Shown here piece after piece: positions 1-64,000 of a stretch of DNA of 64,000 nucleotides. The position numbers and the translations under genes were made by a program. The stretch spans positions 372,001 to 436,000 of the forward strand of contig NW_021835991.1 in NCBI RefSeq assembly GCF_006345805.1, given 5' to 3'. The stretch comes from Octopus sinensis. Taxonomy: Eukaryota. Within the stretch, counting starts at the first letter, position 1. Each line of letters opens with the position of its first letter. The notes under the pieces are model-generated. The model made no database searches. It was not told the origin of the DNA and saw only the letters and a program-made list of their open reading frames with translations.

Positions 1-931
1 AATTTAAATTAGCGAACAGTTTTTTCATTTCTTCTTTACCCATAATATATTAATGGTTTTTTTGTTAGTTTGGGTGATAGTGTAATTAAAAATTTTAAAT
101 ATTCGACAAAATTTTTATTTTTTGGTTTAAAATAATTTTTTTGTACTATTTTTGAAATTAAAACTTTAACAGTTAAAAACAAAAATCAAAATAAAATTAT
201 CATGACCATACTCAGAGGTCAGAAATCTTTTTGTGGCAAAGAGCTTTAAACATAGAAAATATACAATAATTAATGCGACGGTTGTCCATGTATATCTCAT
301 TTGGCAGTTTTATTAAATCGGGAATGTAGTTAGTCATTTTTAATTTTACACAAGAATTGAGATCTTCCTCGGTTAGCTGACTCTTCAATTTTTATTTTAT
401 TGAATTCATTTCTGACAATGACTTTTCACAAATATATTTTGATCCAAATATTGTTATAATTCCAACTCTGGATATTTAATTCCTTTGGTACCAAGTAAAT
501 ATCCGGATCCAAACAAATTCAAATTTATAAGGAAACCGATTGGTGAAACTTCTAATTATTACAAAGCTATGAACAGGAAAATGAATGTTCATAATAGTAA
601 GTATGATTATAATGTCGGTGATAAAGTAAGAAATAAAAAACTAATAAATAGATTCGAATTAAAAAAGATTTTGAAACTAATTTATCGTTGCGAATAGATA
701 AATTCGAATCACAGTACTATCCATCAGCTAAAATAATAAATATTTTGTCGAATTTTAAATTTATTTATTTAATAGATTAAACACTCAAATGGGGAAAAGT
801 CTATAGACAGGATTAAAAAACTTAATTAAATTAATAATTTTTGTAGTTGATAATTCAATAATAAGATTGTTTGAAGTTTATCGATAAATTGACAGATGTA
901 TTTTTTAATACAAAATGAAACAAATCAGATT

Positions 932-1800
932 TTTTTTAAAAAAATCAATAGTTTTTTGGAAAACCAGAAAAATCAAAATGAAACTAAAGTTAGTTAGAGG
1001 ACTTCCCCGCTTCGTAGATGGAGAAACAGTTTCCTCGTACGATGGCAAGGGAAATCCTCTGAAGGAGCCAGCCCGTCTTGCGTGTGTCATTTCTCTTCAG
1101 AGAGATCAGACGTCCGAGCTTATAGAGGAAAGTCAAAGACTTTTCCCCAATGACCCCTGAAGTCTCGACAGCAACAGGGGCGAATAGATATCGCTCCGAG
1201 AGTTCTCTATATTCGCAATCTTAAGCTTTTCTGTTCTAAGGGACACCGAACCGGCTGCGACGGCTGACAAGGGAAAATTAGGTTCAGAGAAGTATCTGAA
1301 CATGTCGCGTCCCAAATCAGCGACTTGCCGAACTCAAAGGGGAAGGTGGATAGACCGTCAGGTCTTTTTCCGTCTTCCCTAGCAAGCCCAGCCGGTTCTA
1401 GGATGATGGAATACCGGCAGCATTGAGACCCCTCAAGACAACGTCATTAAGGCTGTGTGGCGTGGTGCCCGCCCAGCACTGCGTCTGCAGGAAAGAGGGT
1501 GTAGACCGTACTGGTCGATCATGGCCCCACAGCGGCACTTGTGAATTGCACAGATCTTCAAACCGAGACGCAGAGAAATAGCGACTCTGAGACAATCGCC
1601 GTCTAGTAGTGTCTCGATGTTCGGTAGGGGAAGGGCGTCAAGCCAGGCCCCACTGCCCGGACTGCAGCCCGCACGAAGACAGGCCAGCCTGTGCTGGTCG
1701 AAACTCTAAAGCAGGACAGAGGAGAGAGTGTCACAAGTGATCGAATCCCACTGACCCTGGACGGATGGGTCGGCAGGTCTTTTGGTATACGCAGAATCCC
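932..1800 (-). mobile_element. 5'-truncated CRE-like (RLE-type) non-LTR retrotransposon, frameshifted 3' half
   Basis: Minus-strand translation across frames gives GAWLDALP, CRCG..GLHPLSC, RHTALND, GKRPDG, WDATC, VETSG, LQRISLAIVRGN*. T-run tail at ~932. Near-perfect TSD aaacaaa(a)tcagatt at 918-931 and 1801-1815. Confidence 0.85.
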
Positions 1801-2425
1801 AAACAAAATCAGATTAAAATTGACAGATTAACATTAATTGAAGGTCAGTGTAACGCGGATCCCAAACGTATCATTTTGCCCATGTCACATATTAAATATA
1901 TAGAAGAAAAATGTCTGTTTATTCTAAAAAATTCTTTTTTAACAATTATTTATAAATTTATTAAAGCGAGCCGCAATATAATATTAAATTAGCGTTAACT
2001 CAGAAAACTGCAAAGGGAAATCTGAAGAAGCCGTGTTAATCAGTAAATGAGAGATTCGATAGTTTTGTTAGTTAGCCGGACATCTTAAACAGTTAATATT
2101 TAACGACATTTACTGCAGCAACAAGTCACATTCTTTCCACGTCACTGCAGTAGTGCCCCACCTGACACTAAATATCCATCAATATTGCGCCTCCTCAAAT
2201 GAAGACACTTTAATACTGCATGTAGTGATTTATTGTCACCGGTTGTGAATGATACCAGGCTGAGAACGATCGCGCAAAATCGATTTTGCCTCAAGTGCCG
2301 TAACACCGGTAGTTAACGGCAGCGAGCGACAAATTTAAATACAAGTCATTAAGTTTTCAAACCTAATAAACTCTAATTTCTGCCCTTTGGACAAAAAAAG
2401 AAACGTGTAGGAAGGAAGGAAAATT

Positions 2426-3405
2426 TTTATTTTAAATAATTAGTTAGAGAGGCTGTTAGTGAGGTAACATAAGGAGACCTTCGGCATTCCTGCCTTTTCG
2501 GTCCAGCACACACGCTCGCCTCTCTACACAACCACAGGTTAGGACTTACCGTCTTACCTGCCACCCAGTCATTATCTTCTCTAGGACCTCAGGGAGGCCT
2601 TTGAGGGACAATTCCTGGGCGTTGGAGAGCTCATCACGCCATCCTAAGCCATAGGCTAGCCGGATGGCTCGTCTTCTTACTTTCTTAAGCGCGTCAACGT
2701 ACTTCTCCCTGTCCTCGCAGAAGTGCCAAGCGTGCACGCCATAGGTTAACACGGGTAACACCATGGCGTTGAACACACGGAACCAGGCACCTCTCCTCAA
2801 GTGGAAAAGCACGCAACGCGCCTAATCGCTGCATTGCACGCATTTTAGTACGTGCAATGTGATCATCGAACTTACCTGACTGCTTGAAGACCACGCCCAA
2901 GTAAGTCGTCCGATCAACTACAGCGATCGCTGACCCGTCCAGCGATAACCTAGGGATAAAATTAGTGTAACCCCTCGTCCTTTTACAGACTTTAAGGACA
3001 CTGCACTTGTCCGCACACATCTTTAGACCCCTACTCCCACACCAGTTTACAAGTTCATCCACAGCAACCTGTAGCCTACGACACGCACACTCTGGTTTCA
3101 TCGACTGATCCCAGAGGATAATGTCGTCTGCATAGATCACCATTCCAGTACGAGCATTGACTGGCATAGGTGCAGAGGCCATAAAGATATTAAACAGTGT
3201 GGGACTCAGCACAGAACCCTGAGGGACCCCGCGAAGGACTGTTGCGACTTTAGAAAAGACCCCCTGGTGTCGCACGACCTGACCGCGAGATTCGAGGAAC
3301 CCCGACAGCCAGCGCCTTAGACACGGAGAAACCCCACAACGTGGCGAGGGAACTCCGCAGGCCGTCGTGCCACACCGAGTCGAAGGCCTTTTCTATGTCA
3401 AGACT
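2426..3405 (-). mobile_element. Jockey/I-group-like LINE reverse transcriptase fragment
   Basis: GVPQGSVLSPTLFNIFM, IYADDI, TYLGVVF motifs; frameshifted; GC-rich block with sharp edges. Confidence 0.8.
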
Positions 3406-4605
3406 AACTAACATACCACACTCCCTTTCTGGAGGGCGTTCTTATTTCGGAAGACACCTTCCACAAGCAGTCTCCACATGAACGACCCTCCCTGAAGCCC
3501 CATTGGAACTCCGGTTGTTTTTAAACGCTTCTCGATCTGTGTGAAATATATGACAAACTCTGAAGAAAATCGAACTATGAAAAAACCTGAACAGTTCACT
3601 CGCTCCCCGACAGTATGTCAGTCGTGCCTCGTGTCAAACCCCCGCAAACGGGGAATCCACTGCGCCCTCTGCAATGCCCATTTCCACCTGAGCTGTGTAT
3701 CTTTGTCTAAGGCGACTGCAAGTGCTTTGGGCGCATGGCACTGTGCCCGCTGCCTCTTCAACTCAAAGGGCGCTGGGCCAAATCGGCGACCCTCTCGTAC
3801 TACTACCCGCCACAATCTCTCGACTGAAGAATTTATTCTGTCCCTGTCTTCGCTTCGTGGCACAAGAGACATCCCTCTCCGCATTCCCAAACAAGCCCGC
3901 CTGACGGCCGCTTCCTGCCTCGAACAAATTATCTCAGAAGCACTCAGTTCCGAAGAAGACCTCCCGTGGTTCCGTATCTTCCTGTTTGCACCTCTCGTCC
4001 TTGGAAACAAGCACGAGCCGACCAATCCCGGCAAGGGAATCTCGTCCGCAATTAAGTCTCGGGCAGTTTCTTTCGGCGAGGAATGCGACAATCTTGTCCT
4101 ACCCTTCCCTCTTCCCTCCTCTCAGAGGAAGTCCCGGTTATGCGAAAATGGCATCGGACAGGACGCCAGGATGATCGATCGGGTGAATCGAAAGTTCCTC
4201 GAAGGAGACGTGAGAGCTGCCCTCCGTGAATCGAAAACTCTGAAGACCTAAGGCCTTGGACTCCCCCCCGAAGCCCCACACCGATGATCATCACTGAGGA
4301 AGAAGTTCTGTCGGGAATCAGATCTTTCGGAGCGAGCAGCAGCGGGGGAATTGACGGCCTTCGGCCGGGGCATATCAAGGACATGACTTCTGCGATCACC
4401 GGGGAATCCGGCTCTCGGCTCTTGTGTACAATCACGAAACTGGTCGGAAGGATCATCGACGGAAAGATCCCCCTCTTCGCGAGGAATCTCTTTTTCGCTG
4501 CCCACCTTCACGCTTTTCAAAAAACGGACGGAGGTGTCCGCCCAATAGCGGTTGGCAATTACTTCAGAAGGCTCTGCGGCAAAGTTTCTGCCAGGCAAAT
4601 AACGT
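3406..4605 (+). mobile_element. 5' part of a CRE-like retrotransposon with N-terminal PHD finger (disrupted)
   Basis: C4HC3 pattern CQSC..CALCNAHFHLSC..WHCARC, then EGDVRAALR, SSGGIDGLRPGHI and GGVRPIAVGNYFRRL, which match the start of the 54316-56643 ORF. Confidence 0.8.
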
Positions 4606-5089
4606 AACAAGTATTTCAATAGGTGTTTGGGCAATCAATAAGCGACTAAAGGAGGAATTGACCACCGCGAGACATCAGTAGAACCTGTTGAGGACACGGA
4701 CGTTGTATCATGCCCCATGAGTCTAGCAAAAGAAAAAGGATTATTTTTTAATTATTTTTTGAATGGCTTCTTATCTATGCCTGCTTTAACTTGTCAATGA
4801 AGAAAAGTATTCACATTTGCTTTTTAAACTGCATTTGTAACTTGACCTTTAAATAGGTCAATTATTCAAATATTAAAATGAAATTTAATGGAATTCAAAA
4901 AATCTGATTTAAATATCCAATAAGAACGAAACGGAATAGATGAGAGCGAACTGTTCACAGTCAAGTCTGCTAAAATCTACTTTGAATCTGCCCGTAACTA
5001 TAAAAATTAACTTAAATAACTCGTTTGGTATTGATGGAGCAGAACTGGGAGAAATCATTGTACTTTCCAATTATGATATTTCAAGAGTA

Positions 5090-6542
5090 AAGGAATCTGG
5101 GGAGTGTTACCATTAATTATCGGTATCATATTTCTTGTTTTAGTTTTTTTCTATCTTTTGTGTTGCAAACCTAAGAAAAAGTTAGAGGGAGAGGAGAATA
5201 GATCGACATTTCTTTGCCATTCAATAATTTCGCTGGCAATTGCGTATATTTTGAAAAATCTTAACTTCTCAGAATAATTTTTATCTATGTTGGCTATTCT
5301 TCGTCTATTCTCCAAAAAAACGTTGATGATATCCAAAAACCATATATTTCTATAATTTCCAGTTTTACTGACATTACTGAACTAATTGTATGTATTAATT
5401 TTATTTGCAATGAAATAGAATGAAAAAAACAAATCTGTTAGAGTCATCATTTCAGATTGTCTTAAAGAAGCAAAAAATATCATTAAAGATCCTAAATATG
5501 ATGATTTTAAAAATAACCGGAAAGACAATATCGACAATTTATTAACAGACCTTGAAAGTAAAAGTGGAGAATTTAGCATTGGTGATATTGATTTGGAATC
5601 ATTTGATCTCTCAAAATATGAAGAAACGCGAAAAACAATAAATACATACATACAAAAATACATGTATGTAATTTTTAACTACCTAGTATTCCTTCCTTAA
5701 TGGGAATATCTTATACTTCAGCATTTTTTATTTTTTTGATAGGAATCATGAAGTGGTTTAGAAAAAAGACCATTATTAAAATGTATTTTATTAATATTAT
5801 TTACAAGATTATGTATATTTATGGTTATTCTGGGATTAATCTTGTTGGTTATCGGATGTATATTTACAGCTGTTTCAATGGTGAAATAAATTAAATTAAT
5901 AGTAGATTTTAGCAAATGGATGTCCCAAAATAAATGTATTTGTGAAACAAATTAGTTAGTGTAATAATCTAATTGACTTATAGATAATAGCCACATTACT
6001 AACATTTTTCATATGTGACAATGAAATTCAGAATCCTATCGTATATATAATTCAAATTAGATTTCCGATTTGAAAAAAATAACAATTGAAAATTATTTTA
6101 ATACGACTGAAATATCTTGCGATGACAGTCAATTTGAATCAACACTTCCTGACTTAAATGTCATCGAGGAAACACTCGATGATCCAAAAATCAATAATCA
6201 ACCAGTCTCTAAACCACTTGATGAGTACAAAACTCAATGTTATGAAATTAGAAATAAGATATCAGTTATTCAAATAATTTAACTTTTTATGAATTTAGGA
6301 TCTAAAGAACAGGACTATACAGAAACTTGAAACAATTCTGAATGAAATTATAACTAAAATGGAATTCTATTTAAGTTGCAGTGGAATCTCCGCATATGTC
6401 ATAAATATGAAATGCACAATTTGCTCTATCTTTGCGTACTTTTGAGCCTGATATCTATTTTAGACAAAACATAATTCTTTTAGGAATTATGTCAATAATT
6501 GGGGTCATAATATTTTTTCTAATCCTCCCTTTGACCCTTTAA
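5090..6542 (+). CDS. Multi-exon multipass membrane protein, prominin/tweety-like architecture (5' end unresolved, at least one indel)
   Basis: Tiny GT-AG introns (e.g. 5664-5686, 23 nt; 6436-6463, 28 nt) join hydrophobic segments: FFYLLCCKPKKK..IISLAIAIIFIYVG, IPSLMGISYTSAFFIFLIG, LCIFMVILGLILLVIG, LSCSGISAY..CTICSIF..NIILLGIMSIIGVIIFFLILPLTL*. Family call is from topology only. Confidence 0.5.
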
Positions 6543-7538
6543 ATGATAAAATAATATATTAATCTTTCTAACAAAGTGACTAATTTAATGGAATTATAAT
6601 TTTATTTTTTATACAGCAGATTTAGGATTTATTTGAAATCAATAGATTAACATAATGAGCAAGTTGTGCTAAAAATCGTAGAAAACTTAATGTGTTAACT
6701 TTGAACAAATTATTAATGCCATTTTGAGAAACCATTCCAGGAGATTGGTTCTATACAAGAGTCACAGATCTTATTCCAAAATGTAAAAATCTGATGTTTC
6801 CAAATATGTTACAGATTGGGTTGCCAACTTTTAGTTTGGCCATTCCAGGAAACGATCAATTTTAGACTGGAAAGCCAATATCGCTTGGCAGCTTTGCTTT
6901 CTTCTTCGGCGGAGTTTTACCAAAATATCATCATATGAAAATTCTGAATTGAAACAGTATGTTCGACTGACTCGGTCTGTGAAGAAGCAATAGGATTAAA
7001 ATTTCAAAATACAAGTAGTTAAGTTCAACAAAAATATAATAAATTTTAAATGGATTTAAATAATTATTTATATTAAAAAAAAAGCGTATGAAATTAGTTT
7101 TCAGTTCATTAAAATGTTTTAATTCAGACAAAATACTGATTAATTAATAAATAGCCTCTGGGTAGGCTCTAAGTGTCAGAGTTGATAAATCTGATTTATC
7201 ACTCCAAATTACTATAATTTTGAGAATAAATTTATTTGCGTCGTCTAATTTGGTTCCATACGGGAATACAGATGGTAAATATAGGTAACAAGTACCCCAT
7301 GTTTTTTTGGGAAACAAAAATTAAAATTTATTTTTGTTGAATTAGATCAGAAGGTTAAAAACCGCTGTTTTTCCTTGGAGCCAAATTGAAATTTTCGAGC
7401 GATTTGCCAGAGCTGATACGAACCAAAAAATCCTTTCATGTTTGACACTAGTGGATTCCACGTGACACATACAATCAGTCTTTTATTCGTAGAAATTTTT
7501 AATATTTCTGGTTTTCCATATTTTATCCATTTTGTCGA

Positions 7539-8181
7539 TATTATTATTAACACATTCCGTAGGAACTAACAAAGTTATAATCCCACACGTGTCATAACGA
7601 AACAATTTTCTCGACCATCCTCGTCCATGCCCCTCTGCGAGATCCTGCAAAGATTCTAGGTCGTCCCAGTTTTTGAAACTTTCGCGATGAAGTCCGAGAT
7701 CCCTTTCCAGAACTGCCAGAAGAGTGGATCTAGGTCTCTTCCACGAAATTTGTATCCATGTTCAGGGAAATAATCGTCCATTGCCTGATTGGCCCGAGCT
7801 CTGAGGTCCATTTGCAAAATATGGCCAAATAATTTCAACCGGCCTCCAACGATTTTCTTGTGACAACGGCTTAGCAATCGTAGTGTCTATACAGTGATAG
7901 TTTGAACGTCACAAACTCGGCTCCCTACTTGGAGACAGTGAAGACATTTCTCGACAAAGATGCTTGCTACCGCGGCTCTGCGGCTAAGCAGAATACGTAA
8001 AATGGCTCAAGCTTGGCCTATAAATCGAGCACTCAGATCAAGGCTTTTATAATGCATTAGTAAAGCCCGTTCTACTATACAACTCGTCAACATGGGGGAT
8101 CTCGGACACTGAACTAAAGGCTATAGACTCTTTTCACTGTAAACAACTACAGGTTTTACACGGAATACACTGGCCATCAAA
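7539..8181 (-). mobile_element. 5'-truncated RTE-clade LINE with inverted 5' segment
   Basis: Minus 7590-7895 encodes RLKLFGHILQMD..FRGR. Plus 7920-8180 encodes the preceding LYNALVKPVLLYNSSTW..HWP. (TAA)n tail; candidate TSD tttgtcga at 7531-7538 and 8182-8189. Confidence 0.75.
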
Positions 8182-8299
8182 TTTGTCGAATAACGTTTGA
8201 TTTATAAATTATGTTTTTTCCGTATTTTTATATTTAAAAGTTTAAATCTTTATTTAACAGTTCCATGTTTTTTAAACTGTTCTTGGTGCCCTTGATGCA

Positions 8300-8720
8300 C
8301 CTCATAGAAAGGGAATATGATTTTATTGTACTATATCTATTGTCTAAAAAATATGAACCTGGAATGACAGAAGCCAAAAAGCGAACAATTCGAAGAAAGT
8401 GTAAGACCTCTTCATTTTGCAGACGATTAATTATTTTTTTATTCCAATCAGGATAAATAAATTTGTTATATGTCCTTTTAAACATGAAGGATTCAATCTA
8501 TTTTTTGTGATGAACATAATTTGTTATCTAATTTCTCAAAAATATATTGGAAAAAACAATTATATTCGTGATTTTGTATCAAAATATATTCCGTGCCAAT
8601 CATTTAATTTTAAAGTACTTGTAAAAACATCAGAATGATTTCTGTGGAAAGAAATACGTACTTATGATTTATCGCCGACTGTATAGATCTGAGGCGGTAT
8701 TCTGCAAATAATGAAGGCGC
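8300..8720 (+). mobile_element. Degenerate Ginger/Gypsy-type integrase relic
   Basis: Fragments EYDFIVLYLLSKKYEPGMTEAKKRTIRRK, IRDFVSKYIPCQ and ADCIDLRRYSANNEG resemble integrase N-terminal and core-entry segments. Confidence 0.45.
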
Positions 8721-9988
8721 CGAAAAAGAGATTAACTGAGAATCGGGAAAGAACGACGGAAATTTTCTTAAAAGTGAAAACTCATAATGAAAAATATTAA
8801 AAAGTTACAGAAGACGCAATAAAAATTTTCGAAAGAAATCAAATAAAACGCTTTTCGTCACATAAATAAGGACCGGCATGGCAGCACACAATCACACAAT
8901 CATACGTAGTTGAATACAGACTCTGTTGAAAACGGAATTTATATTATACAGACTTTTTGAAACATGTTAGTAAATTTTATTATCTATTTTTATTTTTGAT
9001 TTGAGTTTTAGATTTAGTCAATATCTATATTTTATAGTCTTTTTAGCAATCAACAAATAGTTATAAACTATGCATTATAACCTCCAACAATAAATTTAGA
9101 GCTGCTATCGAATCCCGGAACATATATGACTCATTACGGGGGCTCCACTCGGACGTTTTTTCCCGGACTTAATTACGCAGAATTAGTTCAGCAAAATAAA
9201 AAAGCACATAGTCAGAAACTACTGCATCAATTTAAAAAGCCTTCGATTCAGTAGATTATTATTAACTCAAAGATCACCGAGAAAATAGGTCAGAACTAAC
9301 TAATTAGATGATCCCTGCCTCCAACAACAGCCGTATTGCACAACTATTATATTTGACTAGTTGATACTGAGTTATTTAAGTATGAAATGATTGACGATGC
9401 CAATTCAGTCAAAATTAATTGAATACAACCAGACGGTTGACTTACAATTTCGGAAGAGGATTACGCTTAATTTGTTTTATAGTGAAAATATGCTTTTCTG
9501 AGTTCTTATTGACTTAAAACACTAAAATCATATTACCAAGAAAGCTTCTGGATTTCTCAGGCAAAAAAGTTATTTTTAACTTGTCTGACCACTATTAAAA
9601 AATACTTCAATCACAAATGTTTGCTTGATAAAAAAGTTGTAATCCAACAATGAGCTTCGGTTGATCTGCAAAACAAATACTTACTGAAGCAAATTTTTTT
9701 AAACAGTAAAAACTCCATTTTGTATAAAGTGCTAAGGAGGACTTTATAAATGTTAAAATATAGTCAATGGCTTGTATTAAGTATAAATAGTACTTATTGA
9801 TTAACATAGAATTGATGTACAATTCAAATTTTTAAAAATAGAAGATCTCTAATACCAATGAGAGGACACATGCACATATAAAATCACTTAAAAACAATAA
9901 TTGGACATTTATACACACTTTCGTCATTAATTGTTCATATTTTAAACCAGACTGGCAATAAACACAACTCGAGTAGTTTATAACAATG

Positions 9989-11002
9989 TTAGTAGGACAG
10001 AGTCAGATAGAGTTTTTTTTGTAGCTTAAGTTGCATTACTTGATAGCTAAGGAATTATAACAAACTATAACCGTCTTTTCACATTTTGTATTTTTTCTGA
10101 GTGTTCTGCTTCATATCTACTCAGAATTTCAAGAAGAAAATTAGAGGAAAATGATATACTACTACAGCGTCTAAAACTCAACACAGACACCACGCTATTC
10201 TGTGGCACTCCATTTTCCCGCCGCTCCCGCAAGTAGACTATTGGTACACTGAACACTTTCAGATCCCTCAAAAGGTGCACGAGTGGTTTATCAAAGAGTC
10301 GAGTTCTCTCTCTACTAAAAAGTAGAATTTGGTCTCCTTACTGTGGGAGACGTGGAGGAACAGGGAATACTCCCGGAAGTCATTGGTTATCTGTACTCCC
10401 ACATCCAGGACAACCTGGAACTTTTGGAAGAGAATTTGAATCACTTCAAAGGCCATAGAGTCCTGGGTGACGTATATCCCACTCGCAGTCCCCCGCTCTG
10501 GCTTGTAGATTATCACGTTTGGGTCCTGTTTGTTTTATATACTATTGGACCTCGGAGGTTTTCTTTGACTTTTCTACTTTCTGAAGTGATTTTGAGGAAA
10601 TTGGGACGGGATGAGAGATTTGTGTTGTCACGTCACGACGAGTAAAACTGAGTTGATTTTGTACGTCCCAAACAACTCGAATTCTTCCACTAATTTTGAG
10701 ATCTTGGTTTCTCTGAGTGTCAACATGGGCACTAACTTTGTCCATTCGGAGGAATGAGACTACGTTGCTCACTTTGTTGAACTGCTCCACTGCTTTAATA
10801 GCCGTCCCTGTCACATTGGCCTACATCAAGACTTACCTTTGCATACTAATTATATCCTGTTAATAATCTTACATTTTATTGGCTGATCAAATCTGTTATT
10901 GTCAAATAATTAATTATTTAAAAAGACCATCTTATAAGTAGTCAAGAGTAGTCTATTCGAATTTACTGAGTCAATTCCTCCAAGTTGGTAGTGAGAGCTC
11001 AT
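9989..11002 (-). CDS. RASSF2/4/6-like Ras-association + SARAH domain protein (multi-exon; one apparent 1-nt deletion; 5' exons tentative)
   Basis: Spliced product LKISGRIRVVWDV..YKPERGTASGIYVTQDSMAFEVIQILFQKFQ..YSLFL..DKPLV..VYLRE..VPQN..EILSRYEAEHSEKIQNVKRRYQ follows the C-RASSF layout. Introns 10526-10550 (25), 10391-10414 (24), 10315-10341 (27) and others. Confidence 0.7.
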
Positions 11003-11663
11003 CGTGGTACAAAAAATATTGGACGCCCACAATTTATGACGACTGACTACTTGTAGATTTTCCATGAGCTGTCTCCAACTCTTCGAAAGAAATCTCGGTT
11101 TCTTGATCTGAGAGTGATTTTGACATTTCCCTGTCAAATAATTTATGAAAACTTTGTTTTTTATACTTAAGATTAAAAAACAATTTCTTAATTATTTTTG
11201 TTTTGTTCGTTTATATAATTTAATCTGATAACTAAGTTGTTACGACTCAGAAGTATCTTAACATCTTTTTACTTTATTCTCAAGTAAATTATTTCTCTGG
11301 ATGTTGATAAAATCGAAACAAAGACTTTAACATTGATGCAACATTCTCAATAAAAATGAAATTTTCAAATCCTGCTACAAGTGATCAAGAGCTTAAATCA
11401 TACTTTAATTTCAAATTTTTAACTCGATCATAATTTCTTTTGTCTGGAACAACCGTTTTCGTTGTATAATTAAGAATCCTCTCTGATTAGACATAGGTTT
11501 AAAAAATTAAGAAAACAAACTTATATAATTCATTTTAAACCTAGAATTTTGAATATTAATTCAAACTAATAAAACAGCCAAAATACATTTTTGATTTTAA
11601 TTGCAACATTTCTTATTTTAATCGTTTCTATTTTATTAAACAATTAAAAATTTTTTTTAATGT

Positions 11664-12454
11664 TCAATCAAACATATCACATTTTTTTAGAAAATCCCTA
11701 TGAGCATACATATACTCTTTAGGATGACGAGAAAGATGAGCAGCATGACTAGAATTATCCCAATAAACACTCTTCACATTATTCTTCTCAGATAACCTCT
11801 CAATAACCCTCTCCAAATAAACTCGATCAGACATTGGATCATCCAAGGAATAAAACATTAAAGTCGGTGGATGATTATCGGCTGTACATAACTCATTAGC
11901 AAGTTTATCAGCTCTGTCTATTATTCTTGTTAGGTACAATGTAATAAACAAAGTAATAGGCCACCCAACGAACAGAGGTTAATGAAGAAGAATTTATTGA
12001 CATACCCAAAGCCATATTCCTGAGTTCCCCACATGCCACACTGTCAAAATTTGTCCTACGATTTTGGCTTGTCAGATTTCGTGAAAGGCCGTAAGAATTT
12101 AGAGACGAGAAAGCCATGAAAGATAAATAAAAACTCCAATAAAAATACATGAACGAATATTTTATCATATTTTGGTGAGTTTTGGTCAAGAAAGCCCCGT
12201 AATGTTGTCTGTGAGACTTTGGTTGTATTTCTGACTAAGTAATTGCTGAATTCCACCTTGAACTGAAGTATATCACAATTGACGTGTTGATAGAGCTTAA
12301 AGTAGCTGTAATGAGATGACTTTTTTGAGGAAACCCACGGAAAAAACAATAATAGAGAACGATTTTTTTGATGATTAATTTTTTTCTCATAAAAAATTAT
12401 GTTTTTTGAAACATTGAATTGTGTATATTTTGATAAGATAGAATGTGGTCGCAT
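11664..12454 (-). pseudogene. TMEM53/DUF829-family alpha/beta-hydrolase-like gene with several frameshifts
   Basis: LFFPW..IFVHVF, (K)IVGQI(F)DS, LMFYSLDDPMSD, WDNSSHAAHLSRHPKEY spread over three frames; may be assembly error rather than a true pseudogene. Confidence 0.7.
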
Positions 12455-12932
12455 ACAACGAGTACAAAATTTATTTAATATTAAAAATATTAATCAATGA
12501 TATAAATAAAAGTTTTTTGCATAATTTATAGATAAGATTTAATAAATTAGTCTCTTCAAATAAATTAGTGTTATCGCAAGATAATGTCTATATTTAAAAT
12601 GATGCGGATTTTTCAAAAATCAATGAATGAAAAAAATTTGTCACCAGATAGCCTCATCTGACATTAGTCATCGCCAAAACTAACAAAATAAATCATCGCT
12701 CGTACTACAAATACTTGTCATACTTGTTTACTTGTCATACGAGGCAAAAATTCTTTGCAATGGCCACTCATAAAACGAATTGCTCTTACAATTAGTCACT
12801 TGTACTATACGATATTCGACTGAATAATAATTTTTCTATTTAATTTTTAATGTCTAAATAAATCAATATTTTTTAGAATAAATTTTGATCTTTCTTAAGA
12901 AACAATTCTAAACCGAATGCGAAGTTTTGTAT

Positions 12933-13911
12933 TATTATTATTATTTGCACATACGTAGAATCATATTAGTTATAATTTTACTCGTGCACATTAAAAACAA
13001 TCCTTTGAACCAGCCTCCTCCACCTCCTCTGTCGTGAGCGAGTTTCCTCAGCTCGTCCAGATCCTCACCACTCCTTAGCCTTTTCTTTCACACATTTCAG
13101 GTCTCCGTCAAGTGTTTCGGCAGCGTAACACTGGACGTCCACGGAAGCTCGATCCCTCTTTCAGGAAGTAGCCCTCCATTGCTATGTTGCTGGGGCAAGC
13201 ATGTCCATTCGTAGAATATGGCCAAATAACCTCCACCGCATATTGACGATTTCCACACTCAGAGGGCCAGTTCTGCATCTATTGTATAGCGATTCCTGGT
13301 TGATTCTTATAGGCCAGTTCAATCCCAGTAGGGATCTAAGTTGCCTGCGGTGAAAAGAATCGAGTCCACGTTGTTCAGTACTGACATTCCCAGGTCGCCG
13401 AATTATATGTCAGGATTGGTTTGACAAAGGCTTCATACATCCTCAGACGAAGTGACGTACAGAGTCGTCGTTTGCCGATCCACTCTTTCTTTATCTTGTT
13501 CATCGTGGCCCAAGCGAGAGCCTTTCTTCTGACAATATCATGGCCGTCCCCAAGTAAGAACCGAGTTTGTTCGTTTTTGCGCCAGGCTTCACTTGAGCTG
13601 CTCTCCATCCTCATGATTTCAACGATGTCGGTTTTTCCAACGTTCATTTTAGGAACCATCTGTTCAGCTCAGCAGGTGCCACTTCAAGGAGTCGAAGTAA
13701 GGCCGATTTGTCGTCTGACACGAAGTCGACGTCATCTGCATATACAATTTCGACGATATTGCCAGCATAGAATTTCGAAGGTCTCGTAGTGCCGTCTCCA
13801 GATAGATCACAAATAGCAACGGCGAGGGCGTCTCCCTGAGGGGTACCGCGTTGCACGTGAATTCACGGGAAAACGCCGTGCCGACCCGCACCTTGAGCTT
13901 TGTGTTCGATA
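12933..13911 (-). mobile_element. 5'-truncated RTE-clade LINE with 14-bp TSD
   Basis: GTPQGDAL, YADDVDF, LRMYEAFVKPILTYNSATW, LFGHILRMD. (TAA)n tail at 12933; TSD gcgaagttttgtat at 12919-12932 and 13912-13925. Confidence 0.9.
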
Positions 13912-14104
13912 GCGAAGTTTTGTATATATTAATAATTTGAAATAAATTTCATTTAATTATCAAATAATGTTAATAAACTTTGAGTATTATTAGTTTAATA
14001 AATAAATTTAATTTATTTTACTAGAAATTAGATAATTTCTATATTCATTCAAAAAATCAGGAATGTTTGTGAATTCATTTCTCGAAACATTTATATATAT
14101 TTTT

Positions 14105-15630
14105 TCAAATACTTCTCTTTCAATTTTGATATCACATTTATCCAAAAACTCGTACATCTTTAAAAAATAGTTTTTTTAATTAAATTAATTTTATATATCA
14201 AAATACTAACCTCGTTTGGAGGCATCACCTTCACGATTTCATCAATTCCCAGTCCCCAGTTTGTAAAAATAGTCGGATTTAACATTGCCCCTGCATTAAG
14301 CTCGTCTCCATAAGATGTAAAGTCACTTGTTTTTTTAATTCGTGGAGGTTTCAAATCATAACGAAGTGTAGTAATCCATAAACACGATTATTTGTATCTT
14401 TGAAATAAATATTGGTTAAATACCTTTACTCAACTGTCCATATTGAGAAGCTTTGGTATATTGGGAATAGGAAGTCGTTGAAGACCAATTTTTCTTTTTA
14501 CCATCGCTTATATCTCTATTAGGCTGAATTTCAACATTCAAATTGTTATCATGAAATCCGTTACGATAGTCGAGAAGTTGTAAAATTTTGTTTATATTTA
14601 ATATAGTTCTGAACACATTTCTTCCTGGCAATAATTAATTATGAATTCCAAATAAATTTTATCCAATTCGATTTTCATTATCTCAATAATATTTAAAAAA
14701 TTTTCTAAACTCACAAAATCTTCAGAACTCTTATAAAATTAGCAAAAATAAAATAAACTGAAGTTCTCAAAAGATATTCAAATTCTCTAAAATTTCGAAA
14801 GCCACTCACTTTCAGTTTTTTCCTCAAATCCGCGACTAAACTCTCAACATTCAAACTTAAATTTTCATTATCGTCAAATTTATTATCATGGATTATTTGA
14901 GAAACTTTAATGTTGTCACTAATAGATTTGATGCCATAAGTATGGTCAACAGAAAGGTGTTTTGTTCCTTGAATTCTGCGTTTTTTAATGTATTGCATAT
15001 TAAATACGGATCGCATGTAGTTCCGAGTTTATGTTTGTTTAGATTTCGCCAGGAGCTCAAAGACATGTCACAAATTGTAGCTTCTTTCATATTCTCTTTA
15101 GTTGCAATTCCAATTTTCGTTCCGTTTTTGCCATTACTTCCATCTTCTGTTTTATCTTTTGATGTTAGTCCAAAACGTTCTTCTTTATCAAATGGTTTTG
15201 AATATTTTCTTTCTGTTTGTTTCCACGGTTCCGTAGATTTTAAACTATTTTGATTGGTGACATCATATTTCATCAGATCGCTTACTTTTTCGCCTTAAAT
15301 ACTATTACATGTTTTCACCATATTCAGTCTTTTCTCCATACGTGTGATTCAGATTGTCAAAAGTGTCGGAATAGATTGATATTTTGTTGTTCTTGATCCC
15401 AAAGGATATTTACTTCTTTGGTAATTCTGTTCATTAATTGAGTTGATTATTTCATTAAAACTGAAATTTTAAATTATTAAAATTACAATGTTGTGGGTCT
15501 TGGATTTAGTGAGTCCTTAATTTCAGAAATTTCGTTACTTGCTATTCCATGGAATGTTTTATTTAGTTTTTCTAACTGGTCTTCACGGAAATTACCACTG
15601 AACTTATTCGTGGAAAGAGGTGGATTATAA
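14105..15630 (-). CDS. Unidentified multi-exon gene (low-complexity N-terminus, C-terminal ..WGLGIDEIVKVMPPNE|MYEFLDK..)
   Basis: Overlapping minus-strand ORFs separated by short GT-AG segments (e.g. 15461-15486, 26 nt). No family recognised; boundaries approximate. Confidence 0.35.
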
Positions 15631-16021
15631 TATTCTTTGTATTTTCTTACATTTAATGGATACGTCTTTTTAATATTTAAACTTAGAAATAATACATTAT
15701 TTGTTAATGAAGCCTCATTATACTGAAAACAGTCTATTACATGATCCGAAATTTTTTCCTGTTTAAATCCCGCCTATTTTAGTTTTTACTAATAAAAATA
15801 CTGGTTCAATATTTTTATTAAAATTGAGCATATTTTCTTTATTGATATATTACTGATTTTTTCAAATTGAACTACAACAAATAACTCTATGGTTTTTATT
15901 TTAATATTTTTTAATAAATTTTAAATAAATAATTCAAATGAATAATTTTTCAATTAATCTAGAGTTTATAGTTTCAAAATTTTTTGTTTAAATAAAAATT
16001 TTTCTTCTTCTTAAATAGAAG

Positions 16022-16340
16022 TTAACAAGCCATCCATCCGAAGTGTACCTCGCCAACATAATTGACGCTGCGTTGCCTCTCACGATAGCAACGGAGATCA
16101 ACTGGAAAAGTCACCGGGTCTCACGTGTGTCAAGGCTAAGCGTCCAAGCTTCTTTAGGAAGCGGAGCGATTTCCCACTTATACCTCCAGTTGTCTCGAAC
16201 ACAATCGGATAGAACGCGAATCTGTCTCGCAGTGTCTCCACTGCGCTCTCGGCAATGTTGGATGGGCAGAGAATGTCCACACAGGTTGCGTCCCAGACTC
16301 GGGGTTTTTCCTCTTCAAATGGGAAAATTGTGATCCCATC
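16022..16340 (-). mobile_element. CRE-like retrotransposon 3' fragment (RLE endonuclease end)
   Basis: DGITIFPF..WDATC..PIVFETTGGI..ISVAIVRGN motifs. Confidence 0.75.
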
Positions 16341-16934
16341 ATATAATAGAGTGAAGAAAATTCCCTTATGCTTATTAAATTTTAGATTTTATTTAAAATT
16401 GAAATACGTGATGGTTTTTAATCGAGTGATAGTCGATTAACTAAAAGTTATTTTTAATTTAGGACAACATGTTGAACTAAGTCATAAAAACAAATTTTAT
16501 TGACTTAAAAACTTTCTCTTCGACGAGGTATTTATGAAAAAGCCCAAATATAATATTAATTAGAAGTTAAATTTTAAACAATTATGACTTTAGAATTCGT
16601 CTCTATCAGAATTTTCTTTATTAAGCCTTTTTTGATGCTGCTCCTAATTTTTAATTAGTAGTAAAATTACATCATGTAATTTTTGCATTGCTTCTTCACA
16701 TTTTATCAGGTGTTCCTAAATGATTGTAAATGTTATTGTCAAAAAACCATTTGAATTCGTTGCCTTTCAACATATTCATCCCAATTTTCATCCTTATATG
16801 TATCTGGAGGCATTCTCTGTATTGTTTATCATACGGTGATTTATATATTTCAATAGTTATTGATTATGATTATGTTCAAAATAATAGTGTATTGAAATCC
16901 AATTAAAATTAAAAAAAAATCCTTTATTAAGAAA

Positions 16935-18157
16935 GAAACTAATTAACTAAGTAATTTTACTAACTAAGTCCAGAGCCTTCGAAGTGAGCAGAAGGCGGCA
17001 CTCCACGCACCTCCTCCCCTTCTTCCTCCTCTTCTCTGGCACTGTAGACCTTCGAGAAGGTGCAGTCCAGCGCCTCTTGCTGACTAAACGTCAGGAAAGG
17101 GCTGGATCGGCGAGCATCAAACGAGACACTCTCCAGAGTCCTCTTAAGAACAGTTGACTGTATATAAGCCTGTAGAGACTTATCTACATCCAACTGTCTT
17201 AAGTACCGCTTGTGGTATTTGGTGACCAGTCCATCCCATGTCATCACACACGGGATGACATGGACTTTGCACTGGTGCATCAGTCCTAGCTCGTTTGCAA
17301 GGAGGTCATACTTCCTCCTTTTCTCCACTTCCACTATCTGCAAACGGTCTAGGCACGTGATGCCCACCTCCACGATAACAATCTCCCCGGTGACCTTATC
17401 GTGAACCACAATGTCGGGTCTGTTGTGCTGGACAACAATCGAGGTGCGTATGGGGGTATCCACCTTAATGCACACCCGCGAGTTCTCACACACCGATTGA
17501 ACTCGATGGGTTCGCAACTTTCTGGACCGCCTCAAGCCGTACTTATTGCAGAGCAAAAGATGGAGGGACCTCACCACCTCGTTATGCCTCCATGTGTAAT
17601 CATGGTAAAGCATACTCCCGCACTTCGTGGCTAAATGGTCAACGGTCATTGCCTTACTCTTACAGTGGTTACACTGTCTCCGTTGACCATTAAAAAGTTT
17701 CTATCCTGCAAATATGAGAACAACCCTTCTGATCGGGGAGAGTTATTCCCATATTTCAGCCACGTAGATGACGACGATACGTCAATGTGCGGGTTGTCCA
17801 GGCTGCTAAAGAGAGTCTTGTGAAGGACTTTTAAGTTGATCTTTTTAATTAAAGACTCCTTTTGAAGTTTGATCAACTTTTTCACATTAACTTGGGTAGC
17901 ACCTAGACCATACTTAGCCGACACATAGCCTTTTATGGTCCCTAGGTGTGTACCACGCGCTTTTTCAGCAGCAAGGATGGCAGCCTTCCTTTGGGATACA
18001 CTCGACCCACTCCACAAGGTGTCGTGCATCTTAGTAAGAATTCGCTCACTTAAGTGTACAATGTTACTCAGTCCACGTCCTAGCTGCCCGCGAGACAAGT
18101 ACAATCTCTCCTTATTGCTTGCCAACACGTGGACATGATTCTCTCGGAGTACTCTTC
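16935..18157 (-). mobile_element. 5'-truncated R4/Dong-like RLE non-LTR retrotransposon
   Basis: ERLYLSR..GRGL, TVDHLATKC..YTWRHNEVV, NRPDIVVHDK..IVEVGIT, EKRRKYDLLANEL; one frameshift near 17650-17700. Confidence 0.85.
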
Positions 18158-18219
18158 AAATTTTAAAATACGAAATATTTCATTTAATTAATTGATATGT
18201 TCAAAATTATTAAAATGTA

Positions 18220-19522
18220 TGTCACCGGTTTTTGCTGGGACCCGGCATCTGCTGGGACCGCAAGCGTATTTTCAAATAAAAAATATTCAAAATAGTTTAT
18301 TAACAGTCATAAACACATATTTATTAATTATTTTTAAAAAAGAATATTACTTTTATAAATTAAACTGCCACGTGAAAAATGGGTCTACTGGTTTTGACTA
18401 GAGATACTTTATCAAAAATCAAAAAATACAAAGAATCCCAGAATTTGGATGAAGTTTGGGATAAGAAGGAGAGATATAAAGTCAAGCAACATGCAGAAAC
18501 CTTTTCTTTTGCTGATGGAAAAGCTTATATACGAAGAAATGGCCTAAAACTACGATTTTTTTGTATTGAAGATGCAGAACTAAAATTACTAATGATTGAA
18601 GTATTGGTTGTATCCTCTAAAAATAGTCCGAGCATAATTCTAATCATTTTGAAAGAGATCGAATGATTAGTCATCTGAAGACAAGGATCTATGGTGTTAG
18701 TCGTTCTGAAATATTGCAAGCCGATATGCGGAAGTGAATGATTCAAATTCTGGAGAAGATGCTGATGCTGAAATTCAATTTGTTGAAAATGAAGTAACTG
18801 ATGATAAAAATATTGCAAAAAATTTGTTATCAACATACGAGACTCTAACGAAAGCAGGAGAAAAAATGATATCCAGTATATGATCAAATTGATACGAAAA
18901 AATATAAAGTTATTGCCAGAGAAAATATGAATTTTGATATTGAAGATGAAGAAGGATTTGTCGTAAAAGGAACAAATATTGCGAGACTTTATAAAATTGA
19001 TTAATGTTTTTGTTTATAAAAAATAAGGCTTGTGCTAAAATAAGGGTTAAGGATAGGTTGGGGTTAGGGATAGGGATAAGGTTAGAGTTAGGGATAAGGT
19101 TGGGGTTAGGGATAATGATAAGGTTAGGGATAAGGTTAGGGTTAGGGATAAGGTCGAAGTTAGGTTAGCTTTTGGGATAAAGTTGAGATTTTATCACGCG
19201 ACAAAAATAAAAATGTATTTTTATCACGGAATAATACTTTTTTGTTTTTTTATTTAATTTTTATTTAAAAAAATATAACTAGTTTTCATTTTTTTCGACT
19301 GGTAATCCAGATATCAATTAAATATTTAAAGTTCAACGGCGTTAATAACGAATGTTGGAGTATGCTGGTTTTGTACAAGAAAGAAATTTCAGTAAATTGG
19401 AATCTATCAGCATTTTAGGGTTAAACTTTAACTATTTAATAATTTTAGATATAAATAAAGCGATTTAGTCGATTTTTAGGGCGGTCCAAGGAGATGCCGG
19501 GTCCCAGCAAAAACCGGTGACA
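18220..19522 (+). mobile_element. Non-autonomous Ginger-like DNA transposon (internal deletion derivative)
   Basis: Perfect 31-bp TIRs tgtcaccggtttttgctgggacccggcatct (18220-18250, 19492-19522), TGT..ACA ends, 5-bp TSD atgta. Spliced ORF from 18379 gives an integrase HHCC-type start EHNSNHFERDRMISHLKTRIYGVSR; DDE core absent. Confidence 0.85.
19043..19180 (+). repeat. Degenerate telomere-like (TTAGGG/ATAAGG) tract inside the Ginger-like element
   Basis: ggttagggataa-type 6/12-mer repeats read directly. Confidence 0.85.
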
Positions 19523-20738
19523 ATGTATTTTTTTTAAATTCCCTGTCAAACAATAATAATATCTTTATAGCTTTATTAATAAAATTTCCGTTTTTTAATG
19601 TGCCGATTGACGTTTCAGATTGAAGCTGAGCTGTTTGTTAATTTTTTGAAATTAATTTTTTAAGATCAATTATTTAGAAGAAAATCGTTTTGGCATTTGA
19701 TCAGCTGAATAAAAACACTTGTGTTTCAAATATATTGAAAATATGATTGTCAAAATGGGATTAGATATTTTTACTGTAAATTTTCGTTGTCATGTGTACA
19801 TTCTCTTATTAAATTTACAGGTAGTTTTTATTATTTTAAAATAGTTAATTTATAGCTTTTATATTTAAACCTCGGATTTTTGTTCTGTAATCTATACATT
19901 TCGAAATTTTCTTGAAGGGCTTAGTGACGCTAAAGAGTGCCTTATTATTATAATAGTGCCTTATTCAGCTTGGTTTAGTCATAAATTTTGAATTTTTTAT
20001 TGAAGATTTTCGAATCCGAATAAAGTTGTCTAAAAATCGATTTTCGTTATTATGTGCAAACTGTTCCGATGAGGATAAAAGAATGCCAAAATCGGTAAAA
20101 ATAATGAATTAAAAAATTAAAAATTAACTCAGGATTGAATTATATCGGCACATATTTTGCAGCATCTCTTTTAGTAATAAAATACAGGTTTTTTTTATGC
20201 CCCTCAACTTCTGAAGATTTCATACATTCACATACCAAATACCTTCATTCTACAACTAATCAGACAGTCTTAGGCTATTAAAATATTTTAATTACTATAG
20301 CAATTTGGAAAACCGGTTACTTCAGTGCGCTATATACAATGTTTTCGTAGCAAAAAAACCATCGTTTCGAATTCAAACTTCGCGTTTGAATAAATTTCTT
20401 GTTTATTAGTCAGACGTTGGCAAATAAGTCGATATAATAAGACATGAGGATAGTTACAATCAAGTCTATTTTTTCGGATTAGTACAGAGCCTTTCTGAAC
20501 TTTTCTAACATAGAGACATATTAAAAAACAAACTTCAACAGGTTTTTTAATATTCAGAACATTTTATGAAAATTGTTAAGTTCTTGTGAATATTGAATAA
20601 AGTTCATCAGAAAAATTTATACAAATATTAGAATTAATTTATTTACATATTTTTTGTATTAATACCGGCAAACCTAAATAAAAAAATTGTATTATTGCAA
20701 CAGTACTTAACTCTTACACGTTGTGATCTATATTAGAA

Positions 20739-23594
20739 ATGTCAACAGCCAGTAGACTACCACGAACAGTACTCCCCTCTTTATACAACATACTCATTAA
20801 TCCGGACTTAATAAATTTCACCTTTTCCGGAAAAGTTGACATAAATTCAGTCGTTAATGAACCTTGCCGTTTCGTAAGATTGAATTCCCGTGACCTCGAA
20901 ATCACAAAAGCAGCCATTATTCAAGGAAACAAGACACTTCCAGCCACATGGGAGTACAACATCCGAGCTCAGACACTCGACTTGCTCCTCCAGGATGATC
21001 TAGTACACCAATTTTTGATAATTTGCCAGAATCCCGGACCAGCTAACATTATATTGGAATTCAATGGTCCAATCGGGAATAAAATGGAGGGATTTTATAG
21101 AATAAAATACAATCTTAACGGCGAAGAAGTTTACGGGGCGTCCACCCAGTTCGAGGTATTCAAAATTGATAATTTTTTTAGCCGATTGACGCACGAAGAG
21201 CTTTTCCTTGTTTTGATGAACCCGACATGAAGGCTCAATTTCGCCTATCCATAATATCCCCTCCAAATAGAACTGTCCTTTCAAATATGGTCTTTAACCT
21301 ACCAATAAATCACAGGAAGTTGAGAAAACAACGGTCCTTGAGGATGGAAGACTCCTAAAAGAGTTTGGAACAACACCTCGAATGTCTACGTACCTGGTGG
21401 CCTACATTATTGGGGATTTTGAATATGTGGAGAGACGGAGTGATCGGGGAGTCAGAATAAGGATATACACCCCAGTGGGACGGACAGAAGAGGGGATGTA
21501 CGCTTTGGATGTAGCGGTCAAATCTTTGTCGTTTTATGAAAATTTTTTCGACTTGGAATATCCACTTCCTAAGCTCGATCTTGTCCCTGTCCCGATTTTT
21601 CGGCAGGTTTGTAAAAATGGGTGACAAAATAGGGGCAATGGAGAATTGGGGGTTGGTCACATTCAGAGAGACCACAATCCTTGTTGACCAAACGCTTAGT
21701 TCGGCTAGAACCAAGTCGTACGTAACGACTGTTGTAGCACACGAGTTGGCACATATGTGGTTTGGGAATTTAGTAACGATGGTATTATTTATAATATAGT
21801 TGTGGTAGAGGTGGTGGACTGATTTGTGGCTGAATGAAGGATTTGCTACTTTTATGGAATATTTCTGTTCTTCCCGATGTTATCCGGAATATAATTTCCA
21901 AGCAAGATTTATAACAGGTGAGTTTATGGATTCTATGAATGTGGATACTCGTTTAAACACCCACCCTGTTGAAGTCGCCGTTGATGACCCTTCCAAGATT
22001 GATGAAATATTTGATGAGATTTCCTACTCCAAAGGGGCCTCAGTCATAGCTATGCTTTTTTATTACATTGGGGAGGCTGGATTCAGGACTAGTCTGAGGT
22101 CTTACCTTACCAAATATTCCTACCAAAATACTGAAACACGTGACTTGTGGAATTCTTTTAAGGAATGTGGTTTTAATGTGGAAGGGATAATGAATACGTT
22201 TATTCACATGCCAGGATATCCCGTCGTGTCCGTGAGTTGTGATTCAGCCCAGGATGGATCTCTGGTTATGGTATTGGAACAAAAACGATTCACATTATTG
22301 TCTGGAAGGACTGGTTCTGAAACATTTGAGAACGGGGAAAGAACATTCTGGAACATTCCAGTAGGTTATACTACTGAGAGTGGAGCTGGGAATATTAATT
22401 ATGTGCTCTTGGAACAGCCTCGACAAGAGTTTGCTCTCAGAGATGTCAACGACTCTCAGTGGATTAAACTCAACGCAGGAGTCCATGGATTCTTCCGAGT
22501 TCAATACTCAGCTCCACTGTTTGCCAAATTGTTGGATTCTGTTTCCAACATTCCAATAAACGACTGTATATCTCTCCTCAGTGACACATATGCTTTGGTA
22601 TTTCACATTGTTCTATTTCAGGGGCTTTGTGGATATATTCCAATGGAAATGCTCTTCCGATTGACAGAAATGTTTACAAAGACATACGAACTTTCTATTT
22701 GGGAAGTGATTTCTGATTTCGTTCGTGACATAACCAGGATTGTGAGTGGCACTCCTGTAGACGGTCAGTTTACACTGTACGTACGCCGACTACTGATGTC
22801 TGGAATATTCCAATATGTGGGGTGGGATGTCCAGCCGAATGAAACACATGAAATCTCTCTTCTTCGTAATGTTGTATTTGGGATGATGGCACGTTACGGG
22901 GATGACCAATTCCAATCTCAATGCAGGCAAGTGTTCGAAAGGATACTCCAGACAGATGCCTCCGTAGCCATAGTAGACCCAAATATACTTTTGCCAGTAT
23001 CATAAAAGAGAGTAATATATAGATATATCAATGTGTCATGTCTTGTGGGACTTTGAAGGATTTGAACGACCTGATGGAGTATTATGAGAAGGTTGAGAGA
23101 GCAGAGTCCCGAAAGAATATAATTCAGGCAATCGGGTGTTTGAAATGTCCGGGAGGGCTTGTTCGGATATTTGAAATCCTTACGAGTGTTGGAATAAGTG
23201 TTATGGCATTAATAGGGCAAACTGCGTTCTCAGGACATTGTCTACCTGTTGAGAGGACTGGGAGTACGGCCTGAGAATTCGTCAGAACTGTGGACGCTTT
23301 ATAAACAAAATTATGACTATTTGCTTAGTGCAGTTCAGAATTCGACAATGACTAATTCTATTAAAGTATTTGGTTGTTATTAGTTGGTAGATCGTGTCGA
23401 CTTATTTGAAAACGGCAGATCAATTGAGGGATTTTAATGTAGAGGAGTTGTTAGTATTTTAGGAATTTTTTTCGGGTAGATCTGAGGGAGTAGAAATGAC
23501 TATTGCTCAGTGTGCAGAAGAAATTGGTGAGCTGGAGATGAGATTCCAAAGACATATGCCCGCTTTAGAGGCTTATTTCAATTCTGTTCTGTAG
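20739..23594 (+). CDS. NPEPPS: Puromycin-sensitive aminopeptidase (M1 family), 10 exons
   Basis: STQFE|[37 protein letters not shown]. Introns 21156-21181, 21290-21315, 21607-21632, 21782-21808, 22598-22621, 22997-23022, 23188-23215, 23366-23390, 23439-23462. One extra base is needed at ~21591 to restore PDFSAGAMEN. Confidence 0.9.
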
Positions 23595-23777
23595 ATTCTG
23601 GTTTACTTTGGTTTCAATTTTTGTTTTTGAATATCACTATTTATTGATCTCGATTTCATAGTTTGTGTTATTCAAAATTTGAGAAATGAATGCCAATTTC
23701 ACGATTTTAACGAAAATTAAAAATTACACAAAGTTAATTTTTGGCTAAAAAACATCTGAAAAAACTCAGTAAATGAA

Positions 23778-24293
23778 TATAGTGCGCACTTGAAATTTCC
23801 CGCTGACGAAAATCAGAAATCTAATTCTTCAAATAAATAGTCCCCATCAGAATCTTCAAATAGTCTTTGCAGATATTCCTCTCTCTCTTTGTTGTCTTCT
23901 CAACCTTCTCCTTATACATATCTTCGTTGAGGAATCCTATCAACGTCTAGGTTTCCTTCGTCTTCCTCCCACAACACATCATCCTCAGTACCATCCAGCT
24001 TTTTGGTGAGGCAACACTTCTTCAAGCCTCTAGCAACGATGGCAGGCTGCAAAACGTCCCAACTCTTCTAGATCCACTGTGTGACTAGCTGCAGTGATGG
24101 CTTTCTGGTGTTGCCACTTGCTGTAAATGTTTTCTGAAGCCATGCGTTGCGCCCATAAATTTATAGCAACAACGTGCTGACTATTTGAAGTCAGAATCCT
24201 TGTTGGTTTTGAGCATGATTTTCAGGCCGAGGATACTCAGCTCAACTGTATTGATGACACACCTTGCAGTTCTTCTCTCAGAAATCGTTTTAA
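23778..24293 (-). mobile_element. pogo (POGK-like) transposase 3' relic
   Basis: TFTASGNTRKPSLQLVTQWI*KSWD..GLKKCCLTKKLDGTEDDVLW. Confidence 0.75.
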
Positions 24294-24358
24294 AAAGTAC
24301 CTAATTGCTTTAAGCTTTCCACATGTTAACAAAATTAAACAAATATTTCAATAAAAAA

Positions 24359-24815
24359 TTATTTTTTTGAGAACACAAGCATATTTTCGTAGAATAAAAT
24401 AACAATTTGAGGACATATACGATTGGCGTCGGAGGCAAGGACGGTTTCAGACTTAGGAGAGTTCTTCCTACTTGTTGATTAAATATAAAAGTGTCATTTC
24501 ATAGTGAAAATTAGCCGACCGTTAATCATTTGAGCATCCTCGATGTAAGCAGGCTCCAGTCCATGAGGAAAGACAACTTGTTTACTCTGAGTTTGTTGAC
24601 ATAATTTAATGCCTTTTTCTTTTCGATTTTTTCTTTATATTTTTAGTTTTTTGATACTGTTTGATTTACATTTCACAATTTAGATTTTCTACAGGCTCCC
24701 ACGAATTTTCTGAATGAGAACGATTTAACTTTGGAAATCCTTTCCATGAAATCAAATAATACTCTTTTCCTTCTAATACTAAATGTTCAAGAAGTGACTC
24801 CACTTCGTAATCCAT
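24359..24815 (-). pseudogene. HP1/CBX-like gene (chromodomain + chromoshadow), damaged
   Basis: MDYEVESLLEHL..YYLISWKGF..NSWEPVENLNC and GLEPAYIEDA..GRLIFTMK(W)KNS..VLASDANRICPQIVILFYENML; in-frame TAA after the chromodomain, and the GT donor is missing at the MKW intron. Confidence 0.8.
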
Positions 24816-25213
24816 TTGATAAATATTTATTTTGTAAGACAACAAATATTAAAATAAAAAAATAATAGAAATATATTATCTAAAAATATTCTATTCCTAG
24901 CGATTTTGCTAGTTTTAAATGGTGACCAAAATTAGTCACTTATTTCTTCATTATATTTTTGGGATATGAATCGAGGATCACAGGGATTATATTTAACTGG
25001 TTTACTCTGGTCCTTTGGTCAATAAATTTCTAATGTCATTATATTTTCCTTAAATTTTCAACAATCTGTTTTATGTTCAATTTCTTTTGTGGTAGCTTTC
25101 ACTCTAACAGAGAATTTCTGAAAAACGTTAATGTTTGTTTATATGCGGTTTAAAGCTAATTTCTAGAGCACCAATAATCGACGTCAAAGCTCGGAAAACG
25201 CATATATTATTTA

Positions 25214-25490
25214 CTAGCTCGGCATCTCGCTTCGCTCATCGCGACCTAGCTCCTGCGGAGGGTCTGTTTCATCAAACAACCATAAGTTTATGTAAATATA
25301 TTACCTGTTGATAAACGATGTTTGTGGTCCGTTCTTCCTTTGAATATATGAATAAATTTTCTCTTCTACTTACCCTTGAGCATCCCACAGCGATCGAAAA
25401 AGCACTTGCTCTCTAAAAATAAGCCAGCTACCTTTAACGACTGTCTCTGCACATTTTTTATTGTCATCCAAAACTTATCTTCAACGGAAA
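25214..25490 (-). mobile_element. Helitron 3' end relic
   Basis: PIF1-helicase tail FPLKISF..MTI..QSLKVAGLFLE..GCSRV, then a GC-rich subterminal stretch and CTAG terminus at 25214-25217. Confidence 0.7.
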
Positions 25491-25956
25491 CAGATAAACT
25501 AACAGAAAAACCAGATAACTAACACATTAAATAGATAACTAAAAATTAATTAAGTGGTAAAAGAACCAACAGGGATCGAATTGAGAAAGTAAAAAATTAA
25601 CAGTTTTAATTAAATACCTTAACCGCAGCTTTTTTAAGCTTTGTTTTCATTTTTTTCAGCTTTGTTCTTCCAACTTGTGTCATCTATTGAAAAATTATTT
25701 TTGAATAATAAAAAAAATGAGGAAAAAGGCGACCAAAAATAAATTCCATCTTTTCTACGGAAATTCTTCTAAATGCGCTGTTAATTGGTAGTTAATTGTG
25801 TTAATGCCATTTACATCTGCTTCAATATTTGTCTAATTCAAGAATCTATTGAGAAATTAGCACTTGAAAAAATTCAATGTATTAACAAAACTAGTTATCT
25901 CAGAATGTTGAATTTTCTAACCTGCACATGATCGATTATTGAGCAATTATTTATAT

Positions 25957-26572
25957 TATGTCGCGAGCGCAGCGCGCGACCGAGCGCTAGACGCGACTTT
26001 GACAGCTAACAAGCCTGTCATCAACAAATATATTTATTAAATTATTTAAAATTTTAACATGATTTAAAATTAAAATTGAAATAACTTAAGTTTTCCATTG
26101 AATCCCATAAAATAATTTATAAGTAGACCTTAATAGAAAAAGTAAAATCAATGAATACTGAACGCTAATTTGGTTTAGGTTGTGAGGGGGGTAATAATTT
26201 AACAGATCTCATTGCTATTTTTTTCGTTTTAATCTCTAAAATTAGGTCTTCTAATCAAAAATGAACTGTGCAGACAGGCTTGCTCCTTCAGAAGATTCTT
26301 GTTTTGACATTTTAATAAATTATGAAGCATTTAGATTTTTTCTCATTATTCTAAAATATCCATTATAAATTTTAAAATATTATTTTTATTTATGAAATCG
26401 GTTTTAAAGCTCATTCTGCTTTGGCATCGATTTTAAATTTTGTTATCGAATATATTTAAACCCAAATACCAGCCTGGGTATTTGTCAATTTATAGATTTG
26501 TTGATTGATCGGATCTAGAAATTGAGTGGTCGCTCGCTGCGCTCGGTCGCTCGCTGCGCTCGCGACATATTA
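25957..26572. repeat. GC-rich inverted-repeat pair (tatgtcgcgagcgcagcg(c/a)gcgaccgagcgc) around AT-rich DNA; unclassified non-autonomous element
   Basis: 25957-25987 is the reverse complement of ~26541-26571; a related atgtcgcgagcg motif occurs at ~28499. Confidence 0.6.
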
Positions 26573-26869
26573 TTTGAAGAAAACCAAAAGAAGGGATCAT
26601 TAATTATTTGGATTGATGTGTAACATACCACTGACATACCATAAACAAAGTCATTGAAGAAGTCGCTACTAATAATTGCTACGAGACATTTTTTCAATAA
26701 TTTGCTTTGATCTTTGTAAAAAATAATTTAATGCCTGATTGCGGGAATTTAGATTATAAATTCTTTTGACAGTCTGTTTATAGACCTGCACATCTAACAT
26801 TTCAACAACTTGATGTATTATTATTACTATCAGTGGATCGGCAATATCAACAAAAATTTCAATCAAAAA

Positions 26870-27104
26870 AAGAAGGGATTTTTAATCAAAGAAGTTTTAC
26901 CGGAACAAGATGTAAAACCGTCTGGGAATTCTATACGGATGTCAAAAAAGAAAGGGTTGAAAAATAAAGAATTACAAAAGAAGGAATCTAAAAACAGCAC
27001 ATTATTGCTATGCAGTTATTGTGGGAGAGGATATGGTTTTAAAAGTGCATTAAAGATGCATGTGCAAACGCACCTTCTGCTCTGTAAATGTAAGGTGTGC
27101 GGAA
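26870..27104 (+). pseudogene. Snail/Slug-like C2H2 zinc-finger fragment, truncated
   Basis: CSYCGRGYGFKSALKMHVQTHLLLCKCKVCG resembles Snail-family ALKMHIRTHTLPCKCKICG; similarity ends where pogo sequence begins. Confidence 0.7.
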
Positions 27105-27909
27105 ACTGTATTGATGACACACCTTGCAGCTCTTCTCTCAAAAATCTTTTTTAAGAAGTTCTTCCTCGAACTCTGGGAACATTGCTTTTCTTCCTGATGC
27201 TTTTGCTGTTGCTTTTTCTTTCAGTGATGAGTTTTTCTTCTTTCTCCAACCACGGATTTTAATTTGACTAATATTGAATTTTCTTCCAGCTTCTCTGTTG
27301 CCCTCTGCTATTTTGATGACTTTTGAACGCTGCGGTACAACTTGCTCTTTTTGATGCCATGTTGCTTGTACAATGTCTAAAACTGAACTAAGACGAGTAC
27401 GGGGATAGAAGGGGTAGTGATGGTTCCGACTTTATAATTTTCGATCGGCTTTACGAGATGACGTAAATCAAAAATTTATATTCGTAGCCAGCGCGGCAGG
27501 CCTCGAAACTCAATCAATCAACCAGCGCTGTCAGGGTAAGTCATAGTGTTTTTATACTGTTACAGGAAAAATAATGGCATAGTCTATTTTTCTCCATCGC
27601 ATTCTACTTTCCAGCTTATTAATGCATGATTGTGATGTTTGTGAGGGTTGATCTTTAATATACGTGTATTTTGAGTTTAAAGTTGGAAATTGCACAATGT
27701 CCGTCCGTGAAGTAAGTTTGACAATCTGTCGAACATTTGTAATTTATTTTGATTATTGATTATAAAGCGCACCCAATCTATTGGAATTAATTTTTTTTAT
27801 ATTTAAATTTTGAATTAGATCATTCATTAAACAGTATTATGTTTTTTTATGACAGTTTTGAAATTAATTATATGGCAAAAATCTGCGTGTCATAATCGAG
27901 AAAATACGG
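27104..27909 (-). mobile_element. pogo (POGK-like) transposon 5' relic with terminal repeat
   Basis: MASKRASCTAAFK..GNREAGRKFNISQIKIRGWRK helix-turn-helix start; terminus ..ataatcgagaaaatacgg|TA at 27909. Confidence 0.7.
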
Positions 27910-28069
27910 TACTTTTAAATTTGTAAAAATGATTAAATAAATACAATGGAACTTGTCTAAACTGAGTACGATTCTATCGTTATCTGGATTACCAGTATTA
28001 CCAACATCTGCTTTTTCACCACAACTGGAATAAGGTTCAATGGAATAGTATCACTTCCTGGAATCTATA

Positions 28070-28395
28070 GCCAGCCATTGGATGCTTTGAGATCATCAAA
28101 GCCAAGGGATTTTGCAGATAAAATTGCTTTCGTCTGAATGATAGGTCTAGATATCACATAGTAAAGAGATCTGAAGTCGTTCCCGAGTGAACTTATAATT
28201 GCAATTAAAATATTTTTCTTTGTGTTCAATTGTCATGTATATGTCCAAATATTTATTATAGTTTTTCAGGAAATCCGATATATTGCTAGTTCCAATACCA
28301 TATTTTTTGCTTAAATCTTTCTGTGTTAACGTGGTGTAAATTGAACATACTTCATGAGTTTAACATTATCAAGTTTACAACAAGCACGTTTCATT
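28070..28395 (-). mobile_element. Tigger/CENP-B-type transposase N-terminal relic
   Basis: LTQKDLSKKYGIGTSNISDFLKN and ISRPIIQTKA..LGFDDLKASNGWL. Confidence 0.65.
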
Positions 28396-28535
28396 TTTTT
28401 TCTAAATAAGCTTTAACAAGGCAATGTTAATTAAGTGAATTTATGATGTTAGTTCTTTGATTGAGAGGACGCGCGAATAGATAGGCAGTTTCCGCGCAAT
28501 GTCGCGAGCGAAATGCGCTGAAAAAGCCAGCTAGA

Positions 28536-28885
28536 CTCACGTCTCTCGTGACTTTTCTTCGAGATCATCAAACATCGGCATTCGTTCTTGTGTTGATTTA
28601 TCCCTCCCTTGTTACCTTTCCTCGTTGTCTGCCTCTGCTAGTTCCTTCAACTCTGTTCTCTTCCCCTCCCCTGAACAGTCCGAGTTGTTGGAATATGCGG
28701 CGGGTGTCAACATGTGGATTTCTCGTGGGCTTAAAATCCCGGACGTCCCCTCAGTTCAAAAGAACTGGGATGAGATACATTGTTCGCATACACTCGAAGA
28801 TATCCGCCTACGTGCTGACCAGTTTCAGTTGGCAAGCATGGGAATGAGATCATCCGTTCGGAGACTGGCGTGCAACAGGGTGACC
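28536..28885 (+). mobile_element. CRE-like retrotransposon internal fragment
   Basis: GIRSCVDLSLPCYLSS..QKNWDEI..ADQFQLA parallels GLRSPADIALPAFLSS..QRCWDDL..SDQSRLA of the 54-56 kb element. Confidence 0.7.
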
Positions 28886-29526
28886 CGCTAGGGAATTTGG
28901 AGGCATCGTCCAATTTGAAAATCAAAAAAAAATTTATTAACAAACTTGAAACAATTCTAGAACTAAATTAGCTCCCCAAAAATGAAAGGAAATTTTAATT
29001 TAATCATTCTGAGTTAATTAAATTAATCGATGAAAATTATTATAATTATGAACATGATTAAAATCACATGGATATGCTGTTACAGTTTGAATCTTGGAAG
29101 TTAATTGTTAATTGAAGGGGCAAAAAAGTTCAAAATTAATTAGTGATCTTGTAGATGAGATCTTTTGATATCGAAATTCTCCTTTGTAGGTTATACTGTT
29201 TTAATATACACGCTTCGTTAATTTATATTAGTCGGTTACCACATAATCCACCTTTCTAAAAGAGTTCAGACCCATAATTCTAATTGGATGTACTTTAAAA
29301 AAAGACTCCTGTCGTATCATAGTTAAGGAAACAGACTTTTCAATCGTTGATTGTAATGTTAATTCCTCTAAATACAGTTTGAATCTTGCAGTTTTTTTTA
29401 ATTTTCATCTCAACAAAAAGCAAATAGTCAAATATTAAACTTAATTCCGATTTGTATGATTCACAAAAAGAGACTAATTTGCAAATAAAGAATATACAAG
29501 TTTAAGAATGCTAAATATTCCGACGA

Positions 29527-32109
29527 TCATAGTTTCCCTGAATTTGACTTATTAAAATATACAAATAAAATATTTCTTAACTGGATAGCCAATTTACAAA
29601 GACCTGTATCATCAGGCAAAACGTCAAGTGCTTCAAGAGTAAGCTCCATCGCTGTTAAGTAATCACCAGTACTCATTAGTTCTCTGCAACGTCACAAATG
29701 TCAAAACTACCTAATCCCCGAACAATCATACCCCACGTCAGCTCCCTCAAAACTATCCTCGACATATAATTCTACGATATCAATAACCCACCAGAACTAT
29801 CAGCAATTGAAGACAACAAGGACGATTCTGAGTCACCCACGTCTCTCACATCAGAAGCATTCGAAGAATCGGATGCTAAAACCATGCCACCTTTAAACTA
29901 AAATAAAACAGAATACCGTCTTGCGAAGATTCACTCTCAAATATCAAAGCATTAGAAAAACGTTCTTCTAAAGACGATTCTCTGGATGGACAAACATCTG
30001 AAATAGAAATGACTGAAAAATCAAATAAAACGAGATTACCTTCTTGTTCGCACTCAGAATTAGGAATAGAAGAACAATCAACTGCCAATTGATCAAGGTG
30101 GTCTATCGCGAGTTTGGTTCTCTCTTCATTCACGAAAGTCTCGCTGGATCCAGAAAATGTTAATTCATGATTTGAAACACCATAACAATCTAGAACTGAC
30201 ATTTTACGAATTTTACCAGGAAAACCAATTAAACTCTTCAGACAGTCCGCAAACTCTGATGGAATAGAGGAAGTAAGCTCGTTCAACTGTTCTTTGGTTC
30301 TCGAAACACGAGCATCCTCAATATTGAACTTGAAAAGCTCGTAGAGTTCAAGATACGAAAAATGTCGGTTAAGTGATGTATTTTCTGTATCCCCAGGGAC
30401 AGTTACTCCTCGGTTTATAGTGTCTTTGAATATTTGCCGACGATAAATAAACTCCTCGACGGTCCCACAACTGATTAGCCTATAAACCACCACTGGGCGG
30501 GTTTGACCGACTCTATGAGCCCTTCCAATGGCTTGACTATCACTAGCAGGATTCCAACTCGGATCGTCTTAAAATTAAACCCAAAATTGATGTACATATC
30601 AAAACTCTGTCCGCAAAGGTCAAAGTAAGTCCAACTCCTCCAACCATTGTCGTCAAAAGCAAAAAATTTGGGGATTTTACTGGGTTTTGAAAGGCGTCCA
30701 CAATTTCTCCTCTCCTTTCCATTTGGACATTTCCGTCCATTCGAAGTAATCGGTGACCCTGAAATGTTTCAAAAAACTCCAACTTGGCTAAGAAGAATCT
30801 TCTCAAGAATGTCAAGAACTTTCAGAGATCGAGAGAAAACGAGTGTCCGATGTCCATCTTTTGCCAAAGTGTTAAGCAATCGGACAGCAAATGCCAGTTT
30901 TCCAGATCCCTTGATGAGGGAGAGAGGATCAGGGGACTGCTGTTTCAACCGACGGTAACTTAAAATCAACCAAAAATATACAGCAATTCCACATCAGGAT
31001 CCCCATTGGACTCTTTAAGTAATGTTTCCACCACAGAAATATGAAGAAGGTCAGGATGGTCACAAAGTTTTTTCAAATTGACAATCTCAATGAGTGGGGA
31101 CCTCGTCGAAGTCATTGACTGGGATTACATAAGAGAATACCTCTCTGACTTGTTTGGAGGACAATAATTGTTGATAGATTGATATTTGATGATCATTCAA
31201 AAAAGTCCAACATACCAAATCCAGTTTTGGTGGGATTTCAGACAGACCAGTCGATTTAAGTTCAATTTGGTCTTTAGTTCTCCGCAGAATGAGAGGATCA
31301 ACCATTTCTTTAAGTTTTCTAAGTCGAGTCTCCCCCAATCCTTGGACAACTGCACTCGTTCCTCGCTCATTTGCCTAAAATGAAAGAAAATAACACACTC
31401 TGCTGATTTTTGTAGCGAAAGTTTCCTTAAAGTGCTTCATCGTCCCCAATTGATGGGTTCCACTCGTAACAAAATCCACAAGTGCCCACAATTCCTAGAA
31501 TAGCCTAAAATAAAGACCATAAGATTGTTCTGCAAAGGTGTCCCAGTGAGGGCTAATCGTCGATGACTCTTCAAAGAATTAAGGATTTTAGCAGATTTGG
31601 TTTGATTTCGGAGAACATGTGCCTCATCCACTACGATCAAGTCCTATGATAAGAAAAAAACAGTACAAAAAATGTGTTTCTCAGGTTGTCTGCAGAGTTG
31701 AGGACTGTGGTGTAGGTCGTCAAAAGGACCCCCCGACGATTCAAAAAACGACGGAAATATTCTAGCTTTTCTCTTCCGTAGAATTTATAATATGGAAATG
31801 TAGTTTTCCTGGAAATAATGTTAAGAAATAACAGACCATTTAGAAATTTCATTTTCCCAATTCTTGAGGAGATTGGCAGGAACAATTATTAGAATGAGAA
31901 GAGAAGTGTCTTCTTCATATAGAGACTGGATGTATGCGATAGCTTGAAGAGTTTTTCCGAGTCTGGATTAGTTAATATGGAAAATACCCCATCTCATCAC
32001 CCAGGATTGCCCCTTTTGATTTTTGTAAGGTCTTTTGGATCCATAAAACACCGTCTCGTTGGTAATCAAATAGTTTTTTGATTATGGAATCACAACAACG
32101 CATTTCCAT
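29527..32109 (-). CDS. ERCC6L: ERCC6L/PICH-like SNF2 helicase, ~15 exons
   Basis: [75 protein letters not shown], and a C-terminal TPR-like [21 protein letters not shown]. Introns of 22-28 nt (e.g. 31963-31987, 31809-31836, 31644-31666, 31495-31517, 31375-31398, 31119-31140, 30959-30981, 30759-30783, 30568-30595). Start and last exons less certain. Confidence 0.85.
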
Positions 32110-32192
32110 ATTATAATATGATCCCGCGTAGTTTAATTATTATATAATGTGATACAATAAAAAATATACTATTTAACTATTTTCATAAAAAT

Positions 32193-33040
32193 TCAGATTT
32201 GATTTCGAACCGAAATTGTATACGCTGACGATGTGGATTTTGTATCACACGACACAGCAACCCTGAGACGGTTACTTGATGTTTCCCCTGCAGAGCTTGG
32301 AAAATGGTTCCTCACTGTGAACACAACCAAAACGGAAATCACGGAAGTCGCACGTACGAATTCAAGACTAGATGATAAATGGAGACGTTCCAGAAAACTG
32401 GGCACACTCCTCGGAGATAGTAAGGACATTACCCGGAGGAAAGTACTATCGACGGCCGCGTTAAACAGGCTGAAAACGGATTGGTTGGCTAACAGGCCGG
32501 CAACGACTGCGCTTCGTTTGCGCCTCTACAATGCATTTGTGAAACCGGTCTTGCTATACAACTCCTCCTGTTGGGAGATCTCTGCTTCCGAAATTAAAAA
32601 CCTTAACTCCTCCCACCGAAGACTACTGCGTATATTATGTGGGGTACAATGGCCGACCCGGATCAACAACGGGGCACTTTACAGTAAATGCTCAGCGCAA
32701 CCTGTAACTCTGGATGTGATGGAAGCCCGATGGAGACTGTTTGGACATGTCCTACGGATAGACCTGATGTCACCCGCAAATTTGGCAATGGAAGAATATT
32801 TTGCCGCTAGTGAAAAGAAATTTCGGGGACGCCCGCGCATCACTCTACCGGAGGTGCTGGATGCTGACCTCAAATCAATCAACCGCAAGCTTAAAAATTG
32901 GGAGGATCTGAACGCAATGAGAAGTCTAGCATGCAACAGGGGAGGTTAAACAATGATTATCAAGAAAATCGTTTCAAGTGCCGCACGTGTGGAAATATAA
33001 CTATTATGTTTCTACGGAAGTTGCGGATAATAATAATAAG
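32193..33040 (+). mobile_element. 5'-truncated RTE-clade LINE (copy A, premature stop at 32947)
   Basis: YADDVDF..RLYNAFVKPVLLYNSSCW..RWRLFGHVLR..FRGRPRITL; (TAA)n tail. Confidence 0.9.
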
Positions 33041-33507
33041 TCTCACTTCTTAGCTCTACATTCTTGTATTAGTAATTCCATCTTTTAAAGTGTCCTTTTT
33101 AGATTATCAAATTGTTTATCTCAATCTGTTAACAGATGTCTTTGTCAATCCATCCAATTCTGTATTCAACTCGTATTTTTAGGAGGGTTTTTCTTATCAA
33201 AATAATCTGAATATATGCCTTTATTGAATTACCTACTTTGAGCGCATGTAAAAATTGCCTACAATACCATTTTACGTTAGCACCATAGGTACAATGTTCA
33301 ATTTAGCAATATGAAATCTAATTCACTGACAAGCAGGCCGTATTTATGCATTTTCCCGATTCAACTTGTTTCAATAGTTATCCAAACTTCAATTAAGGTT
33401 TTCGTCTATTTATTTTATCTAACATAAAAATAATCAGTTTATTGTTCTGGCAATTGACATCGGTGAAATATATTGTATAGAAACTGTATTCACATAAGTA
33501 TTATGAA

Positions 33508-33838
33508 GAATATACCATTTCTCATACTAAATGGGATTAACAAGAAACTAAGTAAAATCAATAGAAACATAAATGAACTCAATGACAAACGACGTATGAT
33601 TACCAGGAAACTAAGTGGCCTCAATAGAAAACTAAGTGGGATTAATACCAAACTAAATGGAATTAACACCAAACTCTTTTCACGTGAGCTTGATATTTCT
33701 CTTCTAATAATTTACGTGACATTTTTATTCTATAATATTTCTAACTAAAGTAATCATTCGTTTTATGCCCACTTTGTTATTGATTCCACGTAGTTTTTTA
33801 TTGATTCCATTCATTTAGTATGGGAATTGATATATTTT
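33508..33838. repeat. Foldback/MITE-like element with imperfect inverted ends and ~21-bp internal repeats (copy at ~50909-51239)
   Basis: aatataccatttctcatactaaatg pairs imperfectly with catttagtatgggaattgatatatt; repeated ..aaactaa(g/a)tgg.. units. Confidence 0.55.
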
Positions 33839-34154
33839 ACTGGTCAAGTCAACTGGTTTATGAAATTAAAGAAAACAAGCATTCTACTCCGAAAAAACTT
33901 GCAAAAAAACGCAGATTTAAATCACAGATCACAGTAATAAAACTATAAGAATCTGTTTAAATTTTAGGAAAATAGTACTGATTTTTATTACGCTGCCATT
34001 TCTGTCACAGATGAGTTAAAAAATTAAATTCATCAAAAAAATTTATATATCGATTGCTAGTGATGTAAATATTAATTTTGTAACATATATGGACAACTTG
34101 CTATGCATTTAGTCTGCCATTTTACTACTAACGCAAATAAGTTTTTCATGCTAC

Positions 34155-34333
34155 TGATTGCGTTGGAGACGTCGGGTGCTCTTGGTCTGAAGACGGAAAA
34201 CTTCTTCCGCAAGCTCGGGGTAAAAATATCCATGCGCACTCACGATCCTCTGGAGGTGCACTGGCTTTTCCAGCGGTTCTCGATCGCCGTACTTAGGGAG
34301 AACAGTTTGGCAATCCGTCAGGCCGCTGGCTAA
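34155..34333 (+). mobile_element. CRE-like retrotransposon extreme 3' fragment
   Basis: IALETSGALG..WLFQRFSIAVLREN..*. Confidence 0.75.
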
Positions 34334-34799
34334 CAAAACGTAATTAATTCATACAAATATGTGACAAAAGTTTTCAAGAAAAATGATTTCATCACACAGA
34401 ATAAGGTTTTCAATTTTTAGACTTAAAAAAAATATATTCTATGTCATTAGAGTTTTATCGACTAAGAATCGGTACCGTTAAATTATGAAAAGCTAAAAAT
34501 ACATTTTATAATAGTACATAAAATATATTTTAAATGAAAAACGGCAAGCTACGGTGCATATCGCTCAAAGAGTTGGATTTGATTAAATAATTCTAATTTA
34601 TGGCGATCTCATAAAGCTGAACCTGTCCAATTTCTATTTCATGAGATAAATTTTATGCGGCATGACACTGACACCAGTTACGTTAAGAAAAGTCGTTTTA
34701 TGATTAAATAGAGCTGCCGATTTCAAAATATTTTGTGAGGGAACGAGGAGTCAAATTAGATAACAGAAATAGAATTTTTGATAAAATTCTCTCCAGAAT

Positions 34800-36278
34800 T
34801 GGCTTCGGTCCTACGTTCGATGCTTAAAAATTCCTCATGGTTTTAAAAATATTAATATGAATAATCTTGGGATTCAATATGCAAATAGCAATAAATCTTG
34901 GATGACCAGTTTAATTTTTAAAAACTGGGTTGAACGGATAAATTCCAAAATGAGTGTGGAAAATAGAAAGATTTTGCTTCTTTTAGATAATGGGCCAGTT
35001 TACTATTTTGATGGCGAATTCAGTAATATCGAATTGTATTTTCTTCCTCCAAAGACAACATCTAAGATTCAACCAATTGATCAAGGGATTGTGCATTTAA
35101 ATCGTTGTATAAAAAAGGAATGACTAGAAATTTGAATATGGGAACAAATATAGGAACATTGTCATATACAGATGAACTTACCAAATTCAAATTAGTGAAT
35201 GCTCTACCTTTAATTATTGAGGCTTGGAACGAAGTCACAGTGGACACTATCAAAAATTGCTTTAACAAGGCATTAAATAATTGGGCGAAGATAGATGAAA
35301 AAATACTTGAAGAATCCACTGACGAAAAAGGTATTAAATTTAAATCACCTTACAATTAAAGATAATAAAAGTGAAATTATGATTGAGTTTCCTGTCTGTG
35401 CACCTGTCGTCTGGAAGAAAACGCGTATCTTGATACAATACAATGTGAGGAAGAAAATGAGCATGAAGAAATAGATAGCACAAATGACAATCCCATTGGT
35501 TATGCAGATGCACTTAAATATTTGGAAAATATTGAAAAATATTTTTTGCAAGAATCTGGTGAACATATTCACCTAATTACAAATTTGAGAAATATATTGG
35601 CAAAAATTAAAAAGAAGGAACCTAAAATTACCGATTACATGACACATTTTTAATTAAACAATTTTTTTCGTTAAATTCATTTAACGGATGCTCAATTTTC
35701 ATTTTCGTTAAATGAATAGTCTACTGTATTATGCTTGGAACAAAATAGAAAGTTCCTTAATTTTAAATTGTTTCATTCATGCAAAATGGACTCAAAACAA
35801 TGAAAATATTAATTATGAAAATCCCTTAATTGAAAATTATGATAATATTCTGGAAAAAATGGATATTATTGATACGTTAGAAGAAAGTCTTTATATTGAG
35901 ATTGAATATAATGAAAGTGAAGAACTTGAATTAAATAATTCAGAAAAAATAGAACAAGAAATTAGCGAAGAACCGTGTGAACAAAGTCAGAAAGTTGTTA
36001 CCATTAACGAGGCTTTTACCGCTTTAAACAAATTAAAAGAGTTCTATAATCAAGAAGAATTCTTTAATATAGAAAATCTTGAGTATATTGAAAACATTGG
36101 ATCTTCAATGATCCAAACTCTAAGAAGAAACAAGTCGAAACTTACTGATTTTTTTGTTTTTAATTAATTATTTTGGCTTAATAATTTAAATTATTAATGG
36201 ATTAAAAAATCGATAAGTCTCTCGAATCCGCCAATTTTGGGGATCGGCAAAATCTGGCGGATTCGAGAGATTTTACTG
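34800..36278 (+). mobile_element. Two fused Tigger/pogo DDE_1 transposase relics ending in a hairpin terminal repeat
   Basis: NKSWMTS..RKILLLLDN..FLPPKTTSKIQPIDQGI..AWNEV..IKNCF, then a second AWNKI..ILNCF C-terminus. Palindrome tctctcgaatccgcca/tggcggattcgagaga, then ..ttttactg|TA. Confidence 0.8.
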
Positions 36279-36329
36279 TACTTGGAAATGTCAGAATCAA
36301 AACTGTTCAAAATACAAGACCACATTGTC

Positions 36330-36787
36330 AATTATCGATATATTTGATTTCTTGTTAAATTAAAAGCTAATAAGTGAAGAAACAAACAGTTTATTCTCGA
36401 AGGAAGTCCTTTGAAAAAAATTAGCACGTGTTATGCACGTTGTTTTTTCTTCTGTTGTGCTTTTGGTTGTTAATTATCGTTATATTTGATTTCTTGTTAA
36501 ACTAAAAGTTAATAAGTGAAGAAACAAACAGTTTATTCTCGAAGGAAGTCCTTTGAAGAAAATTAGCACGTGTTATGCACGTTGTTTTTTTCTTCTGTTG
36601 TGCTTCTGGTTGTTAATTATCGATATATTTGATTTCTTGTTAAATTAAAAGTTAATAAGTGAAGAAACAAACAGTTTATTCTCGAAGGAAGTCCTTTGAA
36701 GAAAATTAGCACGTGTTATTTACGTTGTTTTTTCTTCTGTTGTGCTTCTGGTTGTTAATTATCGATATATTTGATTTCTTGTTAAAT
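36330..36787. repeat. Tandem repeat, 142-143-bp unit, ~3.2 copies
   Basis: aattatcg.. recurs at 36330, 36472, 36615, 36757. Confidence 0.9.
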
Positions 36788-36879
36788 TTTTTGACCGTAA
36801 TTCTTGTACTTGTTTACAATGGAGGAATCTATACGTTTGAAATAGATTTCTACACTATTGTAACCTATACAAGATAAGT

Positions 36880-37060
36880 TGCAAAAATTGGGTCCGGAGA
36901 AACCATGGTATTAAATTGGATAAACATCCAGTATTTTCTTTTATAATGAATTCCAATTACTCCGAAATACTTACAACCCAGAGTGAGGCTATTGGATTAG
37001 CTCACAATGCGATTAAACAAACAGCACAGACTGACCGATTTACGGGAGGATTTTCCCATA
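36880..37060 (+). pseudogene. Proteasome beta-subunit C-terminal fragment
   Basis: IGSGE.. and MNSNYSEILTTQSEAIGLAHNAIKQTAQTDRFTGG resemble the beta-subunit GSG..EA..LA..AI..A..RD..SGG pattern; upstream part disrupted. Confidence 0.5.
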
Positions 37061-37565
37061 TTATAAATGCATATATAATACTTTATTTTATACAATATCA
37101 CTCCATAAAATAATCAATCAATTAAATTTCAAAAAAGATTTAAAAAAGAAGATTAAAAAATAAAATCGATGTAAACACGCGATTGGCATACCTTGTTGTT
37201 TTGCTACATTATTTGGTAGATCATAATTTTTTTATTGAATTCATTTGTAATTTTTGTAAGTTTATTCCTTCAATCTGTATATTCTACTTATTTTGAAATT
37301 TTGAAAATTGAATTTCATCCTATTTTGAATGAAAATTGTTATTCTTTATGACACACTTTTATTTATGGCGGAGAGAGATTGAATTATTTTCAAACCATAA
37401 TATTCTTTTTTATTAATTTATTGTAGTTGTCAACTCCTTTTGATTGTTTATTGCCGTATTTTATTCGTTATTTTGAAACCATAATTCGGAAGGGGAAGGA
37501 CGTGAAACTTGTACGATTACTCATCAACAATTCTTAGAACAGCTATGGGTTTATCATATTTATAT

Positions 37566-38453
37566 TTATTGCCATATTTTATTCGTAATATTCCTTTTGA
37601 TTAATTTATAGTTGTCAACTCCTTTTGATTGTTTATTGCCATATTTTATTCGTTATTTTCAAACCATAATATTCCTTTTCATTAATTTATAGTTGTCAAC
37701 TCCTTTTGATTGTTTATTGCCATATTTTATTCGTTATTTTCAAACCATAATATTCCTTTTCATTAATTTATAGTTGTCAACTCCTTTTGATTGTTTATTG
37801 CCATATTTTATTCGTTATTTTCAAACCATAATATTCCTTTTCATTAATTTATAGTTGTCAACTCCTTTTGATTGTTTATTGCCATATTTTATTCGTTATT
37901 TTCAAACCATAATATTCCTTTTCATTAATTTATAGTTGTCAACTCCTTTTGATTGTTTATTGCCATATTTTATTCGTTATTTTCAAACCATAATATTCCT
38001 TTTCATTAATTTATAGTTGTCAACTCCTTTTGATTGTTTATTGCCATATTTTATTCGTTATTTTCAAACCATAATATTCCTTTTCATTAATTTATAGTTG
38101 TCAACTCCTTTTGATTGTTTATTGCCATATTTTATTCGTTATTTTCAAACCATAATATTCCTTTTCATTAATTTATAGTTGTCAACTCCTTTTGATTGTT
38201 TATTGCCATATTTTATTCGTTATTTTCAAACCATAATATTCCTTTTCATTAATTTATAGTTGTCAACTCCTTTTGATTGTTTATTGCCATATTTTATTCG
38301 TTATTTTCAAACCATAATATTCCTTTTCATTAATTTATAGTTGTCAACTCCTTTTGATTGTTTATTGCCATATTTTATTCGTTATTTTCAAACCATGATA
38401 TTCCTTTTTGATTAATTTATTGTTGTCAAATCCTTTTGATTGTTTATTGCCGT
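37566..38453. repeat. Minisatellite, 81-bp unit, ~11 near-identical copies
   Basis: ccttttgattgtttattgcc recurs every 81 bp (37621, 37702, ...); stops in all six frames; diverged partial unit at ~37384-37485. Confidence 0.95.
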
Positions 38454-39065
38454 AATTTGCTTTCATCGGAATGAAATCTCGAAATAATAAGATTTTTAAA
38501 CGGAGCCTAGAGATATAATGAATATCATTACCATTTCGTAAATAGTTTTTAACTATAGGACAATGTGAAATATTCAAACTGAGATACAGTTGTTGATATG
38601 AAACATTTATAATAATATCAATGTAAATACTGGGGACAAAATTAAAAAAGAAGTATTTTCCAATAATATTCCGATACGCAGGTACAATATATCTTTAATA
38701 AATTTATAAGAGAGCATTCCAGGAAGTTTATTTTAAAGTAGAATCATATCCCCAAATGATCAACGCTTTATAACACGTGTGTCTGCACTGTTCAAACTCA
38801 TGACTAATGTTATGATTACAACGTATGAATTTGATTCGGTTAGTCCCGAATTTTTAATCAAAAAATAATTGGATTGTAAAATTTAATGGATCGTTGGCTG
38901 TCAAAGAAAAGAAAAATTCAAACACTATGAGAAATATGTCTATATTGCGCGTAGAATTTTCTTCTTGAAATTTATTGTTTACTCAAACTAACAAATCATA
39001 TTTTCAAAAATGATCCAGGCCGAAATTATAGAAATAACTCATTTGTTCACGGTTGGTGAATATTA

Positions 39066-39281
39066 TAGGGTTTTCCACACTTTCACAAAAAATGGCGAAA
39101 TTGCTTGAAAAAGTAGCGAATTTGCTTGAAACAATAAACCGATAATCTTCTTATGCACAAAATTGCTTGAAAAAGTGGCATAATTGCCTGAAACGAAAAG
39201 CCGATAATCTACTTTACACGGAATTGTGTGAAAAGTGGCGAAATTGCTTGCAAAAGTAGCGAAAAAGTGTGGAAAACCCTA
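39066..39281. mobile_element. MITE with 18-bp TIRs (copy at 52945-53161)
   Basis: tagggttttccacacttt / aaagtgtggaaaacccta; internal aaattgcttgaaaaagt(a/g)gc repeats; TSD ambiguous in TA-rich flanks. Confidence 0.85.
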
Positions 39282-40356
39282 TATTATAAGCATTTGTTAC
39301 AACTATAAACGATATTTTTTCAAACTTTCTTAAAAAGCCCTAACTCTATGCTATATAAAAATATAAATAAGGATTATGTGAATAATTCTAATTACTGGCT
39401 GATTAACTGAAATTATTTTTTCAGTCTGAAACTTTTTCCACTCTTGATCAAGACAGGGATATATTTTTTCATGAGCAGAATTAAATTTGTTTTTATTTAA
39501 AAAGTAAAAAAAAGTTACCAAACTAGTAAAAAATGTCCCAGAGTATATGTCTCAGTTATATGAGGAAACATTCATTCGACATTGTGTCATTAATTTGACA
39601 TTAAATACAAAACAAACTCATCTAGTACAATCTATATCGGCAAACGGTTCAGTCTAAATGAGGATGAGTCAATGGCACTCACGTAGTTTTATAATTTCAA
39701 AAAATGATGATACTTTCTAAAAAGTATCTTCCCGAGAACTAAACCAGCTCTTCATTGTTTTGATTTGGTGACATCTGTCAGTAAAAATTTATTCCCAATA
39801 TGACTTGGTTCAACATTATTTGCGACATCCTTTAAATTGAGCGTATAGAGAATGAATCCTAAAACTCGACCGACTAGTCATTTTGTGAACTGAAAATAGT
39901 ATAATAGGGCATTAGTCGCCTGAATATGTCCTGTTTACAATTTTAGTCATCCCGTACCGGAAGTTCTTTGTTAATATTTTGGTAGGATCAAGCGTATAAA
40001 AAATTCGACTCTTCACACTGTATCAAGTAAACTTCAATTTGAGCACTTTGATGTGATGAGTCCTCCTGTTCCTCAATTTAAACTCTTATGGGCGGTATTC
40101 TAATAAACGTTAATGAGTAATGAAAAATTTCCACCATTTCTTATTTTTCAATTAAAAACAAGAAATTCTTGGTTAATTTTTGAGAGGTTTTTCAGACCTT
40201 GATTAATGTCCACTTTTTTATTAAATAAAATATATGAATTAAAAAAGATAATTAAATATATTCTTAAAAAGATTATTTCAATTTAATTTAATCCAATACT
40301 TTAAGAGAAAAATGTACAGATTTGGCTCTGAAAATTTCAACTTAGCAAATGAAAAC

Positions 40357-41178
40357 CTAAATCTTATTAAAACTTGAATTGATCTTAATCCAATAATAGT
40401 TGATCTGATTCCAAGATTCATTAAGCTTAATATAAATACAGAATATTTTTTCAAAATCAATGGAATCGTCATTGTCAATATCATTCCTAAAAAGTTTAAC
40501 ACAGATTTAATACCTATAAACATAAAAACCGGAAATGAAATAACACGAAATAAAAGAGATATCAGTAAAAGACCAAATAAACACTAAATCATTCAAATGC
40601 CATATTTTACCTTAAAACTCTTAAATTTATCTTCAAATTGTAAAAGGCTTAGTAAAGGTTTTTTTGAAATTTTACAGTAAACGAAACAGCAAGTAATAAT
40701 CTCACATAGTCGCTCTTGACTAACAATATAATTTTCAGGATGGATAAATTTTCTAAATATTTTTAATAAAAACTATACTTTAATGGATTTTGATATAACA
40801 AATATTGATAACGATAACCAAATAAATTACACGCTTTAAGGGTAGCAGAAGTAAAAAAAATTCCCAAAATTATATTTGATAGGGAATATAAAAGATTTTG
40901 ATAATAAAATGAAACAATAATAGCAGTGAAAGAAAGAAGAAAACATGTCGAATAAGTTTTGTTTTTCCAATAAATGATATTTGAAACTGATAAATAATTA
41001 GTCTAATTATAACTATTATGATTTTGTTCTTCGTTAAAGAAAATCTTTGTTAAAAATAAAGGAAATTGAAAAAATTCTGAAGATTGCTCATCTACAGTGT
41101 TCGTCAAGAAGTTTTACCTGATTTTATTAAATTTTTTTGATCGTCTATAATTTCTTTATTGGTGTAAAGACTCGCCAT
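40357..41178 (-). CDS. Reticulon-family protein, 7 exons (copy A)
   Basis: Splicing 41092-41117, 40987-41013, 40753-40778, 40584-40610, 40487-40513 and ~40405/40411-40439 gives IIYWKNK..QNPLKKFI..VSQERL..LLQFEDKFKSFK..TIPLILKKYS..INYY, the reticulon-homology-domain layout. Confidence 0.8.
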
Positions 41179-41482
41179 CTGATTATCACAAGAATACTTG
41201 ATAACAGAACAAACTGTTTATGCTAATTATCAATGAATTAATTATAAATTATATTTAAACTAACGCTTCTTCAAATCTAAATAATTTATATGTCGGTTAA
41301 AAATTTTTTCCATTTATTTTGTAACATGCGACCTCAATAGATGACGAGGAAGGTATTAGTAAAATTCATTATTTGATATTGTTCCCTGTGCGTCATTTGG
41401 CCTCAATATTTGATCTAAACACTAACACCATATTCAGTCCTCAACTGTCTTGGACAATTTTCTTGAATTTATTTATAATAAT

Positions 41483-41985
41483 TTTTTTTTTAACTTCAAA
41501 CATTTTTTAACCGGAAAAAGAGTTCTTCAAAATAGCTAATTAAGTGTCAGCAGTGGCTGCACCTCGGATTGCAAGCGAGTTACCTCGCAAGATTGCGATC
41601 GATATCCTCTGGTACAGCCAGCCGATTTGGCGGTGGTCCTTCGTGCACTTTTGGATGCACTTCCTAATTTCGGTCAGAAGCGACACTCCGGCCGTCCCTA
41701 TCACTCCACTTGTCTCCACAGCAATCGGGACAAAGTGGTAATTTGGTGGGAGAGAGGCGTATTTCTTCCGCTTCGTCTCCTCACCCCGACGGGAAGCGAA
41801 GCCGGGGAGGACGCAGACTGAGCAACGGTCCCGGGGGGCAAAGGTGTCCGCGCAGGTAACATCCCAAACGAGACATTTCCCCTCCGAGAATGGAAAGACC
41901 GTCATTCCGTCTGGACGCTTGCCGTCGCCACGGTCGAAGCCGACAACTTTCTCGGACAGGGACGTGAAGGCAGGATGAATAATCA
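41483..41985 (-). mobile_element. 5'-truncated CRE-like retrotransposon (copy at ~57863-58366)
   Basis: [38 protein letters not shown]; T-run tail at ~41483. Confidence 0.85.
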
Positions 41986-42729
41986 TTTAGATATCTAAAA
42001 AAATAATGGCTTACGATGCGAACTCTTATAATGTCTGATAGTAATTTGTTTTCGCACTATAAAGTCATTGCAAGTAAAAAAATTGTTGAAAATTTGGCTT
42101 CTCAATGTGATAAACATTTTAAACACGATTATCTCAAGATATACAGTATATTTGTTCTTTCGGCCCGTTTACTGAAGTTTTGCATTCAATTTATTTCTTT
42201 CATAATTTATTAGTTATTAAAAATTACAAAACTTGGAAAGTCTTATTCTATTATTTTATGGTGAGATATTCAAATAGAATGTTTGTCATAAGGAGTTTAT
42301 TTTAAGTTAAAACCAGTCTAACTAAAGCAAAGGCCTGGTACATGCGATTAAATATTACCACGTCGAGATTAATTAAGAGCTTTTCTGCAATTTGTTTTAC
42401 ATTTTTTAAATACAACTGATCGTCTTTTAATTTCGCAAAAACTTTCAAAAACGATTGATTATCGGTGTCAATAAAAATTTATGTTTTGTTCTGTTTTAAG
42501 TAATTGAATAATGAATATCAAATGTTTTATTTGATAATGTTCCAACAATCTAATCTATTTTATAATATTATTTTTAACCATATAGTAAACATATGAATTT
42601 TTTCCATTACACAAAGTTTTATCAAGTACTTTATCTGATAAAAGACTGTAGAATTGTTTTTTAGATGGAAATCAATAAAGACTGCATTGTTGAGATTGCA
42701 AAATCAGTGATTTCCAATTATAATTTTTA

Positions 42730-42812
42730 TTTCTGTTGCTGTCGTGAGAGGCAACGCATCGTCGATAATGTCGGCGGGGTCTATTTCGGATGGATGGCTT
42801 TGTTAACTTCTC
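42730..42812 (+). mobile_element. ~85-bp CRE 3'-end remnant (copy at ~59119-59200)
   Basis: gtgagaggcaacgca..ttcggatggatggctt matches the reverse complement of 16022-16095. Confidence 0.65.
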
Positions 42813-45504
42813 GTTGATGTAACTATTATTTTTTATAAAAGTCGAATTTTTATTTTAAATCGAACAGAATTGAATCGCGAGCATTGCATTTCTAAAAAAT
42901 CCTGTTCTTCGGCGATACATTTCTGAAACAATATAATTTAACGAATTAACTTTTTGGCTACAATCTGAGTATCTCATTTGAATTTGGTCACATATAGTTT
43001 CATCACTTACTCTTAGAAATATGAAAAACAAAAATACTTGCACTTAAGTTGTTCGATAAGGAATCCGGAGGCACATCAACTAGAACAATTTGTAATTTTT
43101 AACCATTTAGAATTATTTTGTTGCTAAACAAAACTAGTAAGAATTCGTGAAATACCCCAATATGAATATGATAGTCATTATTTTTGACACAACCAATAAA
43201 ACAAGTATGATTAGCATTTTTCTAATCTTCAAAACAAATAAAATAGGTAACGATTTAACCACAATAAATCCATGTTATTTGTAATTAAGAATAATAGTTT
43301 TGCATGGTTCATTTAATTCGAGGAATAACGGATAGGATTTCATTTCCGTATGCTGAATCTTGTTCAATATAGCTTAAAACCAAATCTTTCATCGAATCCT
43401 ATTAATTGGCAAAAATTAACCGAGAAATTGAGTATTTGTAGAATATTGTAATCATTATTTTGTAGAAATTCATTATTAAGTTGTTCTTTAAATTTTTCAT
43501 TTTGAAATAAACCACAAACTTCTATAAATATATCGTTCGCAATATTACGTGGAAATTGCCTGTCGGCGACTCATCTAATTTAGTTAAAATTAATTATTAT
43601 AAAAAAACTTCTATAAATTCAACGTTCATATTTTTTAATCAAGCAAATATAATTAAAAATTTATAGATTTTTCGTGAATAAATTAGCCGACAAAAATTAA
43701 GCATACAAACTGTGTAAAGTTTACACACACTGTAAACTATACTTTAACTTTAACCCTCAGTTAGGAATAACTAAAATTACATGATTAAAGTGAAAAAATT
43801 TCTCAGTTGAGCATTTATTATCAGTTGTTATCAATACAGGTCTCAATTCATCATAGAAAATAAAAATAGGTACATGCATATGTGCATAACAAGAATAACT
43901 AATAAAAAGGTTTTGAATTCTAATCAACTAGCTCTAACAGAGTACCAAGCGATAAATAAAAAATAAACGTGTCAGTCATAAATTAATATTTTTAGTATTT
44001 TTAATTAATAAATTAATATAATTAAAAACATTTTCTTTACTAAATAAGTATAAGAGTTTTTGTTAAAAAAATTGGGTGAAAAATGGTGAGTGAAAAAGGA
44101 ATACGCAAATTTATTAATTATTCTGACTTGAAAAATTAATTAATTAATTTGTAGAATAATGCAAAGTCAATAGTTAGATGTTGTGTTTTTATTTATCGTT
44201 GAAATAACGGATCAATATTATATAAAATTTTGTTTATAACGAGGATCTTTACAGATAACAAATTCAAATCTGTTGCCGGTCCTCAAAATATATTTTGTGA
44301 TATATATTGTCTTTAAATATATTGTAATTAATTTTTTGTTCTCCATTGATCTCGAAAACTGTGTGGCTAGAAAAATGAAGTCTCGGGTACATATGTGCCC
44401 TGTCTTTGCGGAAGTGTTATCTTATTATATATATTGTCTTAATCATATACTATTTTACGTTTTCAGTTTTAAAAGTTTTGTCTTTGCCTAAAATTTTATG
44501 AAGAGCGAAACCATAAACTTTGTTTACTGGCAACGCGAACGTGGATTAACTAACTAACTAACAATTTTTATAATTTCATTCGAGTTCATTCTCTTTTTGA
44601 TATAACTATTTTCCTTAAGATCGGGTGTTTTTCGAAAATTGTGAGCTTTATAGATAAAAAAAGTTCCTAGACTCACTAAGAGCATCAAAAAATGAAAATA
44701 TTAATTCCATATTTTGTCTAATTTATTGGAAAATCTAAAGGTAGTTTTATTTCAGCAAAAAGTTACCTTCGACTATCTGGAGGTAGTTTTGTTAGAAAGT
44801 TCGGTACTTGTAGACAAATTATTTTGGGGATAATGCTCTGGATGCACTTTGCAAAATGAAATTTTTTTTTAATCAAGCGAAACTAAGTTCAATATTTGCA
44901 AGTTTGCTGTGTCACTGAAACAGTATGACGATTCGAGCTTACATTGTCGCTAATTTAGTTAAAAAAGTATCAAATCGATTTGTTTGATTATAGAAAGTTC
45001 AAGTTCACCCAATCGTATCATTTGAGCACTGGGAAATCAGCTGGCAGTATCAGAGAATATCTATAGCAATCTTGCAAGGTAACTCGTTTGCTATTCGCAA
45101 TGCAACCACTGACGATTACTAATCCTAATTTTTACTGTACATAAATATCAATAATATTTTTTTAATAAGAAATACCAGATTCAAAAACTGTATATTTATC
45201 TTTATTAGTAATTCCAAATATTATTTGCTTTTGGAAATTCGTATTAAATTTATTAGGGCAGTAATTCACGCAAATTAAATTAAGATCTTAAAGTTAAGAA
45301 AATTAATTAAATGACATTACAAATTATAAAGGAAAGAAAATTTTATTTCACCAAAACCAAAAACGTTTTTTATTTTAAGAGAAACCCTAATTTTTATTTT
45401 AAATTTATACTTTTTGTAAGAGATAGCATCTGTAATTATTCCTTTTCCAAAATCCTACAAAATTGTAAATTTACAAAAAAACTAGACGTGAACTGAATAT
45501 CATT

Positions 45505-45770
45505 GTCTACGTAAGTGAGCGAATTCTCACTAAGATGCCGACACTTTTGGAGTAGGTCAATGTGGCTAAAATATGGAAATAACTCTTCGATCAGGAGGTT
45601 TATTTTCATATTTGCAGGATAGGAGTATGCTTTACCGTGATAACAGATGGAGGTTTAATGAGGAGGTTCTTCCATCTTCTGTTTAAGATTAAGTATGGCT
45701 TGAAACGGTCCATCAGTGTGTGAGAACTTGAAGACGTACAATGAATTAAATACCCCGATACGCACTCTTT
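45505..45770 (+). mobile_element. Heavily deleted R4/Dong-like remnant (copy at ~62172-62425)
   Basis: Collinear short matches to the reverse complement of ~17440-18060. Confidence 0.7.
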
Positions 45771-46499
45771 GATAACTTCGAAGACTTAGTACTTAGTCTA
45801 TTAAAATAAAAACTATTTTAAGATAAATATTTCCACGCAATTCAATAAATTGAAATTTGATATTTCTTGAAGTGAATTTCGACAAGTTACAGCTTTGCGT
45901 ACTTAGCAATAATTGAAAAATGTGTTATTATAAAAACAACTTTAAATATTTTTAGCGTATTAAAGAAAAAAATTTCATGTCTGATGAAATAGATTCACGT
46001 AAAATACGGGTTTTCTGAATTTGATTTTAATTATACAGCAAGCAAGATTAGTAAAAGTAGAATATGCATCTGATAGATTCACCCAGGTTATATTTAATAA
46101 TTATTTCAGATGATGGAATCTTTAAAATTTGACAAAAATGAACCGAATGAAAATGATTATAAAAACCTTAATTAATTGATTCTAAGTTCATAATAGAATA
46201 AATTTCGAGTTATATTTTTTCCCAACTAGTTTAATATTTTTTTGACATTCATTCTTATAATATTTTTAAGCAACAAGATCATTCTCTCCGTAGAAAAATA
46301 GCATATTATATTCCCAAACTTTTGTACTTAATACATTTAAAGTTTTTCTTCATTTGCTAGGACTTTTTTGCAGGCTAAACAAATCTTTTAAAACACTGTC
46401 GAAAAATCGTCAAAACCTATTTTCATGACTGTGAAGAGCTGATATATAGATTTTATCAACTTCTTCCTGAAATTATTTTATTTACCAAAAATAAAGTGA

Positions 46500-47101
46500 A
46501 GAATGAACTATTAAAAGACAAAGGTGGCAGATTTAGGATTTTTTGTTGATATATCTCTACATCTGTCTACCCTGAATGTTGAACTACCAGGCAAAAATAA
46601 GCTTAATTATCAAATTTGTGGATATATTGATGAATTCGCAAAAATTACGTTTATAGAAAACGCAGATATTTACCAATTAAACTGGCAGAGTCTTAAAAAG
46701 GACTTAAATTCATTGAGATTATGTGCAACTCCACCAATTATGAAAAGTGAGGAGATTTCCAGAATTTATCAACTGGAATTAATTAATTTACAAGGTGATA
46801 TTGAACTGAAAAGTGTGTTCAGCAGCACTTCAATCATTGAATTTTATTTGAGACTACCAGATTGCCGATTTCCGAATCTAATCAATAATGATAAAATCAA
46901 TTAAGCAATTCTAAGAACAACATCTGTCTGCGAATCGACATTTAGTAAACTGTTCGAATTAAATGATTTTTTTGCGTACTTAAACTTGTCAAATTAAAGC
47001 TAATTTTAATTTTTAAATAATAAATAATTGTTAAAAAAATATTGGTGGCCTTTTAATTTTTTTGTTTGTGGGCCCTAATTAAAAAAGCTTGAGGATCACT
47101 G
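46500..47101 (+). mobile_element. hAT (GTF2IRD2/SPIN-like) transposon 3' relic (copy at ~63170-63772)
   Basis: DLGFFVDISLHLSTLNVEL..QLELINLQ..FPNL..TSVCESTFSKL; terminus ..ttgaggatcactg. Confidence 0.75.
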
Positions 47102-47639
47102 ATTTATACAAGTAATTTTTGTCAAAATTCATTAAAAAATTTTTATTGTGCTGATATCAAATAAATTAGGAGCGAGAGTATTTCTGTAAAATTTCCAGCT
47201 CAGCAATTAAAACTTGTGTAAATTGAAAGTAGAATTCAGCAATTCCAAGAGACGACAGATGTTCCTGAAGAGCATCCAAATCCGTTACTACATAAGAAAG
47301 TGTGGTAGCCAAACTAATCAGTCCTAACGTCACAGGGACATTGATGTTTAGCCAAAACGATTATCCAAGACAGACTAAAATTCGTACTGATTCACAAAGC
47401 AGCACTCAGACTACACTTCACTATAATTTGTAATTTGTTAAACAAATTATTTAATTGATGTTAATCCGACCGTTATCTGCTGGAGGTTAATCTCCTCCTT
47501 TTAGAGGAAAAAGTAACCAACACCACTCCTTGATCCTCTATCTCCAAGTTAGTTACGACTCTTTTCCCCTCATTCTCCATATTATCTTCGTACGAATGAC
47601 TTGCTTCAATTAAGAGGCTAATAATTTGTAATACTAATA

Positions 47640-48210
47640 TTAAATATCATTTAATTCGTCTGGAAAGAAATAAATTAAAAATAGAAAACATGACAAGTTA
47701 AAACAAACCAGCTCTGCAATACGGACAGGTCCGTTTTATCTAATAATATAAAATAATCAAACTAAAATCCATTTCCTAGCACAAGATCGATGAAAAAAAT
47801 GAGAACAACGAAATTGAGCAATTTTTGAATTTATATTGTACATTTCAAGGCAAATTGAACAAACATCGTAATCTTTTTCATTCTTCAAAGTCCTGCAAGA
47901 TTTAAGAATTGATTTGTATTTTGTAGGCTTCCCAAGTAAGAAATTAATTCTTCGCTTTTTAATACTTCTACGTCTTAAGTCCTAAAATGTATAAACACAG
48001 ATGCTACATCTTGATCGACTTCTAAACTGATAAAGTCAGAAAATCTGGATATCGAGAAGATTGTTCTTCTTGAGTATCAAATTGGTACGATGGAGAATAA
48101 TCTGAATCGATTTCATAATAAATTTGAGTAATTAAAGGATGATCGTCTCGTGCTATTATGCGATACCCTAAAAGTTCGTCGTCAATTTCATTTTCTCCAT
48201 TTCGCGACAT
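47640..48210 (-). CDS. RING-H2 finger protein (putative E3 ligase), 4 exons, one apparent 1-nt deletion
   Basis: CSICLEMY..FRCSHFFHRSCARKWIL|IKRTCPYCR; introns 47982-48007 (26), 47740-47762 (23), 47660-47708 (49). Confidence 0.8.
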
Positions 48211-49013
48211 TTTTACGTTTGATATGATTAAACAATATTGTCGCAATAGGAATAGGAAATTAAGCCAATAAGAGCAAGAAACTAATGATTTTATAGAAAA
48301 ACGTATTTTATAATTAAATAAAATAAAAAATAATAATTATCTATAGAATATAAATAAAATACATAAAAATATTAATAAATTGATTTTATAGAAATTATTA
48401 TTCAAAATCAAGACATAGTTTTTCCAGGAAAATTTTAAATATTTAGATTTAGCAAAACTAGCTTTTGAATATTAAATCTCTAACGTATTTTTAAAATGAT
48501 TATTCGATAATCGGATGGTACTAGTTTTTGGTTATTTTTCAAGTATCTAAAAACTATATTCTACAGTTGGAATTTTTCCATGTGATGCTAAAAATAGAAA
48601 TATATTGGAAATTAATGCAATTTTAAATAGGAATTATTAAATTCCAATTTAGGATTCAAAATTTAATATAAAAGAAGAATTTCCGTTATTTTCCAAATGA
48701 TATATAATTTGATAAGTAAAATTGATTATTCCGACATTTTTTTATTTAATTTCGACATGATTAGTTTTTATTGTATCTTTTTGTTATTTATAAATTTTCC
48801 AAGTTTATTTTAAATTTCAAGACTTAATCTAAGAATATTTTTCGCAATTCTTATTTAAATTAATTTAAATGCAAATTAAATGTTTAATTAGCATTTATAT
48901 CAAGAAATTTACTCCCGATAGTTGTCTACTGAATTTTTATTATGAACTTATTTATTTATAAAACAGAATTTGAAATATATTTAAAATAATTAATTTTTAA
49001 TTTTCAAATTTAA

Positions 49014-49510
49014 AGAACATGTGCCTCATCCACTACGATCAAGTCCTATGATAAGAAAAAAACAGTACAAAAAATGTGTTTCTCAAGTTGTCTGCAGAGT
49101 TGAGGACTGTGGTGTAGGTCGTCAAAAGGACCCCCCGACGATTCAAAAAACGACGGAAATATTCTAGCTTTTCTCTTCCGTAGAATTTATAATATGGAAA
49201 TGTAGTTTTCCTGGAAATAATGTTAAGAAATAACAGACCATTTAGAAATTTCATTTCCCAATTCTTGAGGAGATTGGCAGGAACAATTATTAGAATGAGA
49301 AGAGAAGTGTCTTCTTCATATAGAGACTGAATGTATGCGATAGCTTGAAGAGTTTTTCCGAGTCTGGATTAGTTAATATAGAAAATACCCCATCTCATCA
49401 CCCAGGATTGCCCCTTTTGATTTTTGTAAGGTCTTTTGGATCCATAAAACACCGTCTTGTTGGTAATCAAATAGTTTTTTGATTATGGAATCACAACAAC
49501 GCATTTCCAT
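49014..49510 (-). pseudogene. Truncated duplicate of the ERCC6L 5' end (to DEAHVL), with 1-nt deletion at ~49254
   Basis: Near-identical to 31612-32109; ends at the duplication breakpoint. Confidence 0.85.
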
Positions 49511-49593
49511 ATTATAATATGATCCCGCGTAGTTTAATTATTATATAATGTGATACAATAAAAAATATACTATTTAACTATTTTCATAAAAAT

Positions 49594-50440
49594 TCAGATT
49601 TGATTTCGAACCGAAATTGTATACGCTGACGATGTGGATTTTGTATCACACGACACAGCAGCCCTGAGGCGGTTACTTGATGTTTCCCCTGCAGAGCTTG
49701 GAAAATGGTTCCTCACTGTGAACACAACCAAAACGGAAATCACGGAAGTCGCACGCACGAATTCAAGACTAGATGATAAATGGAGACGTTCCAGAAAACT
49801 GGGCACACTCCTCGGAGATAGTAAGGACATTACCCGGAGGAAAGTACTATCGACGGCCGCGTTAAACAGGCTGAAAACGGATTGGTTGGCTAACAGGCCG
49901 GCAACGACTGCGCTTCGTTTGCGCCTCTACAATGCATTTGTGAAACCGGTCTTGCTATACAACTCCTCCTGTTGGGGGATCTCTGCTTCCGAAATTAAAA
50001 ACCTTAACTCCTCCCATCGAAGACAACTGCGTATATTATGTGGGGTACAATGGCCGACCCGGATCAACAACGGGGCACTTTACCGTAAATGCTCAGCGCA
50101 ACCTGTGATTCTGGATGTGATGGAAGCCCGATGGAGACTGTTCGAACATGTCCTAAGGATGGACCTGATGTCACCCGCAAACTTGGCAATGGAAGAATAT
50201 TTTGCCGCTAGTGAAAAGAAATTTCGGGGACGCCCGCGCATCACTCTACCGGAGGTGCTGGATGCTGACCTCAAATCAATCAACCGCAAGCTTAAAAATG
50301 GGGATGATCTGGACGCAATGAGAAGTCTAGCATGCAACAGGGGAGGTTGGACAAGGATTATCAAGAAAATCGTTTCAAGTGCCGCACGTGTGGAAATATA
50401 ACTATTATGTTTCTACAGAAGTTGCGGATAATAATAATAA
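49594..50440 (+). mobile_element. 5'-truncated RTE-clade LINE (copy B, open to the natural stop at 50401)
   Basis: Duplicate of 32193-33040. Confidence 0.9.
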
Positions 50441-51307
50441 GTCTCACTTCTTAGCTCTACATTCTTGTCTTAGTAATTCCATCTTTTAAAGTGTCCTTTT
50501 TAGATTATCAAATTGTTTATCTCAATCTGTTAACAGATGTCTTTGTCAATCCATTCAATTCTGTATTCAACTCGTATTTTTAGGAGGGTTTTTCTTATCA
50601 AAATAATCTGAATATATGCCTTTATTGAATTACCTACTTTGAGCGCATGTAAAAATTGCCTACAATACCATTTTACGTTAGCACCATAGGTACAATGTTC
50701 AATTTAGCAATATGAAATCTAATTCACTGACAAGCAGGCCGTATTTATGCATTTTCCCGATTCAACTTGTTTCAATAGTTATCCAAACTTCAATTAAGGT
50801 TTTCGTCTATTTATTTTATCTAACATAAAAATAATCAGTTTATTGTTCTGGCAATGGACATCGGTGAAATATATTGTATAGAAACTGTATTCACAGAAGT
50901 ATTATGAAGAATATACCATTTATCATACTAAATGGGATTAACAAGAAACTAAGTAAAATCAATAGAAAAATAAATGAACTCAATGACAAACGACGTATGA
51001 TGACCAGGAAACTAAGTGGCCTCAATAGAAAACTAAGTGGGATTAATACCAAACTAAATGGAATTAACACCAAACTCTTTTCACGTGAGCTTGATATTTC
51101 TCTTCTAATAATTTACGTGACATTTTTATTCTATAATATTTCTAACTAAAGTAATCATTAGTCTTATGCCCACTTTGTTATTGATTCCACGTAGTTTTTT
51201 ATTGATTCCACCCATTTAGTATGGGAATTTATATATTTTACTGGTCAAGTCAACTGGTTTCGGAAATTAAAGAAAACAAGCATTCTATTCCGAAAAAAAC
51301 TTGCAAA

Positions 51308-52094
51308 GCTTTTCAATGATCGGATTTGTGCTTTGTCGGAGAATATTGAAAAAAGTGTCTCATTTTTATTAAAGAAACTCGATTTTCATTACAACTTAAC
51401 GAAACCACAAATATTTCGGGAATGGCACCTTTGTTGGCATATATACGATTTGTTTATTCTGGGAAAATTACAGAACAATTCTTGTTTTGGAAGCCTCTTT
51501 TAACTACTACTCGAGCAATTGATATGTTCACGATATTAAACGATTATTTCAATATCAATAATATTTCATTTGTTAATTGTATTGGTATATGTACAGATGG
51601 ACCCCCGTCTAAGGATATAATGATGATTCGATACAGGGACTAATTAATGAACATTTAATAATTTTTGGAAAACAAAATGGATGCTTATTTTCAAGACTTA
51701 GAAATTGAAAAATTCGATTGGGTTATTAGTTTTTTAATATATTTAAGATACGAAATCTTTTTCTTGTCCTGAATCAAAAAACTTGTCTATTAAAGAAAAT
51801 GAAGAACTTATTGCGCTATTTAATGATCGATCCTTAAGATTAAAGATGACGGAGTTAGACATTGTAGAATTCTGGATATATATTCGAAACATATATCCCA
51901 GTTTATCAAAACAAGCACTGACCATAATTTTACAGTTTTCAACGACCAATTTATGCGAAGCAGGTTTTTCTAAGCTGCATAATATGAAATATAACAAACG
52001 CGAAAGTTTGAGAAACATTGATGCTGAAATGCGGGTGGCTTTGTCAACCATTCGCGAGAATTATTTTTTGAAAAGCTCTGGACTAGAGTCATAA
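51308..52094 (+). mobile_element. hAT Buster/Charlie (ZBED5/SCAND3-like) transposase relic
   Basis: LLAYIRFV..EQFLF..CIGICTDG and FW..YPSLSKQAL..FSTTNLCEAGFSKL..MRVALS. Confidence 0.8.
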
Positions 52095-54247
52095 TCATAT
52101 ACAACGACTTTTTAAGGAGTCATTTTCGAACACATTAAATTAAAAAAAATGTGGGTTAATTTCTCGAATTTCCTTTTTAATTATCTTTTGCACCTATTCA
52201 AGCTCCTGTAAAAGTCTTTTATCGAAAATTATCTCCAACTACACAAAAACAGTCTAAAAATTCAAACCTACATCATTCCATATGAAAAACAATATTGGAG
52301 TTGTGGCAAAATATTGAATATTGTTTGACCGTAATCTGCTTTCATCGGAATGCAATCTCGAAATAATAAGATATTTAAACGGAGCCTAGAGATATAATGA
52401 ATATCATTACCATTTCGGAAATAGTTTTTAACGTATAGGACAATGTGAAATATTCAAACTGAGATACAATTGTTGATATGAAACATTTATAATAATATCA
52501 ATGTAAATACTGGGGACAAAATTAAAAAAGAAGTATTTTCCAATAATATTCCGATACGCTAGTACAATATATCTTTAATAAATTTATAAGAGAGCATTAC
52601 AGGAAGTTTATTTTAAAGTAGAATCATATCCCAAATGATCAACGCTTTATAACACGTGTGTCTGCACTGTTCAAACTCATGACTAATGTTATGATTACAA
52701 CGTATGAATTTGATTCGGTTAGTCCCGAATTTTTAATCAAAAAATAATTGGATTGTAAAATTTAATGGATCGTTGGCTGTCAAAGAAAAGAAAAATTCAA
52801 ACACTATGAGAAATATGTCTATATTGCGCGTAGAATTTTCTTCTTGAAATTTATTGTTTACTCAAACTAACAAATCATATTTTCAAAAATGATCCAGGCC
52901 GAAATTATAGAAATAACTCATTTGTTCACGGTTGGTGAATATTATAGGGTTTTCCACACTTTCACAAAAAATGGCGAAATTGCTTGAAAAAGTAGCGAAT
53001 TTGTTTGAAACAATAAACCGATAATCTTCTTATGCACAAAATTGCTTGAAAAAGTGGCATAATTGCTTGAAACGAAAAGCCGATAATCTACTTTACACGG
53101 AATTGTGTGAAAAAGTGGCGAAATTGCTTGCAAAAGTAGCGAAAAAGTGTGGAAAACCCTATATTATAAGCATTTGTTACAACTATAAACGATATTTTTT
53201 CAAACTTTCTTAAAAAGCCCTAACTCTATGCTATATAAAAATATAAATAAGGATTATGTGAATAATTCTAATTACTGGCTGATTAACTGAAATTATTTTT
53301 TCAGTCTGAAACTTTTTCCACTCTTGATCAAGACAGGGATATATTTTTTCATGAGCAGAATTAAATTTGTTTTTATTTAAAAAGTAAAAAAAAGTTACCA
53401 AACTAGTAAAAAATGTCCCAGAGTATATGTCTCAGTTATATGAGGAAACATTCATTCGACATTGTGTCATTAATTTGACATTAAATACAAAACAAACTCA
53501 TCTAGTACAATCTATATCGGCAAACGGTTCAGTCTAAATGAGGATGAGTCAATGGCACTCACGTAGTTTTATAATTTCAAAAAATGATGATACTTTCTAA
53601 AAAGTATCTTCCCGAGAACTAAACCAGCTCTTCATTGTTTTGATTTGGTGACATCTGTCAGTAAAAATTTATTCCCAATATGACTTGGTTCAACATTATT
53701 TGCGACATCCTTTAAATTGAGCGTATAGAGAATGAATCCTAAAACTCGACCGACTAGTCATTTTGTGAACTGAAAATAGTATAATAGGGCATTAGTCGCC
53801 TGAATATGTCCTGTTTACAATTTTAGTCATCCCGTACCGGAAGTTCTTTGTTAATATTTTGGTAGGATCAAGCGTATAAAAAATTCGACTCTTCACACTG
53901 TATCAAGTAAACTTCAATTTGAGCACTTTGATGTGATGAGTCCTCCTGTTCCTCAATTTAAACTCTTATGGGCGGTATTCTAATAAACGTAATGAGTAAT
54001 GAAAAATTTCCACCATTTCTTATTTTTCAATTAAAAACAAGAAATTCTTGGTTAATTTTTGAGAGGTTTTTCAGACCTTGATTAATGTCCACTTTTTTAT
54101 TAAATAAAATATGTGAATTAAAAAAGATAATTAAATATATTCTTAAAAAGATTATTTCAATTTAATTTAATCCAATACTTTAAGAGAAAAATGTACAGAT
54201 TTGGCTCTGAAAATTTCAACTTAGCAAATGAAAACCTAAATCTTATT

Positions 54248-56748
54248 TTTTTTTTTTTAATTAAAAAAATTTTTTTTTTTTAAAAGCCAATGTTATAAAA
54301 GAAAATATAAGTTAATTAAGGTTGCTTAAGAGCAGAAAGGATAGCGTGGCTATTACCTCTGACAACGGTTGTTGAAAGGCGTTGAAACAGCCATTCGGTC
54401 TCCCTTCTATCTTTCGTCTGAACCGAGATCAGGGATCCAAGTTTCCTAATAAAAGAGATTGATTCCGGACCGAAGACTCCAGATGACTCCACAATAATCG
54501 GTTGCACTATGAACCTGTCCTTGAGCTCTGAATATTTTAATTTTTTAATTTTTTCGTAGTTCTGTGAAGCATATCCTGGAGAGGAGGCTGAGGCGATCAG
54601 GTTTGTCTCTGAGTAGGTGTCGGTGCAAGCGCAGTCCCAAACAAGGCACTTCCCGTTGGTGTACGGGAAAATTGTTATCCCATCAGGTCTTTTTCCGTCT
54701 GTGCGGATGAGACCAGGAGGCTCCAGCTGTGCCGGGAAACCAGCTGCATGCAAAGCGTTCTTGACAATTAGGTTCATTGCGTGATGTCTTGGAAACCGGC
54801 CTGCACTGCGTCTGCATGAGAGAGCGTGCCGTCCGAATCCGTCAACGGAAGCCCCGCAACTACAGCGGTGCTGGCGACAGATCTTCATGCAAAGGCGTAA
54901 GGAGATTGCAATTCGCAATGTCTCGTCGTCCAGTTTGTTTCCGACTGAAGGGATAGGACATGCATTGAGCCACGCTCCGGATTGTTTTTGTGAAGCGCTT
55001 CTAAGGCATGCAAGACGAGATTGATCAGAGACCTCTTCCAAGTGGTGGTAAATTGACATAGAATACAGGTCGTCCCAACATCTCTGTGAGAATGAGTTAG
55101 CAGGTGTCTTGAGGCCTTTGTTCGACCAAATTTCGATTGCCATCTGATACCAGGAGGATGCGTTGCGTTCAGTGGAAAGGGGGAGAACAGCAACCACCAG
55201 TGAGTCACACGACAATCGAGAAGAGAGGAAAGCGGGTAATGCAATATCTGCTGGGGACCGGAGACCAATGCCTCCGAATCGTATTGGAAGCGTGGCTTGG
55301 GTCCACGAGGCTTCGTCAAAACGAATGTTGCAGAGATTTTCGGCACTGTGTTTCAGCCCTGTTTCCAGTTCTTTGAGAAGTTCAGGGTTTATAAAGCAGG
55401 GGGCAGAGCGGAGAACGTGTTGTAGCTTGGGGAGTGATATGAAGTTTTTCAACAAGAAAAACCCTTCGTGAGCGTCCAGGATGGATAGCCTGCTTGACAT
55501 GAGCTCAAAAGTGGATAATTTTCCGGACAGTATTTTCTCGATTCCTTCCGAGAAAATGGGAGATCCTAAGACTTCAAGCGACCCTTTCCTGGTTATAATA
55601 CCACCCGGTAAGATTGAGTGATATTTTTCCACTATAGTCGCGAAATCTTCCTCGTTGGCGTTGAGGTTTATGATCTCACATTTTGAAGGGTTCAACTGTA
55701 ATCCAATTTTGTTCAGACTTACAGCGATTGATTCTATATCCAAGATGACTTGGTGAGCAGGACCACCAATAGTAATGTCATCCAGATACCAAACGTTGAG
55801 CGGTGATTTTACGGCGTGTGCTGTTGGGTTAACGCCCATGGAGAAGAGTAATGGACCAAGGGGGTCACCTTGTTGGACCCCAGAGGAGGACAAGATCGTG
55901 TGTCCGTCTATCATTAGTTCAGGTGTGCAACCGTAGCACATGCTGGCCATCGGGAGTAATGGAATGTTATGTTTGCTGCATTCTTTAAGGAAGTATGAGC
56001 GGTCGATGCAATTAAAAGCATTTTTCATGTCCAATTTAGCAAGAATACAGTCGTTATAAGCAGAGTGTGAAAACTCTGTAAAATCCCTCACGGCGTGGAC
56101 AGTGGCTTCGCAGCCACCTTTAACACCGACACCCATCTGTATGTTATGGAAAATTTTCGGAAACAGATGTGAAGACCTGGCGCAAGCGATCTTAGCCGCC
56201 AGTCTCCTGAAAACATTACCGACGGATATGGGACGGATTCCACCGTCCTTTTTATTCAGCGCGGTCAGGTTACCCGAGAGAAAAAGGGAGCGTGGGAAAT
56301 CAGACAGAGACCCTTCGAGGAATGCGTTCATTAGACCACAAATATCCGTCAAAAGACGTTCTCCGGCTGCGGAAGCTGAAGAGGAGACCAGATCCATGAT
56401 ATGACTTGGACGGAGGCCATCGATTCCACCGCTGCTACTAGGGCGAAAAGACTTCAGGGCTCTCAACACTTCGTCTTTATCGACATGCACAAAATCATGA
56501 TCTGGGCTTGGTGTTGGTACTGTTGTAGGAGAAGATGGAGTGGGATGTTTTGCTAGGAGGGACTGTAATGTTTGTTCGTCAACCCTCGCAACTTTATCGT
56601 CTGAGGAAATAATTCTCAAGGCGGCCGAGAAGTCGCCCGACATTAACTTGGAACGTACTCTCTTGCGTAGGTTTTCGTTGTGGTTTAGTCTTGGTTTTGA
56701 CAGTGAGTGGCTTTCCTGAGATATTAATGTGTCGATGGAAAAGGGGAA
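54248..56748 (-). mobile_element. Young 5'-truncated CRE-like non-LTR retrotransposon
   Basis: TSD taaatcttatt at 54237-54247 and 56749-56759; poly(A) tail; empty site at 40358-40368. Confidence 0.95.
54316..56643 (-). CDS. RT + CCHC knuckle + restriction-like endonuclease polyprotein (frame open to the element's 5' end)
   Basis: IRPISVG, LDMKNAFN, GVQQGDPLGP, YLDD, CSCG..HALSC, RHH, RPDG..WD, K..KY; 775 codons uninterrupted. Confidence 0.95.
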   Translation of the reverse strand: MSGDFSAALRIISSDDKVARVDEQTLQSLLAKHPTPSSPTTVPTPSPDHDFVHVDKDEVLRALKSFRPSSSGGIDGLRPSHIMDLVSSSASAAGERLLTDICGLMNAFLEGSLSDFPRSLFLSGNLTALNKKDGGIRPISVGNVFRRLAAKIACARSSHLFPKIFHNIQMGVGVKGGCEATVHAVRDFTEFSHSAYNDCILAKLDMKNAFNCIDRSYFLKECSKHNIPLLPMASMCYGCTPELMIDGHTILSSSGVQQGDPLGPLLFSMGVNPTAHAVKSPLNVWYLDDITIGGPAHQVILDIESIAVSLNKIGLQLNPSKCEIINLNANEEDFATIVEKYHSILPGGIITRKGSLEVLGSPIFSEGIEKILSGKLSTFELMSSRLSILDAHEGFFLLKNFISLPKLQHVLRSAPCFINPELLKELETGLKHSAENLCNIRFDEASWTQATLPIRFGGIGLRSPADIALPAFLSSRLSCDSLVVAVLPLSTERNASSWYQMAIEIWSNKGLKTPANSFSQRCWDDLYSMSIYHHLEEVSDQSRLACLRSASQKQSGAWLNACPIPSVGNKLDDETLRIAISLRLCMKICRQHRCSCGASVDGFGRHALSCRRSAGRFPRHHAMNLIVKNALHAAGFPAQLEPPGLIRTDGKRPDGITIFPYTNGKCLVWDCACTDTYSETNLIASASSPGYASQNYEKIKKLKYSELKDRFIVQPIIVESSGVFGPESISFIRKLGSLISVQTKDRRETEWLFQRLSTTVVRGNSHAILSALKQP

Positions 56749-57567
56749 TAAATCTTATTAAAACTTGAATTGATCTTAATCCAATAATAGTTGATCTGAT
56801 TCTAAGATTCATTAAGCTTAATATAAATACAGAATATTTTTTCAAAATCAATGGAATCGTCATTGTCAATATCATTCCTAAAAGTTTAACACAGATTTAA
56901 TACCTATAAACATAAAAACCGGAAATGAAATAACACGAAATAAAAGAGATATCAGTAAAAGACCAAATAAACACTAAATCATTCAAATGCCATATTTTAC
57001 CTTAAAACTCTTAAATTTATCTTCAAATTGTAAAAGGCTTAGTAAAAGTTTTTTTGAAATTTTACAGTAAATGCAACAGCAATTAATAATTTCACATAGT
57101 CGTTCTTGACTAACAATATAATTTCAGGATGGATAAATTTTCTAAATATTTTTAATAAAAACTATACTTTAATGGATTTTGATATAACAAATATTGATAA
57201 CGATAACCAAATAAATTACACGCTTTAAGGGTAGCAGAAGTAAAAAAAATTCCCAAAATTATATTTGATAGGGAATATAAAAAATTTTGATAATAAAATG
57301 AAACAATAATAGCAGTGAAAGAAATAAGAAAACATATCGAATAAGTTTTGTTTTTCCAATAAATGATATTTGAAACTGATAAATAATTAGTCTAATTATA
57401 ACTGTTATGATTTTGTTCTTCGTTAAAAAAAATCTTTGTTAAAAATGAAGGAAATTGAAAAAATTCTGAAGATTGCTCATCTATAGTGTTAGTCAAGAAG
57501 TTTTACCGGATTTTAGTAAATTTTTTTGATCGTCTATAATTTCTTTATTGATGTAAAGACTCGCCAT
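56749..57567 (-). pseudogene. Reticulon copy B (1-nt deletion at ~57122; stop codon interrupted by the CRE insertion)
   Basis: Duplicate of 40357-41178. Confidence 0.75.
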
Positions 57568-60500
57568 CTGATTATCACAAGAATACTTGATAAGAGAACA
57601 AACTGTTTATGCTAATTATCAATGAATTAATTATAAATTATATTTAAACTAACGCTTCTTCAAATCTAAATAATTTATATGTCGGTTAAAAATTTTTTCC
57701 ATTTATTTTGTAACATGCGACCTCAATAGATGACGAGAAAGGTATTAGTAAAATTCATTATTTGATATTGTTCCCTGTGCGTCATTTGGCCTCAATATTT
57801 GATCTAAACACTAACACCATATTCAGTCCTCAACTGTCTTGGACAATTTTCTTGAATTTATTTATAATAATTTTTTTTTAACTTCAAACATTTTTAACCG
57901 GAAAAAGAGTTCTTCAAAATAGCTAATTAAGTGTCAGCAGTGGCTGCACCTCGGATTGCAAGCCAGTTACCTCGCAAGATTGCGATCGATATCCTCTGGT
58001 ACAGCCATCCGATTTGGCGGTGGTCCTTCGTGCACTTTTGGATGCACTTCCTAATTTCGGTCAGAAGCGACACTCCGGCCGTCCCTATCACTCCACTTGT
58101 CTCCACAGCAATCGGGACAAAGTGGTAATTTGGTGGGAGAGAGGCGTATTTCTTCCGCTTCGTCTCCTCAGCCCGACGGGAAGCGAAGCCGGGGGAGGAC
58201 GCAGACTGAGCAACGGTCCCGGGGGGCAAAGGTGTCCGCGCAGGTAACATCCCAAACGAGACATTTCCCCTCCGAGAATGGAAAGACCGTCATTCCGTCT
58301 GGACGCTTGCCGTCGCCACGGTCGAAGCCGACAACTTTCTCGGACAGGGACGTGAAGGCAGGATGAATAATTATTTAGCTATCTAAAAAAATAATGGCTT
58401 ACGATACGAACTCTTATAATGTCTGATAGTAATTTTTTTCGCACTATAAAGTCATTGCAAGTAAAAAAATTGTTGAAAATTTGGCTTCTCAATGTGATAA
58501 ACATTTTAAACACTATTATCTCAAGATATACAGTATATTTGTTCTTTCGGGCCGTTTACTGAAGTTTTGCATTCAATTTATTTCTTTCATAATTTATTAG
58601 TTATTAAAAATCAAAAGACTTGGAAAGTTTTATTCTATTATTTTATGGTGAGATATTCAAATAGAATGTCTGTCATAAGGAGTTTATTTTAAGTTAAAAC
58701 CAGTCTAACTAAAGCAAAGGCCTGGTAGCATGCGATTAAATATTACCACGTCGAGATTAATTAAGAGCTTTTCTGCAATTTGTTTTACATTTTTTAAATA
58801 CAACTGATCGTCTTTTAATTTCGCAAAAACTTTCAAAAACGATTGATTATCGGTGTCAATAAAAATTTATGTTTTGTTCTGTTTTAAGTAATTGAATAAT
58901 GAATATCAAATGTTTTATTTGATAATGTTCCGACAATCTAATCTATTTTATAATATTATTTTTAACCATATAGTAAACATATGAATTTTTTCCATTACAC
59001 AAAGTTTTATCAAGTACTTTATCTGATAAAAGACTGTAGAATTGTTTTTTAGATGGAAATCAATAAAGACTGCATTGTTGAGATTGCAAAATCAGTGATT
59101 TCCAATTATAATTTTTATTTCTGTTGCTGTCGTGAGAGGCAACGCATCGTCGATAATGTCGGCGGGGTCTATTTCGGATGGATGGCTTTGTTAACTTCTC
59201 GTTGATGTAACTATTATTTTTTATAAAAGTCGAATTTTTATTTTAAAATCGAACAGAATTGAATCGCGAGCATTGCATTTCTAAAAAATCCTGTTCTTCG
59301 GCGATACATTTCTGAAACAATATAATTTAACAATTTAACTTTTTGGCTACAATCTGAGTATCTCATTTGAATTTGGTCACATATAGTTTCATCACTTACT
59401 CTTAGAAATATGAAAAACAAAAAATACTTGCACTTAAGTTGTTCGATAAGGAATCCGGAGGCACATCGACTAGAACAATTTGTAATTTTTAACCATTTAG
59501 AATTATTTTGTTGCTAAACAAAACTAGTAAGAATTCGTGAAATACCCCAATATGAATATGATAGTCATTATTTTTGACACAACCAATAAAACAAGTATGA
59601 TTAGCATTTTTCTAATCTTCAAAACAAATAAAATAGGTAACGATTTAACCACAATAAATCCATGTTATTTGTAATTAAGAATAATAGTTTTGCATGGTTC
59701 ATTTAATTCGAGGAATAACGGATAGGATTTCATTTCCGTATGCTGAATCTTGTTCAATATAGCTTAAAACCGAATCTTTCATCGAATCCTATTAATTGGC
59801 AAAAATTAACCGAGAAATTGAGTATTTGTAGAATATTGTAATCATTATTTTGTAGAAATTCATTATTAAGTTGTTCTTTAAATTTTTCATTTTGAAATAA
59901 ACCACAAACTTTTATAAATATATCGTTCGCAATATTACGTGGAAATTGCCTGTCGGCGACTCATCTAATTTAGTTAAAATTAATTATTATAAAAAAACTT
60001 CTATAAATTCAACGTTCATATTTTTTAATCAAGCAAATATAATTAAAAATTTATAGATTTTTCGTGAATAAATTAGCCGACAAAAATTAAGCATACAAAC
60101 TGTGTAAAGTTTACACACACTGTAAACTATACTTTAACTTTAACCCTCAGTTAGGAATAACTAAAATTACATGATTAAAGTGAAAAAATTTCTCAGTTGA
60201 GCATTTATTATCAGTTGTTATCAATACAGGTCTCAATTCATCATAGAAAATAAAAAATAGGTACATGCATATGTGCATAACAAGAATAACTAATAAAAAG
60301 GTTTTGAATTCTAATCAACTAGCTCTAACAGAGTACCAAGCGATAAATAAAAAATAAACGTGTCAGTCATAAATTAATATTTTTAGTATTTTTAATTAAT
60401 AAATTAATATAATTAAAAACATTTTCTTTACTAAATAAGTATAAGAGTTTTTGTTAAAAAAATTGGGTGAAAAATGATGAGTGAAAAAGGAATACGCAAA

Positions 60501-61185
60501 TTTATTAATTATTCTGACTTGAAAAATTAATTCATTTGTAGAATAATGCAAAGTCAATAGTTAGATGTTGTGTTTTTATTTATTGTTGAAATAACGGATC
60601 AATATTATATAAAATTTTGTTTATAACGAAGATCTTTACAGATAACAAATCCAAATCTGTTGCCGGTCCTCAAAATATATTTTGTGATATATATTGTCTT
60701 TAAATATATTGTAATTAATTTTTTGTTCTCCATTGATCTCGAAAACTATGTGGCTGGAAAAATGAAGTCTCGGGTACATATGTGCCCTGTCTTCGCGGAA
60801 ATGTTATCTTATTATATATATTGTCCTAATCATATACTATTTGACGTTTTCAGTTTTAAAAGTTTTGTCTTTGGTCAAAATTTTATGAAGAACTGGACTA
60901 GTTGAAACTTTTCCGAAGACAAAAAAAATTTCATTTTCGTTAACAATTTTTATAATTTCATTCTAGTTAATTCTCTTTTTGATATAACTATTTTCCTTAA
61001 GATCGGGTGTTCTCCGAAAATTGTGAGCTTTATAGATAAAAAAAAGTTCCTAGAAGCACTAAGAGCATCAAAAAATGAGAATATTAATTCCATATTTCGT
61101 CTAATTTATTGGAAAATCTAAAGGTAGTTTTATTTCAGCAAAAAGTTACCTTCGACTATCTGGAGGTAGTTTTGTTAGAAAGTTC

Positions 61186-61475
61186 GGTACTTGTAGATTT
61201 CATGCTGCACGAATTAAAATTAAAAAAATGAACAATGCCGAATTTGTAAATATTATTATAAATTTTTTTAAATAAAATTTTGAATTTGTAAGTGCGTTGT
61301 GGGGATGAATAATAACTTTTCTATGCGAAATTTTTCCAAATTGAAGGACTACGAACTACCACGGTCGGAAATGGAGTCAGTTACGTTCTTACAGGAGGTC
61401 GGAATCATACCAAGCTTGTTACAGTGTTAACAAGCACAGAAGAAAGAAAAATCAATGCTCTTGAAATCCACGAAA
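61186..61475 (+). mobile_element. Possible Merlin/IS1595-like transposon 5' relic (mostly absent from copy A at ~44815)
   Basis: LPRSEMESVTFLQEVGIIPSLLQC resembles Merlin N-termini; ~280 bp present only in copy B. Confidence 0.45.
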
Positions 61476-64000
61476 CAAATTATTTTGGGGATAATGCTCT
61501 GGATGCACTTTGCAAAATGAATTTTTTTTAATCAAGCGAAACTAAGTTCAATATTTGCAAGTTTGCTGTGTCACTGAAACAGTGTGATGATTCAAACTTA
61601 CATTGTCGCTAATTTAGTTAAAAAAGTATCAAATCGATTTGTTTAATTATAGAAAGTTCAAGTTCACCTAATCGTATCATTTGAGCAGTGGGAAATCAGC
61701 TGACAGTATCAGAGAATATCTATAGCAATCTTGCGAGGTAACTCGTTTGCTATTCGCGGTGCAACCACTGACGATTCCTAATCCTAATTTTTATCAATAA
61801 TATTTTTTCATATTTATGATTATTAGTAATTCCAAATATTATTTGCTTTCTGAAATTTACATTAAACTTATTAAAGGAATAATTCACGCAAATTAAATTA
61901 AGAAAAGTTAAGGAAATTAATTAAATGACATTACAAATTATAAAGGAAAGAAAATTTTATTTAACCAAAACCGAAAACGTTTTTATTTTAAGAGAAATCA
62001 TAATTTTTATTTTAAATTTATGCTTTTAGTTAGATGTTGTGTTTTTATTCGTTTTTGTCCTTTTTCAAAATCCTACAAAATTGTCCTACAAAATCGTCTG
62101 TAATTATTCCTTTTTCAAAATCCTACAAAATTGTAAATTTACAAAAAAACTAGACGTGAACTAAATATCATTGTCTACGTAAGTGAGCGAATTCTCACTA
62201 AGATGCCGACACTTTTGGAGTAGGTCAATGTGGCTGAAATATGGAAATAACTCTTCGATCAGAAGGTTTATTTTCATATTTACAGGATCGGATATCAAGA
62301 GTATGCTTTACCAGGATTACAGATGGAGGCTTAATGGAAAGGTTCTTCCATCTTCTGTTCTAGATTAATCAATGTGTGAGAACTTGAAGACGTACATTAA
62401 ATTAAATACCCCAATACGCACTCTTTGATAACTTCGAAGGCTCAGTACTTAGTCTATCAAAATAAAAGAACTATTTTAAGATAAATATTTCCGCGCAATT
62501 CAATAAGTTGAAATTTGATATTTCTTGAAGTGAATTTCGACAAGTTACAGCTTTGCGTACTTAGCAATAATTGAAAAATGTGTTATTATAAAAACAACTT
62601 TAAATATTTTTAGCGTATTAAAGAAAAAAAATTTATGTCTGATGAAATAGATTCACGTAAAATACGGGTTTTCTGAATTTGATTTTAATTATACAGCAAG
62701 CAAGATTAGTAAAAGTAGAATATGCATCTGATAGATTCACCCAGGTTATATTTAATAATTATTTCAGATGATGGAATCTTTGGAATTTGATAAAAATGAA
62801 CCGAATGAAAATGATTATAAATACCTTAATTAATTGATTCTAAGTTCATGGTATAATAAATTTCGAGTTATATTTTTTCCCAACTAATTTAATATTTTTT
62901 TATTTGAGATTTATTCTTATAATATTTTTAAGCAACAAGATCATTTTCTATTGTAGAAAAACAGCATATATATTCCTAATCTTTTGTACATAATAGATTT
63001 AAAGTTTTTCTTAATATGCTAGGAATTTTATGAGAGCTAAACAAATCTTTTAAAAAACTGTCAAAAAATCGTCAAAACCTATTTTCATGACTGTGAGGAT
63101 TGCTGTTGGTATATATAAATTTTATCAACTTCTTCCTGAAATTATTTTATTTACCAAAAATAAAGTGAAGAATAAAATATTAAAAGACAAAGGTGGCAGA
63201 TTTAGGATTTTATGTTGATATATCTCTACATCTGTCTACCCTGAATGTTGAACTACCAGGCAAAAATAAGCTTAATTATCAAATTTGTGGATATATTGAT
63301 GAATTCGCAAAAAAATTACGTTTATAGAAAACGCAGATATTTACCAATTAAACTAGCAGAGTCTTAAAAAGGACTTAAATTCATTGAGATTATGTGCAAC
63401 TCCACCAATTATGAAAAGTGAGGAGGTTTCCAGAATTTATCAACTGGAATTAATTAATTTACAAGGTGATATTGAACTGAAAAGTGTGTTCAGCAGCACT
63501 TCAATCATTGAATTTTATTTGAGACTACCAGATTGCCGATTTCCGAATCTAATCAATAATGATAAAATCAATTAAGCAATTCTAAGATCAACATCTGTCT
63601 GCGAATCGACATTTAGTAAACTGTTCGAATTAAATGATTTTTTTGCGTACTTAAACTTGTCAAATTAAAGCTAATTTTAATTTTTAAATAATAAATAATT
63701 GTTAAAAAAATATTGGTGGCCTTTTAATTTTTTTGTTTGTGGGCCCTAATTAAAAAAGCTTGAGGATCACTGATTTATACAAGTAATTTTTGTCAAAATT
63801 CATTAAAAAATTTTTATTGTGCTAATATCAAATAAATTACGAACGAGAGTATTTCTGTAAAATTTCCAGCTCAGCAATTAAAACTTGATTAAAAAAAGAT
63901 CCCTACATGTTTAAATTGAAAGTAGAATTCAGCAATTCCAAAGACTGGCAGATGTTCCTGAAAAGCATTTAAATTCGTTACTACATAAGAAAGTGTGGTA

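Follow-up and report, generated by a model that had tools for sequence, protein, structure and literature searches.

Six unrelated genes in a 64,000-nucleotide window of a cephalopod genome assembly had been read by a first-pass annotation as interrupted by GT..AG segments of 22–29 nt. The locus thus raises the questions of whether these segments are introns, whose genome they belong to, and how a spliceosome might recognize them. We found that the tiny introns are real. They are very probably ordinary U2-type GT-AG introns that occupy ancestral animal positions. The contig that carries them, C12462, likely derives from a dicyemid, a kidney parasite made up of 30 cells.

Tiny introns in four genes of the window

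The clearest evidence comes from an aminopeptidase gene:

20739..23594, + strand: NPEPPS, puromycin-sensitive aminopeptidase (Pfam), 10 introns of 24–28 nt
21003–21029, 21156–21181, 21290–21315, 21607–21632, 21782–21808, + strand: NPEPPS introns 1–5
22598–22621, 22997–23022, 23188–23215, 23366–23390, 23439–23462, + strand: NPEPPS introns 6–10

The nine sizes originally proposed (26, 26, 26, 27, 24, 26, 28, 25 and 24 nt) were all confirmed, and we add an overlooked, in-frame tenth intron of 27 nt at 21003. Nine of the 10 are exactly skipped in contigs of public runs X2, X3, X4 and X6 (four runs from three studies), each intron in one to three of the four runs, as far as 12 of the 19 indel rows show; the listed run contigs end before reaching the intron at 23439. 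The runs are not recorded as RNA; judged from cover and from these skips, they are apparently RNA, and depth in X2 and X6 is 40–590 across the gene and near 0 in its flanks. Read evidence of splicing thus covers one gene, NPEPPS. All 10 introns share position and phase with long introns of the host, a coincidence with a chance of ~7e-22 under random positions, and nine of them were called at 22–28 nt by an aligner whose intron penalty was flat (minimum 10 nt, no maximum).

It is almost inconceivable that errors of the long-read assembly, small insertions or decaying pseudogenes in host DNA account for the segments. The assembly does contain 1-nt indels (its NPEPPS copy misses one base near 21590 that is present in the run contigs and in copy L014), and the region occurs in several copies. 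However, exact GT..AG skips in independent runs refute this explanation for NPEPPS, the intron positions match those of the host, and the host has its own separate NPEPPS ortholog, with introns of 306–2836 nt, on a chromosome-scale scaffold. The splice sites are also invariant across copies: relative to eight other copies, GT/AG sites of the helicase gene listed below show 0 substitutions in 334, compared with 104 in 1779 for intron bodies and 415 in 16212 for exons, although these copies are not independent. Exact removal in read contigs, conserved positions and invariant GT/AG together point to the U2-type class.

We also considered a spliced leader, as the X2 contig has a loose 32-nt 5′ end, absent from the window, at the AG that precedes the start of NPEPPS. 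This end agrees with host scaffold C4 in 28 of 30 positions and is likely a chimeric contig end, and the spliced leader was rejected. A second loose end, in X6, had no match among 50 loci.

Three further genes carry introns of the same kind:

29527..32109, − strand: SNF2-family helicase, presumably ERCC6L-like (Pfam SNF2-rel_dom and Helicase_C), 12 introns of 22–28 nt
31963–31987, 31809–31836, 31644–31666, 31495–31517, 31375–31398, 31119–31140, − strand: helicase introns 1–6
30959–30981, 30759–30783, 30568–30595, 29891–29916, 29772–29797, 29684–29710, − strand: helicase introns 7–12
40355..41178, − strand: reticulon (Pfam, host exon sizes, copy comparison and prediction)
40987–41013, 40753–40778, 40584–40610, 40487–40513, 40405–40439, − strand: reticulon introns
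41092–41117, − strand: predicted sixth reticulon intron
47698..48210, − strand: RING-H2 protein gene (Pfam zf-RING_2, reading frames, motif completed by splicing)
47982–48007 (26 nt), 47740–47762 (23 nt), − strand: RING gene introns

The 22–28-nt range given for the helicase holds: removal of its introns yields a single stop-free frame of 760 aa with continuous SNF2 motifs, 11 of the 12 were found again by a predictor whose training data lay outside the window, and GT/AG is invariant in eight copies. The four runs offer almost no read-contig cover of this gene. A host locus taken as its counterpart proved to be a SMARCA2/4-like gene and not an ortholog. For reticulon, the proposed 26–29 nt fits four introns (27, 26, 27 and 27 nt), but the fifth has 29 nt only in a second copy near 57 kb; in the window copy it measures 35 nt and its acceptor AG reads GG. 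The reticulon exons measure 208/142/70/47, compared with 208/139/(not found)/47 in the host. In the RING gene, removal of the second intron completes the RING-H2 motif; a third intron near 48088 is ambiguous (20 or 23 nt) and was left out of the count.

Three more genes carry predicted introns, with scores of 10.8–18.6 compared with up to 13.5 in two shuffles:

4940..6542, + strand: putative gene for a multi-pass membrane protein, ~11 introns of 20–36 nt; prediction only, no credible Pfam match
9989..10745, − strand: predicted gene, three predicted introns, one of 25 nt with a "gtcca" donor starting at 10550; no usable match in Pfam or Atlas
14598..15434, − strand: predicted gene, about four predicted introns of 22–32 nt; prediction only, no Pfam match

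Thus, where more than 40 introns in six genes had been claimed, reads, homology or motifs back 30 introns in four genes, and the rest come from gene prediction only.

Origin of the contig

The 2.72-Gb assembly contains a cephalopod genome together with many contigs with tiny introns, of sizes up to at least 959 kb. The host Pax6 paired domain is identical to that of Idiosepius paradoxus at 118 of 120 positions, and the host 18S spans ~2.6 kb. The window's contig is not host DNA. It likely comes from a dicyemid assembled with its cephalopod host, and this dicyemid is likely either Dicyema acuticephalum itself or a species very close to it. The species assignment comes from a Pax6 gene on another contig, C9061, with seven introns of 23–30 nt, the number published for D. 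acuticephalum Pax6 (PMC2222250). Its product is identical to D. acuticephalum Pax6 at 391 of 408 positions over the whole protein, and its paired domain shares 98% identity, compared with at most 79% for the other matches listed. The link from C12462 to this contig consists of common repeats (446 nt at 97% and 91 nt at 98%) and composition, not of a named gene on C12462. Repeats of C12462 also recur at 92% identity or more in eight of nine other tiny-intron contig groups, and the window had no match of at least 60 nt in 240 kb of host DNA. In a quick tree in which long branches meet, the window NPEPPS clusters with a pair of tiny-intron paralogs, and the host copy joins the gastropods (support 99).

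The contig could instead come from another co-biont with tiny introns (a myxozoan, a ciliate or an undescribed animal), which we consider very unlikely. C12462 itself yielded no match to a named dicyemid protein: a homolog search with NPEPPS returned no dicyemid sequence among the 120 matches listed, its best database relatives are just 37% identical, and a search with the reticulon exon matched no representative proteins. Against a different co-biont stand the 97–98% repeats in common with the D. acuticephalum-type Pax6 contig and the genetic code of C12462, which is standard, with TAG and TGA as stops. Some ciliates, in contrast, read TAA/TAG as Gln. Moreover, a single non-host 18S type was found among 16 matches (12 candidates scored), and the hosts of myxozoans are fish and annelids or bryozoans (PMC13644364).

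A second, divergent tiny-intron Pax6 on C12762 (113 of 227 positions identical), together with two families of U1, could reflect two dicyemid species.

The view of an intron-rich animal with a genome that is otherwise not compact holds, and the intergenic DNA is repeat-rich. Since this animal is very likely a dicyemid, a group that the first-pass annotation itself had named as having such introns, the novelty of the finding drops, as that annotation had anticipated for a taxon whose tiny introns were already characterized. The intron trait, described for the genus Dicyema, adds nothing new in itself. The parasite contigs matter in other ways, as they can mislead annotation of the host and also amount to a free draft dicyemid genome.

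Splice signals, length and the spliceosome

To describe splice signals, we assembled 82 introns, including 29 from the window. Of the 82, 53 are backed by reads or homology and 29 were curated by motif, which may favor short choices. The 44-nt SF1 intron, the third RING intron, the C12762 Pax6 introns and the reticulon introns of locus L167 were left out, and three of 16 aligner-called introns (55, 11 and 13 nt) in paralog L008 were dropped as misplacements. The introns have a median of 26 nt and a mean of 26.2 nt (range 21–34 nt); 81 are GT-AG and one is GC-AG. The claim that they carry almost no signal beyond GT..AG is roughly right, although weak signals are present. In the window set, donor +3 is A in 19 of 29 introns and acceptor −6 is T in 24 of 29, and G is never found at acceptor −3 (0 of 82). 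A is enriched most strongly ~17–18 nt from the donor; it occupies −7 in ~80% of the 22 introns of 21–24 nt and lies farther from the AG in longer introns.

The choice of acceptor depends largely on length, in agreement with the earlier proposal that these introns are defined mainly by length. In all 29 window introns, and in 78 of 82 overall, the acceptor in use is the first AG found 20 nt or more past the GT; the other four bypass an AG beyond 20 nt, which in two cases is a YAG. AG occupies 58 of 1312 positions short of 20 nt and 4 of 427 farther on (Fisher p 2.5e-4); in the 53 read- or homology-backed introns the counts are 38 of 848 and 3 of 305, respectively (p 0.003).

These patterns are consistent with a model in which U1 would pair weakly with the GT(A) donor, and U2 and SF1 would take as branch point an A ~17–18 nt downstream, deduced from base composition alone and near the shortest span of the machinery. 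The acceptor would be the first non-GAG AG ~6–10 nt past this A; AGs less than ~20 nt from the donor would be unreachable, hence tolerated, whereas those beyond 20 nt would compete and be purged. In this model, length and T-rich composition would take the place of a branch consensus and of a polypyrimidine tract.

The further proposal of a reduced spliceosome is unsupported for the parts that were found. The U1 snRNA carries ACUUACCUG unchanged in all 15 copies listed, three of them on C12462, and this sequence for pairing with the 5′ site is canonical. U1-70K, on tiny-intron contig C8695, has intact domains, as does SF1 on tiny-intron contig C8459 (helix-hairpin, KH-QUA2 and zinc knuckle), although the latter contig has no repeat in common with C12462 within 20 kb. 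These genes are a start on an inventory of the dicyemid spliceosome. Rfam searches for U1 and U2 gave host copies only among the matches listed, and a U1 match on C9998 was rejected as parasite U1, being a truncated host-type copy (106 of 109 positions identical to host U1). No dicyemid U2 was present among 48 candidates scored, in a search swamped by host copies that is no proof of absence, and a U2AF motif had no match in 743 kb (~1% of the published genome size).

A dicyemid spliceosome materially reduced or remodelled (for example by loss of U2AF or of SF3 parts, or by changes in U2/U6 pairing regions) so as to permit 22-nt introns is unlikely. It would fit the lack of a dicyemid U2 among the candidates scored and the form of U1, which is ~146 nt long, has a stem-loop 4 shortened to a hairpin of 6 pairs and lacks a conserved AU ahead of ACUUAC; in human, stem-loop 4 binds SF3A1, as summarized in PMC10379813. 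The unchanged U1 pairing sequence and the intact U1-70K and SF1 speak against it, as do myxozoans with equally short introns, which retain U2, U2AF1 and U2AF2 (PMC13644364). Some reduction may exist elsewhere (U2, U4, U5, U6, U2AF or SF3B).

We found no report of the compact U1 carried by the window's contig. A doubtful but more far-reaching reading is that the assembly holds a second Dicyema species and that U1 is miniaturized, with its 5′ AU lost and the SF3A1-binding stem-loop 4 cut. If so, U1 and U2 would sit so close on 22–29-nt introns that a U1–U2 bridge is needless, and the spliceosome footprint would act as a 20-nt ruler, a structural answer to how animals splice below the supposed minimum.

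Comparison with known tiny-intron systems

Earlier work on Dicyema has described tiny introns whose signals are weak (PMC2222250, PMC2483917, PMC6543705, PMC13644364), and those of the window are an already known trait of dicyemids, probably of this very species. In D. acuticephalum, introns average 26.2 nt (n=16), compared with 26.2 nt (n=82) here; intron positions are conserved in both, with seven introns in each Pax6, and in a survey of 41 introns the 5′ site score, 0.5 bits, was the weakest and a branch signature was absent (PMC2222250; PMC2483917). Those data came from a few cloned genes, whereas here whole contigs, apparently of the same species, include U1, U1-70K and SF1.

D. japonicum and Dicyema sp. 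likewise have GT(a)..AG signals only, with a median intron of 27 nt in Dicyema sp. and 49% repeats in the D. japonicum genome, which is repeat-rich like the DNA here (PMC6736024; PMC6543705; PMC13644364). The D. japonicum median is 24 nt (29,387 introns, Q10 22, Q90 32), compared with 26 nt in our small conserved-gene sample, and its weak A run moves away from the AG with intron length (PMC13644364), as here. How such tiny introns are recognized is called open in PMC13644364; in its supplement, the U2 and U2AF analyses seen name cnidarians, myxozoans, human and fly, not dicyemids, and U1 is not searched there.

Myxobolid myxozoans, a cnidarian lineage in fish, are convergent with the introns here, with medians of 22–27 nt, reduced signals and conventional U2-type machinery kept (PMC13644364). 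Outside animals, and in this unlike the present case, Paramecium (20–35 nt) and the Bigelowiella nucleomorph (18–21 nt) also combine short, uniform introns and intron richness with GT(A) donors and no branch signature (PMC2222250; PMC2483917).

Tiny introns in the window genes

Contigs of four public runs, none of them recorded as RNA, were aligned to positions 20300–33000 of the window. Over the aminopeptidase gene NPEPPS, depth is 40–590 in two runs (X2 and X6) and near zero in the flanks. At the intron sites the contigs omit 27, 26, 26, 26, 27, 24, 26, 28 and 25 bases, with every omission seen in one to three of the four runs among the rows listed (12 of 19 indels). We infer that these are transcript contigs. 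The tenth intron (23439) lies beyond the ends of the contigs listed, and a 27-nt intron at 21003, in frame and without a stop, was absent from the first-pass annotation.

Given a profile built from 69 homologs, a spliced aligner that charged introns a flat penalty, with a 10-nt minimum and no maximum length, called 9 introns of 22–28 nt in the window gene, 18 of 24–34 nt in a tiny-intron paralog (L007) and 18 of 306–2836 nt in the host ortholog on scaffold C23. The 22-nt call is an artefact of a missing base near 21590 in this copy; the intron measures 26 nt in the reads and in another copy of the gene (L014). All 10 window introns match host introns in position and phase, the first by inspection. 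The window gene lacks 8 of the 18 L007 introns, mostly mid-gene, and forms a very long branch; despite this, it is the paralog represented in the read contigs. Another paralog carries a 27-nt GC-AG intron (L008:1358–1384) where paralogs and host have GT-AG.

Removing 12 introns (22–28 nt) from the ERCC6L helicase gene, which run contigs barely cover, yields a 760-aa frame without stops. Compared with eight other copies, its GT and AG dinucleotides show no change (0 of 334), whereas intron bodies differ by 5.9% and exons by 2.6%. In reticulon the exon sizes are 208/142/70/47, compared with host sizes of 208/139/-/47. The claim that the tiny introns are real is thus upheld by the skipped NPEPPS introns, their host-matching positions and the invariant ERCC6L termini. 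The claimed extent, more than 40 introns in six genes, stands in part: the evidence on NPEPPS, ERCC6L, reticulon and the RING gene supports 30 introns in these four genes, whereas three more genes have introns by prediction only, with scores overlapping those of shuffled sequence.

The sequence was inspected from 4.5 to 49.7 kb, and Pfam was run on 290 of 459 open frames, the longest ones; the families matched include an M1 aminopeptidase, SNF2 helicase, reticulon, RING protein, DUF829 and chromo domain, interspersed with reverse-transcriptase, DDE and hAT elements. Model positions in the aminopeptidase continue over frame shifts (1–35, 36–86, 87–218), as expected of a gene interrupted by short introns. 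The window also contains:

11667–12300 (−), DUF829 (TMEM53-like) gene, apparently near intron-free and broken in this copy
19040–19180, degenerate, telomere-like TTAGGG/ATAAGG repeats adjoining a short inverted-repeat element
37586–38458, tandem array, 81-nt period, about 11 copies
31612–33905 = 49014–51307, duplication (this and the next three at 93–99% identity)
38447–40368 = 52325–54247, duplication
40358–44814 = 56749–61197, duplication
45429–47307 = 62097–64000, duplication

The ERCC6L segment has nine copies in the assembly (78–100% amino-acid identity), and Pax6, U1-70K and SF1 were found once each. These duplications and copies represent either haplotypes or local amplification.

Organism of the contig

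The assembly comprises 2.72 Gb in 13,516 contigs. Its chromosome-scale part belongs, judged by its genes, to a cephalopod: the Pax6 paired domain found there matches that of Idiosepius paradoxus at 118 of 120 positions, and the NPEPPS groups with gastropods in a tree. The host's full-length 18S genes measure about 2.6 kb; an 18S of 1,667 nt lies on C1618. On C9061, a tiny-intron Pax6 has a paired domain 98% identical to that of Dicyema acuticephalum; the full protein matches at 391 of 408 positions, with 7 introns (23–30 nt), the number reported for D. acuticephalum Pax6 (PMC2222250). The window and C9061 have repeats in common at 97–98% identity, and no such repeats were shared between the window and 240 kb of host DNA. 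The tetranucleotide correlation of the window is 0.69 with C9061 versus 0.30–0.38 with host. Together with that Pax6, these shared repeats and composition form an indirect link and make D. acuticephalum, or a species closely related to it, the very likely source of the window contig. Repeats at least 92% identical also link the window's own contig, C12462, to eight of nine groups of tiny-intron contigs, among them the contig with the short 18S; none was shared with the SF1 contig in 20 kb.

The parasite genome in the host assembly spans many contigs of 17–959 kb with tiny-intron genes and common repeats, the basis for this list:

C1618
C6303
C8433–C9300 range
C12125–C12762 range
others

A second, divergent Pax6-like gene (L035, on C12762) has tiny introns at Pax6 positions and matches D. 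acuticephalum Pax6 at 113 of 227 positions; it is either a paralog or a gene of a second dicyemid species. Such a species may be present, and both this extra gene and the two U1 families described below would fit it.

Intron signals and splicing machinery

We curated 82 introns, 29 from the window (one from a second reticulon copy), of which 53 are read- or homology-supported. Median length is 26 nt (range 21–34). Donor information is low, with A at +3 in 42 and GTRAG in only 7; bodies are 48% T with no pyrimidine tract beyond that, and G never occurs at −3. The proposal that length defines these introns held up: whichever AG first makes the intron at least 20 nt long is the acceptor in 29 of 29 window introns and 78 of 82 overall, the exceptions being two GAG and two YAG. 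AG occurs at 58 of 1312 positions below 20 nt versus 4 of 427 above (p = 2.5e-4). An A peak lies at −7 in 21–24-nt introns and at −8 to −11 in longer ones, about 17–18 nt from the donor. The simplest reading would be conventional U2-type splicing: the branch A would sit as near to the donor as the reaction allows, and the acceptor would be the next AG that is suitable.

Among the matches listed, an Rfam search for U1 and U2 gave host copies only. A U1 pattern search listed 61 places, 15 of which are a distinct U1, in two families, on non-chromosomal contigs. Three of these compact U1 copies lie on the window's contig, at C12462:450437, 478093 and 487148 (L134:4360–4505 (−), L181 and L182).

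One copy matches the U1 model along its full length at 62.2 bits (E = 1e-14), short of the gathering score (69.5). Eight aligned copies fold as a U1 cloverleaf in which 7 of the 44 pairs show compensatory changes; stem-loop 4 is a short, 6-pair hairpin. The canonical ACUUACCUG is invariant and the two preceding bases vary, so the 5' AU is not conserved. Genes for U1-70K (C8695) and SF1 (C8459) have tiny introns and intact domains. The suggested reduced spliceosome was therefore not borne out for the parts found. The U1-70K gene (L176) is GC-rich, and its 21–29-nt introns are GT-rich, often starting GTGAGT, whereas window introns are T-rich. In SF1 (L179, ~1657–1700, −), a single 44-nt intron comprises two tandem GT..AG units (24 + 20 nt) and could, from its sequence, contain a recursive splice site.

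Comparison with described dicyemids

In the portions of the literature available, with most subscription journals outside coverage, we found no description of a dicyemid U1 (Dicyema spliceosome and snRNA literature) and, by title and abstract, no report of parasite contigs in a host assembly (Dicyema/Octopus assembly literature). The accessible text of earlier reports describes 16 D. acuticephalum introns averaging 26.2 nt at conserved positions (PMC2222250); 41 introns of that species, whose 5' score of 0.5 bits is the lowest known and which show no branch signature (PMC2483917); a median of 27 in Dicyema sp. (PMC6543705, which cites Ogino et al. 2010); and a 67.5-Mb D. japonicum genome with 49% repeats and 6.2 introns per gene (PMC6736024). 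Among 29,387 D. japonicum introns (median 24), PMC13644364 reports only GTa and AG as signals and a weak A run whose position moves with intron length, leaving intron recognition open in the text available. The tiny introns are thus a genuine, well supported but previously described feature, to which our study adds, modestly, a compact U1 and a parasite genome co-assembled with its host.
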